Assembly: GCA_016182085.1 (NCBI GenBank)
Contig: JACOYB010000004.1
Coordinates: 211,923 to 275,922 of the forward strand
Reading direction: 5' to 3'
Origin: Candidatus Magasanikiibacteriota bacterium
GTDB taxonomy: Bacteria > Patescibacteriota > Patescibacteriia > Magasanikbacterales > GWA2-37-8
DNA length: 64,000 bases
Part shown: positions 1-64,000 of the stretch, one piece after another
How the letters are laid out: each line of letters begins with the position of its first letter
Numbering within the stretch: the stretch's first letter is position 1
Notes under the pieces: generated by a model
Seen by the model: the letters and a program-made list of their open reading frames with translations, nothing else
What the model was told of the DNA's origin: nothing
The model's database searches: none
Program-made: the position numbers and the translations under genes

Positions 1-614
1 GGATAGGGAAGTCCGATAAGTTTTGCGCCCTTATCAAAACATTCTCCGGCTGCGTCATCTATGGTCGCGCCTAGAAGCTTGTATTTACCATGATTTTTCA
101 TCAAAATAAGTTCCGTGTGCCCGCCGCTGACCACCAAACATAAAGCAGGAAATTGTATCTCCTTTTTGTCATTCTGAGGTTTTGCCGAAGAATCCCTTTT
201 GTACGACCGAGAGGGATCCTTCACATTGTTCAGGATGACATTGTCGAAATTTTTAATCTGTGTAGAATAAATATGTCCTTCAATGTGGTTTGTAGATACG
301 ATTGGCAAATCAGTTATATAAGATAAAGTTCGAGCAGCTTCTACGCCTACCAGTAATCCGGTAATAAGTCCGGGGCCAGAGGTGACGGCGATAGCGTCTG
401 GTTTTGGTTGGTTCTCAAGTACGGCTTCAATAAGCGGTACGATTTTTTCCGCGTGCATGCGGCCGGCAATTTCCGGCACCACGCCGCCATATTTTTTATG
501 AATATCAATTTGCGAAGCGGTTTTTTCGGATAAAACAAAACAACCCTTATCAGAGCAGTCCAGTAGAGCAACCGAAGTGTCATCGCAAGATGATTCAATA
601 CCGAGTATTAACAT
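1..614 (-). CDS. tsaD: tRNA N6-adenosine threonylcarbamoyltransferase TsaD (Kae1/Gcp), N-terminal part; 3' end lies beyond the window start
   Basis: Reverse-strand translation from the ATG at 614 reads MLILGIESSCDDTSVALL..., the TsaD N-terminus. The frame stays open to position 1. Confidence 0.85.
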   Translation of the reverse strand, partial: MLILGIESSCDDTSVALLDCSDKGCFVLSEKTASQIDIHKKYGGVVPEIAGRMHAEKIVPLIEAVLENQPKPDAIAVTSGPGLITGLLVGVEAARTLSYITDLPIVSTNHIEGHIYSTQIKNFDNVILNNVKDPSRSYKRDSSAKPQNDKKEIQFPALCLVVSGGHTELILMKNHGKYKLLGATIDDAAGECFDKGAKLIGLPY

Positions 615-618
615 ATCG

Positions 619-692
619 TGTCAGGGGAGAGATTCGAACTCTCGACCTCAGCGTTATGAATGCTGTGCTCTAACCAACTGAGCTACCCTGAC
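619..692 (-). tRNA. tRNA with CAT anticodon (elongator Met or lysidine-modified Ile2); no encoded CCA
   Basis: Reverse complement GTCAGGGTAGCTCAGTTGGTTAGAGCACAGCATTCATAACGCTGAGGTCGAGAGTTCGAATCTCTCCCCTGACA folds as a cloverleaf with a 7-bp acceptor stem GTCAGGG/CCCTGAC, D-arm, T-arm GAGAG/CTCTC and a TTCATAA anticodon loop. Confidence 0.8.
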
Positions 693-864
693 TTTTACTC
701 TACAATTAGAGATAATCATACTAAAAATACTCTTCAAAGTCAACCCTGTTAAATTCTTTTATTTACTTCTTATTTCCCTTATGTATAATACATATAGCCG
801 TGGCAGGTGCCTGTAGTTTACAGGCATAAACTACGTAACGCATGGCTAAAGAAAGCGAGGAGTT

Positions 865-1482
865 ATGCGCGTTCTTTTTATCGCCATAGGATTGGTTCTT
901 AGTTTGGTTGCAGGTTGTGGCCGCTTCTCGTACATGAATTTGCGCGAACCTATCTATCTGGTAACAGAGGATAGCTTCTTCGCAGGTTGTGAGAAAGATT
1001 GGCAGGGCCAGGAACAGTGTCGCGAGTGGCGTCGGGATCAAGTAAAGGCAGGCATTAGTCAGTGGTTCAGGTTTTTCACCAAGAAAACTAGACCCAAGGT
1101 GTACATTGTTGGGTCAACTAGTGAAATTCCAAACGGCATGATTAACCGGCCGATTCGTTTGCGAGTCCAGCCGGGTCTTTGCAAAGACCCTGATCCAGGT
1201 GAAGCGGGCGCTTGTTACAGGCAGAATTATTTTTGGTCGTCGCCAGAGATGGTATTTGATACAGAACAGCAGATCTTGCAAGCTATGGTAGCTCACGAGT
1301 TTGGTCACGCGCTTGGGCTGAACCATTATGAAAGAGCAGGCAAAGATCGCTCTGTTATGTCGGCGGGCGAAGTAGGCGACAATGTGGTCTGGGATGATAT
1401 AGAGCAGGTGTGTAGGGAACATAGGGAATGCCCGGTTTTGGCAGACGCGGAAGAGTACAAGAATGTTGGATTCGTATATTAG
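865..1482 (+). CDS. metzincin-type zinc metalloprotease lipoprotein; GC-rich relative to the host
   Basis: HEFGHALGLNH matches the HExxHxxGxxH zinc-binding signature. The N-terminus has a signal peptide with an LVAGC lipobox. RBS AAGCGAGGAG lies upstream. GC is about 50 %. Confidence 0.7.
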   Translation: MRVLFIAIGLVLSLVAGCGRFSYMNLREPIYLVTEDSFFAGCEKDWQGQEQCREWRRDQVKAGISQWFRFFTKKTRPKVYIVGSTSEIPNGMINRPIRLRVQPGLCKDPDPGEAGACYRQNYFWSSPEMVFDTEQQILQAMVAHEFGHALGLNHYERAGKDRSVMSAGEVGDNVVWDDIEQVCREHRECPVLADAEEYKNVGFVY

Positions 1483-1496
1483 CCCTTCAAGGACCG

Positions 1497-1521
1497 TTCG
1501 TTATCTTGGTCTCGCAATCTT
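1497..1521 (+). terminator. hairpin after the metalloprotease gene
   Basis: GTCTCGC aatcttcggaaa GCGAGAC stem-loop. Confidence 0.4.
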
Positions 1522-1579
1522 CGGAAAGCGAGACTTGTAGTTTTTATCAAATTTTTAAATGGGTATTTTGGGTAACTTA

Positions 1580-1608
1580 TTGACTTTTGCTTTAAAATAT
1601 AGTAGAAT
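1580..1608 (+). promoter_or_regulatory. sigma70-like promoter upstream of tRNA-Glu
   Basis: TTGACT, 17-nt spacer, TAGAAT. Confidence 0.45.
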
Positions 1609-1640
1609 ATTTTCACGTTTATAAAAATTTAGCTATACAC

Positions 1641-1713
1641 GGCCTCATCGTCTAATGGTTAGGACATTGCCCTTTCAAGGCGAAAATACGGGTTCAATTC
1701 CCGTTGGGGCTAC
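1641..1713 (+). tRNA. tRNA-Glu (TTC)
   Basis: GGCCTCATCGTCTAATGGTTAGGAC...CTTTCAA anticodon loop...GGGTTCAATTCCCGTTGGGGCTA. Typical tRNA-Glu D-arm; acceptor stem has G-U wobbles. Confidence 0.8.
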
Positions 1714-1723
1714 AAATCGAAAC

Positions 1724-1766
1724 ACCTTCATGCAAATGATGGTGTTTTCGTGTAAGGTTACAGGTG
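1724..1766. repeat. hairpin repeat (aacaccTtcatgCaaatgatggtgttttcgtgtaagGttacag), copy 1, directly 3' of tRNA-Glu
   Basis: Near-identical copy at 4274-4316. Contains the perfect inverted repeat AACACCATCAT-gtaa-ATGATGGTGTT. Confidence 0.7.
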
Positions 1767-1844
1767 TAGTTGTATATGTGGCTACAACTTGTTGCTAGTT
1801 AAGGTATATGTTATTCTTAATTTAAGATTTTTAATCAAAATTTT

Positions 1845-2405
1845 ATGAATATGCGCGAAAGAGGAGGTCGTAGACAGAATGAGGCGCAGATGATTAAGGC
1901 AGAAATGGATAGTGATAATGAGAAGCATAACCCAAGTTGGGAGGAGTTAGAGAAAGAGGATATTTTAACTAAGCAAAAGGCGGAAGAGGAAAAGTTAAAA
2001 ACTAAACAAATAGAAGAGCAAAAGATAGAGCGGGAGAAGTTGTTGATTAAACAATTTGAGCAGTTGATAAAAAAATATCTTCAGCTTGTCCAAAAGTATA
2101 AAGCTACAGGTGAAATAATTGATGATAAGTTAAAAGATGAATTAATCCAGGATAGCCAAAGTATTTATCAGCAACTACTGAAATCGAAAGGACTGTTTGG
2201 TTATAATGGGGATGAATTCCTTTCTCTTCTGGGAAGAGCTTATAAGAACGTGGCAAAGCCAACAGCAGATGAAAAAAATTCCATTCTTTTTGCAAGAAGA
2301 AAAGAATCTTCAACTACAGAAGATGAAAATATTATAATTGGCAGGTATGTTGATGAAGGAATGGATTTGTTCTATGGTGATGTGATAGTAGGCTTACCTC
2401 ATTGA
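1845..2405 (+). CDS. hypothetical Lys/Glu-rich coiled-coil protein; low GC; first cassette of the array
   Basis: 186-aa ORF with host-like composition, followed by 33-bp repeat copy 1. Confidence 0.45.
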   Translation: MNMRERGGRRQNEAQMIKAEMDSDNEKHNPSWEELEKEDILTKQKAEEEKLKTKQIEEQKIEREKLLIKQFEQLIKKYLQLVQKYKATGEIIDDKLKDELIQDSQSIYQQLLKSKGLFGYNGDEFLSLLGRAYKNVAKPTADEKNSILFARRKESSTTEDENIIIGRYVDEGMDLFYGDVIVGLPH

Positions 2406-2457
2406 TGCTACGTATTAATAAGCTGGAATGGTTTATTGTGACATTATTAGATAGCTA

Positions 2458-2493
2458 GAATAAAGTTTGCCAAGTGTCTCGATTAACCCTACG
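2458..2493 (+). repeat. 33-bp cassette-boundary direct repeat, copy 1 (AAAGTTTGCCAAGTGTCTCGATTAACCCTACGG)
   Basis: Five copies in the same orientation, at 2458, 4231, 4983, 5546 and 6284. Confidence 0.9.
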
Positions 2494-2496
2494 GAT

Positions 2497-2531
2497 AAAA
2501 AAGACTCCAAATTTATAGGAGTCTTTTTTAT
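2497..2531 (+). terminator. rho-independent terminator-like hairpin
   Basis: AAAAAAGACTCC aaatttat AGGAGTCTTTTTT. Confidence 0.6.
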
Positions 2532-2547
2532 TTTAAAATAAACAATT

Positions 2548-2576
2548 GACGTGTGTTTCTATGTATGTTTAAATTG
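2548..2576 (+). promoter_or_regulatory. sigma70-like promoter ahead of purB
   Basis: TTGACG, 17 nt, near-consensus -10 TTAAAT. RBS GAAAGAAGG sits before the ATG at 2642. Confidence 0.4.
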
Positions 2577-2641
2577 CCATAATTCTGGCCAAAAGCCAGG
2601 CAACAGATTTCAACCAAGCGTACATCGAAAGAAGGCTTGTT

Positions 2642-4081
2642 ATGTCGAGCGACACCTCCCGTTTCCGTCACCCGCTTACGACCCGCTACACCTCGGACGC
2701 CATGCAGGCGCTCTTCTCCGAGGACAAGAAGTTCATGACCTGGCACGACATCTGGATCGTGATCGCGCAGATCCAACAGGCCCTCGGGATCCCGATCACC
2801 GATGGGCAGATCGGCGAGATGGTGGCGGCACGTGGTCATATCAACTACCCGCTCGCTGCCCGTCTGGAGAAGGAGAAGAAGCACGACGTGGTGGCACATG
2901 CCGGGGCGTTCGGGGCGGATTGCCCCAATGCGCAGGCGATCATTCATTACGGCGCGACGAGCTGTGAGGTCACGGACAACGCTGACCTCATCATCATGCG
3001 GGAAGCGCTGGATCTGATCTGCGTTTCTATTGCCAAGGTGATCAACCGGCTGAGTCGCTTCGCTGTACAGTACAGCAGCCTGCCAACGTTGGGTTACACC
3101 CACTTCCAGGCTGCACAGCTCACCACCGTGGGCAAGCGTGCCTGCATGTGGCTGCAAGATCTCGTGATGGATCTCGCGGAACTGGAACGGCTTCGTGCCG
3201 GACTTCGTTTCCGGGGCGCCAAGGGTACCACTGGTACCCAGGCGAGCTTTCTCGAGATCTTTGATGGCAATCACAAGAAGGTGGAAGAACTCGAATCCCG
3301 CTTCGCGGCGGCGTTCGGTTTCAATCACATTTTCGCCATCACTGGTCAGACCTACACGCGTAAGCAGGACTCGGTCGTGTTCCATGCGCTCGCCTCGCTG
3401 GGTGCCACCATCCACAAGATGGCGACGGATCTTCGCCTCCTCGCCCACGAGAAGGAGATCGAAGAACCGTTCGACAAGGATCAGGTGGGCTCTAGTGCCA
3501 TGGCCTACAAGCGCAATCCGATGCGCTGCGAGCGTGCCTGCGGCCTGGCCGAACTGCTCATGAAGTACGGTGGTGTCGGCGTTCACATTCACGCTGATCA
3601 GTGGATGGAACGTACGCTAGATGACAGCGCCATTCGACGGATTGCCATCGCCGAAGCGTTCCTCCTCGCCGACGCGATCCTTATGATCATGCAGAACGTC
3701 TGCGAGGGGCTGGTCGTCTACCCCAAGGTCATCGCACGGAATATTCGGGAGGAGCTGCCATTCATGGCCACCGAGAACTTCATCGTCGCCATGGTGAAGA
3801 AGGGTGGCGATCGTGGGAAAGTCCACGAGCGGATTCGTGTCCACAGCCAAGCCGCTGCACGACGAGTGAAGGAAGAAGGGCTCGATAACAATCTCATCGA
3901 TCTCATCCGGGTTGATTCGTACTTCAGCCCAATCCATGACGAGCTCGATGAGCTCATGAATCCGATCACGTTCATCGGCCGCGCGGCGGAGCAGGTGGAT
4001 CAGTTCCTGGAGACCCAAGTGAACCCGGCCCTCAAGCCCTACCATCAATGTCTCGGCGGAGCTGCTCAGCTCAACGTCTGA
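2642..4081 (+). CDS. purB: adenylosuccinate lyase, eukaryote-like PurB/ADSL clade; very high GC and GC3
   Basis: Fumarate-lyase superfamily motifs [15 protein letters not shown] and [20 protein letters not shown]. Long collinear similarity to human ADSL and B. subtilis PurB. About 62 % GC, with third codon positions almost all G/C. Confidence 0.9.
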   Translation: [479 protein letters not shown]

Positions 4082-4128
4082 TCTGTTCAACTAGTTCGCT
4101 TCACCTAACCGTGGTGGGGTGATCTTTC

Positions 4129-4186
4129 GAGATCTCCCTACCACAGCTTTGTCTATAAAGTTTATGTATAAAGCTGTGGAGATCTC
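4129..4186 (+). repeat. attC-like imperfect palindrome with unpaired bases, copy 1
   Basis: GAGATCTCC[CTAC]CACAGCTTT ... AAAGCTGTGGAGATCTC. The arms are complementary except for 4-5 extra bases on the left arm. Near-identical copy at 5439-5497. Confidence 0.7.
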
Positions 4187-4197
4187 TTCATAATATT

Positions 4198-4222
4198 AAA
4201 AAACACTCATCAGAGTGTTTTT
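4198..4222 (+). terminator. terminator hairpin AAAAACACTCatcaGAGTGTTTTTT
   Basis: Perfect 7-bp stem followed by a T-run. Duplicate at 5508-5535. Confidence 0.6.
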
Positions 4223-4230
4223 TAATATAT

Positions 4231-4264
4231 AGAATAAAGTTTGCCAAGTGTCTCGATTAACCCC
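4231..4264 (+). repeat. 33-bp cassette-boundary repeat, copy 2
   Basis: aaagtttgccaagtgtctcgattaacccc. Confidence 0.9.
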
Positions 4265-4273
4265 ACCATTCCA

Positions 4274-4316
4274 AAACACCATCATGTAAATGATGGTGTT
4301 TTCGTGTAAGATTACA
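4274..4316. repeat. hairpin repeat, copy 2 (see 1724-1766)
   Basis: aacaccatcatgtaaatgatggtgttttcgtgtaagattacag. Confidence 0.7.
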
Positions 4317-4365
4317 GACGTAACGGGTTTGCTTAAATTTAAGATATTTTCAACTCACCGTGCAC

Positions 4366-4394
4366 TTGACATATATCTAAGATATATGTATAAT
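4366..4394 (+). promoter_or_regulatory. perfect-consensus sigma70 promoter
   Basis: TTGACA at 4366-4371, exactly 17 nt, TATAAT at 4389-4394. It drives the toxin-antitoxin pair. Confidence 0.6.
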
Positions 4395-4426
4395 ATATAT
4401 AGTTAAATTAACTAATTTATACAGTT

Positions 4427-4702
4427 ATGACTACGCAAGTAATCTTTAAAATCGATAAAGCTCTTAAAAATAAAGCCATGGCCAAGGCTCAGCGTGAGGG
4501 TATAGCCTTTGCTTCTGTTCTTAAGTTGGCCACGAAAGCCTTTGTTAATGGTGATCTGAACCTAGGTCTGGTTGGTAGTGAACAGTTTAATGTCACCAGC
4601 AATAGAGAAATAAAACAGGCTTTAAAAGATATTGCTAAAAATAAGAATCTTTCGTCAGGTTTTTCTTCAGTCAAAGAAGCTAGGAAGTTCTTAAAAGCGT
4701 AA
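4427..4702 (+). CDS. type II antitoxin, RelB/DinJ family
   Basis: 91-aa protein with DinJ-like N-terminal ribbon-helix-helix region (IDKALKNKAMAKAQREGIAFASVL). Sits 3 nt upstream of a RelE-family toxin gene. Confidence 0.7.
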   Translation: MTTQVIFKIDKALKNKAMAKAQREGIAFASVLKLATKAFVNGDLNLGLVGSEQFNVTSNREIKQALKDIAKNKNLSSGFSSVKEARKFLKA

Positions 4703-4705
4703 TGT

Positions 4706-4960
4706 ATGGAAGTAAAATTCCATAAAAATTTTAAGAAAAGGTTTAAAAAGATTCCTGTAAAAATACAGGAGCAGTTTTACCAACGGTTAGAAGTGTTTTT
4801 AACAGATAAATTTGATAAAACCTTGAATAATCATTCAGTGGGTAAAGCTTTTCCAGATTGTAAAAGCATCAATGTAAGTGGTGACTATCGAGCTATTTTC
4901 CAAGAACAAGGAGATGTGGCTATATTTCTTACCGTCGGCACTCATTCTGAGCTTTATTAA
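4706..4960 (+). CDS. type II toxin, RelE/ParE (YafQ-like) family
   Basis: 84 aa. The C-terminal YRAIFQEQGDVAIFLTVGTHSELY matches the RelE/ParE fold signature. Operon arrangement with the preceding antitoxin. Confidence 0.75.
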   Translation: MEVKFHKNFKKRFKKIPVKIQEQFYQRLEVFLTDKFDKTLNNHSVGKAFPDCKSINVSGDYRAIFQEQGDVAIFLTVGTHSELY

Positions 4961-4982
4961 TATTTAATTGGGCGTTTTGTTA

Positions 4983-5016
4983 AAAAGTTTGCCAAGTGTC
5001 TCGATTAACCCTACGG
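4983..5016 (+). repeat. 33-bp cassette-boundary repeat, copy 3
   Basis: aaaagtttgccaagtgtctcgattaaccctacgg. Confidence 0.9.
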
Positions 5017-5100
5017 CTTTAGAACATGTAGAACCCATGTCTCTGAACAAAAAAGCAACGCAAATAGCGACTGCCTTTTTGTTTTTTAAACATTAGGGTA
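5017..5100 (+). repeat. second repeat family (P-type unit), intact copy
   Basis: CTTTAGAACATGTAGAACCCATGTCTC | TGAACAAAAAAGCAACGCAAATAGCGACTGCCTTTTTGTTTTTTAAACATTAGGGTA. The left half recurs at 6311-6345 and the right half at 6714-6772. Confidence 0.7.
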
Positions 5101-5125
5101 GGGGGATGGGATCGGTATAAGTATA

Positions 5126-5154
5126 TTGACAGACGGGTTAAATAATGGTATAAT
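5126..5154 (+). promoter_or_regulatory. perfect-consensus sigma70 promoter plus palindromic operator-like site
   Basis: TTGACA at 5126-5131, 17 nt, TATAAT at 5149-5154. Followed by the palindrome GTCTGTttgACAGAC, then RBS AAAGGAGG. Confidence 0.6.
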
Positions 5155-5188
5155 TGCCGGTCTGTTTGACAGACAAAGGAGGTCTGCC

Positions 5189-5398
5189 GTGAAAGAGCGT
5201 AAGCATCGGATCATCATCAAGAACCTCGAGGTTACCAACGAGCTCGTGGCCCAGATGACCAAGGATGACCTCGGTCAGATCGAGCTCATCAGCTGGTCGG
5301 TCGAAGATGCCTTCCATTTCCACAGCAGAGTGGCCAACGGCGGTGACACTCTGTACTCGCAGAGTATCATCATTGTGTTGGTCACGTACAGGGACTAA
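5189..5398 (+). CDS. hypothetical small protein (69 aa) in a GC-rich cassette; GTG start
   Basis: Consensus RBS AAAGGAGG lies 6 nt before the GTG at 5189, in frame with the track ORF 5126..5398. About 58 % GC. No recognisable family. Confidence 0.45.
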   Translation: MKERKHRIIIKNLEVTNELVAQMTKDDLGQIELISWSVEDAFHFHSRVANGGDTLYSQSIIIVLVTYRD

Positions 5399-5438
5399 CG
5401 TAGGTCGCCGCATAAGTAGGTGGAGCAATCATCAGTAC

Positions 5439-5497
5439 GAGATCTCCCATCACAGCTATATTCATAATTATTTTATGTATAAAGCTGTGGAGATCTC
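5439..5497 (+). repeat. attC-like imperfect palindrome, copy 2
   Basis: GAGATCTCC[CATC]ACAGCT...AAAGCTGTGGAGATCTC. Confidence 0.7.
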
Positions 5498-5507
5498 TTC
5501 ATAATAT

Positions 5508-5535
5508 TAAAAAACACTCATTAGAGTGTTTTTTA
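5508..5535 (+). terminator. terminator hairpin AAAAACACTCattaGAGTGTTTTTT
   Basis: Duplicate of 4198-4222. Confidence 0.6.
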
Positions 5536-5545
5536 ATATCTGGAA

Positions 5546-5578
5546 AAAAGTTTCCCAAGTGTCTCGATTAACCCTACA
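5546..5578 (+). repeat. 33-bp cassette-boundary repeat, copy 4 (degenerate)
   Basis: aaaaagtttCccaagtgtctcgattaaccctacAc. Confidence 0.85.
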
Positions 5579-5582
5579 CTTT

Positions 5583-5612
5583 TCAAAATCCGCTAACCAT
5601 AGCGGATTTTGT
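5583..5612 (+). terminator. hairpin AAAATCCGCTaaccatAGCGGATTTT
   Basis: Perfect 10-bp stem flanked by T-runs. Confidence 0.5.
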
Positions 5613-5622
5613 GTTTATCATG

Positions 5623-5651
5623 TTGACATAGAGTGCAATTTATGCTATATT
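5623..5651 (+). promoter_or_regulatory. sigma70 promoter
   Basis: TTGACA, 17 nt, TATATT. Confidence 0.5.
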
Positions 5652-5869
5652 ATTTTGTTCTCCTTCGGAGAGCCTGTCTCTGTGTGGGACAGTCAGGGTA
5701 GCGCATAAAAATTTATAAAACAAAGCTATGAGTAGTAGGCCCCCTGTCTAATTAATTTGGGGCTAAGTAAACGAACTATTTTTGTTTGTAGAGCGTTGCC
5801 AAAACCATCAGAACAACCATCTACCCCCTAAGTTTGAAAACTCTGGGGACTTGCCGAATGAGGTGCGTC

Positions 5870-6178
5870 ATGATGTTTGCTCCATGTTACCTTGCGGACA
5901 AATTCGGTGGTGGATTCAACGCCACCGAGCAGGATCACTGGCTGGTCGTACGCGGCCTGCTCATCATGTGGATCCGGGATGCTAATCCCGAAGGGGATTG
6001 GTACCAGCATCTCTCTCGTGCGGTCAACGAGACGAACCGGGTTCTTCGGTTGCTGGGTGTTCCAGACCCCAAGAAGGCTCTCCGTCCGTCCGCCGAACTG
6101 TTCGGCCACTACCACAACGAGGTGTCCAAGCAGTGGGACTGGCTGTACCAGTTGGCCCCCAACGGCTGGGGTCGCTAA
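5870..6178 (+). CDS. hypothetical protein (103 aa) in a GC-rich cassette
   Basis: ORF in the 5834 frame. The most plausible start is ATG 5870, with GAGG 6 nt upstream. About 60 % GC. No recognisable family. Confidence 0.4.
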   Translation: MMFAPCYLADKFGGGFNATEQDHWLVVRGLLIMWIRDANPEGDWYQHLSRAVNETNRVLRLLGVPDPKKALRPSAELFGHYHNEVSKQWDWLYQLAPNGWGR

Positions 6179-6248
6179 AGACGACCGGTGATTGCCCGCA
6201 CCTTAATCTGGCAAGCGACCGAACGAGCGCCTCTCGTTCAATGAACAA

Positions 6249-6282
6249 AAGCAGTCTTTAAGAAAAGGCTGTTTTTGTTTTA
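6249..6282 (+). terminator. terminator-like hairpin
   Basis: AAAAGCAGTCTTTaagaaAAGGCTGTTTTTGTTTT. Confidence 0.45.
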
Positions 6283-6283
6283 A

Positions 6284-6318
6284 AAAAGTTTGCCACCTGA
6301 CTCGATTAACTCTGCGGC
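6284..6318 (+). repeat. 33-bp cassette-boundary repeat, copy 5 (degenerate)
   Basis: aaaaagtttgccaCCtgActcgattaacTctGcgg. Confidence 0.8.
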
Positions 6319-6409
6319 CTTAGGACATGTAGAATTCATCTTTCTAAAAAATGTATGATTGAATATTCCGGTAATTTCTGGTATTGTTTCTGTGTAATTA
6401 CCATTACAT

Positions 6410-6706
6410 ATGCAAAAAGATTTTAACTATTATAATAATAAAGTACTCGATTTTTATGATAAGAAAATTTTTCGTGTTCGTTTAAAAGTTACGAAGTATT
6501 TTTTAATGATAGTGGGCCCGTTTAGTTTGCTTTGGGGATTTTTTGATTTTATACAGCTTTTAGGAGATCGGGTTGCTCCCGAACATATTGCAGACAAAGA
6601 GAGTGATGTGATAATTCGGATTGGGACAGGCGCTGTACTCATCTTAATCTGGTTTATTTTTTTTGTTATCCTAGATAAGGATAAGTCTGAGACATACAGA
6701 CAGTAA
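6410..6706 (+). CDS. hypothetical small membrane protein (two predicted TM helices); low GC
   Basis: 98-aa ORF with two hydrophobic segments. It lies inside a disrupted P-type repeat unit. Confidence 0.45.
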   Translation: MQKDFNYYNNKVLDFYDKKIFRVRLKVTKYFLMIVGPFSLLWGFFDFIQLLGDRVAPEHIADKESDVIIRIGTGAVLILIWFIFFVILDKDKSETYRQ

Positions 6707-6713
6707 CAGGTGT

Positions 6714-6772
6714 GAACAAAAAAGCAGCGCAACAAGCGACTGTTCTTTTGTTTTAATCTAACATTAGGGTTC
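6714..6772 (+). repeat. right half of the P-type repeat unit
   Basis: tgaacaaaaaagcagcgcaacaagcgactgttcttttgttttaatctaacattagggtt matches 5043-5100. Confidence 0.7.
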
Positions 6773-6904
6773 TTTTTATTTATATTTTATAATTATTTTA
6801 TCTGTTCTCTAGGAAAATGGGGATAAGGTTGCATTTATACGGGAGTCTAGCCTGGCGTGGGGCAAAAAGCGTGCTATAATATAGAAAATTTATTTTTATA
6901 CTAT

Positions 6905-7576
6905 ATGACCATTCTGATAATTGAAGATGAAAAAGATATAATAAAATTTTTAAAGCCCGGTTTGGAAGCCGAATGTTTTGCGGTAGATGTGGCCGAAGAC
7001 GGGGAAAAGGGATTGTTGTGCGCTTTATCCAAAGAGTATGATGTGATAATTTTAGATAACAACCTGCCTAAAAAATCAGGCCAGGAAGTTTGCGAGGAAT
7101 TACGGGCAAATAAAAAAACGACCCCCATCATTATGCTGTCGGTTCTTTCGGATGTAGATAAAAAAGTTGAACTGCTCAATACCGGAGCCGATGATTATTT
7201 AACCAAGCCTTTTTCTTTTCAAGAGTTGCTTGCCAGAATTAGAAGCCTTTTGCGCCGTCCCAAAAAAATAGAGGATGAAATTTTACGTATAGATGATTTG
7301 GAGTTAGATTCAAGACGTAATACGGTAAAACGAGGCGGTGAGGAAATTAGTCTGACGCGCAAGCAATTTATGCTCTTGGAGTATTTGATGCGTAATGCGG
7401 GTATGGTGCTGACGCGGGGGATGATTATGGAGCATGTCTGGGAAATGGATGCTGATCCGTTTTCTAACACCATTGAGACTCATATTTTGAGCTTGCGTAA
7501 AAAAATAAAAAATGCAAATAAGCCGCGCGAGTTTATTCAAACGGTGCCAGGCAGAGGGTATAAGCTAGAGGCGTAG
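6905..7576 (+). CDS. OmpR/PhoB-family response regulator
   Basis: Receiver domain (MTILIIEDE...D..LDNNLP...TTPIIMLS) plus winged-helix trans_reg_C domain (LTRKQFMLLEYL...VPGRGYKL). Extended -10 TGcTATAAT lies upstream. Confidence 0.85.
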   Translation: MTILIIEDEKDIIKFLKPGLEAECFAVDVAEDGEKGLLCALSKEYDVIILDNNLPKKSGQEVCEELRANKKTTPIIMLSVLSDVDKKVELLNTGADDYLTKPFSFQELLARIRSLLRRPKKIEDEILRIDDLELDSRRNTVKRGGEEISLTRKQFMLLEYLMRNAGMVLTRGMIMEHVWEMDADPFSNTIETHILSLRKKIKNANKPREFIQTVPGRGYKLEA

Positions 7577-7781
7577 AAATCTTCATTAAATTTTATTTTT
7601 ATTTTATCTATACTTTAATTTTTTTTATAAAAAACTTTAGAATAATTTTAAATTTATTTTTCCTTCGTTAGATTATAATAAAGCTTATCTAGTCTGTTCC
7701 TGCTCTGCCGCTCTTTTAAAATTCAAGATGGAGAAGGGGTGACATAGTAGCAGGATGGGATCGTGATAAAGGGAGGACATC

Positions 7782-8528
7782 ATGAGCGATCTTGATTTGC
7801 AAGTACGAAATGCGACGGCGACTGATCTAGACAGAATAGCGGAGCTAGAAACTAATATATTCGCCGCTCACAGTATTACGCCATTTGCGCGCGAGCACTT
7901 TTTCGCTTGGCTTGAAGTGTATCCACGGGGATTCTTCGTGGCCGAACAAGGCGGTGAAGTTGTAGGTTATACATACACCCAAGTCATCAATTGTGATTAC
8001 AGCGATCCATATGAACTGGATCGTTGGGTCTCCTTTGATGCTGTAAATGACAGGGGCTATACCCGTGCTTCGCATCGCTGCGATGGGGGCTATCACTTGG
8101 GTGTTAATATTGGTTCAATTGTTCCCGGAGCCGGCAAGCTGCTCGTGGAGGCTTTGGTCAGACTTGGGGAAAATACGCAAAAGCCCCTCCTGGGGATGTC
8201 GCGTATCAGCGGGCTTAAATCATACGCTGATCAGTTGACGCGGGCGGGTATAGTGGATGCCGCGGTTAGTCATGCTGCCAAACACGCGATTGCTTTATTT
8301 TACGTATTAGAGTGTGCTAAACTGGTGCATGGGTCTGTAAGGCTTATGCCAAAATGCGCGGGTCTAAATTGCTCTGGTTTGCCCACATTGCCAGTGCCGA
8401 GCGCGCCAGATCCGGTACTGTGCAAATACTTGCGCAATAAATATTTTGCGATTTGGGCGCTGCTTCCCGAGTTTATTAAAGATCCGGCCAGCCTTAACTA
8501 CGCAGTTCTGATTGGGCCGGCCAAGTAA
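7782..8528 (+). CDS. GNAT-family N-acetyltransferase domain protein; moderately GC-rich
   Basis: N-terminal acetyltransferase-like fold (VAEQGGEVVGYTYTQ). RBS AAGGGAGG. GC is above that of the flanking genes. Confidence 0.5.
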   Translation: MSDLDLQVRNATATDLDRIAELETNIFAAHSITPFAREHFFAWLEVYPRGFFVAEQGGEVVGYTYTQVINCDYSDPYELDRWVSFDAVNDRGYTRASHRCDGGYHLGVNIGSIVPGAGKLLVEALVRLGENTQKPLLGMSRISGLKSYADQLTRAGIVDAAVSHAAKHAIALFYVLECAKLVHGSVRLMPKCAGLNCSGLPTLPVPSAPDPVLCKYLRNKYFAIWALLPEFIKDPASLNYAVLIGPAK

Positions 8529-8575
8529 GGTGCGCGCCGGAGTTGTGGCTGTATTAAGAATAATATTTTTGTCTT

Positions 8576-10558
8576 GTGTTCCTCTTCTCCTATAGTGCCG
8601 CTGTTGTTGGAGCCATTTGTTTGGTAATGGCAGCAGTTATCTTAAATAAAAAGCGCGACCGCTTATCTTTATATTTGGTCTTATCCACAGTTGGTGTGGG
8701 TTTATGGAACATATCAAACGCTTTTGCCGATCTGGCTTGGAATAATTTAACAGCCAGGATTTGGTGCGGTTTCGCGCTTATTGGTTCAATGATTTTCATT
8801 GTATTTTATGTAATTTTCTTAGAACAATTTTTAACTCAGCGTCCCTTCAAGAACTATTTAGCGGCTATCTTTATTCTGATACCGGCTATATTTTTTTCCT
8901 CGCTTTCTTTTAGCGGCATCTATATTACCGATATTATAATCCAGGGTACCGCGCCCGCCATTACAATCCCGGGAAAGATTAATTATTTTATTTTAATTTA
9001 TTCTTTGCTTATTATTTTTTATGGTTTATGGCGACTGCAAAGTTTTTACGGGTCTTTATCGCTCGCTAAACGCAAGCAGATACTGTATGTAAAAGCCGGG
9101 TTTATTATAAGTCTTTGCGCCGGTATTATTTTTACGATTATTTTCCCTTTCCTTGGTAATTTCATGTTTTTTTCCCTGGCGGCGCAATTTACCATACTCT
9201 CCGTTGTTTTGACTATGTACACGATGTATAAGCATAATTTTCTTGATATTAATATTATTATCCAGCGCGGTTTGGTATACGCATTGTTGCTGGGTCTGGT
9301 AATTTTTTTCTATTTGGCGACCTTATTTATCGTTCAATCGTTATTTTTTAACCACGGACAAATTTTATATCTTATTGTAGCTATTATTACCTGCGCCGCC
9401 GGTATATTTTCCGTCCCGAAGATAGACGCTTGGCTGCGCCGCTTGACTGATAAAATTTTTTTTAAAGACAAATACGACCCCGCCGCCGTATTAAAAGAAT
9501 TAAGCGAAACCCTAAATAGCAATTTGGATTTACGCGATTTGGTATTGAAAACAACAAATACTTTGAAAAAAAATTTAAAAATCAAAGATATTTATTTGGA
9601 ATTTTTACCTTCGGATTGTACTCAGGCCCTGCAGAAGTTAGAGGATTTACAAAAAAAATACGACTCATATGTAATGTTGCGTTTGGAAAAATTAGAAAAG
9701 ACAGATAAACCGCTGGGGGTAATGTTTTTAAGCCCCAAACTCTCCGGGGATGGGTATAGTGACATGGATAATAGTTTGCTTAATATCTTTGCGCATCACA
9801 TGACGCTCGCCTTAGAGAAATCTCAGCTATATGAACAAGTCAAGGATTATTCTAAGAATTTAGAAATTAAAATAGAGCAGCGCATGGCCGAGCTTAAACA
9901 GCTGCAAGAAAAACAGTCTCAAGAACTATTTGATATTGCTCATCAGCTGCAAACACCGCTTACCGTGCTTAAAGGCCAGGTTCAAATACTCGCCGCGGAT
10001 TTGCAAGAAAAAGATAAAACCCAGCTTTTAGAGACTAATGTAGACAGAATATCGCGGTTTGTTTCAGGGCTGCTTAAACTTGCCAGGCTGGATTTTGAAG
10101 GTGAGCAACGCAGAGAAAAAATAAATTTTAGCGAGCTGCTTTCCGGTTTGGTAGAAGAGTTTTCGGTTATAGCCCAGGAGAGCAGGATTGTATTTGAACA
10201 TGATATTGAAAAGAATATTTTTGTGATGGGCGATACAAATAAATTGATTGAACTCGTCAGTAACTTGGTGAGTAACGCTATGAAGTATATCGCTCATGAA
10301 AGAAGGGTGGCAATCAATCTGAAAAAAGTTGACGCTTGGGCTAGGCTTGAAATTGTAGATACCGGAGCAGGTATTTCCGCAGAAGATCTATCAAACTTGT
10401 TTAAACGATTTTACCGCGGCCACACGGCTGCCGGCAGCGGCACCGGTCTCGGCTTGGCAATTTGTAAAAAAATTATTGATGTGCACCAAGGAAAAATTAG
10501 AATTACGAGCGAACTAAATAAAGGCACGCAGGCGGAGGTATTGTTGCCGCTTGCCTAA
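8576..10558 (+). CDS. sensor histidine kinase with polytopic N-terminal membrane domain
   Basis: HisKA H-box (FDIAHQLQTPLT) and HATPase_c G-boxes (DTGAGIS, GTGLGLAICKKII). GTG start at 8576, or possibly the internal ATG 8627. Confidence 0.85.
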   Translation: MFLFSYSAAVVGAICLVMAAVILNKKRDRLSLYLVLSTVGVGLWNISNAFADLAWNNLTARIWCGFALIGSMIFIVFYVIFLEQFLTQRPFKNYLAAIFILIPAIFFSSLSFSGIYITDIIIQGTAPAITIPGKINYFILIYSLLIIFYGLWRLQSFYGSLSLAKRKQILYVKAGFIISLCAGIIFTIIFPFLGNFMFFSLAAQFTILSVVLTMYTMYKHNFLDINIIIQRGLVYALLLGLVIFFYLATLFIVQSLFFNHGQILYLIVAIITCAAGIFSVPKIDAWLRRLTDKIFFKDKYDPAAVLKELSETLNSNLDLRDLVLKTTNTLKKNLKIKDIYLEFLPSDCTQALQKLEDLQKKYDSYVMLRLEKLEKTDKPLGVMFLSPKLSGDGYSDMDNSLLNIFAHHMTLALEKSQLYEQVKDYSKNLEIKIEQRMAELKQLQEKQSQELFDIAHQLQTPLTVLKGQVQILAADLQEKDKTQLLETNVDRISRFVSGLLKLARLDFEGEQRREKINFSELLSGLVEEFSVIAQESRIVFEHDIEKNIFVMGDTNKLIELVSNLVSNAMKYIAHERRVAINLKKVDAWARLEIVDTGAGISAEDLSNLFKRFYRGHTAAGSGTGLGLAICKKIIDVHQGKIRITSELNKGTQAEVLLPLA

Positions 10559-10679
10559 CACAAGCGGCATAGATCGAAGGGCTGTAATTAAAGACGGTTT
10601 ATTGTGTTTAGGCAGCCTTTCCTAATTTTAGGAAATAATGTATAATATGTTAACTAAATTTATTTTTAATAGATAAAAT

Positions 10680-11030
10680 ATGCAAGATCTGCAGGAAATT
10701 TTTAACCGTATTCAGGAAATCAAGAAAAAACAAAAAGATATTCGCAGCGCTTATAAAGACGCGTTAGACTCATCTTTAGAGTATAAAGAAGTTGGCGATA
10801 AAATTAAAACGCTTAGAGAAAGAAAGAAGCAAATTGAAAACACTACCAAAGAATCTTATGCCAGTGAATTTACCCAGCTTGATAATTTTAAGATTGATTT
10901 GGAGTCAGAGGCCACGGTATTAAATGATGTTGCTTTAACCAAGTTGATGAAAGGGGAGACCGTACAGGTAGTGGATGAATATAATAATACCTACGAACCG
11001 TTATTTACGGTTAAGTTTAAAAAGGCTTAG
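10680..11030 (+). CDS. hypothetical coiled-coil protein
   Basis: 116-aa charged ORF. Confidence 0.4.
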   Translation: MQDLQEIFNRIQEIKKKQKDIRSAYKDALDSSLEYKEVGDKIKTLRERKKQIENTTKESYASEFTQLDNFKIDLESEATVLNDVALTKLMKGETVQVVDEYNNTYEPLFTVKFKKA

Positions 11031-11059
11031 TCTAAGTCGGTTTTATTGGATCGTTACGT

Positions 11060-11515
11060 TTAGTCCTTTTTATGCAATAACGCATCCTGCATTTTATCTA
11101 AGTTTATTTTTACCTTCATTTTTCGCAACTCCGCGTCATCTTCCGCGGCCAGTCCCAAGTGGTCGTGAATTTCATCAAGCATATTGATTATTCTAGTAAT
11201 TTCCGCTTCAGCTTTAATGTTGATTTGCAGGTCCAACTCTTCTCTGAACTCATCTATTTTATTAGCTCGATTTTGGCTGATCAGAACAATAATGCTTAAA
11301 AAAATTGCTTCCAATGATACGGCTGTAGTTAAAAAACCATGCGGGTACGGATCAAAAATTGGTATATTTGGAATTAAGCCCGAATTAAGCAGAAGCCACA
11401 CCACAAAGATAATCGCGTTTAAAATCAAGAACCAAATAGTGCCAAATGAGTCTCGCAAAAAATCAGCCCAGCGATCGATGTGTGTTTTTTGTTTTTCCAG
11501 TTTTGTTCTAAACAT
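11060..11515 (-). CDS. DUF1003-like membrane protein
   Basis: N-terminal FGTIWFLILNAIIFVVWLLLN motif, two TM segments, C-terminal coiled coil. Confidence 0.4.
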   Translation of the reverse strand: MFRTKLEKQKTHIDRWADFLRDSFGTIWFLILNAIIFVVWLLLNSGLIPNIPIFDPYPHGFLTTAVSLEAIFLSIIVLISQNRANKIDEFREELDLQINIKAEAEITRIINMLDEIHDHLGLAAEDDAELRKMKVKINLDKMQDALLHKKD

Positions 11516-11631
11516 ATAAATTTATATAAGTTATTATTGTCAGTATAGCAAAGAGCCCGTAATCGGGCAATAATGTTTTGTCGGATTTTCCTTGACCCTT
11601 TGGGGTTAGGAAAGGTATTATAGCTGAATAT

Positions 11632-12165
11632 ATGAATTTTCCATTAAGACAAAAAATAACAATTCTACTTGCCAGCTTATTGCTGGTGGTTTTTTTAATT
11701 CCGTATATTGCCAGGGCCCAGACAACCACCGGCGATTTACCGCCAACTTCGGCCCCTTCTAGTGCGGCTGCCACATATAGTCCCGCAGCGCCTGTAAGCA
11801 GCGACATGTCTCCGGTTTACATTAGTTTATTACAAAATTTAATCACCTTTGGGGAAAGTACGGGGTTGGGTTCCACCGATCCAAGATTAATTGTGGCGCG
11901 CCTTATCCGGTTGGCTATGGGATTTGTAGGTATTATAGTCCTTGTAATGATACTCCTAAGCGGACTTGCAATGATGACTTCGGGCGGAGATGAAGAAAAG
12001 GTAAGCAGCGCCAAGAAAACATTTTTTAATGCTATTATCGGACTTGTGATTATGCTTTCGGCATATAGTATCGTGGTGTTTGTTTTTAATGCCATAACTG
12101 GCGCCAGCGGTGGCAGTAGTGCTGTTGAAGCTCCAACTACGCCAGATCCGGTGGTTAACCCCTAG
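11632..12165 (+). CDS. secreted two-TM protein, possible VirB2/TrbC-like pilin
   Basis: Signal peptide, Pro/Ser/Ala-rich segment, then two hydrophobic helices (LAMGFVGIIVLVMILLSGLAMM and AIIGLVIMLSAYSIVVFVF). This is the usual T4SS pilin architecture. Confidence 0.35.
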   Translation: MNFPLRQKITILLASLLLVVFLIPYIARAQTTTGDLPPTSAPSSAAATYSPAAPVSSDMSPVYISLLQNLITFGESTGLGSTDPRLIVARLIRLAMGFVGIIVLVMILLSGLAMMTSGGDEEKVSSAKKTFFNAIIGLVIMLSAYSIVVFVFNAITGASGGSSAVEAPTTPDPVVNP

Positions 12166-12167
12166 GT

Positions 12168-12971
12168 ATGAATTTCGTTAAACGAACCACAGAACGTGTT
12201 GTTATAGCCGTTTTCACTTTTATTGTCTGGTGGTTTGTTGTTACACAGATTTTTGATCGGCTGGAACAGCGAATGCCGGTTTTTTTGGCCGGAGTGCTGA
12301 CATATCTTCTGGCTGCTTATATTCTTCTACCGCGCGTAATTCAATTTTGTTTAATGATACTGCGCCGCGGCCGGGTGCCTCGGTTTGCCAGAGCCGCAGA
12401 TGGATTACCGGCTGATCCGGTTAATATTATTTTAATAGGTTCGCAGGAGATGTTGCGCAATATTTTTACAATTGCCGGCTGGCACGAAGCTGAGCCGATA
12501 ACATGGAGAAGTGTCATTAAGATGATGCATGCAATTATCCGAAACAAATCTTACGCCAACGCTCCGTTCAGTTCGTTGTATCTTTTTGGCCGTAAGCAAG
12601 ACCATGGATTCCAGCAGCCTATAGGTAAAAGCCCTCGTCATCGGCACCATGTCCGGTTTTGGGCCGCCAATCTTGACCCGGAAGCAGACATGACAAATTT
12701 TAAATATTGGATGCAAAAGCATAGCATAAATCCCAAAGAAGCAAGCATGTGGGTGGGAAGCGGAACAAAAGATATAGGCTTGGCCCTAAAAAGATTTACG
12801 TATCAAATTACTCACAAAGTTGATAAAAATGTTGATGAGGAACGTGATTATGTTATTTCTTCTTTACGCGAAACCGGTTTGCTTGCCAAAGAATACTATT
12901 CTAACGCGGAACAATTTATCATCGGAAAGTATAAGTCCGATGGGCGAATACTTACCGCTTATATAAAATAG
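12168..12971 (+). CDS. hypothetical membrane-anchored protein
   Basis: 267-aa ORF with two N-terminal TM segments. Confidence 0.45.
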   Translation: MNFVKRTTERVVIAVFTFIVWWFVVTQIFDRLEQRMPVFLAGVLTYLLAAYILLPRVIQFCLMILRRGRVPRFARAADGLPADPVNIILIGSQEMLRNIFTIAGWHEAEPITWRSVIKMMHAIIRNKSYANAPFSSLYLFGRKQDHGFQQPIGKSPRHRHHVRFWAANLDPEADMTNFKYWMQKHSINPKEASMWVGSGTKDIGLALKRFTYQITHKVDKNVDEERDYVISSLRETGLLAKEYYSNAEQFIIGKYKSDGRILTAYIK

Positions 12972-12989
12972 CCGCAGTTAGATAATTTT

Positions 12990-13048
12990 ATAAAACAAAA
13001 ATCCTCTGTTGAAACGGAGGATTTTTGTTTTTCTCTTGCGGAAGAGAA
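12990..13048. terminator. back-to-back terminator hairpins between convergent genes
   Basis: AAAAATCCTCtgttgaaacgGAGGATTTTT and TTTTTCTCTTgcggAAGAGAAAAA. Confidence 0.5.
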
Positions 13049-13176
13049 AAACATGTCTGAGTGAGCCGCAGCGAGCGAAGGCGATTCTTTCAGAATTCTA
13101 TAATTACTAGGGGTGAATAAAAAAGAAAATTTATTTTCTTTTTTGAAGCCCGACGTAATTATATGGGCTTTAGCCC

Positions 13177-13452
13177 TTATTTAAGAGCGTCTTTGAGGCC
13201 TTTACCAGCTTTGAATTTTGGTACGGTTACGGCTGGAATTTGAATTTTTTGAGAAGGGTTTTGTGGGTTTACGCCTTGTCTAGCCGCGCGTTTTTTGGCA
13301 GTGAAAGCGCCAAAACCCGTGAGTACTACTTCTCCACCATTCTTTAGTTGTTCCACAACTACGTCCAAGAGAGTGTTTAATGTATCTTCAACCTGGCGTT
13401 TTGGCAGGTTTAATTTTTCAGATACTTTTTGTGCTAAGTCTGCTTTGTTCAT
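13177..13452 (-). CDS. hup: DNA-binding protein HU
   Basis: MNKADLAQKVSEKLNLPKRQVEDTLNTLLDVVVEQLKNGGEVVLTGFGAFTAKKRAARQGVNPQ... is the canonical HU/IHF fold sequence. Confidence 0.95.
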   Translation of the reverse strand: MNKADLAQKVSEKLNLPKRQVEDTLNTLLDVVVEQLKNGGEVVLTGFGAFTAKKRAARQGVNPQNPSQKIQIPAVTVPKFKAGKGLKDALK

Positions 13453-13610
13453 AGTGTCACCCCCTTTCCAGTTTGAAGATCAAACATAGAAAATGATTAA
13501 ATTTTAACTAGTCTTAGCCTTAACTAAGGCTATTAAATTATATCATGAGAGAGTTTTTTTGCCTATGTTTAGCAATTTTAGTTATCCCCAACGCTTAGCG
13601 AATCCCAAAT

Positions 13611-15137
13611 TTATTTAGCGTATTCTACAACGCGAGTTTCACGGATAATCGTAACACGGATTTCACCAGGATATTGCAGTTCTTGTTCAATTTTTCTGGA
13701 AATATCTTTGGCAAGCTGGAAGGCAGAGTAGTCATCTACTTCATTTGGTTTTACAAATACGCGAATTTCACGACCGGCTTGAATAGCATATACCTTATCA
13801 ATACCAGGAAAGCTCTTAGCGGTTTTTTCCAGTTCTTCCAAGCGCGCCACAAATTGTTCGTAGCTATCTTTGCGAGCGCCAACTCTGGCACCGGAAATTG
13901 CATCTGCGGCCTTAGCAATAGAAGAGTAGATATTATATGGCTTGTCTTGGTGGTGGGTAAGCGCGGCTTGGCAAATATCTTCATCCATGTTGAATTTTTT
14001 CAGGATCATGTGGCCAATTTCCGGATGAGAGCCTTGAGTTTCTTGATCTACAGCTTTGCCAATGTCATGAAAGAAGCCGCACTTTTTGGCTTTGGCGCTA
14101 TCAAGGCCTAGTTCGGCCGCCATCATACCGGCCAGATAACCGGTTTCCATGGAATGATTGATGATATTTTGGCCATAGCTGGTGCGATATTTCAAACGAC
14201 CAACAATACTTACCAGTTTTGGATCAATACCGGTAATACCCATTTTATACAAAGCTTCTTCACCGGCCTTTTTGATGTCTATGGCCAAGTCTTGTTTGGC
14301 TTTCTCTACAAACTCTTCAATGCGAGCCGGTTGAATGCGGCCGTCAGCCATAAGTTTTTCTAAAGCTAATTTGGCAATTTGTCTGCGGATAGGGGAGAAT
14401 CCGGAAACCACAATCGCATCCGGAGTATCATCAATGATAAGTTCGCAACCGGTAAGTTTTTCAATGGTTTTAATGTTGCGTCCTTCTTTGCCGATAATGC
14501 GTCCCTTCATATCTTCGCTGGTCAGGTGCACGGTGGTAGAAGTAATTTCCGCCGCATGCGAAGAAGCGCAGCGCTGTGTCGCGTCGGCAATAAGTTCACG
14601 AGCCTTTTCGTCGTATACTTCAGTTGATTCTTTGTCCAATTTTAAGATTCTGGCCGTAAGGTCGGCTTTGCTTTGCTCTTCTATTCTTTTTAACAATTCT
14701 TCTTTTGCCTCCTCTTTTTTAAGATTGGCAATTTGTTGCAGCTTTTCTACTTCCTGATCTCTCATCTTTTCTATTTCTGCTTTTACTTGCTGAACTTTGT
14801 TTGCCTGATCCTGTAATTTTTGTTTATTATTCTCCAGTTCAATCAATTTTTGATCAAACATGCCCTCGCGTCTTTCCAGTCTCTCTTGAATATTGTGAAG
14901 TTCCTGGCGCACTTGTTTTTCTTCACGCTTGGCTTCATCCACAATTTGTGTGGCCTTTTCTTTGCCTTCCAAGATGAATTTCTGTTGCTGAGTTTTGGCT
15001 TCGGTGAGTAACTTCTCTGCCTTTGCCTCTATGGAATTAGCTTCAGCTTGGGCTATTTTTTTTCTTAAAAAATATCCAATGCCTATGCCTGTGCCAGTAC
15101 CGGCTATAGCCAAAATAGCCCAGATTAAATTATTCAT
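13611..15137 (-). CDS. rny: ribonuclease Y
   Basis: N-terminal TM helix, long coiled coil, KH domain (GRIIGKEGRNIKTIEKLTG) and HD domain (HSMETGYLAGMMAAELG...HDIGK). Confidence 0.95.
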   Translation of the reverse strand: MNNLIWAILAIAGTGTGIGIGYFLRKKIAQAEANSIEAKAEKLLTEAKTQQQKFILEGKEKATQIVDEAKREEKQVRQELHNIQERLERREGMFDQKLIELENNKQKLQDQANKVQQVKAEIEKMRDQEVEKLQQIANLKKEEAKEELLKRIEEQSKADLTARILKLDKESTEVYDEKARELIADATQRCASSHAAEITSTTVHLTSEDMKGRIIGKEGRNIKTIEKLTGCELIIDDTPDAIVVSGFSPIRRQIAKLALEKLMADGRIQPARIEEFVEKAKQDLAIDIKKAGEEALYKMGITGIDPKLVSIVGRLKYRTSYGQNIINHSMETGYLAGMMAAELGLDSAKAKKCGFFHDIGKAVDQETQGSHPEIGHMILKKFNMDEDICQAALTHHQDKPYNIYSSIAKAADAISGARVGARKDSYEQFVARLEELEKTAKSFPGIDKVYAIQAGREIRVFVKPNEVDDYSAFQLAKDISRKIEQELQYPGEIRVTIIRETRVVEYAK

Positions 15138-15499
15138 ATACGAAATGAGTGAGCCAATAAGTTAAATGTATTTAACTTATTGCGAACGAACGAGTATATA
15201 TGGTAAAACCTATATATCTAAAATTCCTCAAAATCTTGAGTAATTACTGATTATTTGAAGAAGAATTAATATTTACCAAGAAAACACAAAAAATTGCAGA
15301 ACACCCGTCTGTTTCCATTCTTTTTGGGAAGATTTTTGTAGTTTAGTTAGCATAATTTGCCGAACTGTAGCCTAAATCTTGTTTGGTCTTTTCGGTTTCT
15401 TCTTACTAATACCCGTAATTAAGCAAGATCAATTAATTAGTAAAACTGAGAATATGGTAGCATTTTAAGGCAGATCTGTCAAACTGCCTAGGCAGCTTC

Positions 15500-15724
15500 T
15501 TAAATATTTACACTAAATTGATCTGCGCTAAATTCATCCCTTGCATCGGGGGTTCCATCGCCGCTAATATCTATAGTTTCCACTCCTCGTTTGAGCTTAT
15601 TTTCTTTTTCAGCATCCTTGGTTGGAGGAGGTGGTAAGGGCACCTCGATTCTTGGTCGGTCGGCTGGCGGCTGGTCATCGTGTTTTCTTCTCCTATCTAT
15701 TCTTGGCGCTTCTGGGTTTGGCAT
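15500..15724 (-). CDS. hypothetical small Pro/Arg-rich protein
   Basis: 74-aa ORF immediately downstream of truB on the same strand. Confidence 0.3.
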   Translation of the reverse strand: MPNPEAPRIDRRRKHDDQPPADRPRIEVPLPPPPTKDAEKENKLKRGVETIDISGDGTPDARDEFSADQFSVNI

Positions 15725-15728
15725 ATGT

Positions 15729-16460
15729 TTATGTTATATCTTTAATGTTAGTAGCATGTTTAAGCGTGTAATCACCGATTTTAGTGCGCATAAGTTCTTG
15801 GCAATAGGCTCCAACTCCGAGTTTGGCGCCAATATCGTGGGCTAAGGTTCGGATGTAAGTTCCTGCCGAACATTGTACTTCAATTTTTAAAACAGGCCAA
15901 GCGTAGTTTAAAAGTTTTATTTTGTAGATTTCTATTTCGTTGGCCTGTCGTTCTACAGTTATTCCTTTTCTGGCCAATTGGTAAAGGCGCTGGCCGTTTA
16001 TTTGTTTGGCCGAAAACATGGGTGGAATTTGTAATTGTTTGCCGATAAACCCGGCCAACACCTCCTGAACCGCAACGAGCGGTTCACCCTCCTTATTAGG
16101 AGGGATTTTCGATTCCCCTCTATTAAGAGGGGTAGGGGTGTGTTCGTATGGAGTTATGTTTCCAGTTTTATCATATGTATCACTGGTCTCTCCCAGTTTG
16201 ATAGTGGCAATATATGTCTTTGGCATGTTTTTAAACTCATCCAATTTTTTGGTGGCTTCACGACCCACGCCTACAATTAAAAGACCGGTGGCAAACGGAT
16301 CAAGCGTACCAGCATGGCCGACTTTGACTCGTTTTTGTTTTTCGGGCAAAGCTGTTTTTTTAACCCGATTGCGCACAAAAGCCACGACATCAAAGCTCGT
16401 CCAGCCCCCAGGTTTGTTTATAAGTAAGAAATTCATATAGTTTATGGGCATATTATGCAA
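15729..16460 (-). CDS. truB: tRNA pseudouridine(55) synthase TruB, carrying an in-frame mini-element
   Basis: KPGGWTSFDVV...GHAGTLDPFATGLLIVGVG is the TruB catalytic motif. The true start is probably the internal ATG at 16436. The 46-bp double hairpin at 16087-16132 adds ...PLNRGESKIPPNKEGEP.... Confidence 0.9.
   Translation of the reverse strand: MHNMPINYMNFLLINKPGGWTSFDVVAFVRNRVKKTALPEKQKRVKVGHAGTLDPFATGLLIVGVGREATKKLDEFKNMPKTYIATIKLGETSDTYDKTGNITPYEHTPTPLNRGESKIPPNKEGEPLVAVQEVLAGFIGKQLQIPPMFSAKQINGQRLYQLARKGITVERQANEIEIYKIKLLNYAWPVLKIEVQCSAGTYIRTLAHDIGAKLGVGAYCQELMRTKIGDYTLKHATNIKDIT
16087..16132. repeat. 46-bp double-hairpin mini-element inside truB (CCCCTCTtaataGAGGGG aatcgaaaat CCCTCCTaataaGGAGGG on the coding strand)
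   Basis: About 84 % identical to the element at 38898-38943 inside tsaC. Confidence 0.75.
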
Positions 16461-16490
16461 GAGTTTAGAGAAAAGGACAAGAACCCCAAA

Positions 16491-16519
16491 TTGACTTTTT
16501 AGCCCTTCTTCTATATAAT
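16491..16519 (+). promoter_or_regulatory. sigma70 promoter upstream of infB
   Basis: TTGACT, 17 nt, TATAAT. Confidence 0.5.
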
Positions 16520-16657
16520 ACGACCTATTCTAAGGGGCTTAGCCACATATATTCTCATTCGCTCGGAAATATCCAACTAAAATATTTATAGATGCTTAAA
16601 TTATATAAATATTTTCTTGTCTATTTCACTCACTCATTTCGAATATAACCAAATCCT

Positions 16658-18673
16658 GTGAACGTATCCGAATTAGCCCGACAACTCCGAATTCATCCGC
16701 AAAAGCTTTTGCAAATTCTGCCTGAGTTTGGTTTTGATATTGGCGCCCGTGCGGTAAAAATAGACGATCGAGTGGCTCAGCAAATCCAGCGCCAGTGGAA
16801 ACGAATGAAGTTTGTCATGGAAGAGCGAGAGCAAAAGGAAAAAGAAAAGCAGAAAGAATTAGAAAAAGAAGCCCGCAAAAGCAGCGGTGTGACCGTAAAC
16901 ATTGCCGATAAGCTAACTGTAAAAGAGTTGGCTGATTTGTTGCAAATGCCAGTTACCAGACTGATTATGGAATTCATGAAAAACGGTATTTTGGCTACTC
17001 AAAATGAAAATATAGATCGTGATACAGCGGCACTGGTAGCCCAAGAGCTTGGGTTTACCGTGGCCGAAGGAAATGGCGAAACCAAGGCTGAAGAAACTTC
17101 GCATGTGGAAAATTTGGAAAATATTTTAACAACAGAGGGTGGATCTGCCAGACCGCCGGTAATTGTCGTGATGGGTCATGTTGATCATGGTAAGACCAAA
17201 TTACTAGACTCTATTCGCAATGCCAATGTAATGGCGCAAGAAGCGGGCGGTATTACTCAGCATATCGGTGCGTACCAAGTTGTCTGGAATAATCCAAAAA
17301 CAAAAGAAAAATCACCTCTCACTTTTATTGATACTCCTGGTCACGAAGCGTTTTCGGTGATGCGCGGTCGCGGTGCCAAGGTGGCCGATATTGCCGTGCT
17401 AGTGGTGGCGGCCGATGATAGTGTGAAGCCGCAAACCATAGAAGCGATAAATATTATTAAAGCGGTAAAGCTGCCGGTAGTGGTGGCAATAAACAAAATG
17501 GATAAAGAAGGCGCTGATCCAAAAAAAGTACGAGCCGATTTGTCTCAGCATAATATTTTGGCCGAAGAGTGGGGCGGCGATGTGCCGATGGTAGAAATTT
17601 CCGCTAAAAATAATTTAAATATAGATAAGCTTTTGGATGTTCTGCTTTTGGTTGCTGATGTTCATGCCGATGAAATAAAAGCCAATCCGGATAGGGCTGC
17701 GGCTGGAACAGTCATTGAAGCGCATGTAGACAAAGGCGAAGGACCCGTGGCCACTGTGCTTGTGCAAACCGGAACTCTAAAACTAAACGATCCGCTAGTG
17801 GTAAACGGAGAAATTTACGGCAAAGTGCGCGCCATGAGAGATTATAAAGGAGAAAATTTAAAAGAAGCCGTGCCCAGCTGTCCGGTAAGAATTTTGGGTT
17901 TCAAGGTAGCGCCGCAGGTAGGAGATATTTTGGATGTGGGCAGCGCCGATTCCGCCACTTTGATTAGCATTAAAGAAAAAAGAAATATCCAATCGGGAGC
18001 GGAAAAGAAAACTGTTTCTAGAACTGCCGACCCGGAAGAAGAGGAGCAGAAAAAAGTTTTAAATTTGATAATTAAAGCCGATACCCTCGGGTCTTTGGAA
18101 GCGATTATTGGGTCTTTGGAAAAAATAAAAAACGAAGAAGTGGGCGTGCGCGTGGTAGGCAAAGGTTTGGGAAATGTTATGGCCGACGATGTGGCTAAAG
18201 CCGAAACCACTCACGCCGTAATTTGTGGTTTTAATGTAACTCCGGTAGTGCTTGCCAAAAACATGATTCAAGATAAAAATATACAATTTTTGCAATTTAG
18301 TGTAATATACGATCTCATAGATTTCGTGAAAGGTGAATTGAAAAAACTCCTCAATCCGGAAAAAATTGTTATTGAATTGGGTAGTTTGCGGGTGGCGGCC
18401 ATATTTAGAACGACCAAAAATAGCATGATTGTAGGCGGAAGGGTAGAATCTGGAAAATTAAAAAAAGATGCCAAAATACGAGTAAAGAGAGGCGGAGAAG
18501 TAATTGGTATTGGTAAGTTAGCCCAGCTTCAATCTGGTAAACAAGCAGTGAACGAATTGCCAGAAGGAAACGAGGGCGGTTTGCAATTTGACGGCAAAAT
18601 AAAGTTGGAAGTAGGCGACGTTTTAGAAGCTTATAAAGAAGAAGAAAAGGAAAAGAAATTGATTTTGGAGTAG
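16658..18673 (+). CDS. infB: translation initiation factor IF-2
   Basis: GTP-binding domain (VVMGHVDHGKTKLLD, DTPGHEAF, NKMD) and a typical C-terminal IF-2 domain. GTG start. Confidence 0.95.
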   Translation: MNVSELARQLRIHPQKLLQILPEFGFDIGARAVKIDDRVAQQIQRQWKRMKFVMEEREQKEKEKQKELEKEARKSSGVTVNIADKLTVKELADLLQMPVTRLIMEFMKNGILATQNENIDRDTAALVAQELGFTVAEGNGETKAEETSHVENLENILTTEGGSARPPVIVVMGHVDHGKTKLLDSIRNANVMAQEAGGITQHIGAYQVVWNNPKTKEKSPLTFIDTPGHEAFSVMRGRGAKVADIAVLVVAADDSVKPQTIEAINIIKAVKLPVVVAINKMDKEGADPKKVRADLSQHNILAEEWGGDVPMVEISAKNNLNIDKLLDVLLLVADVHADEIKANPDRAAAGTVIEAHVDKGEGPVATVLVQTGTLKLNDPLVVNGEIYGKVRAMRDYKGENLKEAVPSCPVRILGFKVAPQVGDILDVGSADSATLISIKEKRNIQSGAEKKTVSRTADPEEEEQKKVLNLIIKADTLGSLEAIIGSLEKIKNEEVGVRVVGKGLGNVMADDVAKAETTHAVICGFNVTPVVLAKNMIQDKNIQFLQFSVIYDLIDFVKGELKKLLNPEKIVIELGSLRVAAIFRTTKNSMIVGGRVESGKLKKDAKIRVKRGGEVIGIGKLAQLQSGKQAVNELPEGNEGGLQFDGKIKLEVGDVLEAYKEEEKEKKLILE

Positions 18674-18691
18674 TTGTTGTCTAGTGTCATT

Positions 18692-18792
18692 GCGAACCTC
18701 GCTTTTGCGAGGTGTGGCAATCCCAAAGTTTGGTAGTGGTACAAAATTAACGGGATTGCCGCGTCGCTACGGCTCCTCGCAATGACAAAAAT
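18692..18792. repeat. structured palindromic element (GTCATTGCGA...TCGCAATGAC, with nested GCAATCCC/GGGATTGC and CCTCGC/GCGAGG hairpins)
   Basis: Same architecture as the GTCATTCCCGC family but divergent sequence. Sits between infB and trxA. Confidence 0.6.
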
Positions 18793-18821
18793 GCATAATT
18801 TATAATTTTTTCTTAAACTAT

Positions 18822-19142
18822 ATGGAACACATATTTACCGAAGCAAATTTTAATGAAGAAGTTTTAAAATCAAAGACGCCAGTATTTATTGATTTTTGGG
18901 CAGCTTGGTGCGGGCCATGCCAAATGATGTCTCCGATTGTAGAAGAAATGGCCAAATCTTACGAAGGTAAAAATATCAAAATCGGCAAATGCAATGTAGA
19001 TGAAAATCCGGAGATTTCTTCAAAGTATAATATCATGAGCATCCCTTCTTTTATGTTGTTTAAAAATGGCGAGCCGGTAGATCAAGTAGTGGGTGGCGTG
19101 CCAAAAGAAAAGTTGCAGAGCATGATAGATAAGCATCTATAA
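18822..19142 (+). CDS. trxA: thioredoxin
   Basis: WCGPC active site; 106 aa. Confidence 0.95.
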   Translation: MEHIFTEANFNEEVLKSKTPVFIDFWAAWCGPCQMMSPIVEEMAKSYEGKNIKIGKCNVDENPEISSKYNIMSIPSFMLFKNGEPVDQVVGGVPKEKLQSMIDKHL

Positions 19143-19246
19143 AAAATTAAACCTTAAACTGAAAGACGGCGACCCCGTCTTTCTTGATTTTTTACCCTAA
19201 GTTCGGTAACATAAATGAATAAAATTGTTTTTATATGGGCTCAGCT

Positions 19247-22200
19247 ATGAAAAAGTACGACCCGAAAAAAATTGAAAAAAAGTGGCAAACTTATTGGGCT
19301 AAAAATAAGACTTTTGAAGTTAAAGAAGATAAGAAGAAAGAAAAATTTTATTCACTCATAGAATTCCCTTACCCAAGCGGAGAAGGACTTCATGTTGGCC
19401 ACCCGCGTCCATTTACGGCCATGGACGTAATTTCTCGTAAAAAAAGAATGGAAGGCAAAAATGTTTTATTCCCAATTGGTTTTGATGCGTTTGGACTGCC
19501 TACCGAAAATTTTGCCATTAAAACCGGCAAGCCGCCGGCCGAAGTAACCAAAAAAAATATTGCCAATTTTACGCGCCAACTCAAGATGTTGGGCTTTAGC
19601 TTTGATTGGTCTCGTGCTGTTGATACTACCGACCCAAATTATTATAAATGGACGCAAGAGATTTTTTTACAATTTTTCAAACATGGACTTGCTTACAAAA
19701 AAAACCAACCGATAAATTGGTGTCCAAAAGATAAAATCGGTCTGGCTAACGAAGAAGTAGTAAACGGAAATTGTGAGCGTTGTGGTACGGCCGTGGAAAA
19801 AAGAAATAAGGAACAGTGGATGCTGGCGATTACCAAATATGCGGATAAACTTTTACAAGGATTAAAAAATGTAGATTATATTGAGCGAGCCAGATTGCAG
19901 CAAGAGAATTGGATCGGCAAAAGCGAAGGTGCGCTGGTTCGTTTTTCGGTTGTCATTCCCGCCAAAGCGGGAATCCAGACAATTCAATCGGACGCTGGAT
20001 TCCCGATCAAGTCGGGAATGACAACGGTTGAAGTATTTACTACCCGCCCAGATACAATTTTTGGAGCTACTTTTTTGGCTATCTCTCCGGAGTTGGCCAA
20101 GAGTTGGTTAGAAGTGGGTTGGCAGGCTAGCGAAGAAGTTAAAAAATATATAACTCAAGCGCTGGAAGCTCGAAGCGCGGCCACTACTCGCGAAGAGCAA
20201 GAAAAAACAGGTATTAGCGCTGGTATTGTAGCCATTAATCCAGTTTCCAAAAAAGAAATTCCAGTTTGGATTACCAATTATGTAATGGGCGAAGTCGGTA
20301 CAGGCGCGATTATGGGTGTGCCGGCACACGATGAGCGTGATTTTGATTTTGCCAAGAAGTTTGGTTTGCCAGTTAAGCAAGTGGTTATGCAAAATATTGT
20401 GGTGGCAGGCGCTGCCGCACCACGAGATAATAAGGGTTTAATACAACGTAAAGTAGTTACAGGTATTATTCGCAATCCAAAAAATGATTCTTTTTTACTT
20501 TTACGACGCGCAGATAAAGAAAGTTCTTTTGTCGGTGGTACCATTGAAGATGGAGAGGATGCTATTGCAGCATTACGTCGTGAAATTGTAGAGGAAACTG
20601 GATATACAGATTTTGAAATTAAAAATACTGTTTTTCCTAATTTTTTTGGTAATGGTTATAAATTACGCGTTGATAAAAATTGCCTTGATTTTGAATATTT
20701 TTATGCGGTTGAATTAAATAGCGAACTTCACCAAGAGGTCAGTAAGGAAGAAATGGCAAAGCACGAGCCATTTTGGGTACCACGTGCGGATGTGTCTAAA
20801 ACAGTCACGCTTACAACGCATCAATACATGTGGAATCTTTATCAAGAAAATAAATACTGCTTCTCTGAAGATGGTATTGCTGTAAGTTCTGATTTTTTAA
20901 ATGGATTAAAAACACCGGAGGCCAAAGAAAAAATGATTAGCTGGCTTGAAGAACATAAGATAGGCAAAAAACAAATAAATTATAAATTGCGCGATTGGGT
21001 ATTTTCTCGCCAGCGTTATTGGGGTGAGCCTATCCCATTGGTATATTGTGAACATTGTAAAAATAAAAAACAGAAAGCTTTATTAATTCATGGTTTTGAA
21101 GCTACTGGAGATAGTAATTGGTTACCGTGGATGAAAATAGAATTAGAAAAACAAGGCTTTGAAGTAATGGTGCCAGCTCTGCCGGATAGTAGTCATCCTG
21201 ATCTTGGAAAATGGCTAGCAGTGTTGCAGCCGTATTTTGATAAATTGGGAGAAAATGATGTTATTGTTGGCCATAGTCTTGGCAGCAAAGCAGCCTTGCA
21301 CCTGCTAGAGACAAGTAAAAAGAAAATTGGTCATGTTTATTTAGTTGCTTCGGCTATTGGGCTTTTGGAGGAGCGGGATTGGAGTAAATTTGAACGCGAA
21401 TGGAAAGGGTCTGATGTAAAAGCGTTGCAAAAATTTTGGGAGAAGCCAGTTAAGTGGGAAGCGGTGGAAAAGTCAGTTGGTAATAAAAATTTAATTTTAT
21501 CTTCTGATGATCCATACATTAAAAAAGAAACTCATAAAAATTTGCCACCAGGATGGTTTTATCAGTTATGGTCTGGCTTTGGTCATTTCCAGCAAAAACA
21601 AATTCCTGAATTGTTAAATTTAATTTTGCAGAGTAAAAACACTGGCTGGGTACCTCTTCCCGAAAGTGAATTGCCGCTCAAACTTCCAAAAGTAGAAAAG
21701 TATCAGCCTACCGATACAGGCGAATCTCCGTTGGCGGCAATGGAAAAATGGGTAAAAACTAAATGTCCAAATTGTGGTGGCCCGGCCAAACGAGAAACAG
21801 ATACCATGCCAAATTGGGCCGGCTCAAGCTGGTATTTTTTGGCGTATGCGATGGGTGGGAAAAAAAGATTAAAAGAAAAAGGCGATAAATTTTGGGATAA
21901 AGAAATGCTAAAACATTGGCAACCGGTAGATTGGTACAATGGGGGAATGGAGCATACAGTTTTGCATTTGCTCTACTCTCGTTTTTGGAATCAATTTTTG
22001 TATGATATTGGCATGGTGCCAACACCGGAGCCATACGCCAAACGCACTTCGCACGGCATGATTCTGGCCAAAGGCGGAGAAAAGATGAGTAAATCGCGCG
22101 GCAATGTGGTAAACCCGGATGAGATGGTAGAACAGTTTGGCGCCGATGCTTTGCGTACCTATATTATGTTTATGGGTCCGTTTGATCAGGCGGTAGAGTG

Positions 22201-22765
22201 GGATACAAATGGGTTGGTGGGAGTAAAAAGATTTTTGGATAAAGTTTGGCGTTTAGGGAATAGGATCGGGGAGCATAAATTAGATCATCCTTGGGCAATG
22301 CATAAAACAATAGCTGCCGTTTCTGCAAGAATTGACAGTATGAGTTTTAATACCGCCATTTCAGAAATGATGGTTTATGCAAATTTATTAGAAAATCATT
22401 TAGGAGAAAATAAAGAGAATGGCACAGTTTCTCGTGAGGCAGTTGAAGCACTTGTGCTGCTTTTATCACCTTTTGCTCCACACTTATGTGAGCAAATATG
22501 GAGCCAGCTTGGTCATGAAAAAAGTATTGCCTTTGAAAAATGGCCAGAAGCTAATCAGGAAGAGTTAGAAAAAAAACAGAATATTAATTTGGCCGTGCAA
22601 GTAAACGGTAAATTACGTGACACTGTAACTGCTTGGTCCGATATTTCAGAGGAAGAAGCAAAGAAAGCGGCACTCGCTAGTGAAAAAATCCAAAAGTGGC
22701 TGGAAGGCAAAGAGCCGAAAAAAGTTATTTATGTAAAAGGCAAGTTAGTGAGTATCGTGGTTTAG
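19247..22765 (+). CDS. leuS: leucyl-tRNA synthetase with embedded Nudix and YdeN/RBBP9-type hydrolase domains and one in-frame palindromic element
   Basis: HIGH motif (HVGHPR), CP1 editing-domain motifs (TTRPDTIFGATFLAISPE), KMSKS (KMSKSRGN) and the anticodon-binding region are all present. One uninterrupted ORF of about 1170 aa (from 19235/19247), versus about 800-860 aa in typical LeuS. See findings. Confidence 0.9.
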   Translation: MKKYDPKKIEKKWQTYWAKNKTFEVKEDKKKEKFYSLIEFPYPSGEGLHVGHPRPFTAMDVISRKKRMEGKNVLFPIGFDAFGLPTENFAIKTGKPPAEVTKKNIANFTRQLKMLGFSFDWSRAVDTTDPNYYKWTQEIFLQFFKHGLAYKKNQPINWCPKDKIGLANEEVVNGNCERCGTAVEKRNKEQWMLAITKYADKLLQGLKNVDYIERARLQQENWIGKSEGALVRFSVVIPAKAGIQTIQSDAGFPIKSGMTTVEVFTTRPDTIFGATFLAISPELAKSWLEVGWQASEEVKKYITQALEARSAATTREEQEKTGISAGIVAINPVSKKEIPVWITNYVMGEVGTGAIMGVPAHDERDFDFAKKFGLPVKQVVMQNIVVAGAAAPRDNKGLIQRKVVTGIIRNPKNDSFLLLRRADKESSFVGGTIEDGEDAIAALRREIVEETGYTDFEIKNTVFPNFFGNGYKLRVDKNCLDFEYFYAVELNSELHQEVSKEEMAKHEPFWVPRADVSKTVTLTTHQYMWNLYQENKYCFSEDGIAVSSDFLNGLKTPEAKEKMISWLEEHKIGKKQINYKLRDWVFSRQRYWGEPIPLVYCEHCKNKKQKALLIHGFEATGDSNWLPWMKIELEKQGFEVMVPALPDSSHPDLGKWLAVLQPYFDKLGENDVIVGHSLGSKAALHLLETSKKKIGHVYLVASAIGLLEERDWSKFEREWKGSDVKALQKFWEKPVKWEAVEKSVGNKNLILSSDDPYIKKETHKNLPPGWFYQLWSGFGHFQQKQIPELLNLILQSKNTGWVPLPESELPLKLPKVEKYQPTDTGESPLAAMEKWVKTKCPNCGGPAKRETDTMPNWAGSSWYFLAYAMGGKKRLKEKGDKFWDKEMLKHWQPVDWYNGGMEHTVLHLLYSRFWNQFLYDIGMVPTPEPYAKRTSHGMILAKGGEKMSKSRGNVVNPDEMVEQFGADALRTYIMFMGPFDQAVEWDTNGLVGVKRFLDKVWRLGNRIGEHKLDHPWAMHKTIAAVSARIDSMSFNTAISEMMVYANLLENHLGENKENGTVSREAVEALVLLLSPFAPHLCEQIWSQLGHEKSIAFEKWPEANQEELEKKQNINLAVQVNGKLRDTVTAWSDISEEEAKKAALASEKIQKWLEGKEPKKVIYVKGKLVSIVV
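19952..20022. repeat. GTCATTCCCGC-family palindromic element, copy A, in-frame in leuS
   Basis: GTCATTCCCGccaaagCGGGAATCCAG...CTGGATTCCCGatcaagtCGGGAATGAC encodes VIPAKAGIQTIQSDAGFPIKSGMTT. Confidence 0.85.
20400..20830 (+). other. Nudix hydrolase domain embedded in LeuS
   Basis: The Nudix box GX5EX7REUXEEXGU is matched exactly by G TIEDG E DAIAALR RE I V EE T G Y. It lies between the editing domain and the NYKLRDWVFSRQRYWGEPIP motif. Confidence 0.7.
21060..21640 (+). other. YdeN/RBBP9-family alpha/beta serine hydrolase domain embedded in LeuS
   Basis: LLIHGFEATGDSNWLPWMKIELEKQGFEV...VIVGHSLGSKAALHLLE...GFGHF resembles B. subtilis YdeN (HWFPWLKK...AHSLG...GGHF). It is inserted between the zinc-knuckle cysteines CEHC and CPNCGG. 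Confidence 0.65.
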
Positions 22766-22868
22766 GCAGGCCAATTTAGTTTTATTAATGTTGGTTATTG
22801 TGGTAGAATAACAGAAAGTTAACTGTATTTGATTATGTCTGCCAAAGCTGAAAAAAGGATTATTTATT

Positions 22869-24878
22869 ATGCAAACAAGCAGCCAGTTAACCCAGATAGC
22901 CAAAAATATTTCCGAGGCATTGGCAATAACCGTGTTTTTAATTGGAGTTTTGGTTTTAATCGGCTGGCAATTTAATATCGAGATCTTAAAAAGCGTCTCT
23001 CGTGATTTTGTAACCATGAAGTCAAATACGGCTTTAAGCCTAGTATTTTTGGGTATATCTTTATGGTCTTTGCAAGAAAAACGAGCGCAAAGCCGGACGA
23101 GTTATATAGGTTGGGTGAGCGCGGTAGCGGCGATGTTTGTAGGCGGGATTACAATACTGGAATATATCATAAAAGTTAATTTAGGCATCGATAAATTTTT
23201 ATTTCAAGAATCTTCATCGGCATTTCTTACCATTTATCCGGGCAGGATGGCTTTAAACACGGCCTTTAGTTTTGTTTTTTTAGGTGTTTCTCTTTTGTAT
23301 TTAAACATAAAAACTAAGCGTGGCTTATATCTATCTATCGTTCCAGCTATTTTGGTCATGTTGGCGGCGACACTCGTAATAATAGGGTATTTTTTTGACG
23401 TATCGGAGTTTTATCTGGGGAATATTTCCTATACGCCCATGGCTTTGCACACGGCCATTTCATTTTTTTTAATAAGTTTTGGGATTTTATTTGCTCATCC
23501 CGAAGGCAATTTGACCAGAGTTTTTGTTAGTAGTAGTTTGGCGGGCAGTACAGTTCGCCGTTTGCTGCCCATGGCTTTTGTGGTGCCGGTAATTTTTGGT
23601 TTGCTGGAAGAACTTAGCGATCATTATGATTTTTTTAGCGTTGATTTCGGTCGGTCTGTTACGGCTTTTGTTAGTATTATAGTGCTAGCCGCGCTTATTT
23701 GGCTTAATGCTATTTTAATGGAGAAAAAAGAGGAAGCTCGGTCGCGGGCGGAGGAAAAATTAGAAAAAGAAAAACAAATATCCCAGTCTCTGTCTAAGGA
23801 TTTAGAAAAATTTAAATTAGCGGCAGATACGGTGGCCGACCATGTGATTATTACCGACGCTAATGGCATAATTTTATATGCCAATAAAGCCGTGGAAATT
23901 ATTACTGGCTATAAAATAGAAGAAGTGGTGGGCAAAAAGGCCGGCCAGGTTTGGGGCGGCCACATGTCAAAAAAGTTTTATGAAAATTTGTGGCATAAAA
24001 TCAAAAAAGAAAAGAAATTATTTGTGGGAGAATTGACCAATTATAAAAAAGACGGCACTCCTTATATAGCCGAAGTAAGAATAAGTCCTATTTTATATGA
24101 TGGCGGAGTAGTCCATTTTTTTGTCGGCATTGAAAGAGATGTTACCAAAATAAGAGAATTAGATAAAATGAGAGCTGAATTCATATCACTCGCGTCTCAC
24201 CAGCTGCGCACGCCGCTTACGGCTATAAAATGGTATGTTGAAATTTTGTTGAAAACAAAAAGAGAACACCAAGAGGATGGGTATTTGCGGCAGGTTTATG
24301 CCAGTAATGAGCGGATGATAAAGCTGGTTAACGATTTGTTGGATGTTTCGCATATTGAGTCAGGAAAAAAATTCAGCGTTATTTTAAAAATAGTTGATCT
24401 TGTTCCTGTTGTGAAAGATGTTGTTGAAATGATATCCGTTTCTTTAAGGAGCCGCCAGAATAAAGGAGAGATAAATTTAGATAGCGGATTCCCTAAAGAG
24501 CTCAAATTAGATATTGATGAGATTAAGATACGCCAGGTTTTTCAAAATCTTATTGATAATGCGGTTAATTATTCCTTGGATAAATTTAAAATAATAGTTG
24601 GCTATAAGCAGGAAGGCGATATGGCCATTTTTTATGTCAAAGACCATGGGCTTGGCATACCAAAAAATCAACAGTCGCGCGTTTTTGAAAAATTTTTTCG
24701 CGCCGATAATACGACGGCCGTTAATACTACGGGGACAGGTTTGGGACTGTACATAGCCAAAGCCATTGTGGAAAGGCACGGCGGGAAAATTTGGTTTGAA
24801 TCAGAAGAGAGGGTCGGCACTACCTTCTACTTTTCTTTGCCGTTAAATCGTGATATGCTATTAGCTAGCAAGGAGTAA
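22869..24878 (+). CDS. sensor histidine kinase with membrane N-terminus and PAS domain
   Basis: Multiple N-terminal TM segments, PAS-like region (ADHVIITDANGIILYANKA), H-box (ISLASHQLRTPLTAI) and HATPase_c (GTGLGLYIAKAIVERHGG). Confidence 0.85.
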   Translation: MQTSSQLTQIAKNISEALAITVFLIGVLVLIGWQFNIEILKSVSRDFVTMKSNTALSLVFLGISLWSLQEKRAQSRTSYIGWVSAVAAMFVGGITILEYIIKVNLGIDKFLFQESSSAFLTIYPGRMALNTAFSFVFLGVSLLYLNIKTKRGLYLSIVPAILVMLAATLVIIGYFFDVSEFYLGNISYTPMALHTAISFFLISFGILFAHPEGNLTRVFVSSSLAGSTVRRLLPMAFVVPVIFGLLEELSDHYDFFSVDFGRSVTAFVSIIVLAALIWLNAILMEKKEEARSRAEEKLEKEKQISQSLSKDLEKFKLAADTVADHVIITDANGIILYANKAVEIITGYKIEEVVGKKAGQVWGGHMSKKFYENLWHKIKKEKKLFVGELTNYKKDGTPYIAEVRISPILYDGGVVHFFVGIERDVTKIRELDKMRAEFISLASHQLRTPLTAIKWYVEILLKTKREHQEDGYLRQVYASNERMIKLVNDLLDVSHIESGKKFSVILKIVDLVPVVKDVVEMISVSLRSRQNKGEINLDSGFPKELKLDIDEIKIRQVFQNLIDNAVNYSLDKFKIIVGYKQEGDMAIFYVKDHGLGIPKNQQSRVFEKFFRADNTTAVNTTGTGLGLYIAKAIVERHGGKIWFESEERVGTTFYFSLPLNRDMLLASKE

Positions 24879-24894
24879 TTTTGTATCTCTAAGT

Positions 24895-25266
24895 ATGAAG
24901 AAAATTCTTATAGTTGAGGACGAGTTAGCGCTGTTGTACGCTTTGGCATCCCAATTTAGTAAAAAGCAATTTACAGTCTTTGAAGCTGTAGATGGCGAAG
25001 AGGGCTTGAAAAAAGCCATAGATGAGCAGCCGGATTTAATTTTATTGGATTTATTGATGCCAAAAAAAGACGGCATGTCCATGTTAAAAGATTTGCGCAA
25101 GCATCCGTGGGGCAAAAACGCGAAAGTTATAATTTTAACCAATTTAAGCGATGCCGAAAAAGTTGACGAAGCGCTTAAAAATGGCACCTATGATTATTTG
25201 GTAAAAACCGATTGGAACATCACTCAAGTCATTGAAAAAGTAAAGGCTAGTTTGGGAATGAAATAG
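24895..25266 (+). CDS. single-domain response regulator (CheY-like receiver)
   Basis: MKKILIVEDE...DLILLDLLMPKKDG...KVIILTNLSD...K. Confidence 0.85.
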   Translation: MKKILIVEDELALLYALASQFSKKQFTVFEAVDGEEGLKKAIDEQPDLILLDLLMPKKDGMSMLKDLRKHPWGKNAKVIILTNLSDAEKVDEALKNGTYDYLVKTDWNITQVIEKVKASLGMK

Positions 25267-25273
25267 CCGGACT

Positions 25274-26848
25274 ATGTCTTTGTTGGACATAGACGTAATA
25301 AAACGCGCCGCGCTTCAATGGACGATTGCGCGGCATGATTTCGCTAAATCAAAAAGCAAAACGTTTCTCGCGTTTTGTTTTTGTTTTATAGCCGGCGCGG
25401 GCAGTTTTTCTTTCTTAGAAAGCGCAAATCTTTTATTTTATCTGTATATTTTTGTCTTTGTTATTTTATTTTTTACTATTATTTTCTGGTATAAAAAGTC
25501 GCATAGATTTTTATGGTTATGTCTGTTATTTTTTATTTTAGGAGCCGTTAGATTTTTAATTACCATTCCGGAAAAAAATAATTCCAGAGTAGAATTTTAT
25601 AATGGCGAGAAAAAGATTGTTCAAGGATTTATTATCAAAGAACCGGATAGAGGTGTAAGTGACGTGCGATATATCGTGCGTGTTGAAAAATTAAAAGAGG
25701 GTAGAAATTTTATTCCGGTAACAGGTAATATTGCGATCAAAACTCTGATTTATCCGGAATATAATTACGGCGATAATTTGGAAGTAGAATGTTTGTTGCA
25801 AGAGCCGGCAAATTTTGAAGATAGTAGATTTAATTACCAAAAATATTTGGCTAAACAAGATGTGCGGTCTATCTGCAGCAATCCAAAAATAAAAATATTA
25901 AAAGGCAGTAGCGGAAACTGGTTTATTAAAACTATGCTGGGTTTTAAGAAAAAAATACAAATCAATATTTCTCGGTTATGGCCCGAACCAGACGGCAGTC
26001 TAATGGCCGGAATACTCTATGGCAGCCGCAGCGGCTTGCCCGCAGATATAGCCGATAATTTTAGTCGTACAGGCATCAGTCATATTATTGCGGTATCCGG
26101 GTATAACGTAAGTATTATTATCGTGGCTTTAAATGCTATTTTAATTTATGTAGGATTTTTTCGCCGGCAATCATTTTGGCTTTTGGCATTTTTAATTTTA
26201 GCGTTTGTATTTTTTACCGGTGCCAGCGCTTCGGTGGTGCGCGCGGGAGTTATGGCGCTGGTAGTTTTGGTTGCGGGTCGGGTCGGCAGGCTGTCAGCTA
26301 TAGGACGGGTGTTGGTATATGCGTGTGTGATTATGCTTATTTTTAATCCGTATATACTTTTGTGGGATGCCGGGTTTCAACTATCATTTCTAGCCACGAT
26401 AGGTCTGGTGTATATATCGCCAATTATACAAAATTTTATTGATGGTAAATTTATTCTTAAAAATTCAGCTGTTTTAATTGTTCTAGAAGTATTTAGCACC
26501 ACCATGGCCGCGATTATCGCCACTCTGCCGCTTATTATGTATCAATTTGGCCGGGTGTCGCTCGTAGCGCCGCTTGTGAATATCCTAATTTTATGGGTCA
26601 TACCTTGGCTTATGTTGTTTGGATTTTTGGCGCTAATTTCTAGCTTTATAATTTTCCCCATCGGGCAACTTATTGCTTGGTTAACAGAAGTTGGTATACG
26701 GTATGTTATAATGGTAGTAAATTGGTTTGGGAATAAAAGCTGGAGCGCATTTGATATGCGAATTTCCTTGCCAGTTATGATTATTATTTACTTAATCTTA
26801 TTTATTTTTGTATGGCTAAAAAAGCCAAAGTTTTATCTTCAGAAATAG
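25274..26848 (+). CDS. comEC: ComEC/Rec2 competence channel protein (membrane core, no MBL domain)
   Basis: DUF4131-like N-terminus plus Competence domain (GISHIIAVSGYNVSII...FTGASASVVRAGVMALVVL). Confidence 0.75.
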   Translation: MSLLDIDVIKRAALQWTIARHDFAKSKSKTFLAFCFCFIAGAGSFSFLESANLLFYLYIFVFVILFFTIIFWYKKSHRFLWLCLLFFILGAVRFLITIPEKNNSRVEFYNGEKKIVQGFIIKEPDRGVSDVRYIVRVEKLKEGRNFIPVTGNIAIKTLIYPEYNYGDNLEVECLLQEPANFEDSRFNYQKYLAKQDVRSICSNPKIKILKGSSGNWFIKTMLGFKKKIQINISRLWPEPDGSLMAGILYGSRSGLPADIADNFSRTGISHIIAVSGYNVSIIIVALNAILIYVGFFRRQSFWLLAFLILAFVFFTGASASVVRAGVMALVVLVAGRVGRLSAIGRVLVYACVIMLIFNPYILLWDAGFQLSFLATIGLVYISPIIQNFIDGKFILKNSAVLIVLEVFSTTMAAIIATLPLIMYQFGRVSLVAPLVNILILWVIPWLMLFGFLALISSFIIFPIGQLIAWLTEVGIRYVIMVVNWFGNKSWSAFDMRISLPVMIIIYLILFIFVWLKKPKFYLQK

Positions 26849-27420
26849 GCTATAATTTGGCCGCTGCTGTGTATGATGAAAATGAAAATTATTTAAATAG
26901 TTTTGAACAAGGTGAGCTTATTCCTTTGCTTGGCGCTCTGGCTGACAAGAAGATTTTGGATGTTGGGGCTGGTACGGGCCGCCTATCCTTGCCCTTGGCA
27001 AATAGGGGGGCAAAAGTCACCGCTTTAGATGTCTCGTCCAACATGTTAGATTTAATAAAGAAAAAAAATAGTAAAATTGAAATTATTGTAGGTGATGCGG
27101 AAAGCCTGCCTTTTGAAGATAATACATTTGATATTGTGACGGCCGCATTTTTAATTGTGCATCTCAAAAACCCAACCAGATTTTTTGATGAAGCGTATAG
27201 AATCTTAAAAGACGGAGGGATTTTGGCGGTGACCAACATTAATCAGAAGGATCCGCCGCAAGTAAAAACAAAACAAGGTAATATTATAATTGAATCTTTT
27301 TATCATCGTCCGGAAAAAATAATAGAAATATTAAAATCGTTGGCTTTTAGCATTGCAGAAAATATTTTTGTAAAGGAAAAAGAGCTTTGGATAAATCAAG
27401 TTGTGGTGGCGAGAAAGTAA
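26812..27420 (+). CDS. class I SAM-dependent methyltransferase
   Basis: Motif I ILDVGAGTGRLSLPLA and post-I acidic residue (ALDVS). Overlaps the comEC 3' end. Confidence 0.7.
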   Translation: MAKKAKVLSSEIGYNLAAAVYDENENYLNSFEQGELIPLLGALADKKILDVGAGTGRLSLPLANRGAKVTALDVSSNMLDLIKKKNSKIEIIVGDAESLPFEDNTFDIVTAAFLIVHLKNPTRFFDEAYRILKDGGILAVTNINQKDPPQVKTKQGNIIIESFYHRPEKIIEILKSLAFSIAENIFVKEKELWINQVVVARK

Positions 27421-27423
27421 AAT

Positions 27424-27490
27424 AAAAACACATCCTCCTTCCCATGTTTACAAAATTTTATAAAAATGGGAAGGCCGAAGGATGTGTGTT
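27424..27490. terminator. long bidirectional hairpin (CACATCCTCCTTCCCATG...CATGGGAAGGCCGAAGGATGTG)
   Basis: Duplicated at 27991-28052. Confidence 0.5.
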
Positions 27491-27508
27491 TGTCCGGCGG
27501 CCTGCACG

Positions 27509-27850
27509 CTACTTAGGAAAAGTAATGACGGGATGGGTTCTGAGAATAAGAGGCGGACATTTGGCCTTGGCATCGTAATCTACCGATCTCTTTTGCAACC
27601 AAGGCATCTGTTTACAGCGAGGACAGTCTTCGCCCTCATTGTGCCATTCACCTTCTTCGCTTTGAGATTCGCTGCAGTAAGCCTTTTCACATTCGGGGCA
27701 TTGCAGGTTCGGACTTTGAGAAATATCCTGCGAATTACATCCCGGACATCTTACGATCATTCCCAAGGCCGTTTTATTTTTTAGTAGCGATGACTCCTTG
27801 GTGACGCAGCCGCATTTCGCGCATATCCAGATTTGTTCTGGGTGGGACAT
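27509..27850 (-). CDS. Cys-rich zinc-ribbon protein; GC-rich
   Basis: 113 aa with four CxxC pairs (CAKCG, CPGCN, CPECE, CPRCK). RBS AAGGAG. About 50 % GC in an otherwise roughly 33 % GC neighbourhood. Confidence 0.5.
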   Translation of the reverse strand: MSHPEQIWICAKCGCVTKESSLLKNKTALGMIVRCPGCNSQDISQSPNLQCPECEKAYCSESQSEEGEWHNEGEDCPRCKQMPWLQKRSVDYDAKAKCPPLILRTHPVITFPK

Positions 27851-27899
27851 CTATGGGTGCTCCTTATCAGGAATTTAACATAATTTTAAATATAAATCA

Positions 27900-28097
27900 A
27901 TGGATAAGAGTAAAAAAATTCTTTTGGCAGCCGGTGTGATTTTGGCGGTAACTAATATTAACCAGAAAGATTCGCCGCAAGTAAAAACAAAAACACATCC
28001 TTCTTCCTATGTCTACAAATTTTATAGACATGGGAAGGCCGAAGGATGTGATGTTGTTTGCTGCGGCCTTGAATTTACTGTTTATGGTAAGATGTAG
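27900..28097 (+). pseudogene. chimeric pseudo-ORF created by segmental duplication
   Basis: The N-terminus MDKSKKILLAAGVIL copies the start of the 28304 gene (MLKSKKILLAASIVL). The next part, AVTNINQKDSPQVKTK, copies the methyltransferase C-terminus (AVTNINQKDPPQVKTK). The remainder is read through the duplicated terminator hairpin. Confidence 0.6.
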
Positions 28098-28259
28098 TCA
28101 GTCGCTATACGCCCACGCCACGAACCGAGCGTAGTCATCGTTGTAGCTACTACGTCGTTGGCCGCCACCCTGGGTAGTCTTGGGACGTGGTTTGGTCCTT
28201 GGCTTCGGAGCCTTTGTCTTGGGTTTGGCTTTTGTCTTAGCTTTGGAACGGTTCGTCAT
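28098..28259 (-). CDS. small highly basic protein (53 aa); GC-rich; below the ORF-track size cutoff
   Basis: RBS AGGAGG lies 4 nt from the ATG at 28259. Translation: MTNRSKAKTKAKPKTKAPKPRTKPRPKTTQGGGQRRSSYNDDYARFVAWAYSD. About 55 % GC. Confidence 0.4.
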   Translation of the reverse strand: MTNRSKAKTKAKPKTKAPKPRTKPRPKTTQGGGQRRSSYNDDYARFVAWAYSD

Positions 28260-28303
28260 GTTTCCTCCTAAAAAGAATTTAACATAACTAAAATTTTAAA
28301 TCA

Positions 28304-29173
28304 ATGCTCAAGAGCAAAAAAATCCTATTGGCCGCCAGTATAGTTTTGATTACTTCATTGGGTCTGGTTTTGTATTTTTTGTACAAACAAAATACTCAGC
28401 ATAAATTTCAAGTTACGTTTTTTGATATTGGCCAGGGAGATGCCGCTCTAATTCAATTTGGCAATGGCCAAAAAATGCTGGTGGATTGCGGCGCGGATAA
28501 AAAAATTCTGGCCAAACTTGGGCGCGCGCTGCCTTTTTATGATCGCAACATAGATTTTCTTTTAGCCACACATCCAGACCTGGATCACTACGGCGGTTGT
28601 GTGGATGTTTTAAAAAATTATAAAGTAAAAGAAATTATTATAAATGGCCATAAAAAAGAATATGATGCGTATTGGAGAACTTGGGACGAGGCGGTAAAAA
28701 ATGAAGGGGCGAATATAAAAATTATAAACAGTCCCGAAGTTTTGATAATCGCCAGTTCAACTTTGGAATTTTTATCACCCGACAGTTCCTTGGATTTGGA
28801 TGTGGCCAGTGATGATAATAATAATTATTCCATAGTTTTTAGATTAAAAAATCAGGAAAAAAGCTTTTTGTTTACAGGTGATATGGAAATACCTTTGGAA
28901 AATGCTTTGATGAAAAAATATTGTTCTCCCACTTCAAGTTCCACGTCTGTCTGTCCAGCTTTGGAATCCAAGGTTCTTAAAGTTGGGCATCATGGCAGCG
29001 ATAGCTCCTCAGGGGAAGATTTTTTGCGGCTAGTCAGTCCCGAGAAGGCGGTTATTTCCAGCGGCAAAAATAATAAATATGGCCATCCATCATTGCGAGT
29101 ATTGAGAAAAGCGGAAAGGAGTGGCGCGGAAATACTGCGAACGGATACTTTGGGCGATATTATAAAATATTGA
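28304..29173 (+). CDS. ComEC C-terminal metallo-beta-lactamase domain protein
   Basis: MBL motifs HPDLDHYGG and VGHHGS. N-terminal TM anchor. Confidence 0.75.
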   Translation: MLKSKKILLAASIVLITSLGLVLYFLYKQNTQHKFQVTFFDIGQGDAALIQFGNGQKMLVDCGADKKILAKLGRALPFYDRNIDFLLATHPDLDHYGGCVDVLKNYKVKEIIINGHKKEYDAYWRTWDEAVKNEGANIKIINSPEVLIIASSTLEFLSPDSSLDLDVASDDNNNYSIVFRLKNQEKSFLFTGDMEIPLENALMKKYCSPTSSSTSVCPALESKVLKVGHHGSDSSSGEDFLRLVSPEKAVISSGKNNKYGHPSLRVLRKAERSGAEILRTDTLGDIIKY

Positions 29174-29346
29174 CCCGGTTAAATCCGGCAAGGCCGGTCT
29201 GCGCAGCAGAATTTAACGGGGTTGACATAAGTCGGTATAGATGATAACATATCATTATTAAAGAGCTTTCATAAAGAAACGCTCTTTTTTGTTAGCAATT
29301 TTTGTGCTAAACTATTAACTAACTACCTTAATTTAAGAAAATACAT

Positions 29347-30576
29347 ATGTCAGATATCACTAAGGCCATGCAAGTATTATGTGAGGAAAAAAACCTTTCT
29401 TATGAATCCGTATTAGAGGCAATTGAGTTTGCCCTTGCGGCCGCGTATCGCAAGGATTTTGGCAATAAACAGCAAAATATCAAGGTAAAGTTTGATCCGG
29501 AGACTTCGGATATGAAAGCTTGGGACGTTAAAACTGTTGTGGAGGATATCCCCGAAGAAACCTTGCTTGCCGCCCAAGAAGAATTAACCAAACGACGTGA
29601 AAAAGCCAAAGAGGAAAAACGTGAATTGACCGATGAAGAAACTGAAGACTTGCCTCGTTTCAACCCAAAGACCGAGCTGATGATTTCCGCCGCTAAAGAA
29701 ATAGATAAAAAAGCAAAAGTAGGGGATGTTTTGGAAATTCCACTTGAAATTCAACACGAATTTGGTCGTATGGCCGCGCAAACCGCCAAACAAGTTATTA
29801 TCCAAAAAATTCGCGAAGCCGAACGCGGTATCATGTTTAATGATTTCAAAGGCCAGGAAGGTCAATTGATCATGGGTACGATCCAAAGAGCCGAAGCCCG
29901 CAAAGTTTTGGTTGATTTTGGAAAAGTAACCGGCGTGTTGCTCGCAGATCAGCAAAATCCTCGCGACCACTATCGCCCGGGCGCGCGTATGAAGTTTTTG
30001 TTATTGTCCGTAGAAATGACACCGCGCGGTTTGGAAGTGTTATTGTCTCGCAGCGATGTCGGTATGGTGCGTGAAATTTTCAAACAAGAAATTCCGGAAA
30101 TTAACGACGGTGTCATAGAAATAAAAGGCGTTGCCCGTGAGTCCGGTTTCCGTTCCAAAGTATCTGTATTTACGACTGATAAATCAATTGATCCGATCGG
30201 CTCTTGTATCGGACAGAAAGGCAGCCGCATAAATACAATTATTGAAGAACTGGGCGGAGAAAAAATTGATATCATCCAATATAGCGAGGATGCGAAAGAG
30301 TATATTGCCCATGCTTTGGCTCCGGCAAAAATCTTGGGAGTAAAATTAAATGAGGCTGAAAAAATTGCCGAAGTATCCGTGGTTACGGATCAATTCTCTT
30401 TGGCTATTGGCCGCAATGGGCAAAATGTTCGTTTGGCTGCCAATTTGACCGGTTGGAGAATAGATGTGGTAGAAGAAGGTGGAAAACAAGAAGTTTCAAG
30501 CGATAAAGTTGAACCGGAAGCATCAGAAGAAGCCGCCGTTGAAGAAGTCAAAGAAGAAGAAAAAGCCGTGGAGTAA
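29347..30576 (+). CDS. nusA: transcription termination/antitermination factor NusA
   Basis: NusA N-terminal domain, S1 and two KH domains (GSCIGQKGSRINTIIEELGGEKIDI). Acidic tail. Confidence 0.95.
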   Translation: MSDITKAMQVLCEEKNLSYESVLEAIEFALAAAYRKDFGNKQQNIKVKFDPETSDMKAWDVKTVVEDIPEETLLAAQEELTKRREKAKEEKRELTDEETEDLPRFNPKTELMISAAKEIDKKAKVGDVLEIPLEIQHEFGRMAAQTAKQVIIQKIREAERGIMFNDFKGQEGQLIMGTIQRAEARKVLVDFGKVTGVLLADQQNPRDHYRPGARMKFLLLSVEMTPRGLEVLLSRSDVGMVREIFKQEIPEINDGVIEIKGVARESGFRSKVSVFTTDKSIDPIGSCIGQKGSRINTIIEELGGEKIDIIQYSEDAKEYIAHALAPAKILGVKLNEAEKIAEVSVVTDQFSLAIGRNGQNVRLAANLTGWRIDVVEEGGKQEVSSDKVEPEASEEAAVEEVKEEEKAVE

Positions 30577-30581
30577 CCCAT

Positions 30582-30608
30582 GTCATCCTGAACTTGTTTC
30601 AGAATGAC
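30582..30608. repeat. GTCATyCTGAAC-family hairpin, short copy G, acting as nusA terminator
   Basis: GTCATCCTGAACttgtttCAGAATGAC. Confidence 0.6.
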
Positions 30609-30633
30609 AATTATTTAGTCATTAGAAATTTTT

Positions 30634-31386
30634 ATGTTAGCTTTGTTTAACACCATTCTATACCAACCAATATTCAATCTCTTTGTTTTTTTGTATAACA
30701 TTTTGCCCGGACACGATGTTGGTTTGGTAATTTTGGCAATTACGATTTTAGTGCGACTGGCCGTGTATCCGCTTACGAGCGCTTCCATAAAATCCCAGCG
30801 CGCCTTACAGGATTTGCAACCAAAGTTAGCGGCTATAAAACAACAATACGCCGATGATAAACAAAAGCAAACGGTGGCTATCATGGAGATGTATAAAAAT
30901 AACAAAGTAAACCCGCTGGCTTCTTGTTTGCCAATGTTAATTCAGTTGCCGATTTTGATTGCCTTGTATATGGTATTGCAGGATGGGTTGAATTCAAAAA
31001 ATTTAGCAGATTCTCTGTATTCGTTTATCAGTAATCCGGGTACCATAAATCAAATTTCTCTTGGCGTCCTTAATATGGCCAAACCAAACTATGTTTTGGC
31101 TATTTTAGCCGGTTTGGCGCAGTATTTCCAAGCTAAAACTTTGAGTACAAAAAATCCCCCTCTTCAAGCCGGTGAAGGTTCAAAAGACGAGGCGATGATG
31201 TCTATGATGAACAAGCAGATGCTTTATTTTATGCCAGTGATGACCGTGGTAATTGGTTTTAATTTGCCCGGCGGACTTACCCTGTATTGGTTCTTCAGCA
31301 CACTGCTTATGGTGTTGCAGCAGCTATGGATTTCTAAGAATTTCAAAAGCAAGGGCAGCGTCATTGAAGGGCAAATCGTTAAATAA
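30634..31386 (+). CDS. yidC: YidC/Oxa1-family membrane protein insertase (short form)
   Basis: Five-TM core with conserved LPILIALYMVL and GLTLYWFFSTLL segments. Confidence 0.85.
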   Translation: MLALFNTILYQPIFNLFVFLYNILPGHDVGLVILAITILVRLAVYPLTSASIKSQRALQDLQPKLAAIKQQYADDKQKQTVAIMEMYKNNKVNPLASCLPMLIQLPILIALYMVLQDGLNSKNLADSLYSFISNPGTINQISLGVLNMAKPNYVLAILAGLAQYFQAKTLSTKNPPLQAGEGSKDEAMMSMMNKQMLYFMPVMTVVIGFNLPGGLTLYWFFSTLLMVLQQLWISKNFKSKGSVIEGQIVK

Positions 31387-31427
31387 ACTCGGTGTTAATT
31401 TAATTAAAACCCATCGGCACATATTGT

Positions 31428-31694
31428 ATGATTATTAATCTGCGTACATTATTGCATCTGCCGGTTTATACCGAGTCTGGAACGAAACTCGGTACGGTTT
31501 TTGATTTAGAATTGGATGCCGAAGGGCATGTCATAATGAAATATTTTGTTAAAGCGAATTTTTTAAGCGTAAAATATTTTCTGATTGAGAAAAGTTTGGT
31601 AAAAGAAATTACAGAAGACAAAATAGTTGTATATGATAGCGTGGAAAGGGGTAGTTTGCTTGAAATGCCGCCCAATATGGCTTTAGGGGAGTAA
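31428..31694 (+). CDS. PRC-barrel-like domain protein
   Basis: 88 aa. A LG.V.D..D...G.V..Y.V pattern typical of PRC barrels. Confidence 0.35.
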   Translation: MIINLRTLLHLPVYTESGTKLGTVFDLELDAEGHVIMKYFVKANFLSVKYFLIEKSLVKEITEDKIVVYDSVERGSLLEMPPNMALGE

Positions 31695-31698
31695 CTTT

Positions 31699-32634
31699 AT
31701 GATTCAAGTTGAAACGCTGCAGCGTTCCATAAAAAATACCCTAACTTATTTTGATATAGCTGATTTTCCTCTTACCAAAGAGGAACTTTTTGTTTTTCTT
31801 TGGCAACCGCCCAGGGTTAGTTATGCGGATTTTTTAGAATTTTTACAGATAAATAATTCTGGATTTGAAACCAGACAGGGTTTTTATTTTTTGCCGGGCA
31901 GATCCGAACTTATAGAAACGAGGCAGCGCCGGCTGCTTATTTCCGAAAAAAAACTTAAGATCGCTCGTCGGGCGGCCGGAATAATTAGATCGGTTCCGTT
32001 TCTCAAAGCCGTGTTTGTCTGTAATACGGTCGGATCCGAACAAGCCAAAGAAGATAGTGATATAGATTTTTTTATAATTACGGCCAAAAATAGAATCTGG
32101 GTTACCAGATTGTTTGTTACATTTTTATTGAGTTTGTTTAGGTTAAGACGTGTTAAAGATCGCGTTAAAGATAAAATCTGCCTTAGTTTTTATGTGACCG
32201 AAGATAATTTGGATTTGTCTAAATTTAGAGTGGCTGACGATGATATTCACTTTGCTTTTTGGATAAACCAAATGTTGCCGCTATATGACCCGGATAATTA
32301 CTTCGCCAAATTTTTAGAGGCAAATAGCTGGACAAAAAAGTATTTACCGAATATAAATATTAGCAGCAGTGCATCTTATATTTTTAAAGTTTCCGATTCC
32401 CGCCTCGGGAAAATTTGGAAAAGTATCTGGGAAAAAATGTGGACAGGTGCTTATGGGGATTTGGTAAATGGTGAAGCCAAGAAAATACAATTATCCAAAA
32501 TGAAGTTTTCCGGCAATAAAATAGACAGAGGCGAAGATAAAGGCGTGGTAATTTCCGATTCTATTTTGAAGTTTCATGAGAAGGACACTAGGCTGCAATA
32601 TAGAGAATTATGGCAACACAAAATCGCATCCTAA
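31699..32634 (+). CDS. nucleotidyltransferase-domain protein (Pol-beta superfamily)
   Basis: The hG[GS]x9-13Dh[DE]h motif is present: CNTVGSEQAKEDSDIDFFII. Confidence 0.5.
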   Translation: MIQVETLQRSIKNTLTYFDIADFPLTKEELFVFLWQPPRVSYADFLEFLQINNSGFETRQGFYFLPGRSELIETRQRRLLISEKKLKIARRAAGIIRSVPFLKAVFVCNTVGSEQAKEDSDIDFFIITAKNRIWVTRLFVTFLLSLFRLRRVKDRVKDKICLSFYVTEDNLDLSKFRVADDDIHFAFWINQMLPLYDPDNYFAKFLEANSWTKKYLPNINISSSASYIFKVSDSRLGKIWKSIWEKMWTGAYGDLVNGEAKKIQLSKMKFSGNKIDRGEDKGVVISDSILKFHEKDTRLQYRELWQHKIAS

Positions 32635-34061
32635 TTTTAAAAAAAGCACAGGATTTGATCCTGATTGCGTTTTTGTTTTTGTTGCCTTGGCAGACCAGGT
32701 ACATTTGGCATTATGGCCAGTTGAATGGCGGGTATTGGGAGTATGGCACCGGCAGTATTTATGCGACCGAGATATTGTTGTGGATTATTTTAATTCTATT
32801 TTTTGTTAATAATTTTCTAAACAAAGAAGTTTGGGCGGGACTCATAAGGAGAAAAAATATTTTAGCACCTGTGTTTTTGCTGTTTTTGGCGGTACTTGGT
32901 TTTTCGGTAGTTTTTAGTGAAAATATTGGCGTGTCTTATGGTTATGTTTTTCACATCTTAGAAGGTATGGCTCTAATGACAGTGCTGGTGCGAAGTGGAC
33001 AATCGTTCGCTGTCATCCCGACCGCAGTGGAGGGATCCCTTATACCAAATCAAAAAGATTCCTCTATTACGCTTCGTTCCAATTGGAACGACAAATATTT
33101 GTATGCTATTTGGCTGGGCGCAGTAGGGCAGGGCATGTTGGCAATGTATCAATTTTTAAACCAAAGTGTTTTTGCGAGCAAATGGTTGGGGATGGCCGGG
33201 CAGGAGGCATATAATTTAGGTCCAAGCGTGATAGAGTTTGCCGACCAAAGATGGTTGCGCGCGTATGGAAGTTTTGGTTCGCCAAATTCACTCGGAATTT
33301 ATCTGGCAGTTTTGTTTGTCTTAGGTCTTATATTGTATTTAAAAACAGAATCCCCGCGTTATAAAATTTTAATCAGTATTGGCCAGCTATTTGTTTTGTC
33401 AGGTTTACTAGTCTCTTTTTCCCGAGGAGCGTGGCTCGCGGCTGTAGCCGGGGTGTTATGTTTATTTATAATTTTAATTTATAAGCGCAAACCGTCATTC
33501 CCGCCGCAAGCGGGAATCCAGGCAATCGGATCGGATACTAGATTCCCGCTTGCGGCGGGAATGACAAATTTGAAAGAATTTGCCAAACAAATAGTTTTTG
33601 TTTTAGCAGTAGTTGTATTTTGGGTAGCTATTTTTTATCCGGTATTTAACGCTCGGTTTAATCTGCAAAATCGCTTAGAAATAAAATCCGTTGCTGAAAG
33701 GCAGGAGCAGTATAGCGGGTCACTGGCGTTTATTAAAGTAAATTCAGTCTTAGGTGTTGGCCCGGGTGCATATACGTATGCGTTATATAAAAAATATTCA
33801 AATTTAGCTTCCTGGCAATATCAGCCAATCCACAATATTTATCTGCTTGGCGTAGTAGAAATGGGCGTAGTTGCGGCCGTGCTGCTTGCGTTCTTAATAG
33901 CAAATTTTGCTAAAATGATTATAAAAAATAATATTATTTATCTTCCGGTTCTAACTGCCCTGCTTGTTTCTGGCCTGTTTGATCATTGGCTTGCCAGCTT
34001 GTTTACGGGCATAATGTTGTGGTGGGTAATCTGGGGTCTAGGTCTAAAAAGAAACTCTTGA
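32610..34061 (+). CDS. O-antigen ligase / Wzy_C-family polytopic membrane protein with two in-frame palindromic-element insertions
   Basis: At least 10 TM segments and the SRGAW motif (LLVSFSRGAWLAAVAG). Elements at 33003-33031 and 33494-33565 are translated within the ORF. Confidence 0.65.
   Translation: MATQNRILILKKAQDLILIAFLFLLPWQTRYIWHYGQLNGGYWEYGTGSIYATEILLWIILILFFVNNFLNKEVWAGLIRRKNILAPVFLLFLAVLGFSVVFSENIGVSYGYVFHILEGMALMTVLVRSGQSFAVIPTAVEGSLIPNQKDSSITLRSNWNDKYLYAIWLGAVGQGMLAMYQFLNQSVFASKWLGMAGQEAYNLGPSVIEFADQRWLRAYGSFGSPNSLGIYLAVLFVLGLILYLKTESPRYKILISIGQLFVLSGLLVSFSRGAWLAAVAGVLCLFIILIYKRKPSFPPQAGIQAIGSDTRFPLAAGMTNLKEFAKQIVFVLAVVVFWVAIFYPVFNARFNLQNRLEIKSVAERQEQYSGSLAFIKVNSVLGVGPGAYTYALYKKYSNLASWQYQPIHNIYLLGVVEMGVVAAVLLAFLIANFAKMIIKNNIIYLPVLTALLVSGLFDHWLASLFTGIMLWWVIWGLGLKRNS
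33494..33565. repeat. GTCATTCCCGC-family palindromic element, copy B, in-frame
   Basis: Perfect 28-bp inverted repeat GTCATTCCCGCCGCAAGCGGGAATCCAG / CTAGATTCCCGCTTGCGGCGGGAATGAC. Encodes FPPQAGIQAIGSDTRFPLAAGMT. Confidence 0.85.
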
Positions 34062-34153
34062 CACCCGGTTTTTCTTCTAGTAAAATGAGTTCACTCTTAT
34101 CACTCTATTATTTTGAGTGCTAATACTTCTAAATAATTTAATTATTTTAGTAT

Positions 34154-34438
34154 ATGCAAATCAAGCCATTAGGAGACAACGTTTTAGTTAAGCAAATCAA
34201 AGCCGATGAAGTTACTTCTTTCGGTTTGGTTTTGCCGGATAAAGACGAGAAAAAAGCCGAAGCCGAAGTAGTGGCCGTTGGCCCGGGCAAATTGCTTGAA
34301 AACGGACAGCGAAGCAATATGGAAGTAAAAGTTGGCGACAAAGTACTATTAAAAAATTGGGGTGGAGAAAAAGTAGAATTAAATAAGGAAGAATATAAAA
34401 TTGTTTCACAGGATGATATTTTAGCAGTAATTCAATAA
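34154..34438 (+). CDS. groES: co-chaperonin GroES
   Basis: MQIKPLGDNVLVKQ...VVAVGPGK...GDKVLL is the canonical Cpn10 sequence. Confidence 0.95.
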   Translation: MQIKPLGDNVLVKQIKADEVTSFGLVLPDKDEKKAEAEVVAVGPGKLLENGQRSNMEVKVGDKVLLKNWGGEKVELNKEEYKIVSQDDILAVIQ

Positions 34439-34562
34439 ATAAGAGTCTCATTGATATTAATTTTCTTGCAGCCAAACTACCCCTAAAGGGGATGCTCGCT
34501 GCGGCGAGTGCGATGGCTGCCGCAAAAATCAATATCAACTCGCCTTGTATCTTAATTCATAA

Positions 34563-36227
<1,665 letters not shown>

Positions 36228-36240
36228 ACAAAACTATTTT

Positions 36241-36306
36241 GTCATGCCGAACTTGTTTCGGCATCCCGTTATTAGCAAGGAGATCCCGAAACAAGTTCGG
36301 GATGAC
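36241..36306. repeat. GTCATyCTGAAC-family palindromic element, copy H
   Basis: GTCATGCCGAACTTGTTTCGGCATCCCG...CCCGAAACAAGTTCGGGATGAC. Followed by the terminator AAAAGCGCTCCgaaaGGGGCGTTTTTT. Confidence 0.7.
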
Positions 36307-36402
36307 AGAAAAACAAAAGCGCTCCGAAAGGGGCGTTTTTTGTTTGTAAAATGTTAGAATACAGAGTAGAATTAATTTAACTATTTAAATCATTTATAAA
36401 TT

Positions 36403-36894
36403 ATGAGCAGCTATATAATTTCATTTTTTTCCTCATTTCCCCCAGAACTCGCCACTTTTCTTATTGGTATGACACCTGTTGGCGAAATTCGCCTGGCTTT
36501 ACCGGTGGCAATTTTGGGATACAAACTCCCGATTTGGGAGGCGTTTTTTTGGGGAGTAATGGGGAATATGGTTCCGGTAACTATAATTTTGTCTTTCGCT
36601 AAATATTTTCATTTATGGATTCACAAAAGATCCGGATGGTTTGCCTCGGCCTGGGTTAAATATCTGGATAGAGCCCAGCATAAATTTGCGGGGGATTATC
36701 AAAAATACGGATTAATCGGACTGATGATTTTTGTGGGCATCCCACTGCCTATGACCGGAGCGTGGACCGGCGCTTTGGCCGCTTTTGTTTTTGCTTTGCC
36801 TTTTGGCAAATCATGGTTTTCTATTTTAGCCGGCGTAATTATTTCCGGCATGGCTACATTGCTTATAACCGTTGGAGCGGGCAGGATATTTTGA
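36403..36894 (+). CDS. small membrane protein, putative small multidrug-export (COG2426-like) family
   Basis: Four TM segments; N-terminal GMTPVGEIRLALPVAILGY motif. Confidence 0.4.
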   Translation: MSSYIISFFSSFPPELATFLIGMTPVGEIRLALPVAILGYKLPIWEAFFWGVMGNMVPVTIILSFAKYFHLWIHKRSGWFASAWVKYLDRAQHKFAGDYQKYGLIGLMIFVGIPLPMTGAWTGALAAFVFALPFGKSWFSILAGVIISGMATLLITVGAGRIF

Positions 36895-36917
36895 GTTTCC
36901 ATTTTTGGCTTCTCACC

Positions 36918-36951
36918 CTATAAGGGGGAGGATATAGGAGGGGGTTTCGGA
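36918..36951 (+). repeat. 32-bp direct repeat (left copy) flanking the DUF559 gene
   Basis: ccctataagggggaggatataggagggggttt compared with 37476-37507 ccctataagggggaggacagaggagggggttt. Confidence 0.75.
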
Positions 36952-36958
36952 TATTATT

Positions 36959-37336
36959 ATGACCATAAAGAGAACATATCAAAACGAACCGACACTAAAG
37001 GATGTGAGGCGTTTCCTGCGCGCAGAAGGCACGTCCGCAGAAAAAATTTTATGGAAGTATATTCGCAAAAATCAATTAGGTTATAAATTTCGTAGGCAGT
37101 TTAGCATTGGAAATTTTGTGGCTGATTTTTACTGCCACGAGCTTAAATTAATTATTGAATTGGATGGGTGGACACACGATAGTTCTCAGACTAAAATTAA
37201 AGATTTGCGGAAACAACAATTTTTTGAAGGTAAGGGTTATACAGTAATTAGACTTACGAACGAAGAGATTTATGGAGATCCGGAAAAATTTATTGCTCGT
37301 ATTAAAGAGATTTGTGATAAATTATCAAAATACTAA
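36959..37336 (+). CDS. DUF559 (Vsr-like / restriction-endonuclease-like) endonuclease domain protein
   Basis: 125-aa protein with ...FVADFYCHELKLIIELDGWTHD...TVIRLTNEEI..., the DUF559 fold signature. Confidence 0.6.
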   Translation: MTIKRTYQNEPTLKDVRRFLRAEGTSAEKILWKYIRKNQLGYKFRRQFSIGNFVADFYCHELKLIIELDGWTHDSSQTKIKDLRKQQFFEGKGYTVIRLTNEEIYGDPEKFIARIKEICDKLSKY

Positions 37337-37475
37337 ACCCCACCCTTTATCCCTCCCCTTGTAGGGTAGGGAACGAACGAAACAAAGAATAATAACTATT
37401 CTCTTCACACACCTCTTTACTTATAAGGGAGGGAGCGAACAGGTAAGCGGCTGGAGTAAGTTTGTTGTAAGTCCT

Positions 37476-37507
37476 CCCCCTATAAGGGGGAGGACAGAGG
37501 AGGGGGT
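37476..37507 (+). repeat. 32-bp direct repeat (right copy), immediately 5' of prfB
   Basis: Contains the perfect hairpin CCTCCCCCTataAGGGGGAGG followed by AGGAGGGGG. Confidence 0.75.
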
Positions 37508-37521
37508 TTTGTGCTAATACT

Positions 37522-38598
37522 ATGTCCATAGATGATTTAAAACAATTACAATCTAAAATACAATCCACCAAAAAACTTCTTAACATAGAAAGTCTGCAAA
37601 AAAAGATGGAACAGTTGGCGGAAGAAATGAACGCGCCTGATTTTTGGAACAACCAAGAAAATGCGCAAGCGGTTAGCCAGGATTATCAGGATATAAAAAA
37701 AGAAATAGATAAGTTTGAAGATTTGGAAAAAAGAATAAATGACCTGCTAGAATTATCGCAATCGCAAGACGAATCCTTGGCTAGTGAAATAGAAGATCAA
37801 ACCAAAAAATTGCAAAAAGAATTTGATGATTATGAATTTTTGGTTTTGCTTTCGGGGCCGTATGATAAAAGTAACGCAATTATTAGTATTCACGCCGGCG
37901 CGGGTGGTACTGAAGCGCAAGATTGGGCCGAAATGTTGTTGCGCATGATTATGCGTTTTGCGGATAAGATGGGTTGGAAAACCAGAATTTTAGACGAATC
38001 TCGCGGTGCCGAAGCCGGTTATAAATCGGTCATGTTAGAAATAAAAGGACGGTATGCGTATGGTTATTTAAAATCCGAACACGGCGTGCATAGACTAGTG
38101 CGCATTTCTCCATTTGATGCCGAAAAAATGCGCCATACCTCTTTTGCGCTTATAGAAGTTTTGCCAGAGCTGGATGATAAAGTAAAAATTGAAATTGATC
38201 CAAAAGATTTGAGGATTGATACATTTATGTCCGGGGGCAAGGGCGGACAAAGTGTAAACACTACTTATTCGGCGGTGCGGATTGTGCATATTCCTACCGG
38301 CATTTCTGTTTCTTGCCAAAACGAACGGTCGCAGCAGCAAAACAAAGATATGGCCATGAAAATTTTACAATCAAAATTAAATATTTTAGAAGAAGAAAAG
38401 AAAGCCAAAGAACGCCAGGAAATGCGCGGAGAATACAAATCCGCCGAATGGGGCAACCAAATTCGTTCGTATGTGTTGCACCCATATCATTTGGTAAAAG
38501 ATAATAGATCCGAATACGAATCTGCCGATCCGGAATCAGTTTTAGAAGGTGAGCTACTGCCGCTTAGCGAAGCGTATTTAAAGTGGATAAAAAGCTAG
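37522..38598 (+). CDS. prfB: peptide chain release factor 2, encoded without programmed frameshift
   Basis: SPF tripeptide motif (RISPFDAEKMRHTSFA) and GGQ motif (SGGKGGQSVNTTYSAVRIVHIPTGI). Continuous 358-aa ORF. Confidence 0.9.
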   Translation: MSIDDLKQLQSKIQSTKKLLNIESLQKKMEQLAEEMNAPDFWNNQENAQAVSQDYQDIKKEIDKFEDLEKRINDLLELSQSQDESLASEIEDQTKKLQKEFDDYEFLVLLSGPYDKSNAIISIHAGAGGTEAQDWAEMLLRMIMRFADKMGWKTRILDESRGAEAGYKSVMLEIKGRYAYGYLKSEHGVHRLVRISPFDAEKMRHTSFALIEVLPELDDKVKIEIDPKDLRIDTFMSGGKGGQSVNTTYSAVRIVHIPTGISVSCQNERSQQQNKDMAMKILQSKLNILEEEKKAKERQEMRGEYKSAEWGNQIRSYVLHPYHLVKDNRSEYESADPESVLEGELLPLSEAYLKWIKS

Positions 38599-38599
38599 T

Positions 38600-39256
38600 A
38601 TGGAAGTTTTAAAAGAATGTGATTTAGCCAAAATAGCTGTTTCCTTATTTGAAGGTAAGACTATTGTGTTTCCCACAGAGACTTCTTATGGTTTGGGATG
38701 TGACGCAACTAATCAAGAAGCAGTAGATAAAATTTTTAGCATTAAAGACAGGGCAGATGATAAGCCGCTTCTTATTGTAGTGCCAAGCGTAGAGATGGCA
38801 AAAAAATATTTGGTATGGAATAATACTATAGAAAAATTAGCCAAGGCGTATTGGCCAGGCGCTTTAACAATTATTGGAAAATATAACGCACCCCCGGCCC
38901 CTCTTTATAGAGGGGAATCGACAATCCCTCCTAAAAAGGAGGGTGGGGAGGTGTTGGCTAGTGGTGTAGTCTCAAAAAATAATACTGTGGCCGTGCGTGT
39001 CAGCAAACATGATTTAGTAAAGTTTTTAAGTGAAAGTTTGGGTAAACCGCTCGTGGCAACTTCGGCCAATATCTCTGGTGCCGGGGAAGTGTATAGCGGC
39101 CGCGCTGCCAAAATTATGTTTGCAGAAAAAGAATACCAGCCGGATATTATTTTGGATTACGGAGAGTTGGAGCACCGTCCTCCCACAACCCTGGTTGATG
39201 CAAGTAGTGATACAATTAATATCATAAGACAAGGCCAAGTAGAAATAAACATCTAA
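38600..39256 (+). CDS. tsaC: L-threonylcarbamoyladenylate synthase TsaC/YrdC with in-frame mini-element
   Basis: YrdC fold motifs (VFPTETSYGLGCDA, KPLLI, ATSANISG). The element at 38898-38943 encodes PLYRGESTIPPKKEGG. Confidence 0.85.
   Translation: MEVLKECDLAKIAVSLFEGKTIVFPTETSYGLGCDATNQEAVDKIFSIKDRADDKPLLIVVPSVEMAKKYLVWNNTIEKLAKAYWPGALTIIGKYNAPPAPLYRGESTIPPKKEGGEVLASGVVSKNNTVAVRVSKHDLVKFLSESLGKPLVATSANISGAGEVYSGRAAKIMFAEKEYQPDIILDYGELEHRPPTTLVDASSDTINIIRQGQVEINI
38898..38943. repeat. 46-bp double-hairpin mini-element inside tsaC
   Basis: CCCCTCTttataGAGGGG aatcgacaat CCCTCCTaaaaaGGAGGG. Confidence 0.75.
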
Positions 39257-39258
39257 AC

Positions 39259-40407
39259 ATGTTTTCCATAAAAATTAAAGGCTGGGTAGCTTGGATGGTA
39301 ATCGGCATGGGTGCCGTAATTTTTTCTATTATATTTTTGATCCAGTATATGGTCTCGGTGGCCGAAACCGAATCCATGAGTGTAATGACCTTATTTCAGG
39401 CAGATCTTATTTCCGGTTATCAACCAAGAGATAAAAAAGAGCCGATCAAAGTAAAGGGGGTATATCTTACGGCCTACTCGGCCGGCAGCGATAAAAAGTT
39501 GGGTTCAATCATTGATTTGATAAATAAAACCGAACTCAACGCGGTGGTAATTGACGTAAAAGATTATAGCGGCAAGGTGCTGTATGATTCAAAAGTTGCC
39601 TTGGTTGATGACTTGAAGTTGCAGGATGTTAGAATAAAAGACCCTTCAAAATTATTAGCAACATTAGATGATAATCATATTTATAAAATAGCCCGCATCA
39701 GCGTTTTTCAGGATCCAATTTTGGCTGAACGCAAACCCGAATGGGCCATAAAATCAAAAAAAGGCGGGTTGTGGCGGGATAAAAATCATCTAGCTTGGGT
39801 AGATCCGACTAATAGAGAAGTTTGGGCCTATGTGGTATCTGTGGCCAAAGAAACGGCGCGTTTGGGCTTTGATGAAATAAATTTTGATTATATTCGTTTC
39901 CCGACCGATGGCCCAATGGCCGATATTGTTTATACCAACGCCAATAATAAACGGTATGAAGTTGTTGAAAACTTTTTTAAATATGTTTCGCAGCAAATGC
40001 AAGGTGAATCAGTTTACATTTCCGCTGATTTGTTTGGACTTACTACCGAAAAAAAGGGCCAGGATGACATGCGAATTGGCCAGCGCCTCGCTGATGCGAT
40101 TTTATATTTTGATTATGTGATGCCGATGGTGTATCCGTCACATTACCCGAAAGGCTATCGCGGCTACAAAAATCCGGCAGACTATCCGTACGAAGTGGTA
40201 TATAATGCCATGAAAGCCGGAGCTACACAAGCCGAGGGTAAAAAAGCTAAACTCAGGGCCTGGATACAGGCATTTAATTTAGGGGCGGTTTATGATGGAA
40301 CCAAAATCCGCGCGCAAATAAAAGCGTCCGATGACGCGGGGGCTGAGGGCTGGGTCTTGTGGAATGCCGCCAACAGGTATACGGATGCGGGTTTGGAAAA
40401 GGAATAA
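39259..40407 (+). CDS. DUF4015/COG1306-like TIM-barrel protein (putative glycoside hydrolase) with N-terminal TM anchor
   Basis: VKGVYLTAYSAGS...LNAVVIDVKDYSG...WVDP...FDEINFDYIRFP pattern. Confidence 0.45.
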   Translation: MFSIKIKGWVAWMVIGMGAVIFSIIFLIQYMVSVAETESMSVMTLFQADLISGYQPRDKKEPIKVKGVYLTAYSAGSDKKLGSIIDLINKTELNAVVIDVKDYSGKVLYDSKVALVDDLKLQDVRIKDPSKLLATLDDNHIYKIARISVFQDPILAERKPEWAIKSKKGGLWRDKNHLAWVDPTNREVWAYVVSVAKETARLGFDEINFDYIRFPTDGPMADIVYTNANNKRYEVVENFFKYVSQQMQGESVYISADLFGLTTEKKGQDDMRIGQRLADAILYFDYVMPMVYPSHYPKGYRGYKNPADYPYEVVYNAMKAGATQAEGKKAKLRAWIQAFNLGAVYDGTKIRAQIKASDDAGAEGWVLWNAANRYTDAGLEKE

Positions 40408-40416
40408 TAAAAAGTT

Positions 40417-41637
40417 ATGCCTGATGACAGAAAGACTAAACTAGAAAAGAACCTATTTAAAATTTTTTTCATCAACGCCCTTCTTAATGTAAAGATGATA
40501 AACGTTATCATTTCTTTGTTTTACGTTTACCGCAGTTTAACGGTTCCGGATATTTTTTATTTAGGTGTTGTATATTCGGCGGCAGTGGTTTTAAGCGAAA
40601 TACCATCCAGTTATTTAGCTGATAAATTTGGCCGAAAACGCACTGTAATTATAGCTACTTTTTTTGGTTTATTGCACTGGGTGTTTTATTTGATTGCCGA
40701 CTCATTTTTACTTTTTGCCGTGGGCACGATATTTTACGCTTTGGCAGAATCATGTATGAGCGGCACCGATGAAGCTTTTGTTTATGATACTAATAAAGAG
40801 TTAGGCAACCAAGGTTCTTCTTTGCAAAAATTAAGCCATTATTTTTCCTCTGAGCGTATTTTTAAAATTGCCTCCGCTTTTTTAGGAGCTCTTATTGCCA
40901 AAGATTTAGCGCAATGGCAGTTTTCTCTGGTGATTATGGTAGATATTATAGCAACGCTTGTGGCAATAGTTTTTGCTTTTACGCTGGTTGAACCGAATCA
41001 TTTTATGGATGTAGAAAAACAAGAAGCCGGTCTGATAAAGGATGCGTATAAAATTTTATCTAAAGATAAGCGTTTATTATTCGCGATTTTTAATAAGTGG
41101 ATTGTGGCTATTATGGCCATGACCTGCTGGCGTTATTCCGCAGTTTTATTTATTGATAATCTGGGTGTGTCAATTATTATTTTCGGTATTGTTTGGAGCG
41201 CCTATCACGCGGTAGTTTTTGCCGGTAATTATTTCGGCCATTTTTTATGGCCAAATAAGGAAGATACCTTTAAAATTAATATTTTAAATATTCTATTTTC
41301 AATTTCTTTGGCCATATTTCTTATGAGCTGGTTTTTTGCTCCAGAAAAATATATTCTTTTTGGTTTATATACCATCGTGCTTATCACCAGCGCCTTAAGA
41401 GACCCCTTCTTTTCTCATATGTTCAATAAGCAGTTTAATTCTTATAATAGAGCCACGGCCTTATCTTTAGCTAATTTTATTAGGTATGTATTTGAGATTC
41501 CATTTTTGCCCATCATCGGCTTGCTTGTTAGTATAAATATTATTTATCCATATGTAGTCGCTTTAATATTTGGGTTGTCTGCCATTTTTTATTTCCGAAT
41601 TAAAGAAGAAAAAGTATATGAATCAAAAACTGTTTAA
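40417..41637 (+). CDS. MFS transporter
   Basis: Twelve hydrophobic segments. MFS signature-like loop SYLADKFGRKRTVII after TM2. Confidence 0.7.
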   Translation: MPDDRKTKLEKNLFKIFFINALLNVKMINVIISLFYVYRSLTVPDIFYLGVVYSAAVVLSEIPSSYLADKFGRKRTVIIATFFGLLHWVFYLIADSFLLFAVGTIFYALAESCMSGTDEAFVYDTNKELGNQGSSLQKLSHYFSSERIFKIASAFLGALIAKDLAQWQFSLVIMVDIIATLVAIVFAFTLVEPNHFMDVEKQEAGLIKDAYKILSKDKRLLFAIFNKWIVAIMAMTCWRYSAVLFIDNLGVSIIIFGIVWSAYHAVVFAGNYFGHFLWPNKEDTFKINILNILFSISLAIFLMSWFFAPEKYILFGLYTIVLITSALRDPFFSHMFNKQFNSYNRATALSLANFIRYVFEIPFLPIIGLLVSINIIYPYVVALIFGLSAIFYFRIKEEKVYESKTV

Positions 41638-42523
41638 CGAAGATTATCTAAAACATCTCTGCAAACAATATGGCCTTGTCCCTTCCAAAAAATATGGACA
41701 GAATTTTTTGATAAATCCGGAAGTGGTGGAAAAAATGGTGGAAGCGGCTGAAATAAAAAAAGACGACATGGTTATAGAAGTTGGCCCGGGTTTTGGCGTG
41801 CTTACATTTGCTTTGGCCGAATATGCAAAAAAGGTATTGTCTTTTGAAATTGAAAAAAAATTAGAACCTTATTGGCAAGAACAAGTTGACCAGCATAAAA
41901 ATATAGAAGTAGTTTGGGGAAATATATTATACGAATTTAAAGGCGATGGATTAAAAGCGGGGGAGTACAAAGTAGTAGCAAATCTGCCGTATCAGATTAC
42001 CTCGCATGTAATTAGAAAATTTTTGGAGATGGAAAATAATCCAGACATATTAGTTTTGATGGTGCAAAAAGAAGTGGCCGAAAGAATTTGCGCGCCGGCG
42101 GGGGAAATGTCGGTGTTGGCTGTGTCGGTTCAATATTACGGCGAACCGGAAATTGTTACGCTTGTGCCAAGGTCGGATTTTTGGCCGGCTCCGGCGGTAG
42201 ATTCGGCGGTGATAAGGATTAAGATAAAGAATCTAAACTGTCATTCTGAACGGAGTGAAGAATCTCTGTCTCAATCGACGAACGGACAGAGATCCTTCGC
42301 TAAAGCTCAGGATGACAAGTGTGTTGACCCAGTATCCTTTTTCAAAATAGTAAAAGCCGGGTTTGTTAGCCGCCGCAAAATGCTTATAAAAAATTTGAGC
42401 GCAATAGCTGACAAAAACAATTTACGCGCTATTTTTCAAGAACTAGGCATAGATGAAAAGGTGCGGGCGCAGGAGTTGAGTGTGGAGCAGTGGCAACAGA
42501 TAGTCGCCAAATTGTCGCCCTGA
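41618..42523 (+). CDS. rsmA: 16S rRNA (adenine1518/1519-N6)-dimethyltransferase RsmA/KsgA with in-frame palindromic element
   Basis: KKYGQNFLINPEVV and VIEVGPGFGVLT motifs. The element at 42240-42316 adds ...NCHSERSEESLSQSTNGQRSFAKAQDDKC.... Confidence 0.85.
   Translation: MNQKLFNEDYLKHLCKQYGLVPSKKYGQNFLINPEVVEKMVEAAEIKKDDMVIEVGPGFGVLTFALAEYAKKVLSFEIEKKLEPYWQEQVDQHKNIEVVWGNILYEFKGDGLKAGEYKVVANLPYQITSHVIRKFLEMENNPDILVLMVQKEVAERICAPAGEMSVLAVSVQYYGEPEIVTLVPRSDFWPAPAVDSAVIRIKIKNLNCHSERSEESLSQSTNGQRSFAKAQDDKCVDPVSFFKIVKAGFVSRRKMLIKNLSAIADKNNLRAIFQELGIDEKVRAQELSVEQWQQIVAKLSP
42240..42316. repeat. GTCATyCTGAAC-family palindromic element, copy I, in-frame in rsmA
   Basis: GTCATTCTGAACGGAGTGAAGAATCTCTGTC...GACAGAGATCCTTCGCTAAAGCTCAGGATGAC. 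Confidence 0.75.
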
Positions 42524-42546
42524 ACCAAATGAAGAATTACTTTCGT

Positions 42547-42616
42547 TGTCATTCCCGCCAAAGCGGGAATCCAGCCAAATCAACAATTGTCTGGATTCCC
42601 GTTGTTATGGGAATGA
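42547..42616. repeat. GTCATTCCCGC-family palindromic element, copy C
   Basis: GTCATTCCCGccaaagCGGGAATCCAG...CTGGATTCCCGttgttatGGGAATGAC. Followed at 42640-42672 by a right-arm fragment of the second family. Confidence 0.8.
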
Positions 42617-42738
42617 CAACAAAACGGATAGGGATCCTTCGCGCCGCTCAGGATGATTCGCCGTGGGCGAATCACTTATCCCCATTATTTTTTTACTTTG
42701 TTTGTGTTATACTACAGTTACTTTAACCGATTGTTCGT

Positions 42739-43329
42739 ATGCCAGAGGAGCAAGATGAGAGACGGCTCTCTAAGGAACAAAAGACGGGCATAATTTTGCT
42801 CTCTATTTTTGCTGTATTTGCGATTGGTCTCGGATTTTTACAGATACGCAACACCATGTATGCGCCGTTTGCGCTCAATAATAAAGTTCCGTATGTAGTC
42901 AAAGATGATATAGAAACAAACGAAGCATTAATGTATCGCGACACAGATAAAGACGGCCTTAATGATTTTGATGAATTGTACGTATATATCACCAGTCCGT
43001 ATTTAGCTGATACCGACTCCGACGGTATAAATGATAAAACCGAAATAGAAAAAGGATCAAACCCAATTTGTCCGGAAGGCCAAGTTTGTTCCGAAGCAGC
43101 GCTAAGCGGCGATACGCTCCCCAACACCACACCAATCGCGTCGGCCAGTTCAACATTGGGGCCGCCGCCTTCGGCTGAAGAATTAGAAAAAATCTTAAGT
43201 AGTCCGGCCGAGACTCGCAAGATGCTGCTGGCCGCGGGCTTTGATAAAAAGATTTTAGATCAAACATCCGACGAGGAATTAATGAAGATGATCAAAGAAA
43301 TTTTAAGTTCTACGAGTACTCAATTTTAG
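42739..43329 (+). CDS. membrane-anchored protein with two thrombospondin-type-3-like Ca-binding repeats
   Basis: N-terminal TM segment. DTDKDGLNDFDE and DTDSDGINDKTE repeats. Confidence 0.5.
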   Translation: MPEEQDERRLSKEQKTGIILLSIFAVFAIGLGFLQIRNTMYAPFALNNKVPYVVKDDIETNEALMYRDTDKDGLNDFDELYVYITSPYLADTDSDGINDKTEIEKGSNPICPEGQVCSEAALSGDTLPNTTPIASASSTLGPPPSAEELEKILSSPAETRKMLLAAGFDKKILDQTSDEELMKMIKEILSSTSTQF

Positions 43330-43355
43330 TATGTTAGTTGCCAGTTTGGCGTAAT

Positions 43356-46300
43356 ATGACAAAGTTTCAAAAATTCGGAATAAAATTCTTGTTAGCAGTA
43401 TTTACCTTTATCACAATCGGCGGATCTTTGTTTTATGCTCGTCCGGCTCAAGCCTTTCCCGTAGAAATTACCTGGGATCCGGGCTATGTTTGGAGTGTAT
43501 ATAAAAGTTTTATAAAAGACGCGGCCGTAAGTATCAGCATTCAAACTTTTTCTTATTTTTTACGCCGAGTCGCGTATGATTCGGCAGTTTGGCTGGCTTC
43601 CGGAGGAAAGGGGCAGGCATCTTTTGCGTATGGAAAAAACTTCGGTGATTATTTAAAAGACGTGGGTGATAGCGCCGCGGGTGTGGCCATTGAAGCTTTG
43701 GGCGAAGACTTTGGTTTTAATTTATGTAAGATTCCGGACCCAAAAATAGATTTGGCTATGCGTATCGGGCTTACGCATAAATTCATGGATTTAAAGCCGG
43801 ATTTAAATACCGGACCGGGAGTGCGCGAGCCAACTTGTACCTGGTCAACATTTCAAAACGACGTCTTAAGCGTGGATAATTGGCAAAGCCAGTTTGGCAG
43901 CTCCGATAGTATAGCTCGTAAATTTAACGTGGCTTTTTCCGTAGAACAAACAGATATTGGTATCTTGCGCGGCGCTACAGATAAGATCAATCAATATGTG
44001 GCAAAGAAAATTGAAGCCGAGACGCTGCAAAGACAAGAAGGGGATGGCTATTTGCCTAAAACCACGCTTATTTCCGGAGATATTCTTACTCCGGGCAAAA
44101 ATATTTCCGAAGAAGCCCAAGCGCAGAATCCTAACAAACAAACCGAGTCAGCTCAGGCTGGATTTTTATCTACTCTTGGCACGGGCGCGGTCGGCACGAT
44201 TGCCAGCGCCGGTTCGATATTTTTTAACACCTTAGCTTCACAAATGTTAAAAAATTGGCAGAATAAAGGCATGCTGCCGTTTGGTATTGGTTGTGTGGCT
44301 GGCGTGGGTACCGAATGTAAAGATTTGCAAGATACGTTAAGTGATTTACAGGGACAGGTTTCTCGCGGCGGCAGGCAGGCCGCGCAGGCTTTGTTTAACG
44401 ATCTCTTAACGCCGCCAAATATCGCGGTTGATCAGTATAATGTTTTAGTAAATTTTACCAATTGTCCTACCAGTCCCGGTCCGGATAATTGTGTGGCGGA
44501 TGCCGGTTTGGCCCAGGCCGCTCAAGAGGCAAATTCTGGCCGCACCGTTACGATCGCTGAAGCTTTAGAAAAAAATTGGCTTCATAGTGAGTGGAGGTTA
44601 GTTTCTCCGGATAGGGTAGCCGATAATGTAGACCCAAGCTGTCACCAGCGAGCATATTGTTATGCCAATATCGCCAAACTGCGTAAAGCGCGAATTTTGC
44701 CGCTTGGTTTTGAAATCGCAGCCTTAAACAGCAACCCGGATCAGCCATGGACGCTCAAACAGGTTGTAGACGGATTTAACGATTGTAATTTTATTAGAGA
44801 TGTAAATGGTAATGTGGTGGGAGTTGAAAACGATCCGGTCAATAAACCGTTCTGTAGATTGATTGATCCAAATTGGGTCTTGAAAGCGCCGCCGTCAAAG
44901 TGTAATTTCCTGGCTTATGGAACCAGTCCGTATTTTTCCGGTACGCCAAATCGTATTCAGGAGTGTGTAAATATGAGTACCTGTGTGGCCTATGATAAGG
45001 ATGGAAATTGCGCCACGCAAGGATATTGCACCCGAGAAAAAAATGTTTGGAAAATAGACGCGGCTAAATGTGATTCGCAAAATCGCACCTGCCGTACATT
45101 CCAGGATAGTACCGGCAAGACCGTAAGCTATCTGTACAGAACCTTGGATACCGGTTTTTGTAATCAAGATACCGTAGGTTGCGCCGAGTATAGTTTAAAG
45201 CAAAATACTGCCGGCAATTGGATTGGATACGCGGAAAATGATCTGGGCTCTTTAGGAGAAAATTCTTCCGTTTACTTTAATAATAAAGTTTCCACCAACT
45301 GTTCATCTAATTCAGACGGATGCTCTTCTTTCCAGGTGGCCAACAGTTCAGAAAAATTATATCTCAAAAAAGCGCCATATTACTCGCAGTGTTATGATAC
45401 CGATCAAACTACCGCAGTTATAGATTGGCCGCGAACCGCCAGCGATTTAAACAGGCTCCCAAATAAACCAGCCTGTAACAATTATTCTCAGGCTTGTATT
45501 GAGAGTGAAGTAAACTGTAATTGGTACGCGCCAAGCAGTTACACTGGCGATGCTATTCCGGGTAAGTTTACGCCAGCGTCGGTAAACGAAGGTCAGATAG
45601 TTTGGAATGATCAGTGTGATGCCAGGTGCGTAGGGTATGCCGCATACAGGGAAATGCCAAGCAATTATTCCAACGGTCAACCTGTTTCTTACGTTATTCC
45701 TTCATCCGGCAATTCCTGTAGCGCCGCAGATGAGGGCTGTGCCAGCTTTACAAACCTCGGCACAACCGAAGGCGGTTTGGAAAAAGTTGAGCACTATTCT
45801 TATTTGCGACCTTGTATTTTGCCCGACACCACTAAACAAAAGACATTCTATACATACGAAGGATCGGCTGTGGGCGGTTTCCAACTGAAGAGTTTTATTT
45901 TAGAAAAAGATACGGATGGCAGTCCTAAATATTTTTATCGCACTGCCGATGATTTGGCTACGTATGCGGCTACTTGCAGTCAAAACCTCTATCAACAAGG
46001 TTTAGCCAGTCCGGATTGCCGCCAATTTAATGATGATCAAGGGGCTGTATATTACAAATTATTGTCAAAGACTATCGCGGTTGCCAGTAACTGTACGCCA
46101 TTTAGATTAAATGATACCGAACTACACGATGTTGCGTTAAATGAAGTCAATTGTTTGGCGCAAAGAGGAAAATGGGATGCAGCTGCCGGAAGTTGTCAGG
46201 TATGTTTCCAAAACGGAGAATACAGAGACGGCGAGTGTTTCTATTATGGCCTGCCCGGAAATACGCCTAATACGGCCGGTACCAGCAAACCATGCGCCGC

Positions 46301-49300
46301 GGCGGCAAATACCTGCCGTGCTTATAAAGGAAACACCGGCAACAATGTCCGTAATATTTTTACCAATAATTTTGAACAATCGGTCGCGTCCGATGCTTTA
46401 GCCGGCTGGGGACCATCTTCGGATATCGCGCAATCACTTGAATCAACCCGGTCCGGAGAACATTCCTTGTCATATAATGGCACAGGCGCAGTATACAAGG
46501 ATATAGTATTAACTCCAGGTGAAAGTTATGATCTTACGTTCTGGGCCAAAGGAGCGGTGGGAGAAACAGTTACAGTTACTTTAGAAAATAATCAAGTTTC
46601 TAATTTAGGCACAATCAGTGTCGGCGATGCTTGGCAAAATTATCACCTCGGTCCAGTAGAATTAACCGGAAATGTTTCCAGTACCAAATTGCAATTTGCA
46701 GTTAACGGCCGGTTGTTCCTGGATAATGTTCACCTCAAAGAAGTTACCGATTTTATCTATCTTGTTAAAAATTCCCTTAGTGTTGATCCGGTTTGTGATA
46801 GCAATCTAAACGATAATTTACCGGGCGAAGCCTTGGGTTGTTCGCAGTATCAGACCCCGGATAACAGGCCAATTTATTTAACCGGTTTTACTTCGCTGTG
46901 TCGTGAAAAAGCAATCGGTTGTACGGCAGTATATGATACGCGCAATACGCCGGATGAAGTCGGCCCACGAGCGTATAATGTTTGGCTATCCGGGCCGGAA
47001 GGTCAAAGTACCAGCCGAAATATTGTTGGCACGGAATATAGATGCCAGGTTGCGCTTGGTCAAAAAGGTTGTTATGTACATGTAACCGGCGCAAATTTAA
47101 GCTCTATAGTTGCCGGCGGAGGCGCGATAGTTACTTCAACTATATACGTGCAGCCAGATTCGCCAACTACCACGCCTCTATATTTAGTAGCTAGCCGTGA
47201 AGCGACCTGTAGTCCGGTTGATTTAGGCTGTACGAAAGCCGGAAAACTAGTACAGACTCCAACCGGCCCAACGTATACCGAGGTAACAGTTAAAAAAGAT
47301 CCAAGCAGCTTTAATACCACGCTTTGTCAGCAGGAAGCGGTCGGTTGTAACGCATACTCTTCAAGCGATGGGGCGCTGTACTTTAAAGATCCGCAGTATT
47401 TAGGTCAAAAAGTTTGCGCTTACAGAGATAACGTAACTAAAAACGGTGTTAGATATAACGGTTGGTTCTGGAAAGGCGTAGGCAAGTGTGGCGCCGGAAA
47501 CGCCAGCGATCCATTCTGCACCAAAGACAGCGATTGCGCGTCCGGAGTTACCTGTAATCAAAAAGATGAACAGCCATGCTATCCAAATTATTTGCAATCC
47601 GGAAATAACTATGGCCTGTGGTCTTATGGCGTAAGCAGTTCATATAATAATTTTGTCGGTGAATGTCCGGCTACCCAAAATGGCTGTACGGAATTTATAG
47701 ATCGCAATGAAAATAATAAGACCTACTATCTTATCAATGATGATAGATTAAAGACACAGCAAACCGAATGTAATGGACAGATCAGTGAAAAAAACGGCTG
47801 TATTCTGCTTGATAGAACTGATTCACCAAACAAATTATGGAACACGGCCGCTTCCTATGCTGTCAGCGCGGGCCAAAATAATAATTTGGTGGCGCCAGTG
47901 GCTGGAACAGGCACAGTGACAAATGATGCCAATGTTATTTTGAAAGTTAGTAGAGATAGAGAATGTGGAGAATGGCTCCAATGCCGCTCTTCGCATCGTG
48001 TCTTCGACACGCAATCGGGCAGCTACAAAGAAGTTTGTGACGCCATCGGCCGCTGTAATAAATCTTCGGATTCATACAGCAACGCTGACTTCATCAATTG
48101 CTCCAATTGGCTTGATAATAATCACGAACTCAGCAATCAGATTTTAACTGATGACGCGTACCGCAATCGCAATACCACTTGGAAAGGTCAGGACTTTAGC
48201 GGTTACAGTATTTTAAATACGTTCCCGATTGAAGAATTGTCAGAAGTAAATGTGGGCAACGCTACGGCGGCCGATTGGCGTTTGGCCAAGACGCTCGCTT
48301 GCGGCGGAGGTCCTAACTGCAGATCTGCCACCGACCCTAATAGTCCATCTTGCGGATTAACCAGTGTTGGGTTGCCATGCGGTCGCAATAATGCCGGTGT
48401 TTGTTTGGGTTCGGTAAATCCAGTTTGTGTCCAGGATTTAGACAGTCCGGTTGTTGGTGTTCCTCGTCAATCCATAGCGCCAAGTTGTCGCGCTTATCCG
48501 GAAGAAACTTCGCCATTCCCAAATAGCCAAGCTATCAGTGATTCGCTGGCATTTAATTCGGTAAATACCTGTAACGAAACATCTGGATTTAGCACCGATC
48601 CGGGTAAATATAACAGCTGTGAATGTAATTACACCAAAGTTACGTATGGAGACGCAGTCACCAAATATTGGAATTTCAAAAATCCGAACAATGAGGGTAT
48701 CTTGGATACCAATAATCAAAATATACAAGGCGTGGTAAGTGGAATTTGTGTTGGCGGAGATAGTGCCGACCGGGCTTGTGATTCAGATAGTGATTGTACC
48801 GGTGGCAGCTGTCAAAAATTAAAGAAACAATCCCGCCTTATCGGCTGGCAAGGCTATTGTATTGAATATGATTATTCCAGACCGCTCAATGCCGAACAAA
48901 ATAGTTTTGCTTGTTTAACTTGGTTCCCGAAAGATAATATTACTGGCGCGTTTGATATAAACAATCAGCATGTGGAGGCAGGGTTCCAGGCGACCGAAAC
49001 AAACGGTAAATATTACTGCTTGGAAGCAAAAGGTTATCAGGAAACCAATAGCAATCCAGCTGTAAATGGTAGCGGCGCGCTTACATATAACAGATTTTTG
49101 GGTGGTGGAAATATTTCTAAACCGGGTTCTAGTGATGATCCAGCTGATCCAGATAGAGCTAAGAGAGTTGTGGTTGCTGACCCAGCCAAGCCAATTTATC
49201 GGGATGAAATTGATTATATATTAGTATCTCCCGTAGGCGGTGGCGGTAGTTGGTTCCCAAATACTTCACAATCCTTCTATATTAGAAATGGTCTTATTAC

Positions 49301-50960
49301 TAAATATCAAGGAGCTTTATGGAATGTGCTTGAAGAACCGGATGGCCAACCTATCCAAGGAGCTCAACGATTATTTGGTGAAGCCATCAGTTTATCACCC
49401 GGACAGTATGTTTGGTCTGATGGGCGTGATAGGAACGCATGGTATATGCGTCATGATGATGGTCAAGGTGACGGGAACGACGACTATCAATTTATTGGCC
49501 CAAGTTCTGAGGTAATGGGGCAGTATGCTGATCTGCTAAGATCGGATTGTGCCGGTCCGATAGATGTACCGCAAAATTGTTGGACAAACAATACCGGTCC
49601 TAATTGCAGGGATCGTTATCAACGTGATTGTATAGTCGGTGGTGCCGACAATAGTGACGACGGCTGTTCTGTAAAAGTCGTATTTGATCCGAATGGTCGT
49701 TTAAATAGAATAAATTTAGTTTGTTTAACCGGTGATTCCCGACATGAAGAAGGTAGAAACTTCAACTTCTATGTTGGTTTGCGCGAACCTTGCGCCAACA
49801 TTGCTCAAACCGAAACAAATTCGTATACATCCGTTGGTTGGACAGACAGGTTGTGGCGTCAAAGTACATTTGCAATCCCAACATTAAATTATCGTAATTC
49901 ACTTATCAGTTCTCCGTATGGTAGTTTGGCTATGCCAAGTTCACTTGTGTCGGATAAACTGATTAATATATTTACCCACTATAATGCTGACACATTTGAT
50001 CCGCCGCCAGCCATAGCCGGCGCTCCATATTCTTGCGCAGGCACTTGTTTGCAAACTAACCCAACCGCGCAGGAAGGTTTGTCTGGCACGGCCAGCCAAA
50101 GAACCTCGGCGCAAGGACGGGATAGCCTGGCACAAATTTTTGCCAAAATTGATAATGTTTGGAATTGGGGCTTTAGTACTGCCAATTCAGCCTGGTCGTA
50201 TCAAGCAAATACAAGTCTTCCATATAACTTTACTGAAACTTTAACTTCAGCCGTAAATACGCCGCAAGTGCATACCTTGGGAGCCTGCAGACCCGGAGGA
50301 AAATGTTTGGAAGGTAATGTTGCCGGTATAAGTATAAACGATAGAGCCAGCGGTGATCTTGTGTTTAATAGCAATGTTGGTGTTGTTAATGCCAAATTCT
50401 TTGGCTTCGCCAACAAAGATCAAATGCCAATCAGAAAAATTAAATTGGATTGGGGAGACGGCAATGTTGTTTCTCTAGACGGTTATTTCCGTAATCAGCG
50501 CGGTACGGTAAATGGAACTTGTGGAACAGGAGGCAAATGTTTGGTCGGTTCTACCGATACCGGTAAATCATGTACATCAAATAGTGATTGTACAAACATA
50601 GATAATTGTTTTGCCGAAAGCCAAGCGCCAAACTTTGGACAAATAGTCGGCAAGACTTGCGACTCTGCCTATTTCCGATTTGATCATGTCTATCAGTGTT
50701 CTCGCGAAAGCAGTAATTGGACAAATAGTTGTCCAAACGCGCAAGCCCAGAGTTTGTATGGCGGTTGTTGTGTCTTCCAGCCAAAAGTTCAGCTCAAGGA
50801 TAATTGGGGATGGTGCAATGGGGTTTGTGGGGATGCGGGAAGTCCAGGTGGAACAGGTTGTTACGATGCAAATGTAGGCACAGGAATAAAGGAATGTGAA
50901 ACTTTGCCATCTGCATATACACCTTCTTCTGCCAGAGTAATTGTTGCACCTGCTGATTAA
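43356..50960 (+). CDS. giant (about 2535 aa) secreted Cys/Asn/Gly/Thr-rich surface protein
   Basis: Single uninterrupted ORF. The track starts at TTG 43338; ATG 43356 gives signal peptide MTKFQKFGIKFLLAVFTFITIGGSLFYARPAQA. Roughly 150 or more cysteines, many as CxxC and C-x(n)-C pairs. No catalytic motifs recognised. Confidence 0.8.
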   Translation: MTKFQKFGIKFLLAVFTFITIGGSLFYARPAQAFPVEITWDPGYVWSVYKSFIKDAAVSISIQTFSYFLRRVAYDSAVWLASGGKGQASFAYGKNFGDYLKDVGDSAAGVAIEALGEDFGFNLCKIPDPKIDLAMRIGLTHKFMDLKPDLNTGPGVREPTCTWSTFQNDVLSVDNWQSQFGSSDSIARKFNVAFSVEQTDIGILRGATDKINQYVAKKIEAETLQRQEGDGYLPKTTLISGDILTPGKNISEEAQAQNPNKQTESAQAGFLSTLGTGAVGTIASAGSIFFNTLASQMLKNWQNKGMLPFGIGCVAGVGTECKDLQDTLSDLQGQVSRGGRQAAQALFNDLLTPPNIAVDQYNVLVNFTNCPTSPGPDNCVADAGLAQAAQEANSGRTVTIAEALEKNWLHSEWRLVSPDRVADNVDPSCHQRAYCYANIAKLRKARILPLGFEIAALNSNPDQPWTLKQVVDGFNDCNFIRDVNGNVVGVENDPVNKPFCRLIDPNWVLKAPPSKCNFLAYGTSPYFSGTPNRIQECVNMSTCVAYDKDGNCATQGYCTREKNVWKIDAAKCDSQNRTCRTFQDSTGKTVSYLYRTLDTGFCNQDTVGCAEYSLKQNTAGNWIGYAENDLGSLGENSSVYFNNKVSTNCSSNSDGCSSFQVANSSEKLYLKKAPYYSQCYDTDQTTAVIDWPRTASDLNRLPNKPACNNYSQACIESEVNCNWYAPSSYTGDAIPGKFTPASVNEGQIVWNDQCDARCVGYAAYREMPSNYSNGQPVSYVIPSSGNSCSAADEGCASFTNLGTTEGGLEKVEHYSYLRPCILPDTTKQKTFYTYEGSAVGGFQLKSFILEKDTDGSPKYFYRTADDLATYAATCSQNLYQQGLASPDCRQFNDDQGAVYYKLLSKTIAVASNCTPFRLNDTELHDVALNEVNCLAQRGKWDAAAGSCQVCFQNGEYRDGECFYYGLPGNTPNTAGTSKPCAAAANTCRAYKGNTGNNVRNIFTNNFEQSVASDALAGWGPSSDIAQSLESTRSGEHSLSYNGTGAVYKDIVLTPGESYDLTFWAKGAVGETVTVTLENNQVSNLGTISVGDAWQNYHLGPVELTGNVSSTKLQFAVNGRLFLDNVHLKEVTDFIYLVKNSLSVDPVCDSNLNDNLPGEALGCSQYQTPDNRPIYLTGFTSLCREKAIGCTAVYDTRNTPDEVGPRAYNVWLSGPEGQSTSRNIVGTEYRCQVALGQKGCYVHVTGANLSSIVAGGGAIVTSTIYVQPDSPTTTPLYLVASREATCSPVDLGCTKAGKLVQTPTGPTYTEVTVKKDPSSFNTTLCQQEAVGCNAYSSSDGALYFKDPQYLGQKVCAYRDNVTKNGVRYNGWFWKGVGKCGAGNASDPFCTKDSDCASGVTCNQKDEQPCYPNYLQSGNNYGLWSYGVSSSYNNFVGECPATQNGCTEFIDRNENNKTYYLINDDRLKTQQTECNGQISEKNGCILLDRTDSPNKLWNTAASYAVSAGQNNNLVAPVAGTGTVTNDANVILKVSRDRECGEWLQCRSSHRVFDTQSGSYKEVCDAIGRCNKSSDSYSNADFINCSNWLDNNHELSNQILTDDAYRNRNTTWKGQDFSGYSILNTFPIEELSEVNVGNATAADWRLAKTLACGGGPNCRSATDPNSPSCGLTSVGLPCGRNNAGVCLGSVNPVCVQDLDSPVVGVPRQSIAPSCRAYPEETSPFPNSQAISDSLAFNSVNTCNETSGFSTDPGKYNSCECNYTKVTYGDAVTKYWNFKNPNNEGILDTNNQNIQGVVSGICVGGDSADRACDSDSDCTGGSCQKLKKQSRLIGWQGYCIEYDYSRPLNAEQNSFACLTWFPKDNITGAFDINNQHVEAGFQATETNGKYYCLEAKGYQETNSNPAVNGSGALTYNRFLGGGNISKPGSSDDPADPDRAKRVVVADPAKPIYRDEIDYILVSPVGGGGSWFPNTSQSFYIRNGLITKYQGALWNVLEEPDGQPIQGAQRLFGEAISLSPGQYVWSDGRDRNAWYMRHDDGQGDGNDDYQFIGPSSEVMGQYADLLRSDCAGPIDVPQNCWTNNTGPNCRDRYQRDCIVGGADNSDDGCSVKVVFDPNGRLNRINLVCLTGDSRHEEGRNFNFYVGLREPCANIAQTETNSYTSVGWTDRLWRQSTFAIPTLNYRNSLISSPYGSLAMPSSLVSDKLINIFTHYNADTFDPPPAIAGAPYSCAGTCLQTNPTAQEGLSGTASQRTSAQGRDSLAQIFAKIDNVWNWGFSTANSAWSYQANTSLPYNFTETLTSAVNTPQVHTLGACRPGGKCLEGNVAGISINDRASGDLVFNSNVGVVNAKFFGFANKDQMPIRKIKLDWGDGNVVSLDGYFRNQRGTVNGTCGTGGKCLVGSTDTGKSCTSNSDCTNIDNCFAESQAPNFGQIVGKTCDSAYFRFDHVYQCSRESSNWTNSCPNAQAQSLYGGCCVFQPKVQLKDNWGWCNGVCGDAGSPGGTGCYDANVGTGIKECETLPSAYTPSSARVIVAPAD

Positions 50961-51039
50961 TCAACTCATTTTAAATAGCGGAAATAAAAAATCACTGACT
51001 AGTTCAGTGATTTTTTATTCTACTTAAAAGACGAAATTT

Positions 51040-51080
51040 TTCTTCTGTTAAGCTGATGGTTGACCGCCTGCGCTTGCCGT
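51040..51080. terminator. GC-rich hairpin GTTGACCGCCT...AGGCGGTCAAC
   Basis: Perfect 11-bp stem immediately 3' of the minus-strand lipoprotein gene. Confidence 0.5.
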
Positions 51081-51101
51081 TGGCGAGCGAGAGGCGGTCA
51101 A

Positions 51102-51551
51102 CTAGTTTGATGGTGGTGAGAAGTTGCCGCGCAACTGCTCCGTATTGAGCCTGATGTGGACGATAGTGCCGTTGGTCAAGTCGATGTTCAGCGTGCCCTG
51201 GCCTTCCTGCAGAGGAAGATTGAACACGAAGCCGCCGTCTGAACCGTTCAGCAGGTTGCAGTCGAGCTGGCAGCTATCCGTCTGGTTGGGCGGCATGTCG
51301 GCCACTCGGCAGTCGAACTGAACCGGTGCGCTGACCGAGATCGTAATGCCAGACAGCTGGATGGCCTGCGCGCAGATCTCGGTTGGCATCGAGCCATCGG
51401 TCTGCACCATGTTGCCGGCGTCCACCATGACATCGTCGTCGCCATCGTCGGGCGGGCTGCCGCAGGCCGTGGCGCCGATGCCGACTGCCAGGAACAGAAT
51501 CGACGTGATGACGTTGAACCAGAACAGGGTCAGTTTGCTTTCCGGGTGCAT
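51102..51551 (-). CDS. GC-rich lipoprotein of unknown function
   Basis: Signal peptide with lipobox (LAVGIGATAC). RBS GAGGAG. About 58 % GC, versus roughly 35 % in the flanking DNA. Confidence 0.55.
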   Translation of the reverse strand: MHPESKLTLFWFNVITSILFLAVGIGATACGSPPDDGDDDVMVDAGNMVQTDGSMPTEICAQAIQLSGITISVSAPVQFDCRVADMPPNQTDSCQLDCNLLNGSDGGFVFNLPLQEGQGTLNIDLTNGTIVHIRLNTEQLRGNFSPPSN

Positions 51552-52125
51552 GATACGCTCCTCTGTCGCTTATAGGCGACTCAGTGAGAATTGTGTCGCC
51601 TTAAGCGACGTTGGTAAAGCGGTGAGTTACCTAGGTCATTAACTGCCTCGTTTTTACGGAGCAATTAGCGACCTCGGTAATTTCGCTTTACTTACTATTT
51701 TCCACCATCAATTTATTGGCTAAATTTGGAGTTTCCTCTAAACTTAGCACTTTTGTAAAGAGCGGGTTATCTTGCGATAACGACAAATTATAGCATATTT
51801 TGGGGATTTTGTCAACCCCGCTTAGCGGGGTCAACCCTATATATACTATATGGCACATTACCATTCTTCGTTAGATAATACCAATTTTTATCAAACAAAG
51901 AATAGGCACTTGCTATGTATGCGCCTACCGGAAAAATCATTCGTTTCTTATTTCTTAAATCATTATACACCCGATTGCCGCTATTGTTACATAGGGACTT
52001 ATGCACAGGTCTTCAGGGTTCGAAAAAGTAAATTATTTTTATCCACAAGTGATTTTTTTGACCATGTTTTTAATTGTTGACTGAGCCAAAATATGATACA
52101 ATTACTTTACCATAATTGATACAGA

Positions 52126-55100
52126 ATGCTTGCGAGACTTAAAAATAGTTTACTTTTAATTTTCAGTAGAAGCTGGAATTTTTTGCGTCCTCGTCAGAAG
52201 CTTGGGTTAGTCAGTTTTGTAATTATTTCAAGTTTAATTATAGCTGTTTGGTTTATATTTACTCCCGTATCTTACGCGCAGAGTTTGGCTGGGGCGGGTG
52301 AGTGGCTTCTGGAATTATTTTCTGATCTTCTTTTTGCGCTTGCCGGTCTTTTTATTAAGCTAACTTTTTTCTCTCTAAAATTTATTATAGAAGTAGCCGG
52401 CTACAATGGCTTTATAGATTCTCCGGCGGTTATTGTTGGCTGGGTAATGGTGCGCGACATTACCAATATGTTTTTTGTGGTGGTTTTGCTCATTATATCA
52501 TTCGGCACGATTTTGGGCTTAGAACAATATGAATATAAAAAATTATTGGTCAAGCTTCTCATGGCTGCAGTTATCGTAAATTTTAGCCGCCTTATCTGCG
52601 GACTAATTATAGATATTGCCCAAGTGGTGATGGTAACATTTGTAAACGGGATTGCCGCCACGGCCAGCGGCAATTTGGTAAACATGTTTCAGGTGGATCA
52701 GATATTTAAATTGGCAGAAGGGCAAACAACCAAGGTTGGTTCTACCTTTGAAATTTTTTTGGCAGCTGTAGCCGCGATTGTGTTTGCTACCATGATGCTT
52801 GTTACCATGCTAACTTTTTTGGTTTTACTCTTGGCGCGCATGGCCATGCTTTGGGTGCTCATCGTTTTATCTCCGTTTGCCTTTGTGTTAAATGTTTTGC
52901 CGCAGACAGAAAAATACGCCAGTCAGTGGTGGGAGCAGTTTGGAGGTCATGTCGTAGCTGGCCCCATTATCGCTTTTTTTCTTTGGTTGTCATTTGTAAC
53001 CGTCGGCGCGGGCACGGCTTTTGATGAAATTAAAAAACATAATGCTTTGCCGCAAAGTCAAACTGCCGCCTCGCCGGAAGAAGAGCAAACCGGTATTACT
53101 CAAATCATGAGTTGGGCAAAGATGGCCAATTTTGCGATTGCAATTGCGATGCTGCTTGCCGGCGCGAAAATGGCCCAACAGCTTGGTGTGGTTGGCGGAG
53201 GTTTGATGGGCAAGGCCGGAGATTTGGGAAAGAAAGTAGCGATGTATGCCTCCGGTTTACAGGCTGCCAGATGGACTGCGAGTAATGTGTTAAAGCCAGC
53301 AGCTAAGTATGGTTTAATGAAAATGCCGCTTGGCGGTGAATTTTGGCAGAGAAGGGGCAGGTCTATTAAAGCCTGGGCTTCTTATAAGACTACTAAAAAA
53401 GGCTGGCTTGGGCTGCCTTCCACAGAATCTAGACTAATAGCGGCTGGAGAAAGGATAGACAAGGCTTATGGCAAAGAAACTCAAGATATAGGTAAGCAAT
53501 CACAAGAAGTCCAGGATTTAGTAGCTGCTCGCGATGCGGCTTTGCAGAGTGAAGATTATCATAAAGCCGATGAGCTTGGTAAGAAACTCAAAAAGGCAGG
53601 TTTTGATGTTGGTGAAGCAGAAGAAGGGCCAAGAGAAGGGCTGACAGAGTTAAAAAAAGCTTATGGCGGTGGTACAAGAGCGTGGGCCCGTATTGGTTTG
53701 GCCCTGTGGACAACCAGCGAGTTTGATAAAGAATATACCAACGATAAAGAAGCGAGGGCAAAATATGCCAAAGAACAAATGGAGCATATTGTTAGTACCA
53801 GTAAAACTCCTATCGGTAAAGAAAAAACCGAGGCCGAACAAGATCTAGAAAGAGCCAAAGAAACAGGAGGTAGAATTAAAAAAAGAAAATTGGCAGACGT
53901 AGCAGAAAAAAGAAGCAAAATAGATAAAAAAATAGAAGCAGATCTAGCGGCAGGAAAGTCAGTAGAAGACGTAAAAAATAAATATGGTGAAAGGCGGTAT
54001 TGGGATTATACTCGTTTGAAAAACGCGGATAAATCGGCAGTACAGGCAGAGGAAATTACACATGCGATGGCGGAAGATGAAAAGCTTAGAGCGGCTGAAG
54101 CTAGACACGCTGAACGCGGGAGTGTCAAGGGCCATCTAAGAGAAGAAGAGGCGCATACAGCCAAGGCTAAATCAAAGCAGATCGAAGAAGGATTACAAGC
54201 TGAAAAAGAACTGGAAGAATTAAAAGAGATAAAGAAATTATTGGAAGGAAAAGGCGCCTCGCAGCAGGCAGTTATTAATTTTACCAAAGCGCAAACCGCC
54301 AATATAAAAGAAGATTTTGATATTTCTAAAGAAGAGGCGGAAGTAGAACAGCGCGCCGAATCATTTAGACAAATGGGAGATGATTTAAGAGCCAATCAGG
54401 TGCTGGCAGAAATGCAGTCAAAGGCCGCTAAAAGAGAAGGTGACCGCGTGTCGGCAATGAGTTGGGAAGATAAGACCTTTGCCTTGCAAGCCTTGCCGGT
54501 AAAAATACAGCAATTAGAACAAGATATTGCGGCGGCTTATGTTGGGGGAAATGCAGAAGAAGCAACTCGTTTAAAGGAAATAAAAAATAAAACAGTTAAG
54601 CGAACAATGGCTTTGCAGACATCTCTTAAATCAGAAGGTAAAGAAGCGGCAGAATTGGCTGATAGTGGAGCGTTAAAAGCAATCGGTTGGAACGAAGTTA
54701 TTGATGATGCTAATCGTATTAGAGCGGAGCTAAGTAAAATTTTAGGCAAAGTAGTAGCAGTCGGAGACGAGGCAGCGGCAGCTGAGGATGTCTATAGAGC
54801 ATTTGGCGGTATAGAAAAAGCTCAAGGGGCTATGACATTGTATAGTAATGCCAATAAAACAGCGGGCTTAAAGGGCGCTGGCTCACTCTTTGGTTTGGTT
54901 GGGGATAGAAGAAATGCCTCGGGACAACTAGAAAGATTTTTTGGACAATATGATCAAGCCACAAATACTGTTAATGCTGGACGGGTAAAAGTTGGAGATG
55001 GTTTTTATCCTACAAAAATAGCAGAGGTAGATCATAGAAAATGGATAACTGCTAATGGATATGGAAAAATAAATGTAGACAATAAAATTGTAGGGTTTGA

Positions 55101-55359
55101 TAGTCAGAGAGCGGAACAGTTGGCGGAAGTTTTTAATGGTAAAAATGACTTATTTATATCACAGATGCAGAATGGGTTTTTTGATTCTTTAAATTCAGCT
55201 ATTATTGACAGAAATAATCCGGCAAATGTTGCTGAATATACAAATTTATTAAATAAGATTAAGGCAGTATTAAAAGACCCTCAGGCTCAGGCTAGGTTTT
55301 TACAGAGGTCTGAAGGGCTGTTAACAAATCTGGGATTACCAGCAGGACAATGGCCTTAA
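52126..55359 (+). CDS. VirB6/TrbL-like polytopic membrane protein with long coiled-coil C-terminal extension
   Basis: Seven or more TM segments in the first 350 aa. The remaining roughly 700 aa are charged and coiled-coil. The gene lies in a T4SS-like neighbourhood. Confidence 0.45.
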   Translation: MLARLKNSLLLIFSRSWNFLRPRQKLGLVSFVIISSLIIAVWFIFTPVSYAQSLAGAGEWLLELFSDLLFALAGLFIKLTFFSLKFIIEVAGYNGFIDSPAVIVGWVMVRDITNMFFVVVLLIISFGTILGLEQYEYKKLLVKLLMAAVIVNFSRLICGLIIDIAQVVMVTFVNGIAATASGNLVNMFQVDQIFKLAEGQTTKVGSTFEIFLAAVAAIVFATMMLVTMLTFLVLLLARMAMLWVLIVLSPFAFVLNVLPQTEKYASQWWEQFGGHVVAGPIIAFFLWLSFVTVGAGTAFDEIKKHNALPQSQTAASPEEEQTGITQIMSWAKMANFAIAIAMLLAGAKMAQQLGVVGGGLMGKAGDLGKKVAMYASGLQAARWTASNVLKPAAKYGLMKMPLGGEFWQRRGRSIKAWASYKTTKKGWLGLPSTESRLIAAGERIDKAYGKETQDIGKQSQEVQDLVAARDAALQSEDYHKADELGKKLKKAGFDVGEAEEGPREGLTELKKAYGGGTRAWARIGLALWTTSEFDKEYTNDKEARAKYAKEQMEHIVSTSKTPIGKEKTEAEQDLERAKETGGRIKKRKLADVAEKRSKIDKKIEADLAAGKSVEDVKNKYGERRYWDYTRLKNADKSAVQAEEITHAMAEDEKLRAAEARHAERGSVKGHLREEEAHTAKAKSKQIEEGLQAEKELEELKEIKKLLEGKGASQQAVINFTKAQTANIKEDFDISKEEAEVEQRAESFRQMGDDLRANQVLAEMQSKAAKREGDRVSAMSWEDKTFALQALPVKIQQLEQDIAAAYVGGNAEEATRLKEIKNKTVKRTMALQTSLKSEGKEAAELADSGALKAIGWNEVIDDANRIRAELSKILGKVVAVGDEAAAAEDVYRAFGGIEKAQGAMTLYSNANKTAGLKGAGSLFGLVGDRRNASGQLERFFGQYDQATNTVNAGRVKVGDGFYPTKIAEVDHRKWITANGYGKINVDNKIVGFDSQRAEQLAEVFNGKNDLFISQMQNGFFDSLNSAIIDRNNPANVAEYTNLLNKIKAVLKDPQAQARFLQRSEGLLTNLGLPAGQWP

Positions 55360-55365
55360 AAAAAT

Positions 55366-56355
55366 ATGTTTTTTGATCAAAAAAATTTAACCGACGAAGA
55401 GATTAAGGTGAAAGAATTGGAATTTCAACGCCTGTCTTCGGATATAGGTGCGGCAACTAAATTGCGGCAAGAATTAAAAAATTATTTTTCCTTTGCATCC
55501 ACAGAAGAAAAAGAGGCTCTTAGGTGGACTTATTGGAGGTGGTACGTAGAGTTAACATGGAAGAATTTTAATTCCCTTTCTAAAGATGGGGTGGTAGACG
55601 CTTTTTCAAAACAGGTGCCAATGGCTATAGTAAATAGCTATAACATTCTTGACAGTCTGATGTGGTATCTAACCTTTCATCTTTACGAAGAGGCAGAAAT
55701 GCAAAGTTTTTATCTTAAAGTTAAACCTGCGTTTATTAATTCAGAAGCAGTTTTGGGAAAATGGCAAGGTAAAAGTATCCTTGTTAAGGAAATTGTATCA
55801 GAATATTATTTACTCCAGCAGCGCCGCGCTTCTTCCATGGAAGAAGCCGAATTTCTTACAAAATTAAAACAAATAATGTTTCCTAAAGAGTTCGAGTCCT
55901 ATATTTTGGTGGACAAGGATGTTGGAGTAGATAATTTTTTAGCGATAGTCGAATTATTCCAGGAGATTGACCAAGAAAAAATTTGGTTTTTGGTAGAAAT
56001 GTTTTCAGATCCAGAAAAATACCAAGAAAATAATTTTAAATCTAAAGAAAAAAAACAAACTGAAGAAAATAACGAAGAAAAAGAAGGTCTAATAAAAGAA
56101 GAAATCACAAATCAGGCAAAAAATGTCCAACCGCTGGTACAATTTCCCGCGAAAGAGGTTTCCAAAATACCGACCCCCCAGCAAATAAAATCCCAGATAG
56201 AACAAGAATTTAAAAAAGACGAAAAGGGCAATTTTGTCGATATCGACGGCGTCATGCAAAAACTGGCTGAATTATCGGAAAAATATAACGATTCGGCGAT
56301 TGCAGACATGTTGTATTTTGATGAGCAGTCGGGCGGTTTTAAGTGGAATATATAA
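55366..56355 (+). CDS. hypothetical protein in the T4SS-like cluster
   Basis: 329-aa ORF. Confidence 0.45.
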   Translation: MFFDQKNLTDEEIKVKELEFQRLSSDIGAATKLRQELKNYFSFASTEEKEALRWTYWRWYVELTWKNFNSLSKDGVVDAFSKQVPMAIVNSYNILDSLMWYLTFHLYEEAEMQSFYLKVKPAFINSEAVLGKWQGKSILVKEIVSEYYLLQQRRASSMEEAEFLTKLKQIMFPKEFESYILVDKDVGVDNFLAIVELFQEIDQEKIWFLVEMFSDPEKYQENNFKSKEKKQTEENNEEKEGLIKEEITNQAKNVQPLVQFPAKEVSKIPTPQQIKSQIEQEFKKDEKGNFVDIDGVMQKLAELSEKYNDSAIADMLYFDEQSGGFKWNI

Positions 56356-57578
56356 AAAATAGTATGGCCGAACCAATGATACAAATTAAAAAACCTGATG
56401 GAACTTTTACAAAAGTTCCGCTTAGTGAATTTAAAAAAATGCAGGCAAAACCTGCGCCAAGCCCTGTGGCTGCGCTTGCTCCTGCTCCGGTAGCAGAAGT
56501 AAAAGAGGTAAAAAAAGAAATGGAAGAAAAAGTTGAGCTGCCGCAAATTAAGCCGGAATCAGAAATTGAAAAACCAAAAGCCGAAACGCCTCATGCTCAT
56601 CGTGCTCATGTTGCTCATACGGTACTCAAACATCCGGTAGAAATTAAAAAACATACACCCGCGCATCACGCAACTCACGCTCATAAAAAATTAACTCGTG
56701 AAGATGCCAAATCTCCGTTGGAGGAAAAGATGCCGGTAAAAACTGATGCGCCTATGGTGAGCGCTAAACGTGAAAATCAAGTGGAAGAAGTAATAAGGAA
56801 AATTGGTTTTGGCGTGGCTCCGGATTTGCAAGGCAGATTGAAAAGTCTGATTCTGGCCAGGTTAAAAGATATAAAAAGCGAAGATGAGATACGAGATATT
56901 CTTTTGCGTCCGGTAAAAAATAGCGGCTTGGGATTATCCGAAGGACAGGTAGAAAAAATTATTAAATTGTGTCGAGAAGTATTGGGAGCTGATGCCGCAA
57001 AAGCTGCAAGTGATAATGCGCAGACGCCAATTTTGAAAGGCAAATCCGGCGGCATGGCGCTTATGGTTGAACCGCCTGAATTACCAATGGTGATACCCGT
57101 AAAAAGCAGCTTTTCTGTGAAAAATTCCACTCCGCCGGCACCGCTCAACAAATTCGCAACCGATACCATTGTTTCAAGGATAATAAAGGAAAACATGGCT
57201 GACGAGCCGATGTTTAAAATTAGCAATAAGCCCGCAGTCAGACAAGTAGTGCAAGATATTTCTGTTCCGGATATGGAAATGGGGCCGGTGGAAGAGTTTA
57301 AATCAATAACTATCACTGAATTTAGAAGATTATCCAGCAATCCGGAAGAAGCGGCCAAACGACTGTATCAAAAAATGTCCAATTTGCAAGAAGAATCATT
57401 CGTGTGGTATTTGGATGCGGTCGCGGCATATCATAACTCGCCGCTATATTTGGAATATATGTCGGCGGTAAGCCAGTCGCTGGCGGAAAGAAAATCACTG
57501 GCGAATGTACTTGCGGCAAAAAATGGTATAAAATTAAATGAGGTGATGGCAATTATTGAAATGGAAAAAACATTATAG
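56343..57578 (+). CDS. hypothetical His/Ala/Pro-rich protein in the T4SS-like cluster
   Basis: 411-aa ORF. Short overlap with the neighbouring ORFs suggests translational coupling. Confidence 0.45.
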   Translation: MEYIKNSMAEPMIQIKKPDGTFTKVPLSEFKKMQAKPAPSPVAALAPAPVAEVKEVKKEMEEKVELPQIKPESEIEKPKAETPHAHRAHVAHTVLKHPVEIKKHTPAHHATHAHKKLTREDAKSPLEEKMPVKTDAPMVSAKRENQVEEVIRKIGFGVAPDLQGRLKSLILARLKDIKSEDEIRDILLRPVKNSGLGLSEGQVEKIIKLCREVLGADAAKAASDNAQTPILKGKSGGMALMVEPPELPMVIPVKSSFSVKNSTPPAPLNKFATDTIVSRIIKENMADEPMFKISNKPAVRQVVQDISVPDMEMGPVEEFKSITITEFRRLSSNPEEAAKRLYQKMSNLQEESFVWYLDAVAAYHNSPLYLEYMSAVSQSLAERKSLANVLAAKNGIKLNEVMAIIEMEKTL

Positions 57579-58035
57579 CTGTCATCCTGACAATAAACGT
57601 ATGGATCAATTCGTAGTGCCACAATTTATAGAAGTAGAAGATAAGATTTTTGGCCCAATTACGACCAGGCAGTTTATTATTTTGCTTGTCACGGCCTTGA
57701 TTTTATTTATCACTTTCAAATTGGCGGATACGGTCCTATTTATTTTTTTGGCTGCAGTTATTGGCGGATCCTCACTGGTTATCGCGTTTGTAAAAATAAA
57801 CGGCCAGCCGTTTCATTATTTTTTACTAAATCTAGTTCAAACCGTTCGCCGCCCCAGTCGTAGGATTTGGTACAAAGATTTTACCAAGGCCGAACTGACG
57901 GAATCAATTAAATCGGGGAAAATAGAGGTTGTAGAAGCTGTAAAAGAAGTGCCAAAAATGTCATATAGCCGTATTCGCGATCTGTCATTAATTGTTAATA
58001 CGGGTGGGTACTATAGTGGAAGCGAGCGAGAATAA
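57556..58035 (+). CDS. PrgI / VirB3-like small membrane protein
   Basis: VPQFIEVEDKIFGPITTRQFIILLVTALILF resembles the PrgI-family N-terminus, followed by two TM helices. Confidence 0.5.
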   Translation: MKWKKHYSCHPDNKRMDQFVVPQFIEVEDKIFGPITTRQFIILLVTALILFITFKLADTVLFIFLAAVIGGSSLVIAFVKINGQPFHYFLLNLVQTVRRPSRRIWYKDFTKAELTESIKSGKIEVVEAVKEVPKMSYSRIRDLSLIVNTGGYYSGSERE

Positions 58036-58113
58036 TACATTATGTATAATGTATTATCGAGCGAACGACACTATATGCGGCCTTTAGGCCCATATAAGCC
58101 GGAGTAGCACACT

Positions 58114-58186
58114 GTCATTCCCGCCCGGGAGCGGGAATCCAGGCAATTCGACCGGATACTAGATTCCCGCTTGCGGCGGGAATGAC
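58114..58186. repeat. GTCATTCCCGC-family palindromic element, copy D
   Basis: GTCATTCCCGCCCGGGAGCGGGAATCCAG...CTAGATTCCCGCTTGCGGCGGGAATGAC. Confidence 0.8.
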
Positions 58187-58209
58187 AACAAAAACGTAAA
58201 ATAAAAAGT

Positions 58210-58887
58210 ATGAAAGAAAAGCCAAAGAAAAAGAAAATTAAAGTTCCCAGCGCTCAAAGCCATCTCCCGTTCGCGGAGGTGAAGTTTGATACCGTAATCA
58301 TGAAAGATGGAACATTGCGGGCGGTGCTTATGGTGTCCAGTATAAATTTTGCTTTAAAGAACGAAGATGAGCAAAACGCGATTATTTCTTCGTATGTTTC
58401 TTTTCTAAATGGCATTGATTTTCCGCTGCAGATTGTGGTGCAATCTCGGCAGCTATACATTAAACCATATTTGGAAAAATTGTTAAAAAAAGAACGTGAA
58501 CAAACTAATGAATTATTGCGCGTACAGATAGCCGATTACAGATCATTCGTATCCGAACTCGTAAGCCTGGGAAATATTATGAGCAAACAATTCTTTGTAG
58601 TTGTTTCGTACGATCCGCTTTCCAACAGAAAAAAAGGTTTTTGGTCTAGAATGAAAGAAGTCGTAAATCCGGCAGTGACTATAAAATTAAAAGATGAACG
58701 GTTTCAGCTGCGCAAACACGATCTTGATATGAGGGTGCGCCAAATAGAATCAGGATTAACCAGCATGAATTTAGAAGTGGTCAGGCTGGACACGCAATCA
58801 TTAATAGAACTATTCTATTCCACCTATAATCCCGATATCGCGTTTAGCGAGCATTTGCCGCCAGTGGGTGAGCTGCGAGTAGAATAG
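58210..58887 (+). CDS. VirB4/CagE/TrbE-type conjugal ATPase, N-terminal domain encoded as a separate ORF
   Basis: FAEVKFDTVIMKDGTLRAVLMVSSINFALKNEDEQNAI matches the VirB4 N-terminal domain pattern. Confidence 0.5.
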   Translation: MKEKPKKKKIKVPSAQSHLPFAEVKFDTVIMKDGTLRAVLMVSSINFALKNEDEQNAIISSYVSFLNGIDFPLQIVVQSRQLYIKPYLEKLLKKEREQTNELLRVQIADYRSFVSELVSLGNIMSKQFFVVVSYDPLSNRKKGFWSRMKEVVNPAVTIKLKDERFQLRKHDLDMRVRQIESGLTSMNLEVVRLDTQSLIELFYSTYNPDIAFSEHLPPVGELRVE

Positions 58888-58921
58888 GATTTAGTACTTA
58901 GAATTTAGGATTTAATATTGT

Positions 58922-60799
58922 ATGGCTTTTAAACCAAAATTTGCTACCGGATCATTTTCCAAACAGAAAGGGCCTTTGACTAGCAAGGAAGAAGATATCA
59001 GTAAAAAATCCGGTGAGGAACTTATAACCCTGGAAGAAGAAAGGGTATATCGTGAAGGCACGGTTTCCATTAAGGATTTGCTTGCGCCTTCGGCTTTTAA
59101 TGTTGAATCAAATTTTGTAAAGTTGGGCGATATATTTTGCCGGACGATTTTTGTTGTAACGTACCCGAGGTATATTTCCATCGGTTGGAGTTCGCCGGTA
59201 TTAAATTTATCCATCACGATGGATGTGGGAATGTTTTTCTATCCCGTGAAATCCGCTATTATTTTAAAACAGTTAAAAAATAAAGTCGGCGCCTTGGAAG
59301 CGCAGCTTAACGCGGATTCGGAAAAAGGCGCGCCGCGCGACCCGGTGCGTGAAACGGCTTTGCGTGATATTGAACAGTTGCGTGATGATCTAACTCAAGG
59401 TATTGAACACTTTTTTCAATTCTCATTTTACGTAACCCTTTACGCCAAAAGCAAAGAAGAGCTTGATCAAACTTCGGAAGACGTGGAAAATATTTTTGGC
59501 TCCAAACTTATTACCAGCCGTAAAGTTTTATATCAGGCTGAGCAGGGTTTTAATTCCACCTTGCCGCTGGCCAATGACGAACTGATGATTTCATTTAACT
59601 TAAACTCTTCGCCGATTGCCGCGTCTTTTCCATTTACTTCCGCCGAACTTACTTCCGATGATGGTATTTTGTACGGCGTCAATCGCCACAATAACAGTCT
59701 TATTTTGTTTGATAGATTTTCTTTACAGAATGCCAACATGGCTGTGTTTGCGACCTCCGGTGCCGGTAAAAGTTACGCGATCAAATTGGAAATTTTACGC
59801 AGTATGATGATGGGGGTTGATGTTATCGTAATTGACCCGGAAATGGAATACAAACATTTGGCCGATGCCGTGGGCGGAACCTATATAAACATTTCTCTTT
59901 CTTCCGAAGCCAAAGTAAATCCGTTTGATTTGCCCAGACCAACCGGCGGAGAAGATTTTTCCACCGAAGATATTATTCGCGGCGCGGTGATAACCGTAAA
60001 AGGTTTGCTTCGTATCATGCTTGGCAATCTCACCACGGAGCAGGATTCTATTATAGACAGGGCGCTTATTGAAACATACGCTAAAAAAGATATTACGCCC
60101 GAAGCAGACCTCAGTGTTGTACAGGCGCCGATAGTGCAAGATTTGCAAGAAATTTTGGAAGGCATGGAAGGCTCCGGAGATTTGGTATTAAGACTTAAAA
60201 AATATACTGAAGGTACGTTTAGCGGGCTCTTCAACGCCCCAACCAATGTGGACATGAAAAATCAACTCGTGGTATTTAGCGTGCGTGATTTAGAAGACGA
60301 GCTTCGTCCGATGGCTATATACGCGATCGTTAACTATATTTGGAATGTTGTACGTTCGGAACGAAAGAAGAGAATTTTGGTAATTGATGAGGCGTGGTGG
60401 CTGATGCAGCACGAAGATAGCGCACGGTTTATTTTTGCCCTGGTTAAACGCGCCCGCAAGTATTATTTGGGGGTTACAACCATTACCCAGGATGTAAATG
60501 ACTTTTTAAAATCACAGTACGGTCAGGCTATAGTTACAAACTCCGCTTTGCAGCTCTTGCTCCGTCAGTCACCGGCGGCCATTGATTTGGTGCAAAAAGT
60601 TTTTATCCTTACCGAAGGCGAAAAATATTTGCTCTTAGAGAGTGGAGTAGGGGAGGGAATATTTTTCGCCGGTAATAAGCATGCGGCTATAAAGGTGGTA
60701 GCATCGTATACCGAAGATCAACTCGTAACCACCAACCCGGAGCAGCTCTTAGAAATAGAAAGGTCTAAAAAAGAATTTGAAAAACAAACCGGACAATAA
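58922..60799 (+). CDS. VirB4/TraC-type ATPase, C-terminal ATPase domain
   Basis: Walker A FATSGAGKSYAIK and Walker B RILVIDEAWWLM. 625 aa. Confidence 0.7.
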   Translation: MAFKPKFATGSFSKQKGPLTSKEEDISKKSGEELITLEEERVYREGTVSIKDLLAPSAFNVESNFVKLGDIFCRTIFVVTYPRYISIGWSSPVLNLSITMDVGMFFYPVKSAIILKQLKNKVGALEAQLNADSEKGAPRDPVRETALRDIEQLRDDLTQGIEHFFQFSFYVTLYAKSKEELDQTSEDVENIFGSKLITSRKVLYQAEQGFNSTLPLANDELMISFNLNSSPIAASFPFTSAELTSDDGILYGVNRHNNSLILFDRFSLQNANMAVFATSGAGKSYAIKLEILRSMMMGVDVIVIDPEMEYKHLADAVGGTYINISLSSEAKVNPFDLPRPTGGEDFSTEDIIRGAVITVKGLLRIMLGNLTTEQDSIIDRALIETYAKKDITPEADLSVVQAPIVQDLQEILEGMEGSGDLVLRLKKYTEGTFSGLFNAPTNVDMKNQLVVFSVRDLEDELRPMAIYAIVNYIWNVVRSERKKRILVIDEAWWLMQHEDSARFIFALVKRARKYYLGVTTITQDVNDFLKSQYGQAIVTNSALQLLLRQSPAAIDLVQKVFILTEGEKYLLLESGVGEGIFFAGNKHAAIKVVASYTEDQLVTTNPEQLLEIERSKKEFEKQTGQ

Positions 60800-60838
60800 G
60801 AATATAGAATTTAGAAATTAGAATTTAACACAAAACGT

Positions 60839-61426
60839 ATGTCACTTCGCGCTCGTATTTTCATTATTATCAGTGTTGTAATATTTTTGGTTTTAGCGAT
60901 AAGCATATTCTTAATCGTAAGAAACAAAAATAAAAAAACCGAAAATGCAAATCCGACAACTACCACTACCACCAGCACAAGTAACAATACTCAGTCGGGC
61001 AGTCAGGTCGTGGTAGATGGCCAGCTGCCAACCGGACTAACGGCCCGAACACCAACCTCGCTAGAGGTGGAAAAAAACAACGTAGAACAGCTCGCTAAAA
61101 TTTTTGTAGAGCGATACGGATCGTATTCTACGGATAATGAATTTCAAAATATTAAAGAATCAGAGTCTTTGGTTACAAAGTCGTTATGGACAAAAATCAG
61201 CGCTGGCATGAACGTAAAAAGTACCAGTCAAGGTTTTTTGGGGGTTACTACCAAGGTAGTTAGCGCTAGTATTACCGACTGGTCTGCGAGCAAAGCTACG
61301 GTGCAGCTGCGGCTCATGAGGGAAGAAAATAAAGATGGCACGGTTTCCAATCGCTATCAAAATGCAACTGTGGAGATGGTTAAACAAGGTAATGTATGGT
61401 TGGCAAACGCGCTCGCTTGGAACTAA
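60839..61426 (+). CDS. hypothetical membrane-anchored protein with poly-Thr linker
   Basis: N-terminal TM helix followed by TTTTTTSTSNNTQ. Confidence 0.45.
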   Translation: MSLRARIFIIISVVIFLVLAISIFLIVRNKNKKTENANPTTTTTTSTSNNTQSGSQVVVDGQLPTGLTARTPTSLEVEKNNVEQLAKIFVERYGSYSTDNEFQNIKESESLVTKSLWTKISAGMNVKSTSQGFLGVTTKVVSASITDWSASKATVQLRLMREENKDGTVSNRYQNATVEMVKQGNVWLANALAWN

Positions 61427-62061
61427 TTAAAGGCTGGGTAAAAGACTGCCTCTTTCCCAAATTTTGTGTCGGTTGCAAAGCAGAAGATCTGTGGTTGTGC
61501 GATGGTTGCGCTGGTAAAATTATCAAGATAAAAAACACTTCTTCTTCGGAAGGTAAGACCGTGGCCCATATTGATAGGGTGATGGCCTTGTTTGATTATG
61601 GCGAAAATATAGTTTCAGAATTGATTAAACTGTTCAAGTATAATTATATAACAGAACTTACGGAAGTATTTAGAAAAATTGTTAATGATATTAATATAGA
61701 GTTTGATGATAAAAATTTTATGATTATGCCGGTGCCGCTGCATGCGCGGCGCCAGCGGGAAAGAGGGTTTAATCAGTCTGAAATTTTGGCAGAAATTTTT
61801 GCTGAAAAATTACATTTGCAAGTAAATAAGGATTTGCGCCGCGTTATTTTTACGCAGCAGCAAGCGGCGCTATCGGCCGAAAAGCGGTTGGTTAATTTAA
61901 AAGATGCCTTTGCTTTTGACGCTGTGGGGCAAGCAGTTCCGGAGAGAGTTTTATTGGTAGATGATGTATTTACGACTGGAGCCACAATGAGCGAGTGTGC
62001 CAAGGCGCTGAAAAATAAAGGAGTAAAGACTGTTTATTGTTTAGCGCTGGCTAAAGGCTGA
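61396..62061 (+). CDS. comF: ComF-family competence protein (phosphoribosyltransferase domain)
   Basis: N-terminal Cys4 (CVGCKA...CDGCAG) and PRTase motif VLLVDDVFTTGAT. Confidence 0.8.
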   Translation: MVGKRARLELIKGWVKDCLFPKFCVGCKAEDLWLCDGCAGKIIKIKNTSSSEGKTVAHIDRVMALFDYGENIVSELIKLFKYNYITELTEVFRKIVNDINIEFDDKNFMIMPVPLHARRQRERGFNQSEILAEIFAEKLHLQVNKDLRRVIFTQQQAALSAEKRLVNLKDAFAFDAVGQAVPERVLLVDDVFTTGATMSECAKALKNKGVKTVYCLALAKG

Positions 62062-62065
62062 GGCC

Positions 62066-62407
62066 TTAAAAAGGCAGTAGGGCGCGAGCGTCAGGATCCA
62101 TTCTGTCTAGTGTCCATATTGGCTCCCATACCAAATCTACCACAACCTTTTTTACTTTGGGTAATTTTTTCATCTCTTCTTTTATCTGTTCAATAAGACT
62201 AGCGCCATACGGACACCCCATGCTGGTAAAAGTCATAGTAACAAGCGCTTGGCCGTTTTTTATTTCTACGTTATAGATCAACCCCAATTCTACGATTCCC
62301 ATACCCATTTCGGGATCAAAAATAGTATTGAGTATTTTCCAATATTCCTGGGTTCGTTTTTCCGGCGGAATGGGAAAAGTTTTTTTGTTCAACATATAAC
62401 TTACCAA
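62066..62407 (-). CDS. DUF59 / MIP18-family Fe-S assembly protein (SufT-like)
   Basis: DPEMGMGIVELGLIYNVEI...TFTSMGCPYGASL motif. Confidence 0.7.
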   Translation of the reverse strand: MVSYMLNKKTFPIPPEKRTQEYWKILNTIFDPEMGMGIVELGLIYNVEIKNGQALVTMTFTSMGCPYGASLIEQIKEEMKKLPKVKKVVVDLVWEPIWTLDRMDPDARALLPF

Positions 62408-62500
62408 TATTGTTTCAATTGCTATGAAGCCTCTGGAGAAAAAGATGGTTTATCTTAATCAAACTGCAAATACGCCAAAAAGTCAAGAAAACTACATTAA

Positions 62501-63049
62501 TTACGGAATGTACTGTTCCTCAATCTTGATGATGCTACCGTCTTTTGTTGTAAAGATGAAAGGAATCTGCTCGGCGAAATCGTGGTTTTCGAGCATTTTT
62601 GCAAGATCGGCAAGGTTGATTTCGCGATGAACCGTATTGAGTTGCTCATCTTGTTTGATTTCGCCGGATGGACCGGGGGAGAGAACTTGAATCTTTATAT
62701 CGGGCGTCATTGGCAAGGTCAGTGTTTTTTGCGTTTCGCGGATGAAAAACGGATTGGGCAGACATTCATCCTTCTCGATGCGTTCAAGCGTACAGCGCCC
62801 GGTTTCAAATGCGGTCTGCTCTTGATTATCAGAGCCTTGAACCCACTCGACCAAGCGCAACTCTGCATTTTTGCTGTCGAGTTTTACAATCTTTCCGTAA
62901 AGCTTGGCGGTATCAGTAACGGCTCTGGTCGTGGCGTTCTCCGTTTGAGTGGGTTCGGAGGAGGGCACCTTTTTTACCGACAGAGATCCGAAAAAGTAAG
63001 CGGCTACGATAACGGCAACATAACCGAAAATAATTAAAGTTTTTTTCAT
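62501..63049 (-). CDS. hypothetical secreted protein
   Basis: N-terminal TM/signal segment; 182 aa. Confidence 0.45.
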   Translation of the reverse strand: MKKTLIIFGYVAVIVAAYFFGSLSVKKVPSSEPTQTENATTRAVTDTAKLYGKIVKLDSKNAELRLVEWVQGSDNQEQTAFETGRCTLERIEKDECLPNPFFIRETQKTLTLPMTPDIKIQVLSPGPSGEIKQDEQLNTVHREINLADLAKMLENHDFAEQIPFIFTTKDGSIIKIEEQYIP

Positions 63050-63084
63050 ATTTATTTAAAAATTATTTTTTTATTATCTGATTT

Positions 63085-63453
63085 TTAATTTTTTGTTAAT
63101 TTTAACGCCTTTTGTAGAGCACTTAATCCAAGTAGCGCGCATTTTATTCTGCCAGGGCTTATAGTTACCCCTAATAAATCATAAATATCTTTTGGCTTTA
63201 ATTTTTTTAGGGACGAAATTTTTTTACCTTCAACCGCATCGCAAAGTAATGATATAGATGCTTGGCTGATAGCGCAGCCATTGCCTACAAATCCAATTTT
63301 TTCTACAACATTATTTTTTATTTTTAAATCAAGTTTTATCACATCCCCGCAGAGCGGGTTGTGTTCGGTAGCACTCACTGTTGCATCGTTAAGCGCGCCC
63401 GTATGGTGCGGATGCTGATAGTGATCCAAAATTGTTTCTGTGTATATGTCCAT
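63085..63453 (-). CDS. sufU: SUF system Fe-S scaffold protein SufU/IscU (NifU-like)
   Basis: HYQHPHHTGALNDA...NPLCGDVIKL...GNGCAISQAS motifs. Confidence 0.85.
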   Translation of the reverse strand: MDIYTETILDHYQHPHHTGALNDATVSATEHNPLCGDVIKLDLKIKNNVVEKIGFVGNGCAISQASISLLCDAVEGKKISSLKKLKPKDIYDLLGVTISPGRIKCALLGLSALQKALKLTKN

Positions 63454-63490
63454 AAACTAGGTAGTAGAGGGTAGTGAGTGAGGAGTAGTT

Positions 63491-63647
63491 GTCATCCCTT
63501 CGACAGGCTCAGGGCAGGCTCTGAATGAAGTGAAGGATATCCGTCAGTTCAATTGTCATTCCCATTGCAATGGGAATCCAGACAATCGTCGACTGGATTC
63601 CCGCTTTGGCGGGAATGACAGAGATTCTTCGCTCTGCTCAGAATGAC
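63491..63647. mobile_element. nested palindromic elements: GTCATTCCCGC-family copy E (63555-63619) inserted into a GTCATyCTGAAC-family element
   Basis: Left arm GTCATCCCTTCGACAGG...CTGAATGAAGTGAAGGATATCCGTC and right arm GACAGAGATTCTTCGCTCTGCTCAGAATGAC match copy I (42240-42316). Copy E replaces the central loop. Confidence 0.7.
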
Positions 63648-63662
63648 AGCCTGTGGGTATGA

Positions 63663-64000
63663 CTATAATTTAAATGTTTTTAATACTTTTTTCAAAGCTT
63701 TTTCAGCCGTATCAATATCTTTTTTTGTATTATATATATAAAAACTCATGCGCGCGGTGCCGTATACTCCCAGATAATTCATGAGCGGTTCAGCACAATG
63801 CAAACCAGATCGAATGGCTATGCCTTCGTTGTTAAATATCGTGGCAATGTCATGCGGGTGCACTCCGCTAATTGCAAAAGAAATTATGCCGCCCGCGTGT
63901 TTTTGAGAAGGTGAAAAGATTTTTACCTGCGGATACTTTGCCAGCATTTTTTTGGCATAGGCAAGCAGTTCTTGTTCGTGGGCCATAATTTTTTTAAATC
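63663..64000 (-). CDS. sufS: cysteine desulfurase (SufS / class V aminotransferase), C-terminal part; 5' end beyond window end
   Basis: HAGGIISF...GIAIRSGLHCAEPLM...GTARMSFYIYNTKKDID is a typical SufS C-terminus. The frame is open to the window edge. Confidence 0.8.
   Translation of the reverse strand, partial: FKKIMAHEQELLAYAKKMLAKYPQVKIFSPSQKHAGGIISFAISGVHPHDIATIFNNEGIAIRSGLHCAEPLMNYLGVYGTARMSFYIYNTKKDIDTAEKALKKVLKTFKL

What the first reader, a model, noticed from the sequence alone, without database searches (positions are those of the whole stretch)
2642..4081. Eukaryote-type adenylosuccinate lyase with near-saturated GC3 embedded in a 35 % GC genome
The 479-aa product aligns along its whole length with human ADSL. 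[20 protein letters not shown] matches human [20 protein letters not shown], and [15 protein letters not shown] matches GSSAMPYKRNPMRSE. By eye this is roughly 65-70 % identity, clearly closer than to E. coli or B. subtilis PurB.

Codons are almost exclusively G/C-ending. No other purine-biosynthesis genes are nearby. CPR bacteria generally lack de novo purine synthesis, so an isolated purB is more likely a salvage or AMP-cycle function, or simply passenger cargo.
Basis: partly seen in the sequence, partly recalled or inferred. Interest (0 to 1): 0.55.

Follow-up and report, generated by a model that had tools for sequence, protein, structure and literature searches.

The report
Foreign purine-enzyme gene in tiny bacterium
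A small, AT-rich CPR (Patescibacteria) bacterium carries an intact, GC-rich adenylosuccinate lyase gene that it got from other bacteria, not from a eukaryote; the gene sits as a self-contained promoter-to-terminator module in a repeat-punctuated island of foreign genes, which is an ordinary kind of event with an unusually tidy architecture.

Summary
The ORF at 2642-4081 is real, intact, and a confident adenylosuccinate lyase (TIGR00928 above cutoff; catalytic His81/His154/Ser284/Lys290 present).

- Identity to human ADSL is 58%, not 65-70%.
- GC3 is 0.75, not saturated.
- The window is 41% GC.

The compositional anomaly is still strong. GC3 lies 8 SD above 37 other ORFs, with sharp steps at about 2600 and 4100.

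"Eukaryote-type" misleads. This ADSL subfamily is also the normal PurB of Planctomycetota, Clostridia, Fusobacterium and Myxococcota. The closest relatives sit on bacterial contigs with Shine-Dalgarno sites. There are no introns and no poly-A.

The nearest relative (75% aa) is an equally GC-rich copy in a second AT-rich CPR contig, beside a CPR-typical large serine recombinase. The two share promoter, 5'UTR, a bulged 3' hairpin with compensatory changes, and a terminator. dN/dS is 0.17 at dS of about 1.

In the window the module is one of five cassettes separated by a 33-nt core repeat, next to tRNA-Glu and alongside a ParE toxin-antitoxin pair. Classical integron features are absent.

Verdict: horizontally acquired, selected bacterial purB in a cassette island. 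Interest is modest.

The parts
618..692 (-). tRNA-Met (CAT); left edge of the variable region
   Evidence: ARAGORN; Rfam tRNA 69.8 bits
1641..1713 (+). tRNA-Glu (TTC), 0.9 kb upstream of the ADSL module
   Evidence: ARAGORN; Rfam
1720..1768 (+). 49-nt direct repeat (terminator hairpin + CGTGTAAGRTTACAG), copy 1, immediately 3' of tRNA-Glu. With copy 2 it brackets ORF186 plus the ADSL module.
   Evidence: the repeat finder D4, 90% identity; sequences
2457..2489 (+). Core repeat copy A (AGAATAAAGTTTGCCAAGTGTCTCGATTAACCC)
   Evidence: nhmmer E 1e-15. All five copies lie only within 2450-6323 of the 64-kb window.
2546..2575 (+). Sigma-70-like promoter TTGACG-18-TAAATT of the ADSL module
   Evidence: -35 and -10 conserved in L002/L004
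2564..2610 (+). 47-nt block (-10, start of transcript, small hairpin about 2584-2600) that is 44/47 identical in the second CPR copy
   Evidence: Not a known RNA family. UTR fold not significant (z -0.9).
2627..2635 (+). Shine-Dalgarno-like GAAAGAAGG
   Evidence: sequence; conserved in L002
2642..4081 (+). Adenylosuccinate lyase CDS, 479 aa, GC 0.59, GC3 0.75
4129..4186 (+). Long bulged hairpin GAGATCTCC...GGAGATCTC. The same element recurs at 5439-5497 and after the L002 gene, with compensatory stem changes.
   Evidence: (I18, I19)
4193..4228 (+). Intrinsic terminator (16-bp perfect stem, T-run); near-identical copy at 5504-5539
   Evidence: (I20, I21)
4231..4263 (+). Core repeat copy B (identical to A)
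4274..4322 (+). 49-nt direct repeat, copy 2
   Evidence: (D4)
4427..4960 (+). Next cassette: antitoxin-like (Arc-like, weak) plus ParE/RelE toxin, behind a perfect TTGACA-17-TATAAT promoter (4366-4394)
4979..5011 (+). Core repeat copy C
   Evidence: (D1)
5189..5398 (+). Small GC-rich ORF cassette (69 aa, no family hit) behind a perfect promoter at 5126-5154, followed by the same hairpin + terminator as ADSL
5542..5574 (+). Core repeat copy D
5870..6178 (+). GC-rich ORF cassette (102 aa). Only 3 relatives among 5.8 billion clusters. In the three contigs examined, which carry two of them, the gene is GC-rich in AT-rich flanks; the L093/L094 contigs also have a diverged core repeat.
6280..6312 (+). 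Core repeat copy E (diverged)
   Evidence: (D1)

Best explanation
The ORF is a functional adenylosuccinate lyase (PurB/ADSL, EC 4.3.2.2). It belongs to the subfamily shared by eukaryotes and several bacterial phyla. A CPR (Magasanikbacteria) lineage acquired it horizontally from a GC-rich bacterium.

It travels and is expressed as a self-contained module: its own sigma-70-type promoter, short 5'UTR with SD, CDS, a conserved bulged 3' hairpin, and an intrinsic terminator.

That module is one unit of a roughly 4-kb array of single-gene cassettes. The cassettes are separated by a 33-nt core repeat and lie just downstream of tRNA-Glu. The array also holds a ParE-type toxin-antitoxin pair and two GC-rich orphan ORFs.

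A homologous module sits in a second CPR genome, next to a CPR-typical large serine recombinase. The module family is therefore mobile cargo within CPR.

Shown: identity as ADSL, foreign composition, bacterial nearest relatives, purifying selection, module and array anatomy.

Inferred: the enzyme cleaves adenylosuccinate to AMP + fumarate, working with a PurA encoded elsewhere or with imported intermediates. This would rebalance scavenged purine nucleotides in an organism lacking the de novo pathway. Insertion was by site-specific or repeat-mediated recombination.
For: Identity as ADSL:
- TIGR00928 scores 379 bits against a 326 cutoff.
- The alignment to human ADSL is gapless, E 1e-178.
- H81, H154, S284, K290, R15/Y16, T106/S107, Q236, R324 and S329 are all present. 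126 of 134 near-invariant columns are kept.

Foreign composition:
- GC3 z = 8.1, and the gene is the top tetranucleotide outlier.
- GC steps are sharp at both ends.

Bacterial source:
- Closest sequences are 62-64% identical and include Planctomycetes MAGs. They lie on 0.69-0.70 GC contigs with ComEC, HisKA and Ser/Thr kinase neighbours.
- A 94% bootstrap clade joins the gene with P0075, P0084 and P0086. The contigs of P0075 and P0084 carry bacterial neighbours and SD sites; that of P0086 holds only the gene.
- The subfamily is the normal purB in Clostridia and Fusobacterium and in Planctomycetota.

Selection: dN/dS = 0.17, dS about 1.0 against L002.

Module:
- Homology with L002 runs from 2564 to 4203 only.
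- It includes the promoter/UTR and a hairpin with compensatory changes plus terminator.

The second host is CPR. Its recombinase has 75-93% identical homologues; of the few that carry a source name, most are Parcubacteria, Nomurabacteria, Pacebacteria, Moraniibacteriota or Patescibacteria. In L098 the recombinase lies in a defence island.

Array: five core repeats confined to 2450-6323, consensus promoters before cassettes, and a TA pair.

The join is real. Independent Logan contigs from SRR12113430 reproduce 700-2485 and 2465-4190 exactly, carrying both GC junctions.

Literature:
- Genomic islands and HGT, including nucleotide-metabolism genes, are documented in Patescibacteria (PMC12455944).
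- 93% of Patescibacteria genomes lack de novo nucleotide synthesis, and such genes are phylogenetically scattered (bioRxiv 10.64898/2026.06.21.733656).
Against: - No PurA or any other purine gene was found in the 64 kb. The metabolic role is inferred, and the rest of the 410-kb contig and the MAG could not be read.
- The donor phylum is not resolved. Deeper NJ nodes have 50-65% support, and no ML tree was possible.
- The window copy deviates at 8 of 134 near-invariant columns. Other sequences have a median of 0 and a 95th percentile of 3. This could mean relaxed constraint or altered specificity.
- No recombinase is visible in the window, so the insertion mechanism is not shown.
- Both copies keep GC3 of 0.75-0.78 despite near-saturated synonymous divergence: 54% of 4-fold sites differ, a third of them G<->C. 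A single old acquisition followed by amelioration in AT-rich hosts only marginally explains this.
- The order of cassettes rests on the original assembler, because short-k contigs break in the repeats.
Confidence: 0.75

Rival explanations
1. Eukaryote-to-CPR transfer: the gene derives from a eukaryotic ADSL, for example via cDNA or a protist host.
For: The best solved-structure hits are human, fungal and schistosome ADSL. Eukaryotes reach 56-60% identity, only slightly below the best bacterial hits. The deep branching order between the CPR clade, the eukaryotes and the Planctomycetes-type clade is poorly supported.
Against: - Bacterial sequences are closer (62-64%).
- The 94%-supported sister sequences that have neighbours are on bacterial contigs with SD sites.
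- The ORF is colinear with no intron-like gaps.
- There is no poly-A after the stop.
- A bacterial promoter, SD and terminator are conserved with the gene.
- The subfamily is widespread in bacteria.
Confidence: 0.05
2. Assembly or binning artefact: a GC-rich fragment from another organism was stitched into the CPR contig through short repeats.
For: The segment is flanked by exact 33-nt repeats, and a 106-nt repeat lies downstream. Short-k contigs break there. No coverage data were available.
Against: - One independent contig (L001) contains the GC-rich gene plus 177 nt of AT-rich upstream and 109 nt of downstream sequence. Both ends finish in array-specific repeats.
- The same GC-rich gene with homologous AT-rich promoter/UTR, hairpin and terminator occurs in three other samples, on a CPR-type contig.
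- Other cassettes show the same GC-rich-gene/AT-rich-flank pattern in related contigs.
Confidence: 0.05
3. The array is a dedicated, integron-like gene-capture platform of CPR bacteria. A recombinase acting on the 33-nt core and/or the bulged GAGATCTCC hairpin inserts promoter-bearing cassettes. ADSL is one captured cassette.
For: - Five equally oriented units are separated by a conserved core found nowhere else in 64 kb.
- The hairpin recurs after two cassettes and in L002, with compensatory changes.
- A TA cassette lies inside the array, as in chromosomal integrons.
- ORF98 looks like an insertion between a core extension and its terminator when junctions C and E are compared.
- A diverged core is present at the homologous cassette in a related contig whose downstream flank matches a different part of the window, at 10.66 kb.
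- A serine recombinase sits next to the L002 copy.
Against: - No recombinase is in the window.
- The core itself is unstructured.
- No RYYYAAC...GTTRRRY pairs occur beyond chance.
- Cassettes carry their own promoters, unlike integron cassettes.
- Part of the pattern could be a tandem duplication of a roughly 1.3-kb scaffold (D1/D3 spacings 1301-1311).
- Scans of viral and JGI metagenome contigs for the core found only chance matches.
Confidence: 0.15
4. Non-functional or decaying passenger: the gene was carried in and is not used.
For: The gene is isolated from any pathway partner in 64 kb. Codon usage is far from the host's. There are 8 deviations at near-invariant columns.
Against: - The 479-codon ORF is intact, with all catalytic residues.
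- dN/dS is 0.17 over dS of about 1.
- The promoter, SD and terminator are conserved.
Confidence: 0.08

Closest known systems
Human/eukaryotic adenylosuccinate lyase (e.g. PDB 2J91, 4FFX)
   Same: 58% identity over 471 residues without gaps. Same length, same signature loop GSSAM.YKRNP, and the same catalytic His/Ser/Lys.
   Different: Not nested among eukaryotes in the tree. It has bacterial expression signals and no introns.
Bacterial PurB of the same subfamily (Planctomycetota, Myxococcales, Clostridia, Fusobacterium, Deferribacterales; NCBIfam TIGR00928)
   Same: 50-64% identity, full length, both Pfam domains PF00206 + PF10397. This is the most probable source pool.
   Different: In those genomes the gene has host-like GC (for example 0.65-0.68 in 0.69-0.70 contigs). 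It sits among housekeeping genes, once next to a purC-purE fusion. Here it is a compositional island in a CPR genome.
Genomic islands / individually transferred genes in Patescibacteria (PMC12455944)
   Same: A foreign metabolic (nucleotide-related) gene in a compositionally deviant island of a streamlined CPR genome.
   Different: Here the island is a regular array of promoter-bearing single-gene modules separated by a 33-nt core. Whether that paper describes such an architecture was not checked; only keyword passages were read.
Phage 'morons' (own knowledge: Hendrix/Juhala, lambdoid phages)
   Same: A single gene flanked by its own promoter and intrinsic terminator, with base composition unlike its surroundings.
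   Different: No phage genes surround it. It sits in a chromosomal tRNA-proximal array.
Chromosomal integron cassette arrays / CALINs (own knowledge: Cury et al. 2016)
   Same: Co-oriented small cassettes separated by a repeated element. A TA module lies inside the array, and cassette GC is heterogeneous.
   Different: No attC consensus or fold in the core, no IntI, and cassettes have their own promoters.

Membership tests
Adenylosuccinate lyase (PurB/ADSL; TIGR00928, Lyase_1 + ADSL_C) | Whole-protein score above the curated equivalog cutoff | tested here: met
   379.1 bits vs cutoff 326.2, model positions 1-435 of 436; PF00206 + PF10397
Adenylosuccinate lyase (PurB/ADSL; TIGR00928, Lyase_1 + ADSL_C) | Catalytic general acid His (human H159), general base Ser in the signature loop (S289), and K295, H86 | tested here: met
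   H154, S284, K290, H81 at the aligned positions (offset 5). Signature is [11 protein letters not shown] at 283-293. The residue roles come from my own knowledge of the ADSL literature.
Adenylosuccinate lyase (PurB/ADSL; TIGR00928, Lyase_1 + ADSL_C) | Full-length colinearity with solved ADSL structures | tested here: met
   Residues 6-476 align to 14-484 of 4FFX without gaps, E 1.4e-178
Adenylosuccinate lyase (PurB/ADSL; TIGR00928, Lyase_1 + ADSL_C) | Cleavage of adenylosuccinate and SAICAR to fumarate + AMP/AICAR | not testable with these tools
   Needs an enzyme assay or purB complementation
Gene of eukaryotic origin | Nested within a eukaryotic clade | tested here: not met
   The NJ tree groups it (100%) with P0002 and (94%) with three further sequences. 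Two of these are on bacterial contigs; the third contig holds only the gene. Eukaryotes cluster elsewhere. Deep nodes are weak.
Gene of eukaryotic origin | Introns, poly-A remnant or other cDNA/eukaryotic gene hallmarks | tested here: not met
   Continuous ORF; no A-run after the stop; sigma-70 promoter, SD and intrinsic terminator
Integron gene cassette | attC site: imperfect hairpin with R''(RYYYAAC)/R'(GTTRRRY) boxes at the cassette 3' end | tested here: not met
   A regex scan of 1-9000 found one site seen on both strands (7197-7309, inside the response-regulator gene), which is no more than shuffles give. The core repeat is unpaired in folds. A different bulged hairpin exists after two cassettes.
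Integron gene cassette | Integron integrase (IntI tyrosine recombinase) and attI adjacent to the array | tested here: not met
   No recombinase domain in the roughly 39 window ORFs scanned with Pfam. tblastn with the L002 serine recombinase was negative. Sequence outside the window was not examined.
Integron gene cassette | Mostly promoterless cassettes expressed from a common Pc | tested here: not met
   Consensus or near-consensus promoters precede the individual cassettes (2546, 4366, 5126, 5623)
tRNA-associated genomic island | Adjacent to a tRNA gene, atypical composition, flanking direct repeats | tested here: met
   tRNA-Met 618-692 and tRNA-Glu 1641-1713; mosaic GC; 49-nt direct repeats at 1720-1768 and 4274-4322
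tRNA-associated genomic island | Integrase/recombinase gene at one end; att core derived from the tRNA 3' end | tested here: not met
   No recombinase in the window. The core repeat is no more similar to either tRNA than shuffled controls. The homologous module in L002 does lie 1 kb from a large serine recombinase.

The most novel reading that the evidence does not exclude
The GC-rich composition may not be a fading trace of recent transfer. It may be a maintained property of a family of promoter-bearing cassettes that circulate among CPR genomes in a previously undescribed, integron-like capture array. That array would be defined by the 33-nt core plus the bulged GAGATCTCC hairpin, possibly serviced in trans by the CPR-wide large serine recombinase. 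The cassettes might shuttle between the episymbiont and a GC-rich host, or even be tuned to host-type expression. This would explain three observations together. Two copies with near-saturated synonymous divergence both keep GC3 of 0.75-0.78 in 0.36-0.41 GC genomes. Their AT-rich regulatory flanks stay conserved. Neighbouring orphan cassettes show the same pattern in related contigs.
Probability: 0.1. Interest if true: 0.7.

Novelty: new member of a known kind. Interest (0 to 1): 0.3.

Why it matters
CPR/Patescibacteria mostly lack nucleotide synthesis and live off hosts. A selected, horizontally acquired purB shows how such reduced genomes patch single steps of nucleotide interconversion.

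The gene is also a clean, datable example. A second copy at dS of about 1 allows study of how foreign genes persist compositionally in AT-rich symbionts.

The surrounding repeat-delimited array of self-expressed cassettes next to tRNA-Glu is a candidate integration hotspot. It could be mined for how CPR bacteria capture genes.

The finding also corrects an attractive but wrong inference. High similarity to human ADSL does not indicate a eukaryotic donor, because that subfamily is common in bacteria.

Tried and rejected
1. Riboswitch or structured leader upstream of ADSL. Rfam at E<=1 found nothing in 2490-2641 on the sense strand. UTR folds were not better than shuffles (z -0.9 and -1.45). Rejected; only a 6-bp conserved hairpin remains.

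2. Core repeat as a tRNA 3' fragment (att site). Local alignments to both tRNAs were no better than shuffles. Rejected.

3. Classical attC. Regex scan and folds were negative.

4. Core repeat or 5'UTR in public viral contigs: zero hits. Core in JGI metagenome contigs: two hits, both chance matches inside coding regions.

5. Phage or plasmid vehicle. The best ADSL hits in phage and plasmid collections are <=52% identical and are ordinary purB genes of Firmicutes-type genomes.

6. Polarising 4-fold-site changes to test amelioration. Results flipped with the composition of the outgroup and counts were small. Inconclusive.

7. Similarity between ORF186 upstream of ADSL and the ORF153 upstream of the L002 copy: none.

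8. Retrieval of the NCBI 410-kb contig to look for purA or an integrase. The look-ups returned only short Logan contigs.

9. The GTDB species-representative scan returned no CPR genome among its best 80 (max 54% identity) and did not contain the source MAG.
Full report
**Observation.**
The ORF 2642..4081(+) exists and encodes 479 aa without interruption. Its GC is 0.59 (GC1 0.63, GC2 0.39, GC3 0.75). The window as a whole is 41.3% GC. The 100-nt bins on either side are 0.30-0.39, with abrupt steps at about 2600 and about 4100.

Thirty-seven other long ORFs of the window have GC3 of 0.388 +/- 0.045, which puts the gene 8.1 SD away. The 1.44-kb tile covering it has the largest tetranucleotide distance in the window, 0.67 against a median of 0.27.

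- 'Near-saturated GC3' is wrong; a quarter of codons end in A/T.
- '35% GC genome' is wrong.
- Identity to human ADSL is 58.4% (275/471), not 65-70%.
- The two quoted peptide matches are exact.

**What the protein is.**
It passes the curated NCBIfam equivalog for adenylosuccinate lyase (379 bits, cutoff 326). It carries both Pfam domains. It aligns gap-free to human ADSL over residues 6-476 (E 1e-178).

The residues aligned to human H86, H159, S289, K295, R20/Y21, T111/S112, Q241, R329 and S334 are all conserved.

It keeps 126 of 134 columns that are at least 97% invariant in 132 relatives. The eight deviations include an R->K just before the catalytic His, shared with its closest homologue, and an R->E at 304. 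That is more than the 95th percentile of the family, which is 3. I note this as possible relaxation or specialisation.

GenBank already annotates the identical protein as adenylosuccinate lyase of a Candidatus Magasanikbacteria MAG, MBI2037554.1, on a 410-kb contig.

**Host.**
The rest of the window looks like a CPR chromosome. It encodes RNase Y, TruB, IF-2, LeuRS, NusA, YidC, GroEL, a release factor, Sua5, ComEC, ComF-like, NifU, a T4SS-type pilin and a VirB4/TraG-like ATPase. No other purine-pathway gene was found in it.

**Is it 'eukaryote-type'?**
Only in the sense of a subfamily.
- Among 5.8 billion clusters, the best hits after the self-match are one 75% sequence (P0002) and then dozens of 60-64% metagenomic proteins. 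These include NCBI 'Planctomycetes bacterium' and 'Myxococcales' MAGs. Named eukaryotes reach 56-60%.
- Two of the 62-64% hits lie on 0.69-0.70 GC contigs with ComEC, histidine kinase and Ser/Thr kinases.
- GTDB species representatives with 50-54% identity are Planctomycetota (Phycisphaerae, Pirellulales), Clostridia and Deferribacterales.
- In complete genomes, the same subfamily is the annotated purB of Monoglobus, Tepidibacter, Vescimonas and Fusobacterium.

An NJ tree of 134 sequences with 200 bootstraps joins the query with P0002 (100%), and then with P0075, P0084 and P0086 (94%). Eukaryotes cluster elsewhere, intermingled with a few bacterial sequences. Deeper nodes are weak, at 50-65%.

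The sister sequences that can be placed are bacterial:
- L087 carries MreB, MreC, PBP2 and an IS200 transposase.
- L088 has strong SD motifs and a purC-purE fusion next to ADSL.
- L089, the P0086 contig, holds only the gene.

There is no intron-like gap, no poly-A remnant, and the gene has bacterial expression signals. A eukaryotic donor is therefore not supported. A GC-rich bacterium is the likely source, phylum unresolved.

**The module.**
The 75% homologue (L002-L004, three Logan samples) is itself GC-rich (0.60, GC3 0.78) and sits in 0.36 GC flanks. BLASTN homology with the window runs from 2564 to 4203 and stops there. It covers, in order:
- the promoter (TTGACG-18-TAAATT);
- a 47-nt block that is 44/47 identical;
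- the SD;
- the CDS;
- a small hairpin;
- a roughly 58-nt bulged hairpin, GAGATCTCC...GGAGATCTC, whose inner stem differs by compensatory changes (ACCACAGCTTT/AAAGCTGTGG versus ACCACCGTTAT/ATAACGGTGG);
- the AT-rich lead-in to an intrinsic terminator.

The coding regions differ at 54% of 4-fold sites. dS is about 1.0, dN is 0.18 and dN/dS is 0.17. So the enzyme has been under purifying selection over a long divergence. This argues against inert cargo.

L002 encodes a large serine recombinase 1 kb upstream. That recombinase has thousands of 75-93% identical relatives. Of the few that carry a source name, most are Parcubacteria, Nomurabacteria, Pacebacteria, Moraniibacteriota or 'Patescibacteria group'. 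In a 512-kb contig it sits in a defence island with Hachiman and CBASS genes. The second host is therefore also CPR, and the module is associated with mobile islands there.

**The array.**
In the window, a 33-nt core (AGAATAAAGTTTGCCAAGTGTCTCGATTAACCC) occurs at 2457, 4231, 4979, 5542 and 6280. It occurs nowhere else in 64 kb. It delimits five co-oriented units:
1. ADSL.
2. An antitoxin/ParE-RelE pair behind a perfect TTGACA-17-TATAAT promoter.
3. A 69-aa GC-rich ORF behind another perfect promoter, followed by a 94%-identical copy of the ADSL 3' arm of the hairpin, terminator and core.
4. A 102-aa GC-rich ORF.
5. A 98-aa membrane-like ORF.

The region starts just after tRNA-Met(-) and tRNA-Glu(+). 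A 49-nt direct repeat lies immediately 3' of tRNA-Glu (1720-1768) and again at 4274-4322. The two copies bracket ORF186 plus the ADSL module.

The 102-aa ORF has only three relatives in the whole protein collection (71-83%). In the contigs examined, the gene is again GC-rich in AT-rich flanks. In L093/L094 a diverged copy of the core precedes it, and a conserved promoter/leader is shared by L093 and L097. One contig continues into sequence homologous to window 10.66 kb, so the arrangement differs between relatives.

Classical integron features are absent. There are no attC-type boxes beyond chance. The core is unstructured. No integrase or serine recombinase is in the window. The cassettes have their own promoters. 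The anatomy resembles phage 'morons' strung together at a tRNA-proximal hotspot.

**Artefact check.**
Independent Logan contigs from SRR12113430 reproduce window 700-2485 and 2465-4190 exactly. The latter carries both GC junctions and ends inside array-specific repeats. Together with the second CPR copy, this makes a chimeric join unlikely. Cassette order within the array and read coverage could not be checked.

**Function (inferred).**
ADSL catalyses adenylosuccinate -> AMP + fumarate and SAICAR -> AICAR + fumarate (established biochemistry). A 2026 preprint reports that 93% of Patescibacteria genomes lack de novo nucleotide synthesis, and that nucleotide-synthesis genes are phylogenetically scattered in the phylum. 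HGT of nucleotide-metabolism genes into Patescibacteria islands has been described. The most likely role is the last step of IMP->AMP conversion, rebalancing scavenged purines. This requires a PurA that I could not look for outside the window.

**Open puzzle.**
Both copies keep GC3 of 0.75-0.78 although their synonymous sites are about 80% of the way to saturation, and a third of the differences are G<->C. Polarisation with outgroups was inconclusive.

A single ancient capture followed by amelioration fits only if the ancestor was almost fully GC at third positions. The alternatives are repeated capture from related donors into a conserved scaffold, or maintenance of composition. Neither is excluded. 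This is the basis of the low-probability novel reading.

**Verdict.**
This is a real, functional-looking, horizontally acquired bacterial-type purB in a CPR genome, packaged as an autonomous module in a repeat-delimited cassette island. The eukaryotic-origin angle is not supported. The event type is known, and the array architecture is the more interesting by-product.

Noticed in passing
window 19235-22765 (+): The leucyl-tRNA synthetase is 1176 aa. A NUDIX domain (residues 405-522) and a serine-hydrolase/alpha-beta-hydrolase domain (616-776) are inserted between the editing domain and the anticodon-binding domain.
   Followed up: no
window 51102-51551 (-): A second extreme compositional outlier: a 149-aa ORF with GC 0.60 and GC3 0.83 and a hydrophobic N-terminus. 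It lies between a 2540-aa giant protein gene and a 1077-aa gene. Apart from itself, only one clear relative (51% identity) exists among 1.84 billion representatives.
   Followed up: partly
window 5652-5869 (+); L093 about 300-533; L097 about 400-586: A roughly 200-nt leader lies between a near-consensus promoter and the GC-rich 102-aa ORF. It is conserved across three contigs, with apparent paired segments (GTTCTCC..GGAGAGC; CCTG...CAGT). There is no Rfam match at E<=1.
   Followed up: no
Most of the few named hits come from several named CPR classes. In L098 it sits inside a defence island (HamA + helicase, SMODS/SAVED/Cap2/JAB CBASS, MTase).
   Followed up: partly
L088 1834-3132: A bacterial contig (SD sites, 0.42 GC) encodes a 432-aa SAICAR-synthetase + AIR-carboxylase fusion directly after the ADSL gene. 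Its best solved-structure match is human PAICS.
   Followed up: partly
window 7782-8528 (+): A GNAT-like ORF (weak Pfam hit) with GC 0.50 sits between the response-regulator gene (6857-7576) and the histidine-kinase gene (8576-10558). Its upstream 23 nt (7747-7769) repeat a motif found at 5098-5120 in the cassette array. This suggests another inserted module.
   Followed up: no
window 865-1482 (+): A 205-aa ORF with an HEFGHALGLNH metzincin zinc-binding motif (sub-threshold Peptidase_M10 hit), GC 0.49, lies between the two tRNA genes. A Peptidase_M10 gene also lies in the L098 island.
   Followed up: no
window 11632-12165, 52126-61426: T4SS-like components: a T4SS_pilin-domain protein, and a cluster of large unannotated proteins ending in a TraG/VirB4-like P-loop ATPase (58922-60799). 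A 2540-aa protein lies at 43338-50960.
   Followed up: no

Follow-up and report, generated by a model that had tools for sequence, protein, structure and literature searches.

A covarying, probably sense-strand stem-loop with terminator recurs at the 3′ ends of gene units in a putative tRNA-Glu-linked cassette array of candidate-phyla bacteria

INTRODUCTION

Long stem-loops that stabilise the 3′ ends of bacterial mRNAs, or serve in their processing, are well known, among them REP/BIME and ERIC elements and RNase III sites with asymmetric internal loops such as T7 R1.1. Small transferable gene units are known as well: phage 'morons' are autonomous promoter-gene-terminator units of deviant base composition, and the pdif modules of Acinetobacter plasmids lie between XerC/D-type sites, on which a recombinase supplied in trans acts to move them. 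The tycheposons of Prochlorococcus are tRNA-linked additive islands, or tandem integrative elements (bioRxiv 10.1101/2020.12.28.424599). An integron platform has an intI tyrosine recombinase, attI and Pc beside its array; its cassettes are for the most part without promoters, and each of them ends in an attC. For the attC site of integrons, a detailed structural description is available. Its R box, made up of R″ and R′, carries the core RYYYAAC/GTTRRRY, in which the AAC triplet is the point of strand exchange; 2–3 single extrahelical bases lie near L″, the first and the last separated by a 6-bp stem; and a central spacer of ~5–6 nt, unpaired on each arm, lies between the R and L boxes (PMC5027507). 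The recombinogenic, favoured fold is that of the bottom strand, the complement of the cassette coding strand, and attC bottom strands show purine-rich unpaired regions (PMC5027507).

Here we analyse a 64-kb stretch of DNA from a candidate-phyla bacterium, referred to in full as the window, together with loci from related genomes (handles of the form L007). An earlier reading of the letters of this DNA (the sequence-only reading) had described a 140-bp segment, present twice, as the conserved 3′ module of gene cassettes, bearing an attC-like hairpin. A literature search on integrons and cassette arrays of Patescibacteria or Parcubacteria yielded no relevant work.

RESULTS

A hairpin, a terminator and a repeat placed end to end

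The two copies of the ~140-bp segment, 4129–4264 and 5439–5578, had been put at about 90% identity, and we measured 88% in a global alignment (124 of 141 positions). Identity between them is uneven: it is 73.5% over the left arm and loop, then 94.3% between the start of the right arm and the end of the repeat. Upstream of the hairpin the two copies are unrelated (only ~54% identical). That they are so alike from the loop rightwards probably reflects recent recombination or gene conversion between cassettes. The described order of palindrome, terminator and 33-bp repeat is present in both copies. Each begins with a 58–59-nt hairpin carrying a 4–5-nt bulge in its 5′ arm and continues with an intrinsic terminator and the 33-nt repeat, and the three are separable parts:

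4102–4116, + strand: tentative mini-hairpin P1 (CACC...GGTG), from RNAalifold on a 5-sequence alignment, weakly supported
4129–4186, + strand: hairpin copy 1, GAGATCTCC-CTAC-CACAGCTTT...AAAGCTGTGGAGATCTC, with an 8–9-bp lower stem GAGATCTC(C), a 5-nt 5′ bulge, a 10–16-bp upper stem and an AT-rich loop
4198–4223, + strand: intrinsic terminator copy 1, AAAAAACACTC-ATCA-GAGTGTTTTTT
5439–5497, + strand: hairpin copy 2, GAGATCTCC-CATC-ACAGCT...AGCTGTGGAGATCTC, with a 4-nt bulge
5509–5534, + strand: intrinsic terminator copy 2, AAAAAACACTC-loop-GAGTGTTTTTT

A covariance model of the hairpin matched copy 1 at 80 bits (E = 1e-19) and copy 2 at 69 bits (E = 1.4e-16). Unpaired bases on one arm only had been claimed for the palindrome, with folding of both strands as the proposed check, and this is what we found: as single-stranded DNA both strands form a stable imperfect hairpin, in which the 4–5-nt bulge lies on the 5′ arm of the + strand. 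The entire module folds with z-scores of −8.3 to −11.3, none of 200 shuffles folding as well, and the hairpins by themselves reach −9.4 to −15.9 kcal/mol (z −4.6 to −7.2). Both terminators are Rho-independent by definition, with a stem-loop and a U-tract at once after it on the transcribed strand, and neither was listed by a simple consensus scan. Terminator copy 1 is common to copy 2 and to the ORF116 module of L030 and L006 (see below), and would end the transcript of the gene upstream.

We scanned the 64 kb for the same architecture, requiring lower and upper stems of ≥8 bp each and a 3–6-nt bulge on one side only. The only matches were the hairpin family itself, one other hairpin pair and a weak coding-region match at 37067–37130. 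The other pair, at 27428–27487 and 27994–28050, scores 31.7 bits with the hairpin covariance model and was considered as a distant family member; it belongs to a local duplication and neither of its strands is clearly favoured, and we set it aside as evidence. Across the entire window the only Rfam matches above the gathering threshold were two tRNAs, and over 1600–6900 at E ≤ 5 all remaining matches were far under their thresholds; the bulged hairpin matches no Rfam family. BLAST of 4100–4330 against plasmids and phages returned no match, and two patterns of the hairpin right arm, run against viral contigs, matched coding DNA by chance only, in every case with the partner arm lacking. We also considered a riboswitch-like pairing of the upstream GGTGGTGGGG with the bulge and left arm. 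L025 shows this alternative pairing without a flaw and window copy 1 shows it well, but ORF69 and ORF116 lack it; we rejected it as lineage-specific.

The 33-nt repeat marks the junctions of an array beside tRNA-Glu

The repeat occurs at five places downstream of a tRNA-Glu gene:

1641–1713, + strand: tRNA-Glu(UUC), proximal anchor of the array, found by ARAGORN and Rfam; ends ...GGGGCTAC/A
1716–1768, + strand: native-type post-tRNA-Glu sequence, with a terminator hairpin AAACACC..GGTGTTT plus GGTTACAG
2462–2492, + strand: repeat copy 1, AAAGTTTGCCAAGTGTCTCGATTAACCCTAC, ending the ORF186 cassette with no hairpin before it (nhmmer E = 1.4e-13)
4236–4266, + strand: repeat copy 2, followed by native post-tRNA-Glu sequence, an attR-like junction
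4984–5014, + strand: repeat copy 3, after the toxin gene, with no hairpin before it
5547–5577, + strand: repeat copy 4
6285–6315, + strand: repeat copy 5, degenerate, with no hairpin before it

The window thus has 5 occurrences of the repeat pattern where 0.00 are expected, and each is in direct orientation; viral contigs scanned with the repeat gave 0 matches. The post-tRNA sequence is found a second time at 4274–4322, where it is 90% identical to 1720–1768 (repeat family D10), and window positions 4275–4332 are 91.5% identical to the sequence straight after tRNA-Glu in L004. The repeat shares CTAC(A) with the tRNA 3′ end, and in both the window and L005 the sequence that follows the CTAC of the repeat is the one that follows the CTAC of the tRNA. 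The locus is organised as an integration array would be, with direct att-core repeats at the unit boundaries and the native flank returning after the distal repeat.

Related genomes hold arrays of 2–4 repeats 3′ of the same tRNA-Glu. A tRNA-Met(−)/tRNA-Glu(+) pair stands before the repeat-bearing arrays in L004, L005, L007, L008, L009 and L016, and the short contig L017 has tRNA-Glu only. The window and its closest relative, L007, are 93.4% identical over 249–1715; this identity ends at the tRNA 3′ end, and the two are unrelated beyond it. Between the same tRNA-Glu and the same response regulator, close genomes hold different gene sets, and cassettes thus turn over at the tRNA. The sequence-only reading had placed the hairpins exactly at cassette ends. 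An array of cassettes is borne out, but a hairpin at every end is not: the bulged hairpin precedes the repeat in 2 of the 5 repeat-terminated cassettes, and in other genomes cassettes mostly pass from stop codon to repeat to terminator with the hairpin absent. On these comparisons the cassette-array reading is well supported, and the 33-nt repeat, not the hairpin, is the real junction marker.

By direct reading the repeat starts with GTTTGCC, ends with GATTAAC and has no hairpin potential. No complementary GTTAATC lies past the downstream terminator, dyad symmetry is limited to GTT...AAC, and we rejected the repeat as an attC or dif-like site. It would instead be a DNA-level att-like junction of the cassette array, with a putative crossover at or near the CTAC(A) that it has in common with the tRNA 3′ end. 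The arrangement resembles that of tycheposons in that the variable region starts exactly at a tRNA gene, short att-type repeats separate the units, cargo is left without a recombinase and turnover is highest beside the tRNA. It differs in that the separators are not partial tRNA copies (the 33-nt motif and the tRNA end have just CTAC(AA) in common), each unit is one small gene and no integrase-bearing element is present in the arrays sampled. With pdif modules the locus has in common small modules, often toxin-antitoxin, a conserved ~30-bp bounding site and the lack of a recombinase gene inside, but here the sites are all direct, have almost no dyad and are anchored at a tRNA rather than on a plasmid.

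Array units have their own promoters and mostly GC-rich genes

The genes between the repeats are arranged as follows:

2546–2599, + strand: promoter of the purB cassette (promoter scan)
2585–2599, + strand: purB 5′-terminal stem-loop, CTGGC-CAAAA-GCCAG (direct reading)
2642–4081, + strand: purB, adenylosuccinate lyase (Pfam Lyase_1 and ADSL_C)
4366–4960, + strand: toxin-antitoxin cassette, with no bulged hairpin
4366–4394, + strand: promoter of the toxin-antitoxin cassette, 12/12 consensus
4427–4702, + strand: antitoxin candidate, 91 aa
4706–4960, + strand: ParE/RelE toxin, its stop codon 24 nt from repeat copy 3
5126–5398, + strand: ORF69 cassette, including a Shine-Dalgarno sequence
5126–5154, + strand: ORF69 promoter, 12/12
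5160–5174, + strand: ORF69 5′ stem-loop, GTCTG-TTTGA-CAGAC
5189–5398, + strand: ORF69, 69 aa, GC3 0.79
5623–6178, + strand: ORF102 cassette, with the ORF at 5870–6178, GC3 0.72
5623–5651, + strand: ORF102 promoter, with a 5′ stem-loop at 5660–5672
6410–6706, + strand: ORF98, final variable unit, ahead of the conserved response regulator (6857–7576)

Promoters of the gene units match the sigma-70 consensus TTGACA-17-TATAAT with scores of 12/12, 12/12 and 11/12. The 5′ stem-loops begin right after the −10 element and covary among homologues (CTCC..GAGAG, GTCCTC..GAGGAC and GTCC..GGAC), and L025 keeps both the promoter and the 5′ stem-loop of purB, ahead of a 75%-identical purB. The kit of a unit comprises a consensus promoter, a 5′-terminal stem-loop, the ORF, a 3′ hairpin and a terminator, and from this layout the gene units look built for autonomous expression. 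Phage morons likewise have their own consensus promoter and terminator, a composition unlike that of their neighbours and different loci in relatives; here, however, the units lie on a bacterial chromosome and not in a prophage, and AT-rich flanks surround the GC-rich ORFs.

The purB gene has 59% GC and a GC3 of 0.75 in a genome of ~40% GC and was therefore acquired horizontally, and its best outside matches, ~62% identical, are from Planctomycetes and eukaryote-type ADSL. GC3 is 0.70–0.83 in most units and 0.50 in ORF116, against ~0.40 in native genes, and judged by composition the GC-rich unit ORFs are foreign, acquired by horizontal transfer. Their flanks are AT-rich while the ORFs remain GC-rich, even between 75%-identical copies. 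Homologues of ORF69 were found by exhaustive search only, as weak and distant small proteins (E 2e-8 to 1e-4); word-index search and exact look-ups of alternative starts returned none. ORF116 is an orphan of the clade. ORF102 is followed by a 3′ hairpin of a different type (GAACGAG..CTCGTTC) and then a terminator, and ORF102-like units occur in the same array in L030 and L006 and at another locus, between uvrC and rpsA, in L160.

No tyrosine or serine recombinase was found in the 64-kb window by Pfam search of nearly all ORFs of at least 100 aa, a 2540-aa ORF excepted, and there is no integrase within 62 kb to the right of the array. Genes for DnaE, TsaD, tRNA-Met and a metalloprotease, and none for a recombinase, make up the left flank (~6 kb) as read from the 93%-identical relative, and the array cargo of L002–L009 and L030 has none either. 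The sole recombinase seen was a large serine recombinase adjoining the purB unit in L025. Genes for HUH proteins, reverse transcriptases and transposases were likewise absent nearby. We consider this tRNA-linked array without a recombinase in cis a more interesting feature than the hairpin.

The hairpin recurs behind unrelated genes and is conserved as a probable sense-strand structure

Homologous hairpins lie 3′ of three unrelated ORFs (purB, ORF69 and ORF116) in related candidate-phyla genomes: after purB in the window and after its 75%-identical homologue in L025–L027, after ORF69 in the window, and after ORF116 in L030–L033, L006 and L154–L156. BLAST homology between the purB and ORF116 modules is limited to 4129–4230, the hairpin and the terminator, and no 33-nt repeat follows the module in L030; the hairpin is separable from the repeat. 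Its position is constant at 31–47 nt past the stop codon and 11–14 nt before the terminator stem, on the strand of the gene. It stands behind some GC-rich units only, as ORF102 and ORF149 carry other 3′ hairpins, and in the two purB homologues examined from GC-rich genomes the next gene follows directly with no hairpin. The sequence-only reading had named, as grounds for abandoning its own proposal, that the module might simply be the 3′ UTR of a duplicated gene. A 3′ UTR is essentially what it is, but the same 3′ module follows unrelated genes and not one duplicated gene.

Pairing statistics were computed on 5 distinct hairpin sequences, of 5–6 known in all from 3–4 lineages of one clade. Stem pairing holds in 96% of 124 cells, against 34–58% in slid controls, and six hairpin pairs have changed on both sides. 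Covariation is located in the upper stem and scores 0.304 against 0.168 in shuffles, none of 500 reaching 0.304; given the small sample (5–6 sequences) these statistics are modest. RNAalifold independently recovers the same hairpin and terminator. Wherever one side of a pair alone has changed, the result is a sense-strand G·U. The standard pairs that are not Watson-Crick are likewise all G·U on that strand (12 cells, spread over 6 pair positions, with 0 A·C cells); one G·U is retained in 4 of the 5 sequences, and the hairpin of L154 has one further sense-strand U·G. With DNA as well as RNA parameters the top strand is as stable as the bottom strand or more stable. The RNA folds gave:

W1: sense −26.3, antisense −21.1 kcal/mol
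W2: sense −26.2, antisense −25.7 kcal/mol
L025: sense −33.4, antisense −20.1 kcal/mol
L030: sense −28.7, antisense −18.0 kcal/mol
L006: sense −27.7, antisense −16.0 kcal/mol

The bulge is conserved in presence and size and not in its letters (CCTAC, CCAT, CCCAC and CTTGT). Across lineages there is almost no variation in the lower stem GAGATCTC or in the 3′ flank GTGGAGATCTCTT. A simple exonuclease barrier would have no need of such constancy, which suggests recognition by a sequence-specific protein. Compensatory and G·U-compatible changes inside a transcription unit, here in 5–6 sequences, are the marks of a structured sense-strand 3′-UTR RNA. A role for the top strand as single-stranded DNA is also possible because G·T is the most tolerated mismatch in DNA.

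DISCUSSION

We favour, with moderate confidence, the reading that the hairpin is a sense-strand RNA stem-loop in the 3′ UTR of the upstream gene which, together with the terminator 11–14 nt downstream, forms a portable 3′-end module, the 33-nt repeat being a separate element. The acting molecule would most likely be the RNA, and the stem-loop would serve to protect the 3′ end of the mRNA or to have it processed. With its ~25 bp of duplex and its asymmetric bulge it could block 3′ exonucleases, or offer a site of RNase III type or one recognised by a protein; duplex length and bulge are compatible with such a role. In this clade the module would have become attached to self-contained, horizontally acquired GC-rich gene units. 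REP, BIME and ERIC elements and T7 R1.1 offer a close parallel: a long sense hairpin of ~25 bp with an asymmetric bulge in the transcribed 3′ region, ahead of the 3′ end or itself forming it, behind unrelated genes. The hairpin described here differs from them in its very few copies, its conserved lower stem, its tie to the GC-rich units of one clade and its lack of an Rfam family.

The hairpin could instead be the by-product of terminal inverted repeats in a selfish REP/ERIC/MITE-like palindrome that lands in 3′ untranslated regions and does nothing for the host gene. Such an element would account for termini that are conserved and inverted (GAGATCTC) around a variable, AT-rich interior, for the placement behind unrelated genes and for the signs of conversion between copies, and the window does hold another palindromic family, GTCATTCCCGC..GCGGGAATGAC, in at least 5 copies. 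However, the 64 kb contain only two copies of the hairpin and each related 8-kb locus contains one. Every copy points the same way and occupies the same position with respect to stop codon and terminator, and no target-site duplication is visible. Stem covariation and strand-specific wobble, moreover, argue for selection on the folded sense strand and not just on terminal repeats, and we regard a selfish origin as unlikely.

A broader proposal would make the locus an undescribed cassette platform of candidate-phyla (Magasanikbacteria-like) bacteria, in which single-gene units would be exchanged at the 33-nt site by a recombinase acting in trans and the hairpin-terminator would be joined at its foot to foreign GC-rich ORFs by a structure-directed step. 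Such a platform would be a functional analogue of integrons or of pdif modules; we consider the proposal in this full form decidedly unlikely. Its joining step also stands by itself as an explanation of the hairpin, as a scar or landing pad of gene capture: a structure-directed nuclease or a replicative route (for example HUH-type, or template switching) would have attached foreign GC-rich DNA to the foot of a hairpin-terminator that was already in place, and the hairpin would mark acquisition, not expression. In three independent gene contexts both BLAST homology and the shift from GC-rich to AT-rich DNA begin at the first base of the hairpin foot, which could reflect a DNA joining event there, and units move independently of the 33-nt repeat, as the ORF102 unit of L160 illustrates. 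Yet no HUH, reverse-transcriptase or transposase gene lies nearby, and other GC-rich units carry different 3′ hairpins. The module boundary may also lie before the hairpin, as suggested by mini-hairpin P1 and by a GTGG(T/A)G that is kept upstream of the main hairpin in all lineages, though weakly conserved. We give a capture scar little credence.

Recognition as double-stranded DNA is another reading. GAGATCTC is an 8-bp palindrome on its own, the outer arms thus being both direct and inverted repeats, and would also suit a DNA-binding dimer; two such boxes ~50 bp (five helical turns) apart could form an operator for a dimeric regulator or partition-like protein. The box is nearly invariant in all lineages and the inner stem varies. 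Restriction-site avoidance was considered and rejected: AGATCT occurs 17 times against ~10 expected and is not avoided in the genome, hence the box is no restriction target under selection, as an operator would also have it. But inner-stem changes that are compensatory and wobble-biased would be needless in a spacer between operators, the left palindrome of the ORF116 lineage, GAGGTCTC, loses its own dyad and still pairs with the right arm via G·U, and the site lies at gene ends and not at promoters. An operator seems to us very improbable.

The attC proposal, under which an integron-type integrase encoded elsewhere would insert and excise the cassettes, has a likeness in outline to build on. 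At 55–60 nt the imperfect hairpin is inside the attC length range (PMC5027507). It is stable on both DNA strands, stands at the 3′ end of genes in a true array of small accessory cassettes that include a toxin-antitoxin pair, and has its unpaired bases on one arm; structure is conserved over loop sequence, and the bottom-strand bulge would be purine-rich (GTAGG, ATGG, GTGGG and ACAAG). The hairpin nevertheless failed on every defining feature of attC that we tested, namely core, extrahelical bases, spacer and strand. No AAC or GTT lies at or beside the stem foot, which is GAGATCTC(C)/GGAGATCTC in all lineages. Spaced single extrahelical bases are replaced by one contiguous 4–5-nt bulge between two uninterrupted stems, and the 3′ arm is continuous, with unpaired bases confined to the 5′ arm and no central spacer unpaired on both. 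The coding (top) strand folds better, the bottom strand being less stable and carrying C·A mismatches. Nor does the setting agree: no intI, attI or Pc is present, neither the window nor the closest relative's left flank shows an integrase, the cassettes bring their own promoters, most cassettes here (3 of 5) and elsewhere lack the hairpin, L030 has the module with no repeat, and breakpoints of cassettes fall at the repeat or at the tRNA end. We hold an attC-like function to be the least credible of the explanations and hardly to be entertained. One-sided unpaired bases in a hairpin at a cassette end are therefore insufficient for an attC call, and caution is needed where they are used for one.

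The genomes of candidate-phyla bacteria are tiny, and the ways in which these bacteria gain genes are little understood. The locus described here is a conserved hot spot beside tRNA-Glu at which single-gene units turn over between genomes that are 93% identical in the flank, and its cargo includes a toxin-antitoxin pair, orphan genes rich in GC and a planctomycete/eukaryote-type purine-salvage gene. Within the standard expression kit of these units the bulged hairpin is a component that is conserved and covaries. If the 33-nt repeat is a recombination site served by an enzyme in trans, these bacteria would have a new route for building cassette arrays, outside the integron paradigm.

A bulged hairpin and terminator adjoin a 33-nt repeat

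Two segments, 4129–4264 and 5439–5578, had been flagged as ~140-bp modules of about 90% identity holding an attC-like hairpin at cassette ends. Direct reading recovered in both the order described, a palindrome, a terminator and a repeat:

4129–4186 and 5439–5497 (+): imperfect palindrome of 58–59 nt (bulged hairpin)
4198–4223 and 5509–5534 (+): terminator, A-run/stem/T-run
4236–4266 and 5547–5577 (+): 33-nt repeat

Overall identity was 88%, unevenly spread: 73.5% across the left arm and loop and 94.3% between the start of the right arm and the end of the repeat, the segments being unrelated in sequence upstream of the hairpin. On either DNA strand the fold is far more stable than in shuffled controls, and the 4–5 unpaired bases are indeed confined to the 5' arm on the + strand. 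The flagged observation is real and non-random. A scan of the 64 kb for this architecture returned the flagged pair, one other hairpin pair and one weak coding-region match.

The other pair (27428–27487 and 27994–28050) shares this architecture, its lower stem being 9 bp long (ACACATCCT/AGGATGTGT), its upper stem 9–14 bp and its one-sided bulge 4 nt; it scores 31.7 bits with model R1, a covariance model of the bulged hairpin, and its favoured strand is ambiguous. A segmental duplication at 27210–28350 (27210–27493 pairs with 27929–28057, and 27871–27944 with 28275–28348) brackets two minus-strand ORFs (27509–27850 and ~28100–28260) and joins the beginning of a metallo-beta-lactamase-fold gene onto a methyltransferase gene's 3' end, giving a chimeric 65-aa ORF (27900–28097). 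A REP/RPE-like palindromic family (GTTGTCATTCCCGC..GCGGGAATCCAG..GGGAATGACAA) occurs at 19949–20024, 33504–33567, 42545–42583, 58113–58188 and 63552–63590. One copy falls within the 1176-aa ORF (19235–22765) for leucyl-tRNA synthetase, perhaps as an in-frame insertion; behind its editing domain this synthetase carries inserted NUDIX and serine-hydrolase (alpha/beta hydrolase) domains. The window further carries type IV secretion/conjugation-like chromosomal genes (11632–12165 and 57556–60799: T4SS pilin, PrgI-family protein, VirB4/TraG-type ATPase) and a ComEC competence gene (25274–26848).

Both segments lie in a cassette array. The window, part of a MAG labelled Candidatus Magasanikbacteria at NCBI, is ~40% GC with gene content typical of candidate-phyla bacteria, and the array is laid out as follows:

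1641–1713: tRNA-Glu; the array starts directly after it
2462, 4236, 4984, 5547 and 6285: 33-nt repeat, five copies, all in direct orientation, with none expected by chance
Repeat-bounded units, in order: ORF186; purB; a ParE/RelE toxin-antitoxin pair; a 69-aa ORF (ORF69); a 102-aa ORF (ORF102)
6410–6706: 98-aa ORF (ORF98), after the last repeat copy and before the response regulator
6857 onwards: response-regulator/histidine-kinase pair; the array ends before it

Three units match a TTGACA-17-TATAAT promoter at 11–12 of 12 positions, and purB at 9 of 12. GC at third codon positions (GC3) is 0.72–0.79 in purB, ORF69 and ORF102 versus ~0.40 in native genes. The purB gene is 59% GC, and its best relatives outside the clade (~62% identity) belong to planctomycete and eukaryote types. 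Contig L007, the closest relative, is 93.4% identical over 249–1715, i.e. to 2 nt beyond the end of tRNA-Glu, after which it carries a different cassette. Because the segment following the repeat is contiguous at copy 3 (5010–5100) and split at copy 5 by ~370 bp containing ORF98 (6311–6342, 6713–6770), ORF98 appears to have been inserted into a cassette 5' segment common to both copies, or else the other copy to have arisen by deletion.

Homologous hairpins follow unrelated GC-rich genes

We found homologous hairpins behind three unrelated ORFs: purB (window, and a 75%-identical homologue in related contigs L025–L027 that also retains the promoter and 5' stem-loop), ORF69 (window) and ORF116 (L030–L033, L006, L154–L156). 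The ORF116 arrays and the window have the ORF102 cassette in common. The hairpin was absent after both purB homologues examined in GC-rich genomes, where another gene lies directly downstream. In BLAST comparison the purB module matches the ORF116 module over 4129–4230 alone, the hairpin and terminator, and the ORF116 module has no 33-nt repeat downstream; for these reasons the 140-bp module is two separate things, a hairpin-terminator unit and an adjoining junction repeat.

In the closest relative's assembly (GCA_964619625.1) the ORF102 unit occupies another locus, between uvrC and rpsA (contig L160, 5650–7750), with two further GC-rich mini-units; every one of these mini-genes comes with a promoter, a 5' stem-loop and 3' hairpins of its own, and none has the repeat. 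Because the ORF102 unit sits there without the repeat, promoter-ORF-hairpin-terminator units move on their own, independently of the tRNA-Glu array. In this they resemble phage morons.

The purB copies (window 2642–4081; L025 2697–4136), 75% identical overall and 56% at third codon positions, both keep a GC3 of 0.75–0.78 within AT-rich homologous flanks in AT-rich genomes. Far from the array, a GC-rich orphan ORF of 149 aa (51102–51551, − strand; GC3 0.83) is preceded by a TTGACA/TATAAT promoter of its own and a long leader, and followed by a 3' hairpin (TTGACCGCCT..AGGCGGTCAA) and an AT-rich terminator.

The hairpin is probably an RNA element

Across five distinct sequences, 96% of cells in the hairpin alignment are paired. 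The lower stem (GAGATCTCC/GGAGATCTC) hardly varies, six upper-stem pairs have changed on both sides (e.g. A-U, U-A and C-G at one position), and the bulge is conserved in size and side and variable in sequence. The covariation score exceeded all 500 shuffles and all slid controls, and RNAalifold returned the same hairpin and terminator, plus a weak mini-hairpin upstream. Every standard pair that is not Watson-Crick is G·U when read on the sense strand of the gene (12 cells, 6 positions), one being kept in four of the five sequences, with a further U·G in L154; the alignment holds no A·C cells. In every lineage sense RNA folds more stably than antisense, by 0.5–13 kcal/mol, and under DNA parameters the top strand folds at least as well as the bottom strand. 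The hairpin always lies 31–47 nt after the stop codon and 11–14 nt before the terminator. Together, covariation, the sense-strand G·U bias, sense RNA stability and the stop-to-terminator position indicate a predicted sense-strand RNA stem-loop in the 3' UTR. Stem-loops also lie right after the −10 element of gene units and covary between homologues, which fits transcripts built for stability. The 3' hairpin could protect the 3' end or serve RNase III-type or protein-mediated processing, and its invariant lower stem and CTCTT flank suggest sequence-specific recognition.

A less likely reading is a scar of gene capture at the DNA level, placed at the hairpin foot, because homology and composition both shift where the hairpin begins in each of three gene contexts. 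No enzyme for such a joining step is in sight. The main alternative to an RNA stem-loop, a selfish REP/MITE-like palindrome, is weakened by the low copy number, the fixed orientation and position, and the strand-specific covariation. A double-stranded operator built of two GAGATCTC palindromes fits poorly, as inner-stem compensation does not match it and the GAGGTCTC variant loses its own dyad symmetry yet still pairs via G·U.

The attC-like identity proposed by the sequence-only reading was not supported, several defining features being missing. As defined in PMC5027507, attC sites have a RYYYAAC/GTTRRRY core with an AAC exchange point, a central spacer unpaired on both arms and two or three spaced single extrahelical bases; the hairpin has none of these. 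Its favoured fold is the coding strand, most cassettes have no hairpin, cassettes carry their own promoters, and no recombinase gene was found across the 64 kb or in the left flank of L007, the relative with 93% identity.

The repeat marks probable insertions beside tRNA-Glu

Most cassettes have the repeat 5–25 nt after the stop codon, followed by a terminator, and therefore have no room for a hairpin; the 33-nt repeat, rather than the hairpin, is the junction element. Scanned for as an exact pattern, the repeat turned up in other candidate-phyla MAGs and in groundwater metagenomes and in no viral contigs, and a profile search found arrays of 2–4 copies elsewhere. It lies downstream of a tRNA-Met(−)/tRNA-Glu(+) pair, as in the window, in related contigs L004, L005, L007, L008, L009 and L016; in the short contig L017 tRNA-Glu alone is visible upstream. 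Cargo of the related arrays is diverse (Schlafen/AlbA_2, amidase, IrrE-like M78, TauE, NHL-repeat protein, TerC) and includes no recombinase. In Saccharibacteria-labelled and metagenome contigs (L010, L015, L021) the repeat takes the form GTTT(G/T)CCAGTTGTCTCGATTAACT(C/T)CACA and is preceded by ~35 nt of extra conserved sequence (GATTTTGTAYAAAATACCAATAYATCTG.CCAAT.AGG); this site of ~65–70 nt could be a longer recombination site, or could encode a small RNA from a promoter of its own.

CTAC(A) is the 3' end of both the repeat and tRNA-Glu (...GGGGCTACA), and downstream of the repeat's CTAC lies sequence natively downstream of the tRNA. In L005 the sequence common to both positions is AATCATGAAAAGCATCC...; window 4274–4322 is 90% identical to 1720–1768, and 4275–4332 matches the bases immediately behind the tRNA-Glu of L004 at 91.5% identity. 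This is the pattern that site-specific insertion with a crossover near CTAC would leave. Tycheposons likewise accrete cargo next to tRNAs (bioRxiv 10.1101/2020.12.28.424599), but the separators here are not partial tRNAs.

The sole recombinase seen near any unit adjoins purB in the more distant relative L025:

L025 357–1646 (−): large serine recombinase (Resolvase, Recombinase and Zn_ribbon_recom domains), divergent from the ORF153 and purB units

An enzyme acting on the repeat in trans, encoded outside the 64 kb examined of a 410-kb contig and outside the L007 left flank, is likely. We found no earlier description of a tRNA-Glu-anchored, 33-nt-delimited array in the searchable literature.

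The best explanation of the hairpin is a conserved RNA stem-loop in the 3' UTR, part of portable units that express imported genes. More notable is the array anchored at tRNA-Glu, in which a 33-nt site delimits the cassettes and no recombinase lies in cis, a cassette array kept across a clade of candidate-phyla bacteria.

Follow-up and report, generated by a model that had tools for sequence, protein, structure and literature searches.

The window, a 64-kb stretch of a Candidatus Magasanikbacteria genome, contains two essential genes for tRNA-modifying enzymes, truB and tsaC, that carry the same GC-rich palindromic element within their reading frames, and a gene for a free-standing DUF559 protein that is flanked by palindromic modules (Table 1). 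The annotated start of truB is probably at 16436. A 46-nt double hairpin had been described in the first-pass annotation on the coding strand of both truB and tsaC, and we confirm it: the pattern CCCCTCT-N4-AGAGGGG-AATCGANAAT-CCCTCCT-N4-AGGAGGG has exactly two matches in the 64 kb (16087-16132, minus strand; 38898-38943, plus strand) and none in 100 dinucleotide-preserving shuffles of the window. Its repetition is well beyond chance. The encoded peptides, PLNRGESKIPPNKEGEP and PLYRGESTIPPKKEGG, are also as first reported.

Table 1. Genes and palindromic features of the window
Feature	Position	Strand	Evidence or remark
truB, tRNA pseudouridine-55 synthase, MBI2037570.1	15729-16460	-	Pfam TruB_N, E=1.3e-46
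truB copy of nested-palindrome element	16054-16145	-	Fold; covariance model R1, 63.1 bits
truB copy, outer right arm + TTGGC	16054-16065	-	
Extra 21-nt hairpin, TGAACCGC-TCGTT-GCGGTTCA	16066-16086	-	truB copy only; perfect 8-bp stem
truB copy, hairpin 2	16087-16104	-	
truB copy, spacer	16105-16114	-	
truB copy, hairpin 1	16115-16132	-	
truB copy, outer left arm	16133-16142	-	
5' palindromic module of DUF559	36912-36955	+	Hairpin + G-rich arm
Free-standing DUF559 (Vsr-like PD-(D/E)XK) endonuclease gene, MBI2037589.1	36959-37336	+	PF04480, E=3.6e-30
3' palindromic module adjoining DUF559	37327-37372	+	C-rich arm + hairpin TCCCTCCCCT-TGT-AGGGTAGGGA
Distal copy of 5' module	37471-37512	+	11-bp perfect hairpin + G-rich arm; 92% direct repeat of 36912-36947
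tsaC, threonylcarbamoyl-AMP synthase, MBI2037591.1	38600-39256	+	Pfam Sua5_yciO_yrdC, E=5.5e-45
tsaC copy of nested-palindrome element	38885-38958	+	Fold; covariance model R1, 68.9 bits
tsaC copy, outer left arm CACCCCC	38889-38895	+	
tsaC copy, hairpin 1	38898-38915	+	
tsaC copy, spacer AATCGACAAT	38916-38925	+	
tsaC copy, hairpin 2	38926-38943	+	
tsaC copy, outer right arm GGGGAGGTG	38945-38953	+	Followed by TTGGC, common to truB copy

Over the 46-nt core the two copies agree at 43 positions (93%); the 84% identity first given for them is the mean of an 86-nt alignment that includes flanking sequence. The three mismatches fall one each in loop 1, the spacer, and loop 2, and they alter the encoded residues (Y/N, T/K, and K/N), while all 28 stem positions are the same. 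The double-hairpin core stands as described, but 46 bp is not the size of the unit, which is really a nested palindrome of 66-87 nt built stepwise. An outer stem, CACMCCCC / GGGGAGGTG, surrounds both hairpins, and the element measures ~66 nt in tsaC and ~87 nt in truB, where a third nested hairpin sits between hairpin 2 and the outer right arm. The tsaC copy lacks this third hairpin, which is modeled as an insertion by R1, a covariance model built from ten sequences that include the repeats of locus L013 (see below). We rejected the third hairpin as a member of another dispersed family: It is the sole such hairpin in the window, and the chance of a match at that stringency is 14%.

Both copies terminate in the 12-mer GGAGGTGTTGGC, which has no further occurrence in the window, and have predicted folding energies of -38.4 kcal/mol (tsaC, z = -4.0) and -42.3 kcal/mol (truB, z = -5.8). 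R1 also matches the tsaC copy on its reverse strand (32.8 bits): The halves of the element are inverted and similar in architecture, each being itself a hairpin. Terminal inverted repeats are present in the form of the outer stem (CACCCCC / GGGGAGGTG). We found no convincing target-site duplication or defined ends at either the truB or the tsaC site, which weighs against the explanation that we favor below, and note a possible GGGG duplication on either side of a 29-nt inner block. A scan of the whole window against Rfam at the gathering threshold returned two tRNAs only, so no known RNA family matches the element.

Both host ORFs are intact and continuous through the inserts, with no in-frame stop and no intein or intron signatures, and we therefore rejected an intein, an intron, or ribosomal bypass. 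In the AlphaFold models, the tsaC insert (residues ~97-121) is a disordered loop (pLDDT 89.7 overall; <50 at 102-108 and 110-115), and the truB insert forms a coil between a strand (101-103) and a helix (125-135; pLDDT 83.0 overall, <50 at 109-115). Both inserts are thus predicted to be low-confidence or disordered surface loops in otherwise confident models, and solved structures of TruB and TsaC/Sua5 have gaps precisely at the insert positions. The host enzymes presumably remain active despite the insert. The source is metagenome-assembled, and short repeats can produce misjoins, which raises the question of a repeat-induced chimera. However, each host ORF continues in frame into orthologous sequence to either side of its insert, the TruB segment with its insert recurs unchanged in an independent Logan assembly (P0001), and the TsaC sequence (P0121) is on record in NCBI, nr, and Logan sources. 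An assembly artifact is therefore scarcely credible.

The truB and tsaC segments are insertions relative to empty orthologous sites. The closest relative, GCA_964619625.1, shares 82% (TsaC) and 84% (TruB) amino-acid identity with the window proteins and has neither insert: Its tsaC (L002) shows a clean 54-nt gap against the window allele, and its truB a net 39-nt difference inside an unalignable segment. Short linkers are common in the candidate phyla radiation (CPR, alias Patescibacteria), with 14-19 residues at the insert position in 71 of 110 parseable CPR TsaC homologs. Equivalent residues are therefore far from universal among orthologs, and the original suggestion of an inserted mobile mini-element is supported by the empty sites in the closest relative and by the surface-loop placement in the AlphaFold models. 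The element grew by nested steps. At the tsaC site, the alleles form a series from empty (P0122) through a single nested hairpin of +21 nt (P0178, L021) to the window allele, which exceeds that of P0178 by an in-frame block of 33 nt (spacer and hairpin 2); the truB copy has one further nested 21-nt hairpin added.

Could the module instead be host-selected, as a useful peptide loop or as an mRNA structure that tunes translation or stability? Every polypyrimidine-hairpin module seen in coding sequence lies in an RNA-modification enzyme (TruB, TsaC, KsgA, or TGT), the G-rich arms resemble Shine-Dalgarno sequences, and the predicted mRNA folds are very stable. However, the loci were chosen with a bias to tsaC, truB, and DUF559 neighborhoods; the substitutions between copies change amino acids and preserve stems; the encoded loops are predicted to be disordered; and the closest relative lives without the inserts. 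In addition, at L013 the same element is read in two different frames within one protein. We consider a host function of this kind, as opposed to selfish DNA, very improbable.

Public data contain few instances of the exact 22-nt core. In collections that do not include the source genome, it was found at one locus in genome_contigs and eight in metagenome_contigs, and these nine contigs represent a single orthologous site, in the 3' end of an O-antigen-ligase-like ORF and immediately before the following gene; viral_contigs gave no match. A 31-column profile of the two encoded peptides retrieved two weak partial matches and nothing convincing from 1.84 billion representative proteins, so the exact sequence family has no detectable in-frame spread elsewhere. 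Both this rarity and the number of visible copies, two within the 64-kb window, count against the explanation that we favor below. The window also has dispersed copies of a second palindromic family, unrelated to the first, which lie in frame (LeuRS and an O-antigen-ligase-like gene) or between genes, with DUF559 absent nearby. The observation that the two hosts of the first family are tRNA-modification genes is thus correct as a fact, but given the hosts of the second family it is probably not the point.

The DUF559 gene is the sole one in the window. Its product scores 104.5 bits against PF04480 (cut-off 20.6), has the conserved E-x-D-G-x-x-H core, and matches PDB 3hrl (E=1.5e-15), with a faint match to 3r3p. 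The related hairpins that the first-pass annotation placed around this gene are real and proved the key lead. They comprise 36-nt direct repeats, 92% identical (36912-36947 and 37474-37509), and 41-nt inverted repeats, 78% complementary, that directly bracket the ORF (36915-36955 and 37327-37367). The 5' module contributes the left member of both repeat pairs, direct and inverted, the adjoining 3' module is the right arm of the inverted pair, and the distal module overlaps a weak R1 match (37406-37510, 18.7 bits). Polypyrimidine-arm hairpins in the window are almost confined to these flanks and to the truB and tsaC elements; the sole other one, at 3436-3455, has one mismatch and a different sequence. 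The family that flanks the window DUF559 (CCCCCTATAAGGGGG) differs from the truB/tsaC family, and no partner nuclease bracketed by the latter was seen in the window, whose only DUF559 has another family. This difference also weighs against our favored explanation.

Other CPR genomes place DUF559 inside TsaC itself. An in-frame DUF559 occupies the same codon position as the window insert in 13 of the 120 listed CPR TsaC homologs. In the TsaC tree these proteins are scattered among empty alleles, a sporadic distribution at one fixed site, and their embedded domains are nearest to each other (57% mean identity, vs. 43% to free-standing copies); their precomputed Pfam lists hold DUF559, MTES_1575, and Sua5 only. 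At L013, the DUF559 ORF lies within TsaC between 87-nt direct repeats that are 94% identical. Each repeat is a complete outer stem with two hairpins and aligns with the window element (their R1 scores of 67-68 bits are not independent evidence, because the repeats are in the training set). The 3' copy has the same frame and the same adjoining host residues as the window insert (...PPLKRGGDADSSPPFKEGTGGVV-LSGLATG vs. ...APLYRGESTIPPKKEGGEV-LASG in the window).

Hairpin repeats also bracket DUF559 at L004, L016, L017, and in the window, and such repeats are present in five of the eight DUF559 cassettes examined, with a start-to-start spacing of 427-562 nt. They are direct copies of whole modules as often as simple terminal inverted repeats, and hairpin order varies by locus (L004 vs. 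L013 and L015). The modules being palindromes in their own right, repeats occur in both direct and inverted orientation; with this and the varying order of hairpins, a MITE derived by simple internal deletion of a TIR-ORF-TIR unit is no more than a possibility. Free-standing DUF559 proteins have hairpin-coded C-terminal tails (P0329 ends ...TPALSLRRRGRTQNPLLFKEGIQG...), and R1 also matches a module that lies in frame in the TGT gene of a Portnoybacteria genome, with a DUF559 gene 600 nt away. In GCA_030650025.1, the hairpin family CCYCCATMGCAATGGAGG stands on both sides of DUF559 inside TsaC and recurs as solo two-hairpin modules inside KsgA and TruB. The palindromic modules are thus physically associated with DUF559, including at the identical tsaC site, and one hairpin family is common to DUF559 flanks and dispersed solo copies within a genome. 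None of the 120 TruB homologs listed showed a DUF559, which again counts against our favored explanation, and a search with the embedded DUF559 domain returned almost only free-standing proteins (104-211 aa) and established no further host genes.

The cassettes in TsaC suggest another history, in which a DUF559 cassette once sat in tsaC (and truB) and was deleted between its direct repeats to leave one behind, like a solo LTR, the module itself being immobile. Recombination of the two L013 repeats would yield exactly the window tsaC arrangement, with the same frame and host junction; P0169 carries an in-frame, internally deleted DUF559 at the same TsaC site; and DUF559-bearing and DUF559-free TsaC hosts intermingle in the tree. 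However, the window TsaC clade is otherwise empty save for P0178, whose simpler single-hairpin allele looks like a stage of stepwise gain and not like decay of a 480-nt cassette. Deletion would also require two independent cassette insertions and two precise excisions that left copies still 93% identical, and the TruB homologs listed offer no cassette from which to start. We regard this history as distinctly unlikely.

Our favored explanation, to which we assign a probability of about 0.55, is that the element is a solo, nuclease-less palindromic module of a DUF559-associated selfish system, kept only where it is translatable. A miniature nested-palindrome selfish element would have been copied within this genome into truB and tsaC, as a member of a class of polypyrimidine/polypurine hairpin modules that bracket DUF559 genes in CPR bacteria; the solo module would be either a non-autonomous partner or a remnant after loss of the nuclease ORF between repeats. 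Insertions would survive only under three conditions: The frame is kept, no stop codon is introduced, and the surface loop is tolerant. The module would then be translated as a disordered Pro/Gly/charged peptide, with the constraint acting on the DNA or RNA stems and not on the peptide. DUF559 would provide the break or nick behind the copying, by a route that may be repair-templated or recombinational, and the chemistry of transposition is likewise inferred. Against this explanation, we know of no biochemical activity for CPR DUF559 proteins. The co-location of hairpins and DUF559 could mirror a shared tolerance of the same sites and not a mechanistic partnership. In its favor, DUF559, Vsr, and the homing endonuclease I-Bth0305I (PDB 3r3p) belong to one PD-(D/E)XK clade (PMC3424549), and a Vsr-like homing endonuclease family is known (PMC2677866).

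Alternatively, the element may be an independent REP/REPIN- or RPE-like unit moved in trans by an unseen transposase (e.g., RAYT or an IS200/IS605-type Y1 enzyme), with DUF559 genes as separate selfish genes that preferentially land in or beside palindromes of this kind, in the manner of certain insertion sequences, for which REPs are documented targets (PMC1525189). The nested palindrome with inverted symmetry is REPIN-like, as the reverse-strand R1 score of the tsaC copy illustrates, the second palindromic family of the window is dispersed within and between genes away from any DUF559, and the window DUF559 has flanks of another family than truB and tsaC. However, no transposase gene was noted among the selected ORFs that were Pfam-scanned in the window and the fetched loci; the DUF559 of GCA_030650025.1 is bracketed by the family that is also dispersed as solo copies, as expected of a cognate pair; and the bracketing repeats of the five cassettes are consistently spaced. 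We judge an independent element of this kind unlikely. More tentatively, and at somewhat less than even odds, DUF559 and translatable nested-palindrome modules may together form an undescribed class of CPR selfish elements, in which homing-type cassettes invade essential genes, the truB and tsaC solos are non-autonomous or relic forms, and the class is a major source of loop insertions in CPR housekeeping proteins. Such a cassette would need no intron or intein, because its palindromic ends would also serve as in-frame peptide linkers that do no harm.

In-frame palindromic selfish DNA has hitherto been a curiosity largely confined to Rickettsia, and it is now seen in unrelated, genome-reduced CPR bacteria, with a candidate enzyme partner. 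Should DUF559 prove to be this partner, a testable function would be available for a very widespread "domain of unknown function", and endonuclease genes would have, in addition to introns and inteins, a third means of residing inside an essential gene. It would also explain an annotation puzzle, the odd Pro/Gly-rich loops and variable lengths of CPR core proteins. Phylogenomic work on CPR bacteria should mask these modules, since they make proteins look more divergent than they are.

Several known systems share features with the element. Like MITEs, it is small, with terminal inverted symmetry and no coding capacity, and related full-length units hold an ORF between similar termini; however, these units encode DUF559 and not a known transposase, and neither a target-site duplication nor a parent insertion sequence that has a recognized transposase was found at the sites and loci examined. 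An optional GC cluster of yeast mitochondria sits in the var1 coding region. Such clusters, reported as short GC-rich mobile elements (PMC4478555), resemble the present element by description, as GC-rich palindromes in an AT-rich genome that can lie in coding sequence and spread in a gene-conversion-like manner tied to double-strand breaks, but they belong to a eukaryotic organelle, have unrelated sequences, and lack a DUF559 partner.

REPIN-RAYT systems use a palindromic doublet with inverted symmetry as a small mobile unit (PMC3116915, PMC3337134), to which the present element may correspond, and their gene flanked by repeats that are also dispersed solo in the same genome has its counterpart in GCA_030650025.1. 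REPINs, however, are intergenic, whereas both window copies are intragenic and in frame; the REPIN partner is a single-copy Y1 (HUH) transposase, whereas the module-flanked gene here is that of the Vsr-like PD-(D/E)XK nuclease DUF559, which itself occurs as an in-frame insertion in other genes. Vsr-like (EDxHD) homing endonucleases such as I-Bth0305I, and the "fractured genes" associated with them (PMC2677866, PMC3239194), belong to the same PD-(D/E)XK clade as DUF559 and, like it, occur sporadically at a single fixed site in a conserved gene. Known examples lie in group I introns, between split inteins, or free-standing, whereas DUF559 with its hairpin linkers stays in the host frame without an intron or intein signature; the window inserts (66-87 nt) hold no nuclease ORF, which is present only in the tsaC alleles of other genomes.

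By analogy, the closest known counterpart is the family of Rickettsia palindromic elements (RPEs), which are described as dispersed palindromes of ~100-150 bp, in frame in unrelated housekeeping genes, translated, and compatible with the fold (Ogata et al. 2000, summarized in PMC10969869). The truB/tsaC element shares the defining trait of a palindromic repeat that lies in frame in ORFs and encodes a tolerated peptide segment. RPEs are restricted to Rickettsia and have no known cognate enzyme, whereas the present element occurs in CPR bacteria and is DUF559-associated; it is set apart by host and size, as a 66-87-nt unit of nested polypyrimidine/polypurine hairpins.

The first-pass annotation placed a 46-bp double hairpin in frame in both truB and tsaC. 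Its pattern has exactly two matches in the window, at 16087-16132 (reverse strand) and 38898-38943 (forward strand), each inside an intact ORF and on its coding strand, and none in shuffled sequences. A pairwise alignment of the 46-nt cores gives 43 matches in 46 positions: Loop 1, the spacer, and loop 2 hold one mismatch each, none of the 28 paired positions varies, and the differences alter the encoded residues (Y/N, T/K, and K/N). The size of 46 bp holds for this core; the full unit is larger, since both hairpins sit within an outer stem (CACCCCC / GGGGAGGTG) in the predicted fold, and the truB element owes its greater length to a further perfect hairpin nested inside. The predicted folds have energies of -38.4 kcal/mol (z = -4.0) for the tsaC copy and -42.3 kcal/mol (z = -5.8) for the truB copy, and both copies share as their 3' end a 12-mer, GGAGGTGTTGGC, that does not recur in the window. 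A covariance model of the module (R1), built from 10 copies and run unfiltered on the window, matches only the tsaC element (68.9 bits) and the truB element (63.1 bits), which are training-set members, and, weakly (18.7 bits), the 3' flank of the window's DUF559 gene. The window stems from a 410,459-bp contig of a Candidatus Magasanikbacteria MAG. The TruB insert is also present in an independent Logan assembly (P0001). In AlphaFold models of both proteins (overall pLDDT, 89.7 for TsaC and 83.0 for TruB), the insert is an unstructured coil with pLDDT <50.

Both sites are empty in the closest relative, GCA_964619625.1, which is syntenic with the window. Its tsaC shows a clean 54-nt (18-codon) gap; its truB differs by a net 39 nt in an unalignable segment with flanks ~90% identical, and R1 finds no match in the two loci fetched from this genome. 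Solved TruB and TsaC homologue structures have gaps at the same positions. The empty sites and these gaps support the proposed insertion of a mobile mini-element. Both loops are general insertion hot spots: Among 110 parsed TsaC homologues, the linker has 14-19 residues in 71, inserts of +4 to +61 residues in 27, and a DUF559 domain in 12, while in TruB (90 parsed homologues), extra segments from several hairpin families are present in about half.

A DNA alignment of tsaC alleles yields a series of three steps, from the empty P0122 through P0178 to the window. P0178 (locus L021) has a single nested hairpin, ACACACCCCCAACCCCTCTTATTAGAGGGGAGGTGTTGGC, of +21 nt; to this, the window allele adds 33 nt in frame, made up of AATCGACAAT, hairpin 2, and TGGGG. 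These two alleles share the flanks GGAAAATATAAC and TTGGCT without a mismatch, although the gene around them is much more diverged. The truB copy is one nested hairpin further on. From this series and the extra truB hairpin, palindromes already in place therefore seem to draw in further palindromic insertions, and the composite seems later to have been copied as one unit between tsaC and truB.

Coordinates of genes, elements, and repeats (window positions unless a fetched locus, L, is named)
Feature	Position	Strand	Remarks
truB	15729-16460	-	Pfam TruB_N, E=1.3e-46; protein MBI2037570.1
tsaC	38600-39256	+	Pfam Sua5_yciO_yrdC, E=5.5e-45; protein MBI2037591.1
tsaC element	38889-38953	+	~66 nt
truB element		-	~87 nt; longer by one extra hairpin
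Extra truB hairpin	16066-16086		Perfect; between hairpin 2 and outer right arm
87-nt module copies	L013 1448-1534 and 1926-2012		Either side of DUF559 ORF in tsaC
In-frame polypyrimidine-hairpin module	L004 6686-6775		KsgA/RrnaAD
In-frame polypyrimidine-hairpin module	L022 3289-3375		TruB
In-frame polypyrimidine-hairpin module	L019 809-898		TGT
Second family, in frame	19949-20024		Leucyl-tRNA synthetase ORF (19235-22765); peptide VVIPAKAGIQTIQSDAGFPIKSGMT
Second family, in frame	33495-33567		O-antigen-ligase-like (Wzy_C-like) ORF (32610-34061); peptide SFPPQAGIQAIGSDTRFPLAAGMT
Second family, intergenic	near 42545-42583, 58113-58188, 63552-63616
Direct-repeat pairs	1720-1768/4274-4322; 4161-4266/5472-5577
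74-nt repeat family	2455, 4977, 5540, 6278

At exactly the element position, 13 TsaCs (346-375 aa) among the 120 homologues listed carry by Pfam annotation an in-frame DUF559 domain (PF04480). In locus L013, a pair of 87-nt direct repeats set 478 nt apart (94% identity) encloses the DUF559 ORF. Each copy is a complete module of outer stem and two hairpins alignable with the window element; both are among the R1 training sequences, and their high R1 scores are not independent evidence. The two repeats are read in different frames of one TsaC (RPLPTLPLKGEEATILPLLLRRGQEEW and TPPYPPLKRGGDADSSPPFKEGTGGVV), and the conserved thing is therefore not the peptide. The 3' repeat has the frame and host junction of the window (PPLKRGGDADSSPPFKEGTGGVV-LSGLATG vs. 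APLYRGESTIPPKKEGGEV-LASG). DUF559 is likewise enclosed by repeats that contain hairpins in L004 (40 nt) and L016 (23 nt). In L014, four tandem 27-nt repeats (2202-2310), encoding (VTSPRPILK)n, stand between the embedded DUF559 and its 3' hairpin within a TsaC gene.

DUF559-bearing TsaCs are interspersed among empty alleles in a neighbor-joining tree. The embedded domains are mutually nearest (mean identity 57% vs. 43% to free-standing copies), their identity correlates with that of the host TsaC (r = 0.60), and they are more conserved than the host among the closest pairs only. P0169 retains an in-frame DUF559 remnant with an internal deletion at the tsaC site. These data fit a site-specific lineage with frequent loss, possibly with local re-invasion. 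The window's solo module could be what is left of an old decayed cassette; a recent gain is favored, because the window TsaC sits in an otherwise empty clade of the tree.

The association extends to free-standing DUF559 genes. Related hairpins had been said to flank the one in the window, and 36-nt direct repeats (92% identical) do lie at 36912-36947 and 37474-37509; the ORF itself is directly abutted by 41-nt inverted repeats. In the window, hairpins with polypyrimidine arms occur almost only at these flanks and at the truB and tsaC elements. In L017, 47-nt hairpin-containing repeats stand on both sides of a free-standing gene, and hairpin-coded tails are common in free-standing DUF559 proteins. 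The most telling case is GCA_030650025.1, where the hairpin family CCYCCATMGCAATGGAGG lies on both sides of DUF559 within TsaC and recurs as in-frame solo two-hairpin modules in KsgA and TruB. A TGT gene of Portnoybacteria, adjoined by a DUF559 gene, likewise contains an R1-matching module in frame. All in-frame polypyrimidine-hairpin modules found in the fetched loci and the window are in RNA-modification enzymes (TruB, TsaC, KsgA, and TGT), a bias that may be real or may be a product of which loci were fetched.

DUF559 has been grouped in the Vsr clade of PD-(D/E)XK nucleases with the homing endonuclease I-Bth0305I (PMC3424549; PMC2677866). The window protein matches PDB 3hrl (E=1.5e-15) and, faintly, 3r3p. 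We suggest that DUF559 would nick or break DNA at or near these palindromes, after which repair or recombination would copy the module in, alone or together with the ORF. Selection would purge insertions unless in frame, stop-free, and in tolerant loops of a putatively active host enzyme. The DUF559 connection is the part most deserving follow-up.

A second nested-palindrome family of the window, unrelated to the first (GTCATTCCCGC..GCGGGAATCCAG..CTGGATTCCCG..CGGGAATGAC), lies in frame in two ORFs and also between genes, so that in-frame palindromic insertion is a habit of this genome in general. Compared with Thermus thermophilus LeuRS (PDB 1h3n), the window LeuRS (1176 aa, forward strand) has two whole-domain in-frame insertions, NUDIX and serine-hydrolase (alpha/beta-hydrolase), at residues ~386-541 and ~609-803, with no evident hairpin-coded peptides at their borders. 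Nine contigs from groundwater and other metagenomes (L001, 2685-2765, and L005-L012) conserve a 68-nt version of the truB/tsaC element with an identical spacer (AATCGAAAAT) at a single orthologous position, the 3' end of a Wzy_C-like ORF, with the next gene and a TATAAT-like box directly downstream; the Gammaproteobacteria label of L001 may be a binning error. One relative has a 23S_rRNA_IVP (four-helix-bundle "intervening sequence protein") gene in the prfB-tsaC spacer (L016, 1089-1469), and the Sm_multidrug_ex-prfB spacer holds DUF559 in the window and an unrelated ORF of 140-150 aa in the closest relative. The two spacers would appear to be places where small selfish genes land. Several direct repeats (49-106 nt, 61-94% identical) are scattered between 1.7 and 6.4 kb; two tRNA genes and an adenylosuccinate-lyase-like ORF are nearby.

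Overall, the analysis bears out the first-pass reading of the truB/tsaC element. An intein, intron, or bypass element is ruled out, and none of the papers in the library searched ties DUF559 to palindromic repeats or in-frame insertion. In behavior, the element is like the Rickettsia palindromic elements (PMC10969869), from which it differs in host taxon and size. It is likewise set apart from REPIN-RAYT systems by their extragenic location and Y1 transposase partner, but their arrangement, a gene flanked by repeats that are also dispersed as solo copies, is the same pattern seen in GCA_030650025.1.
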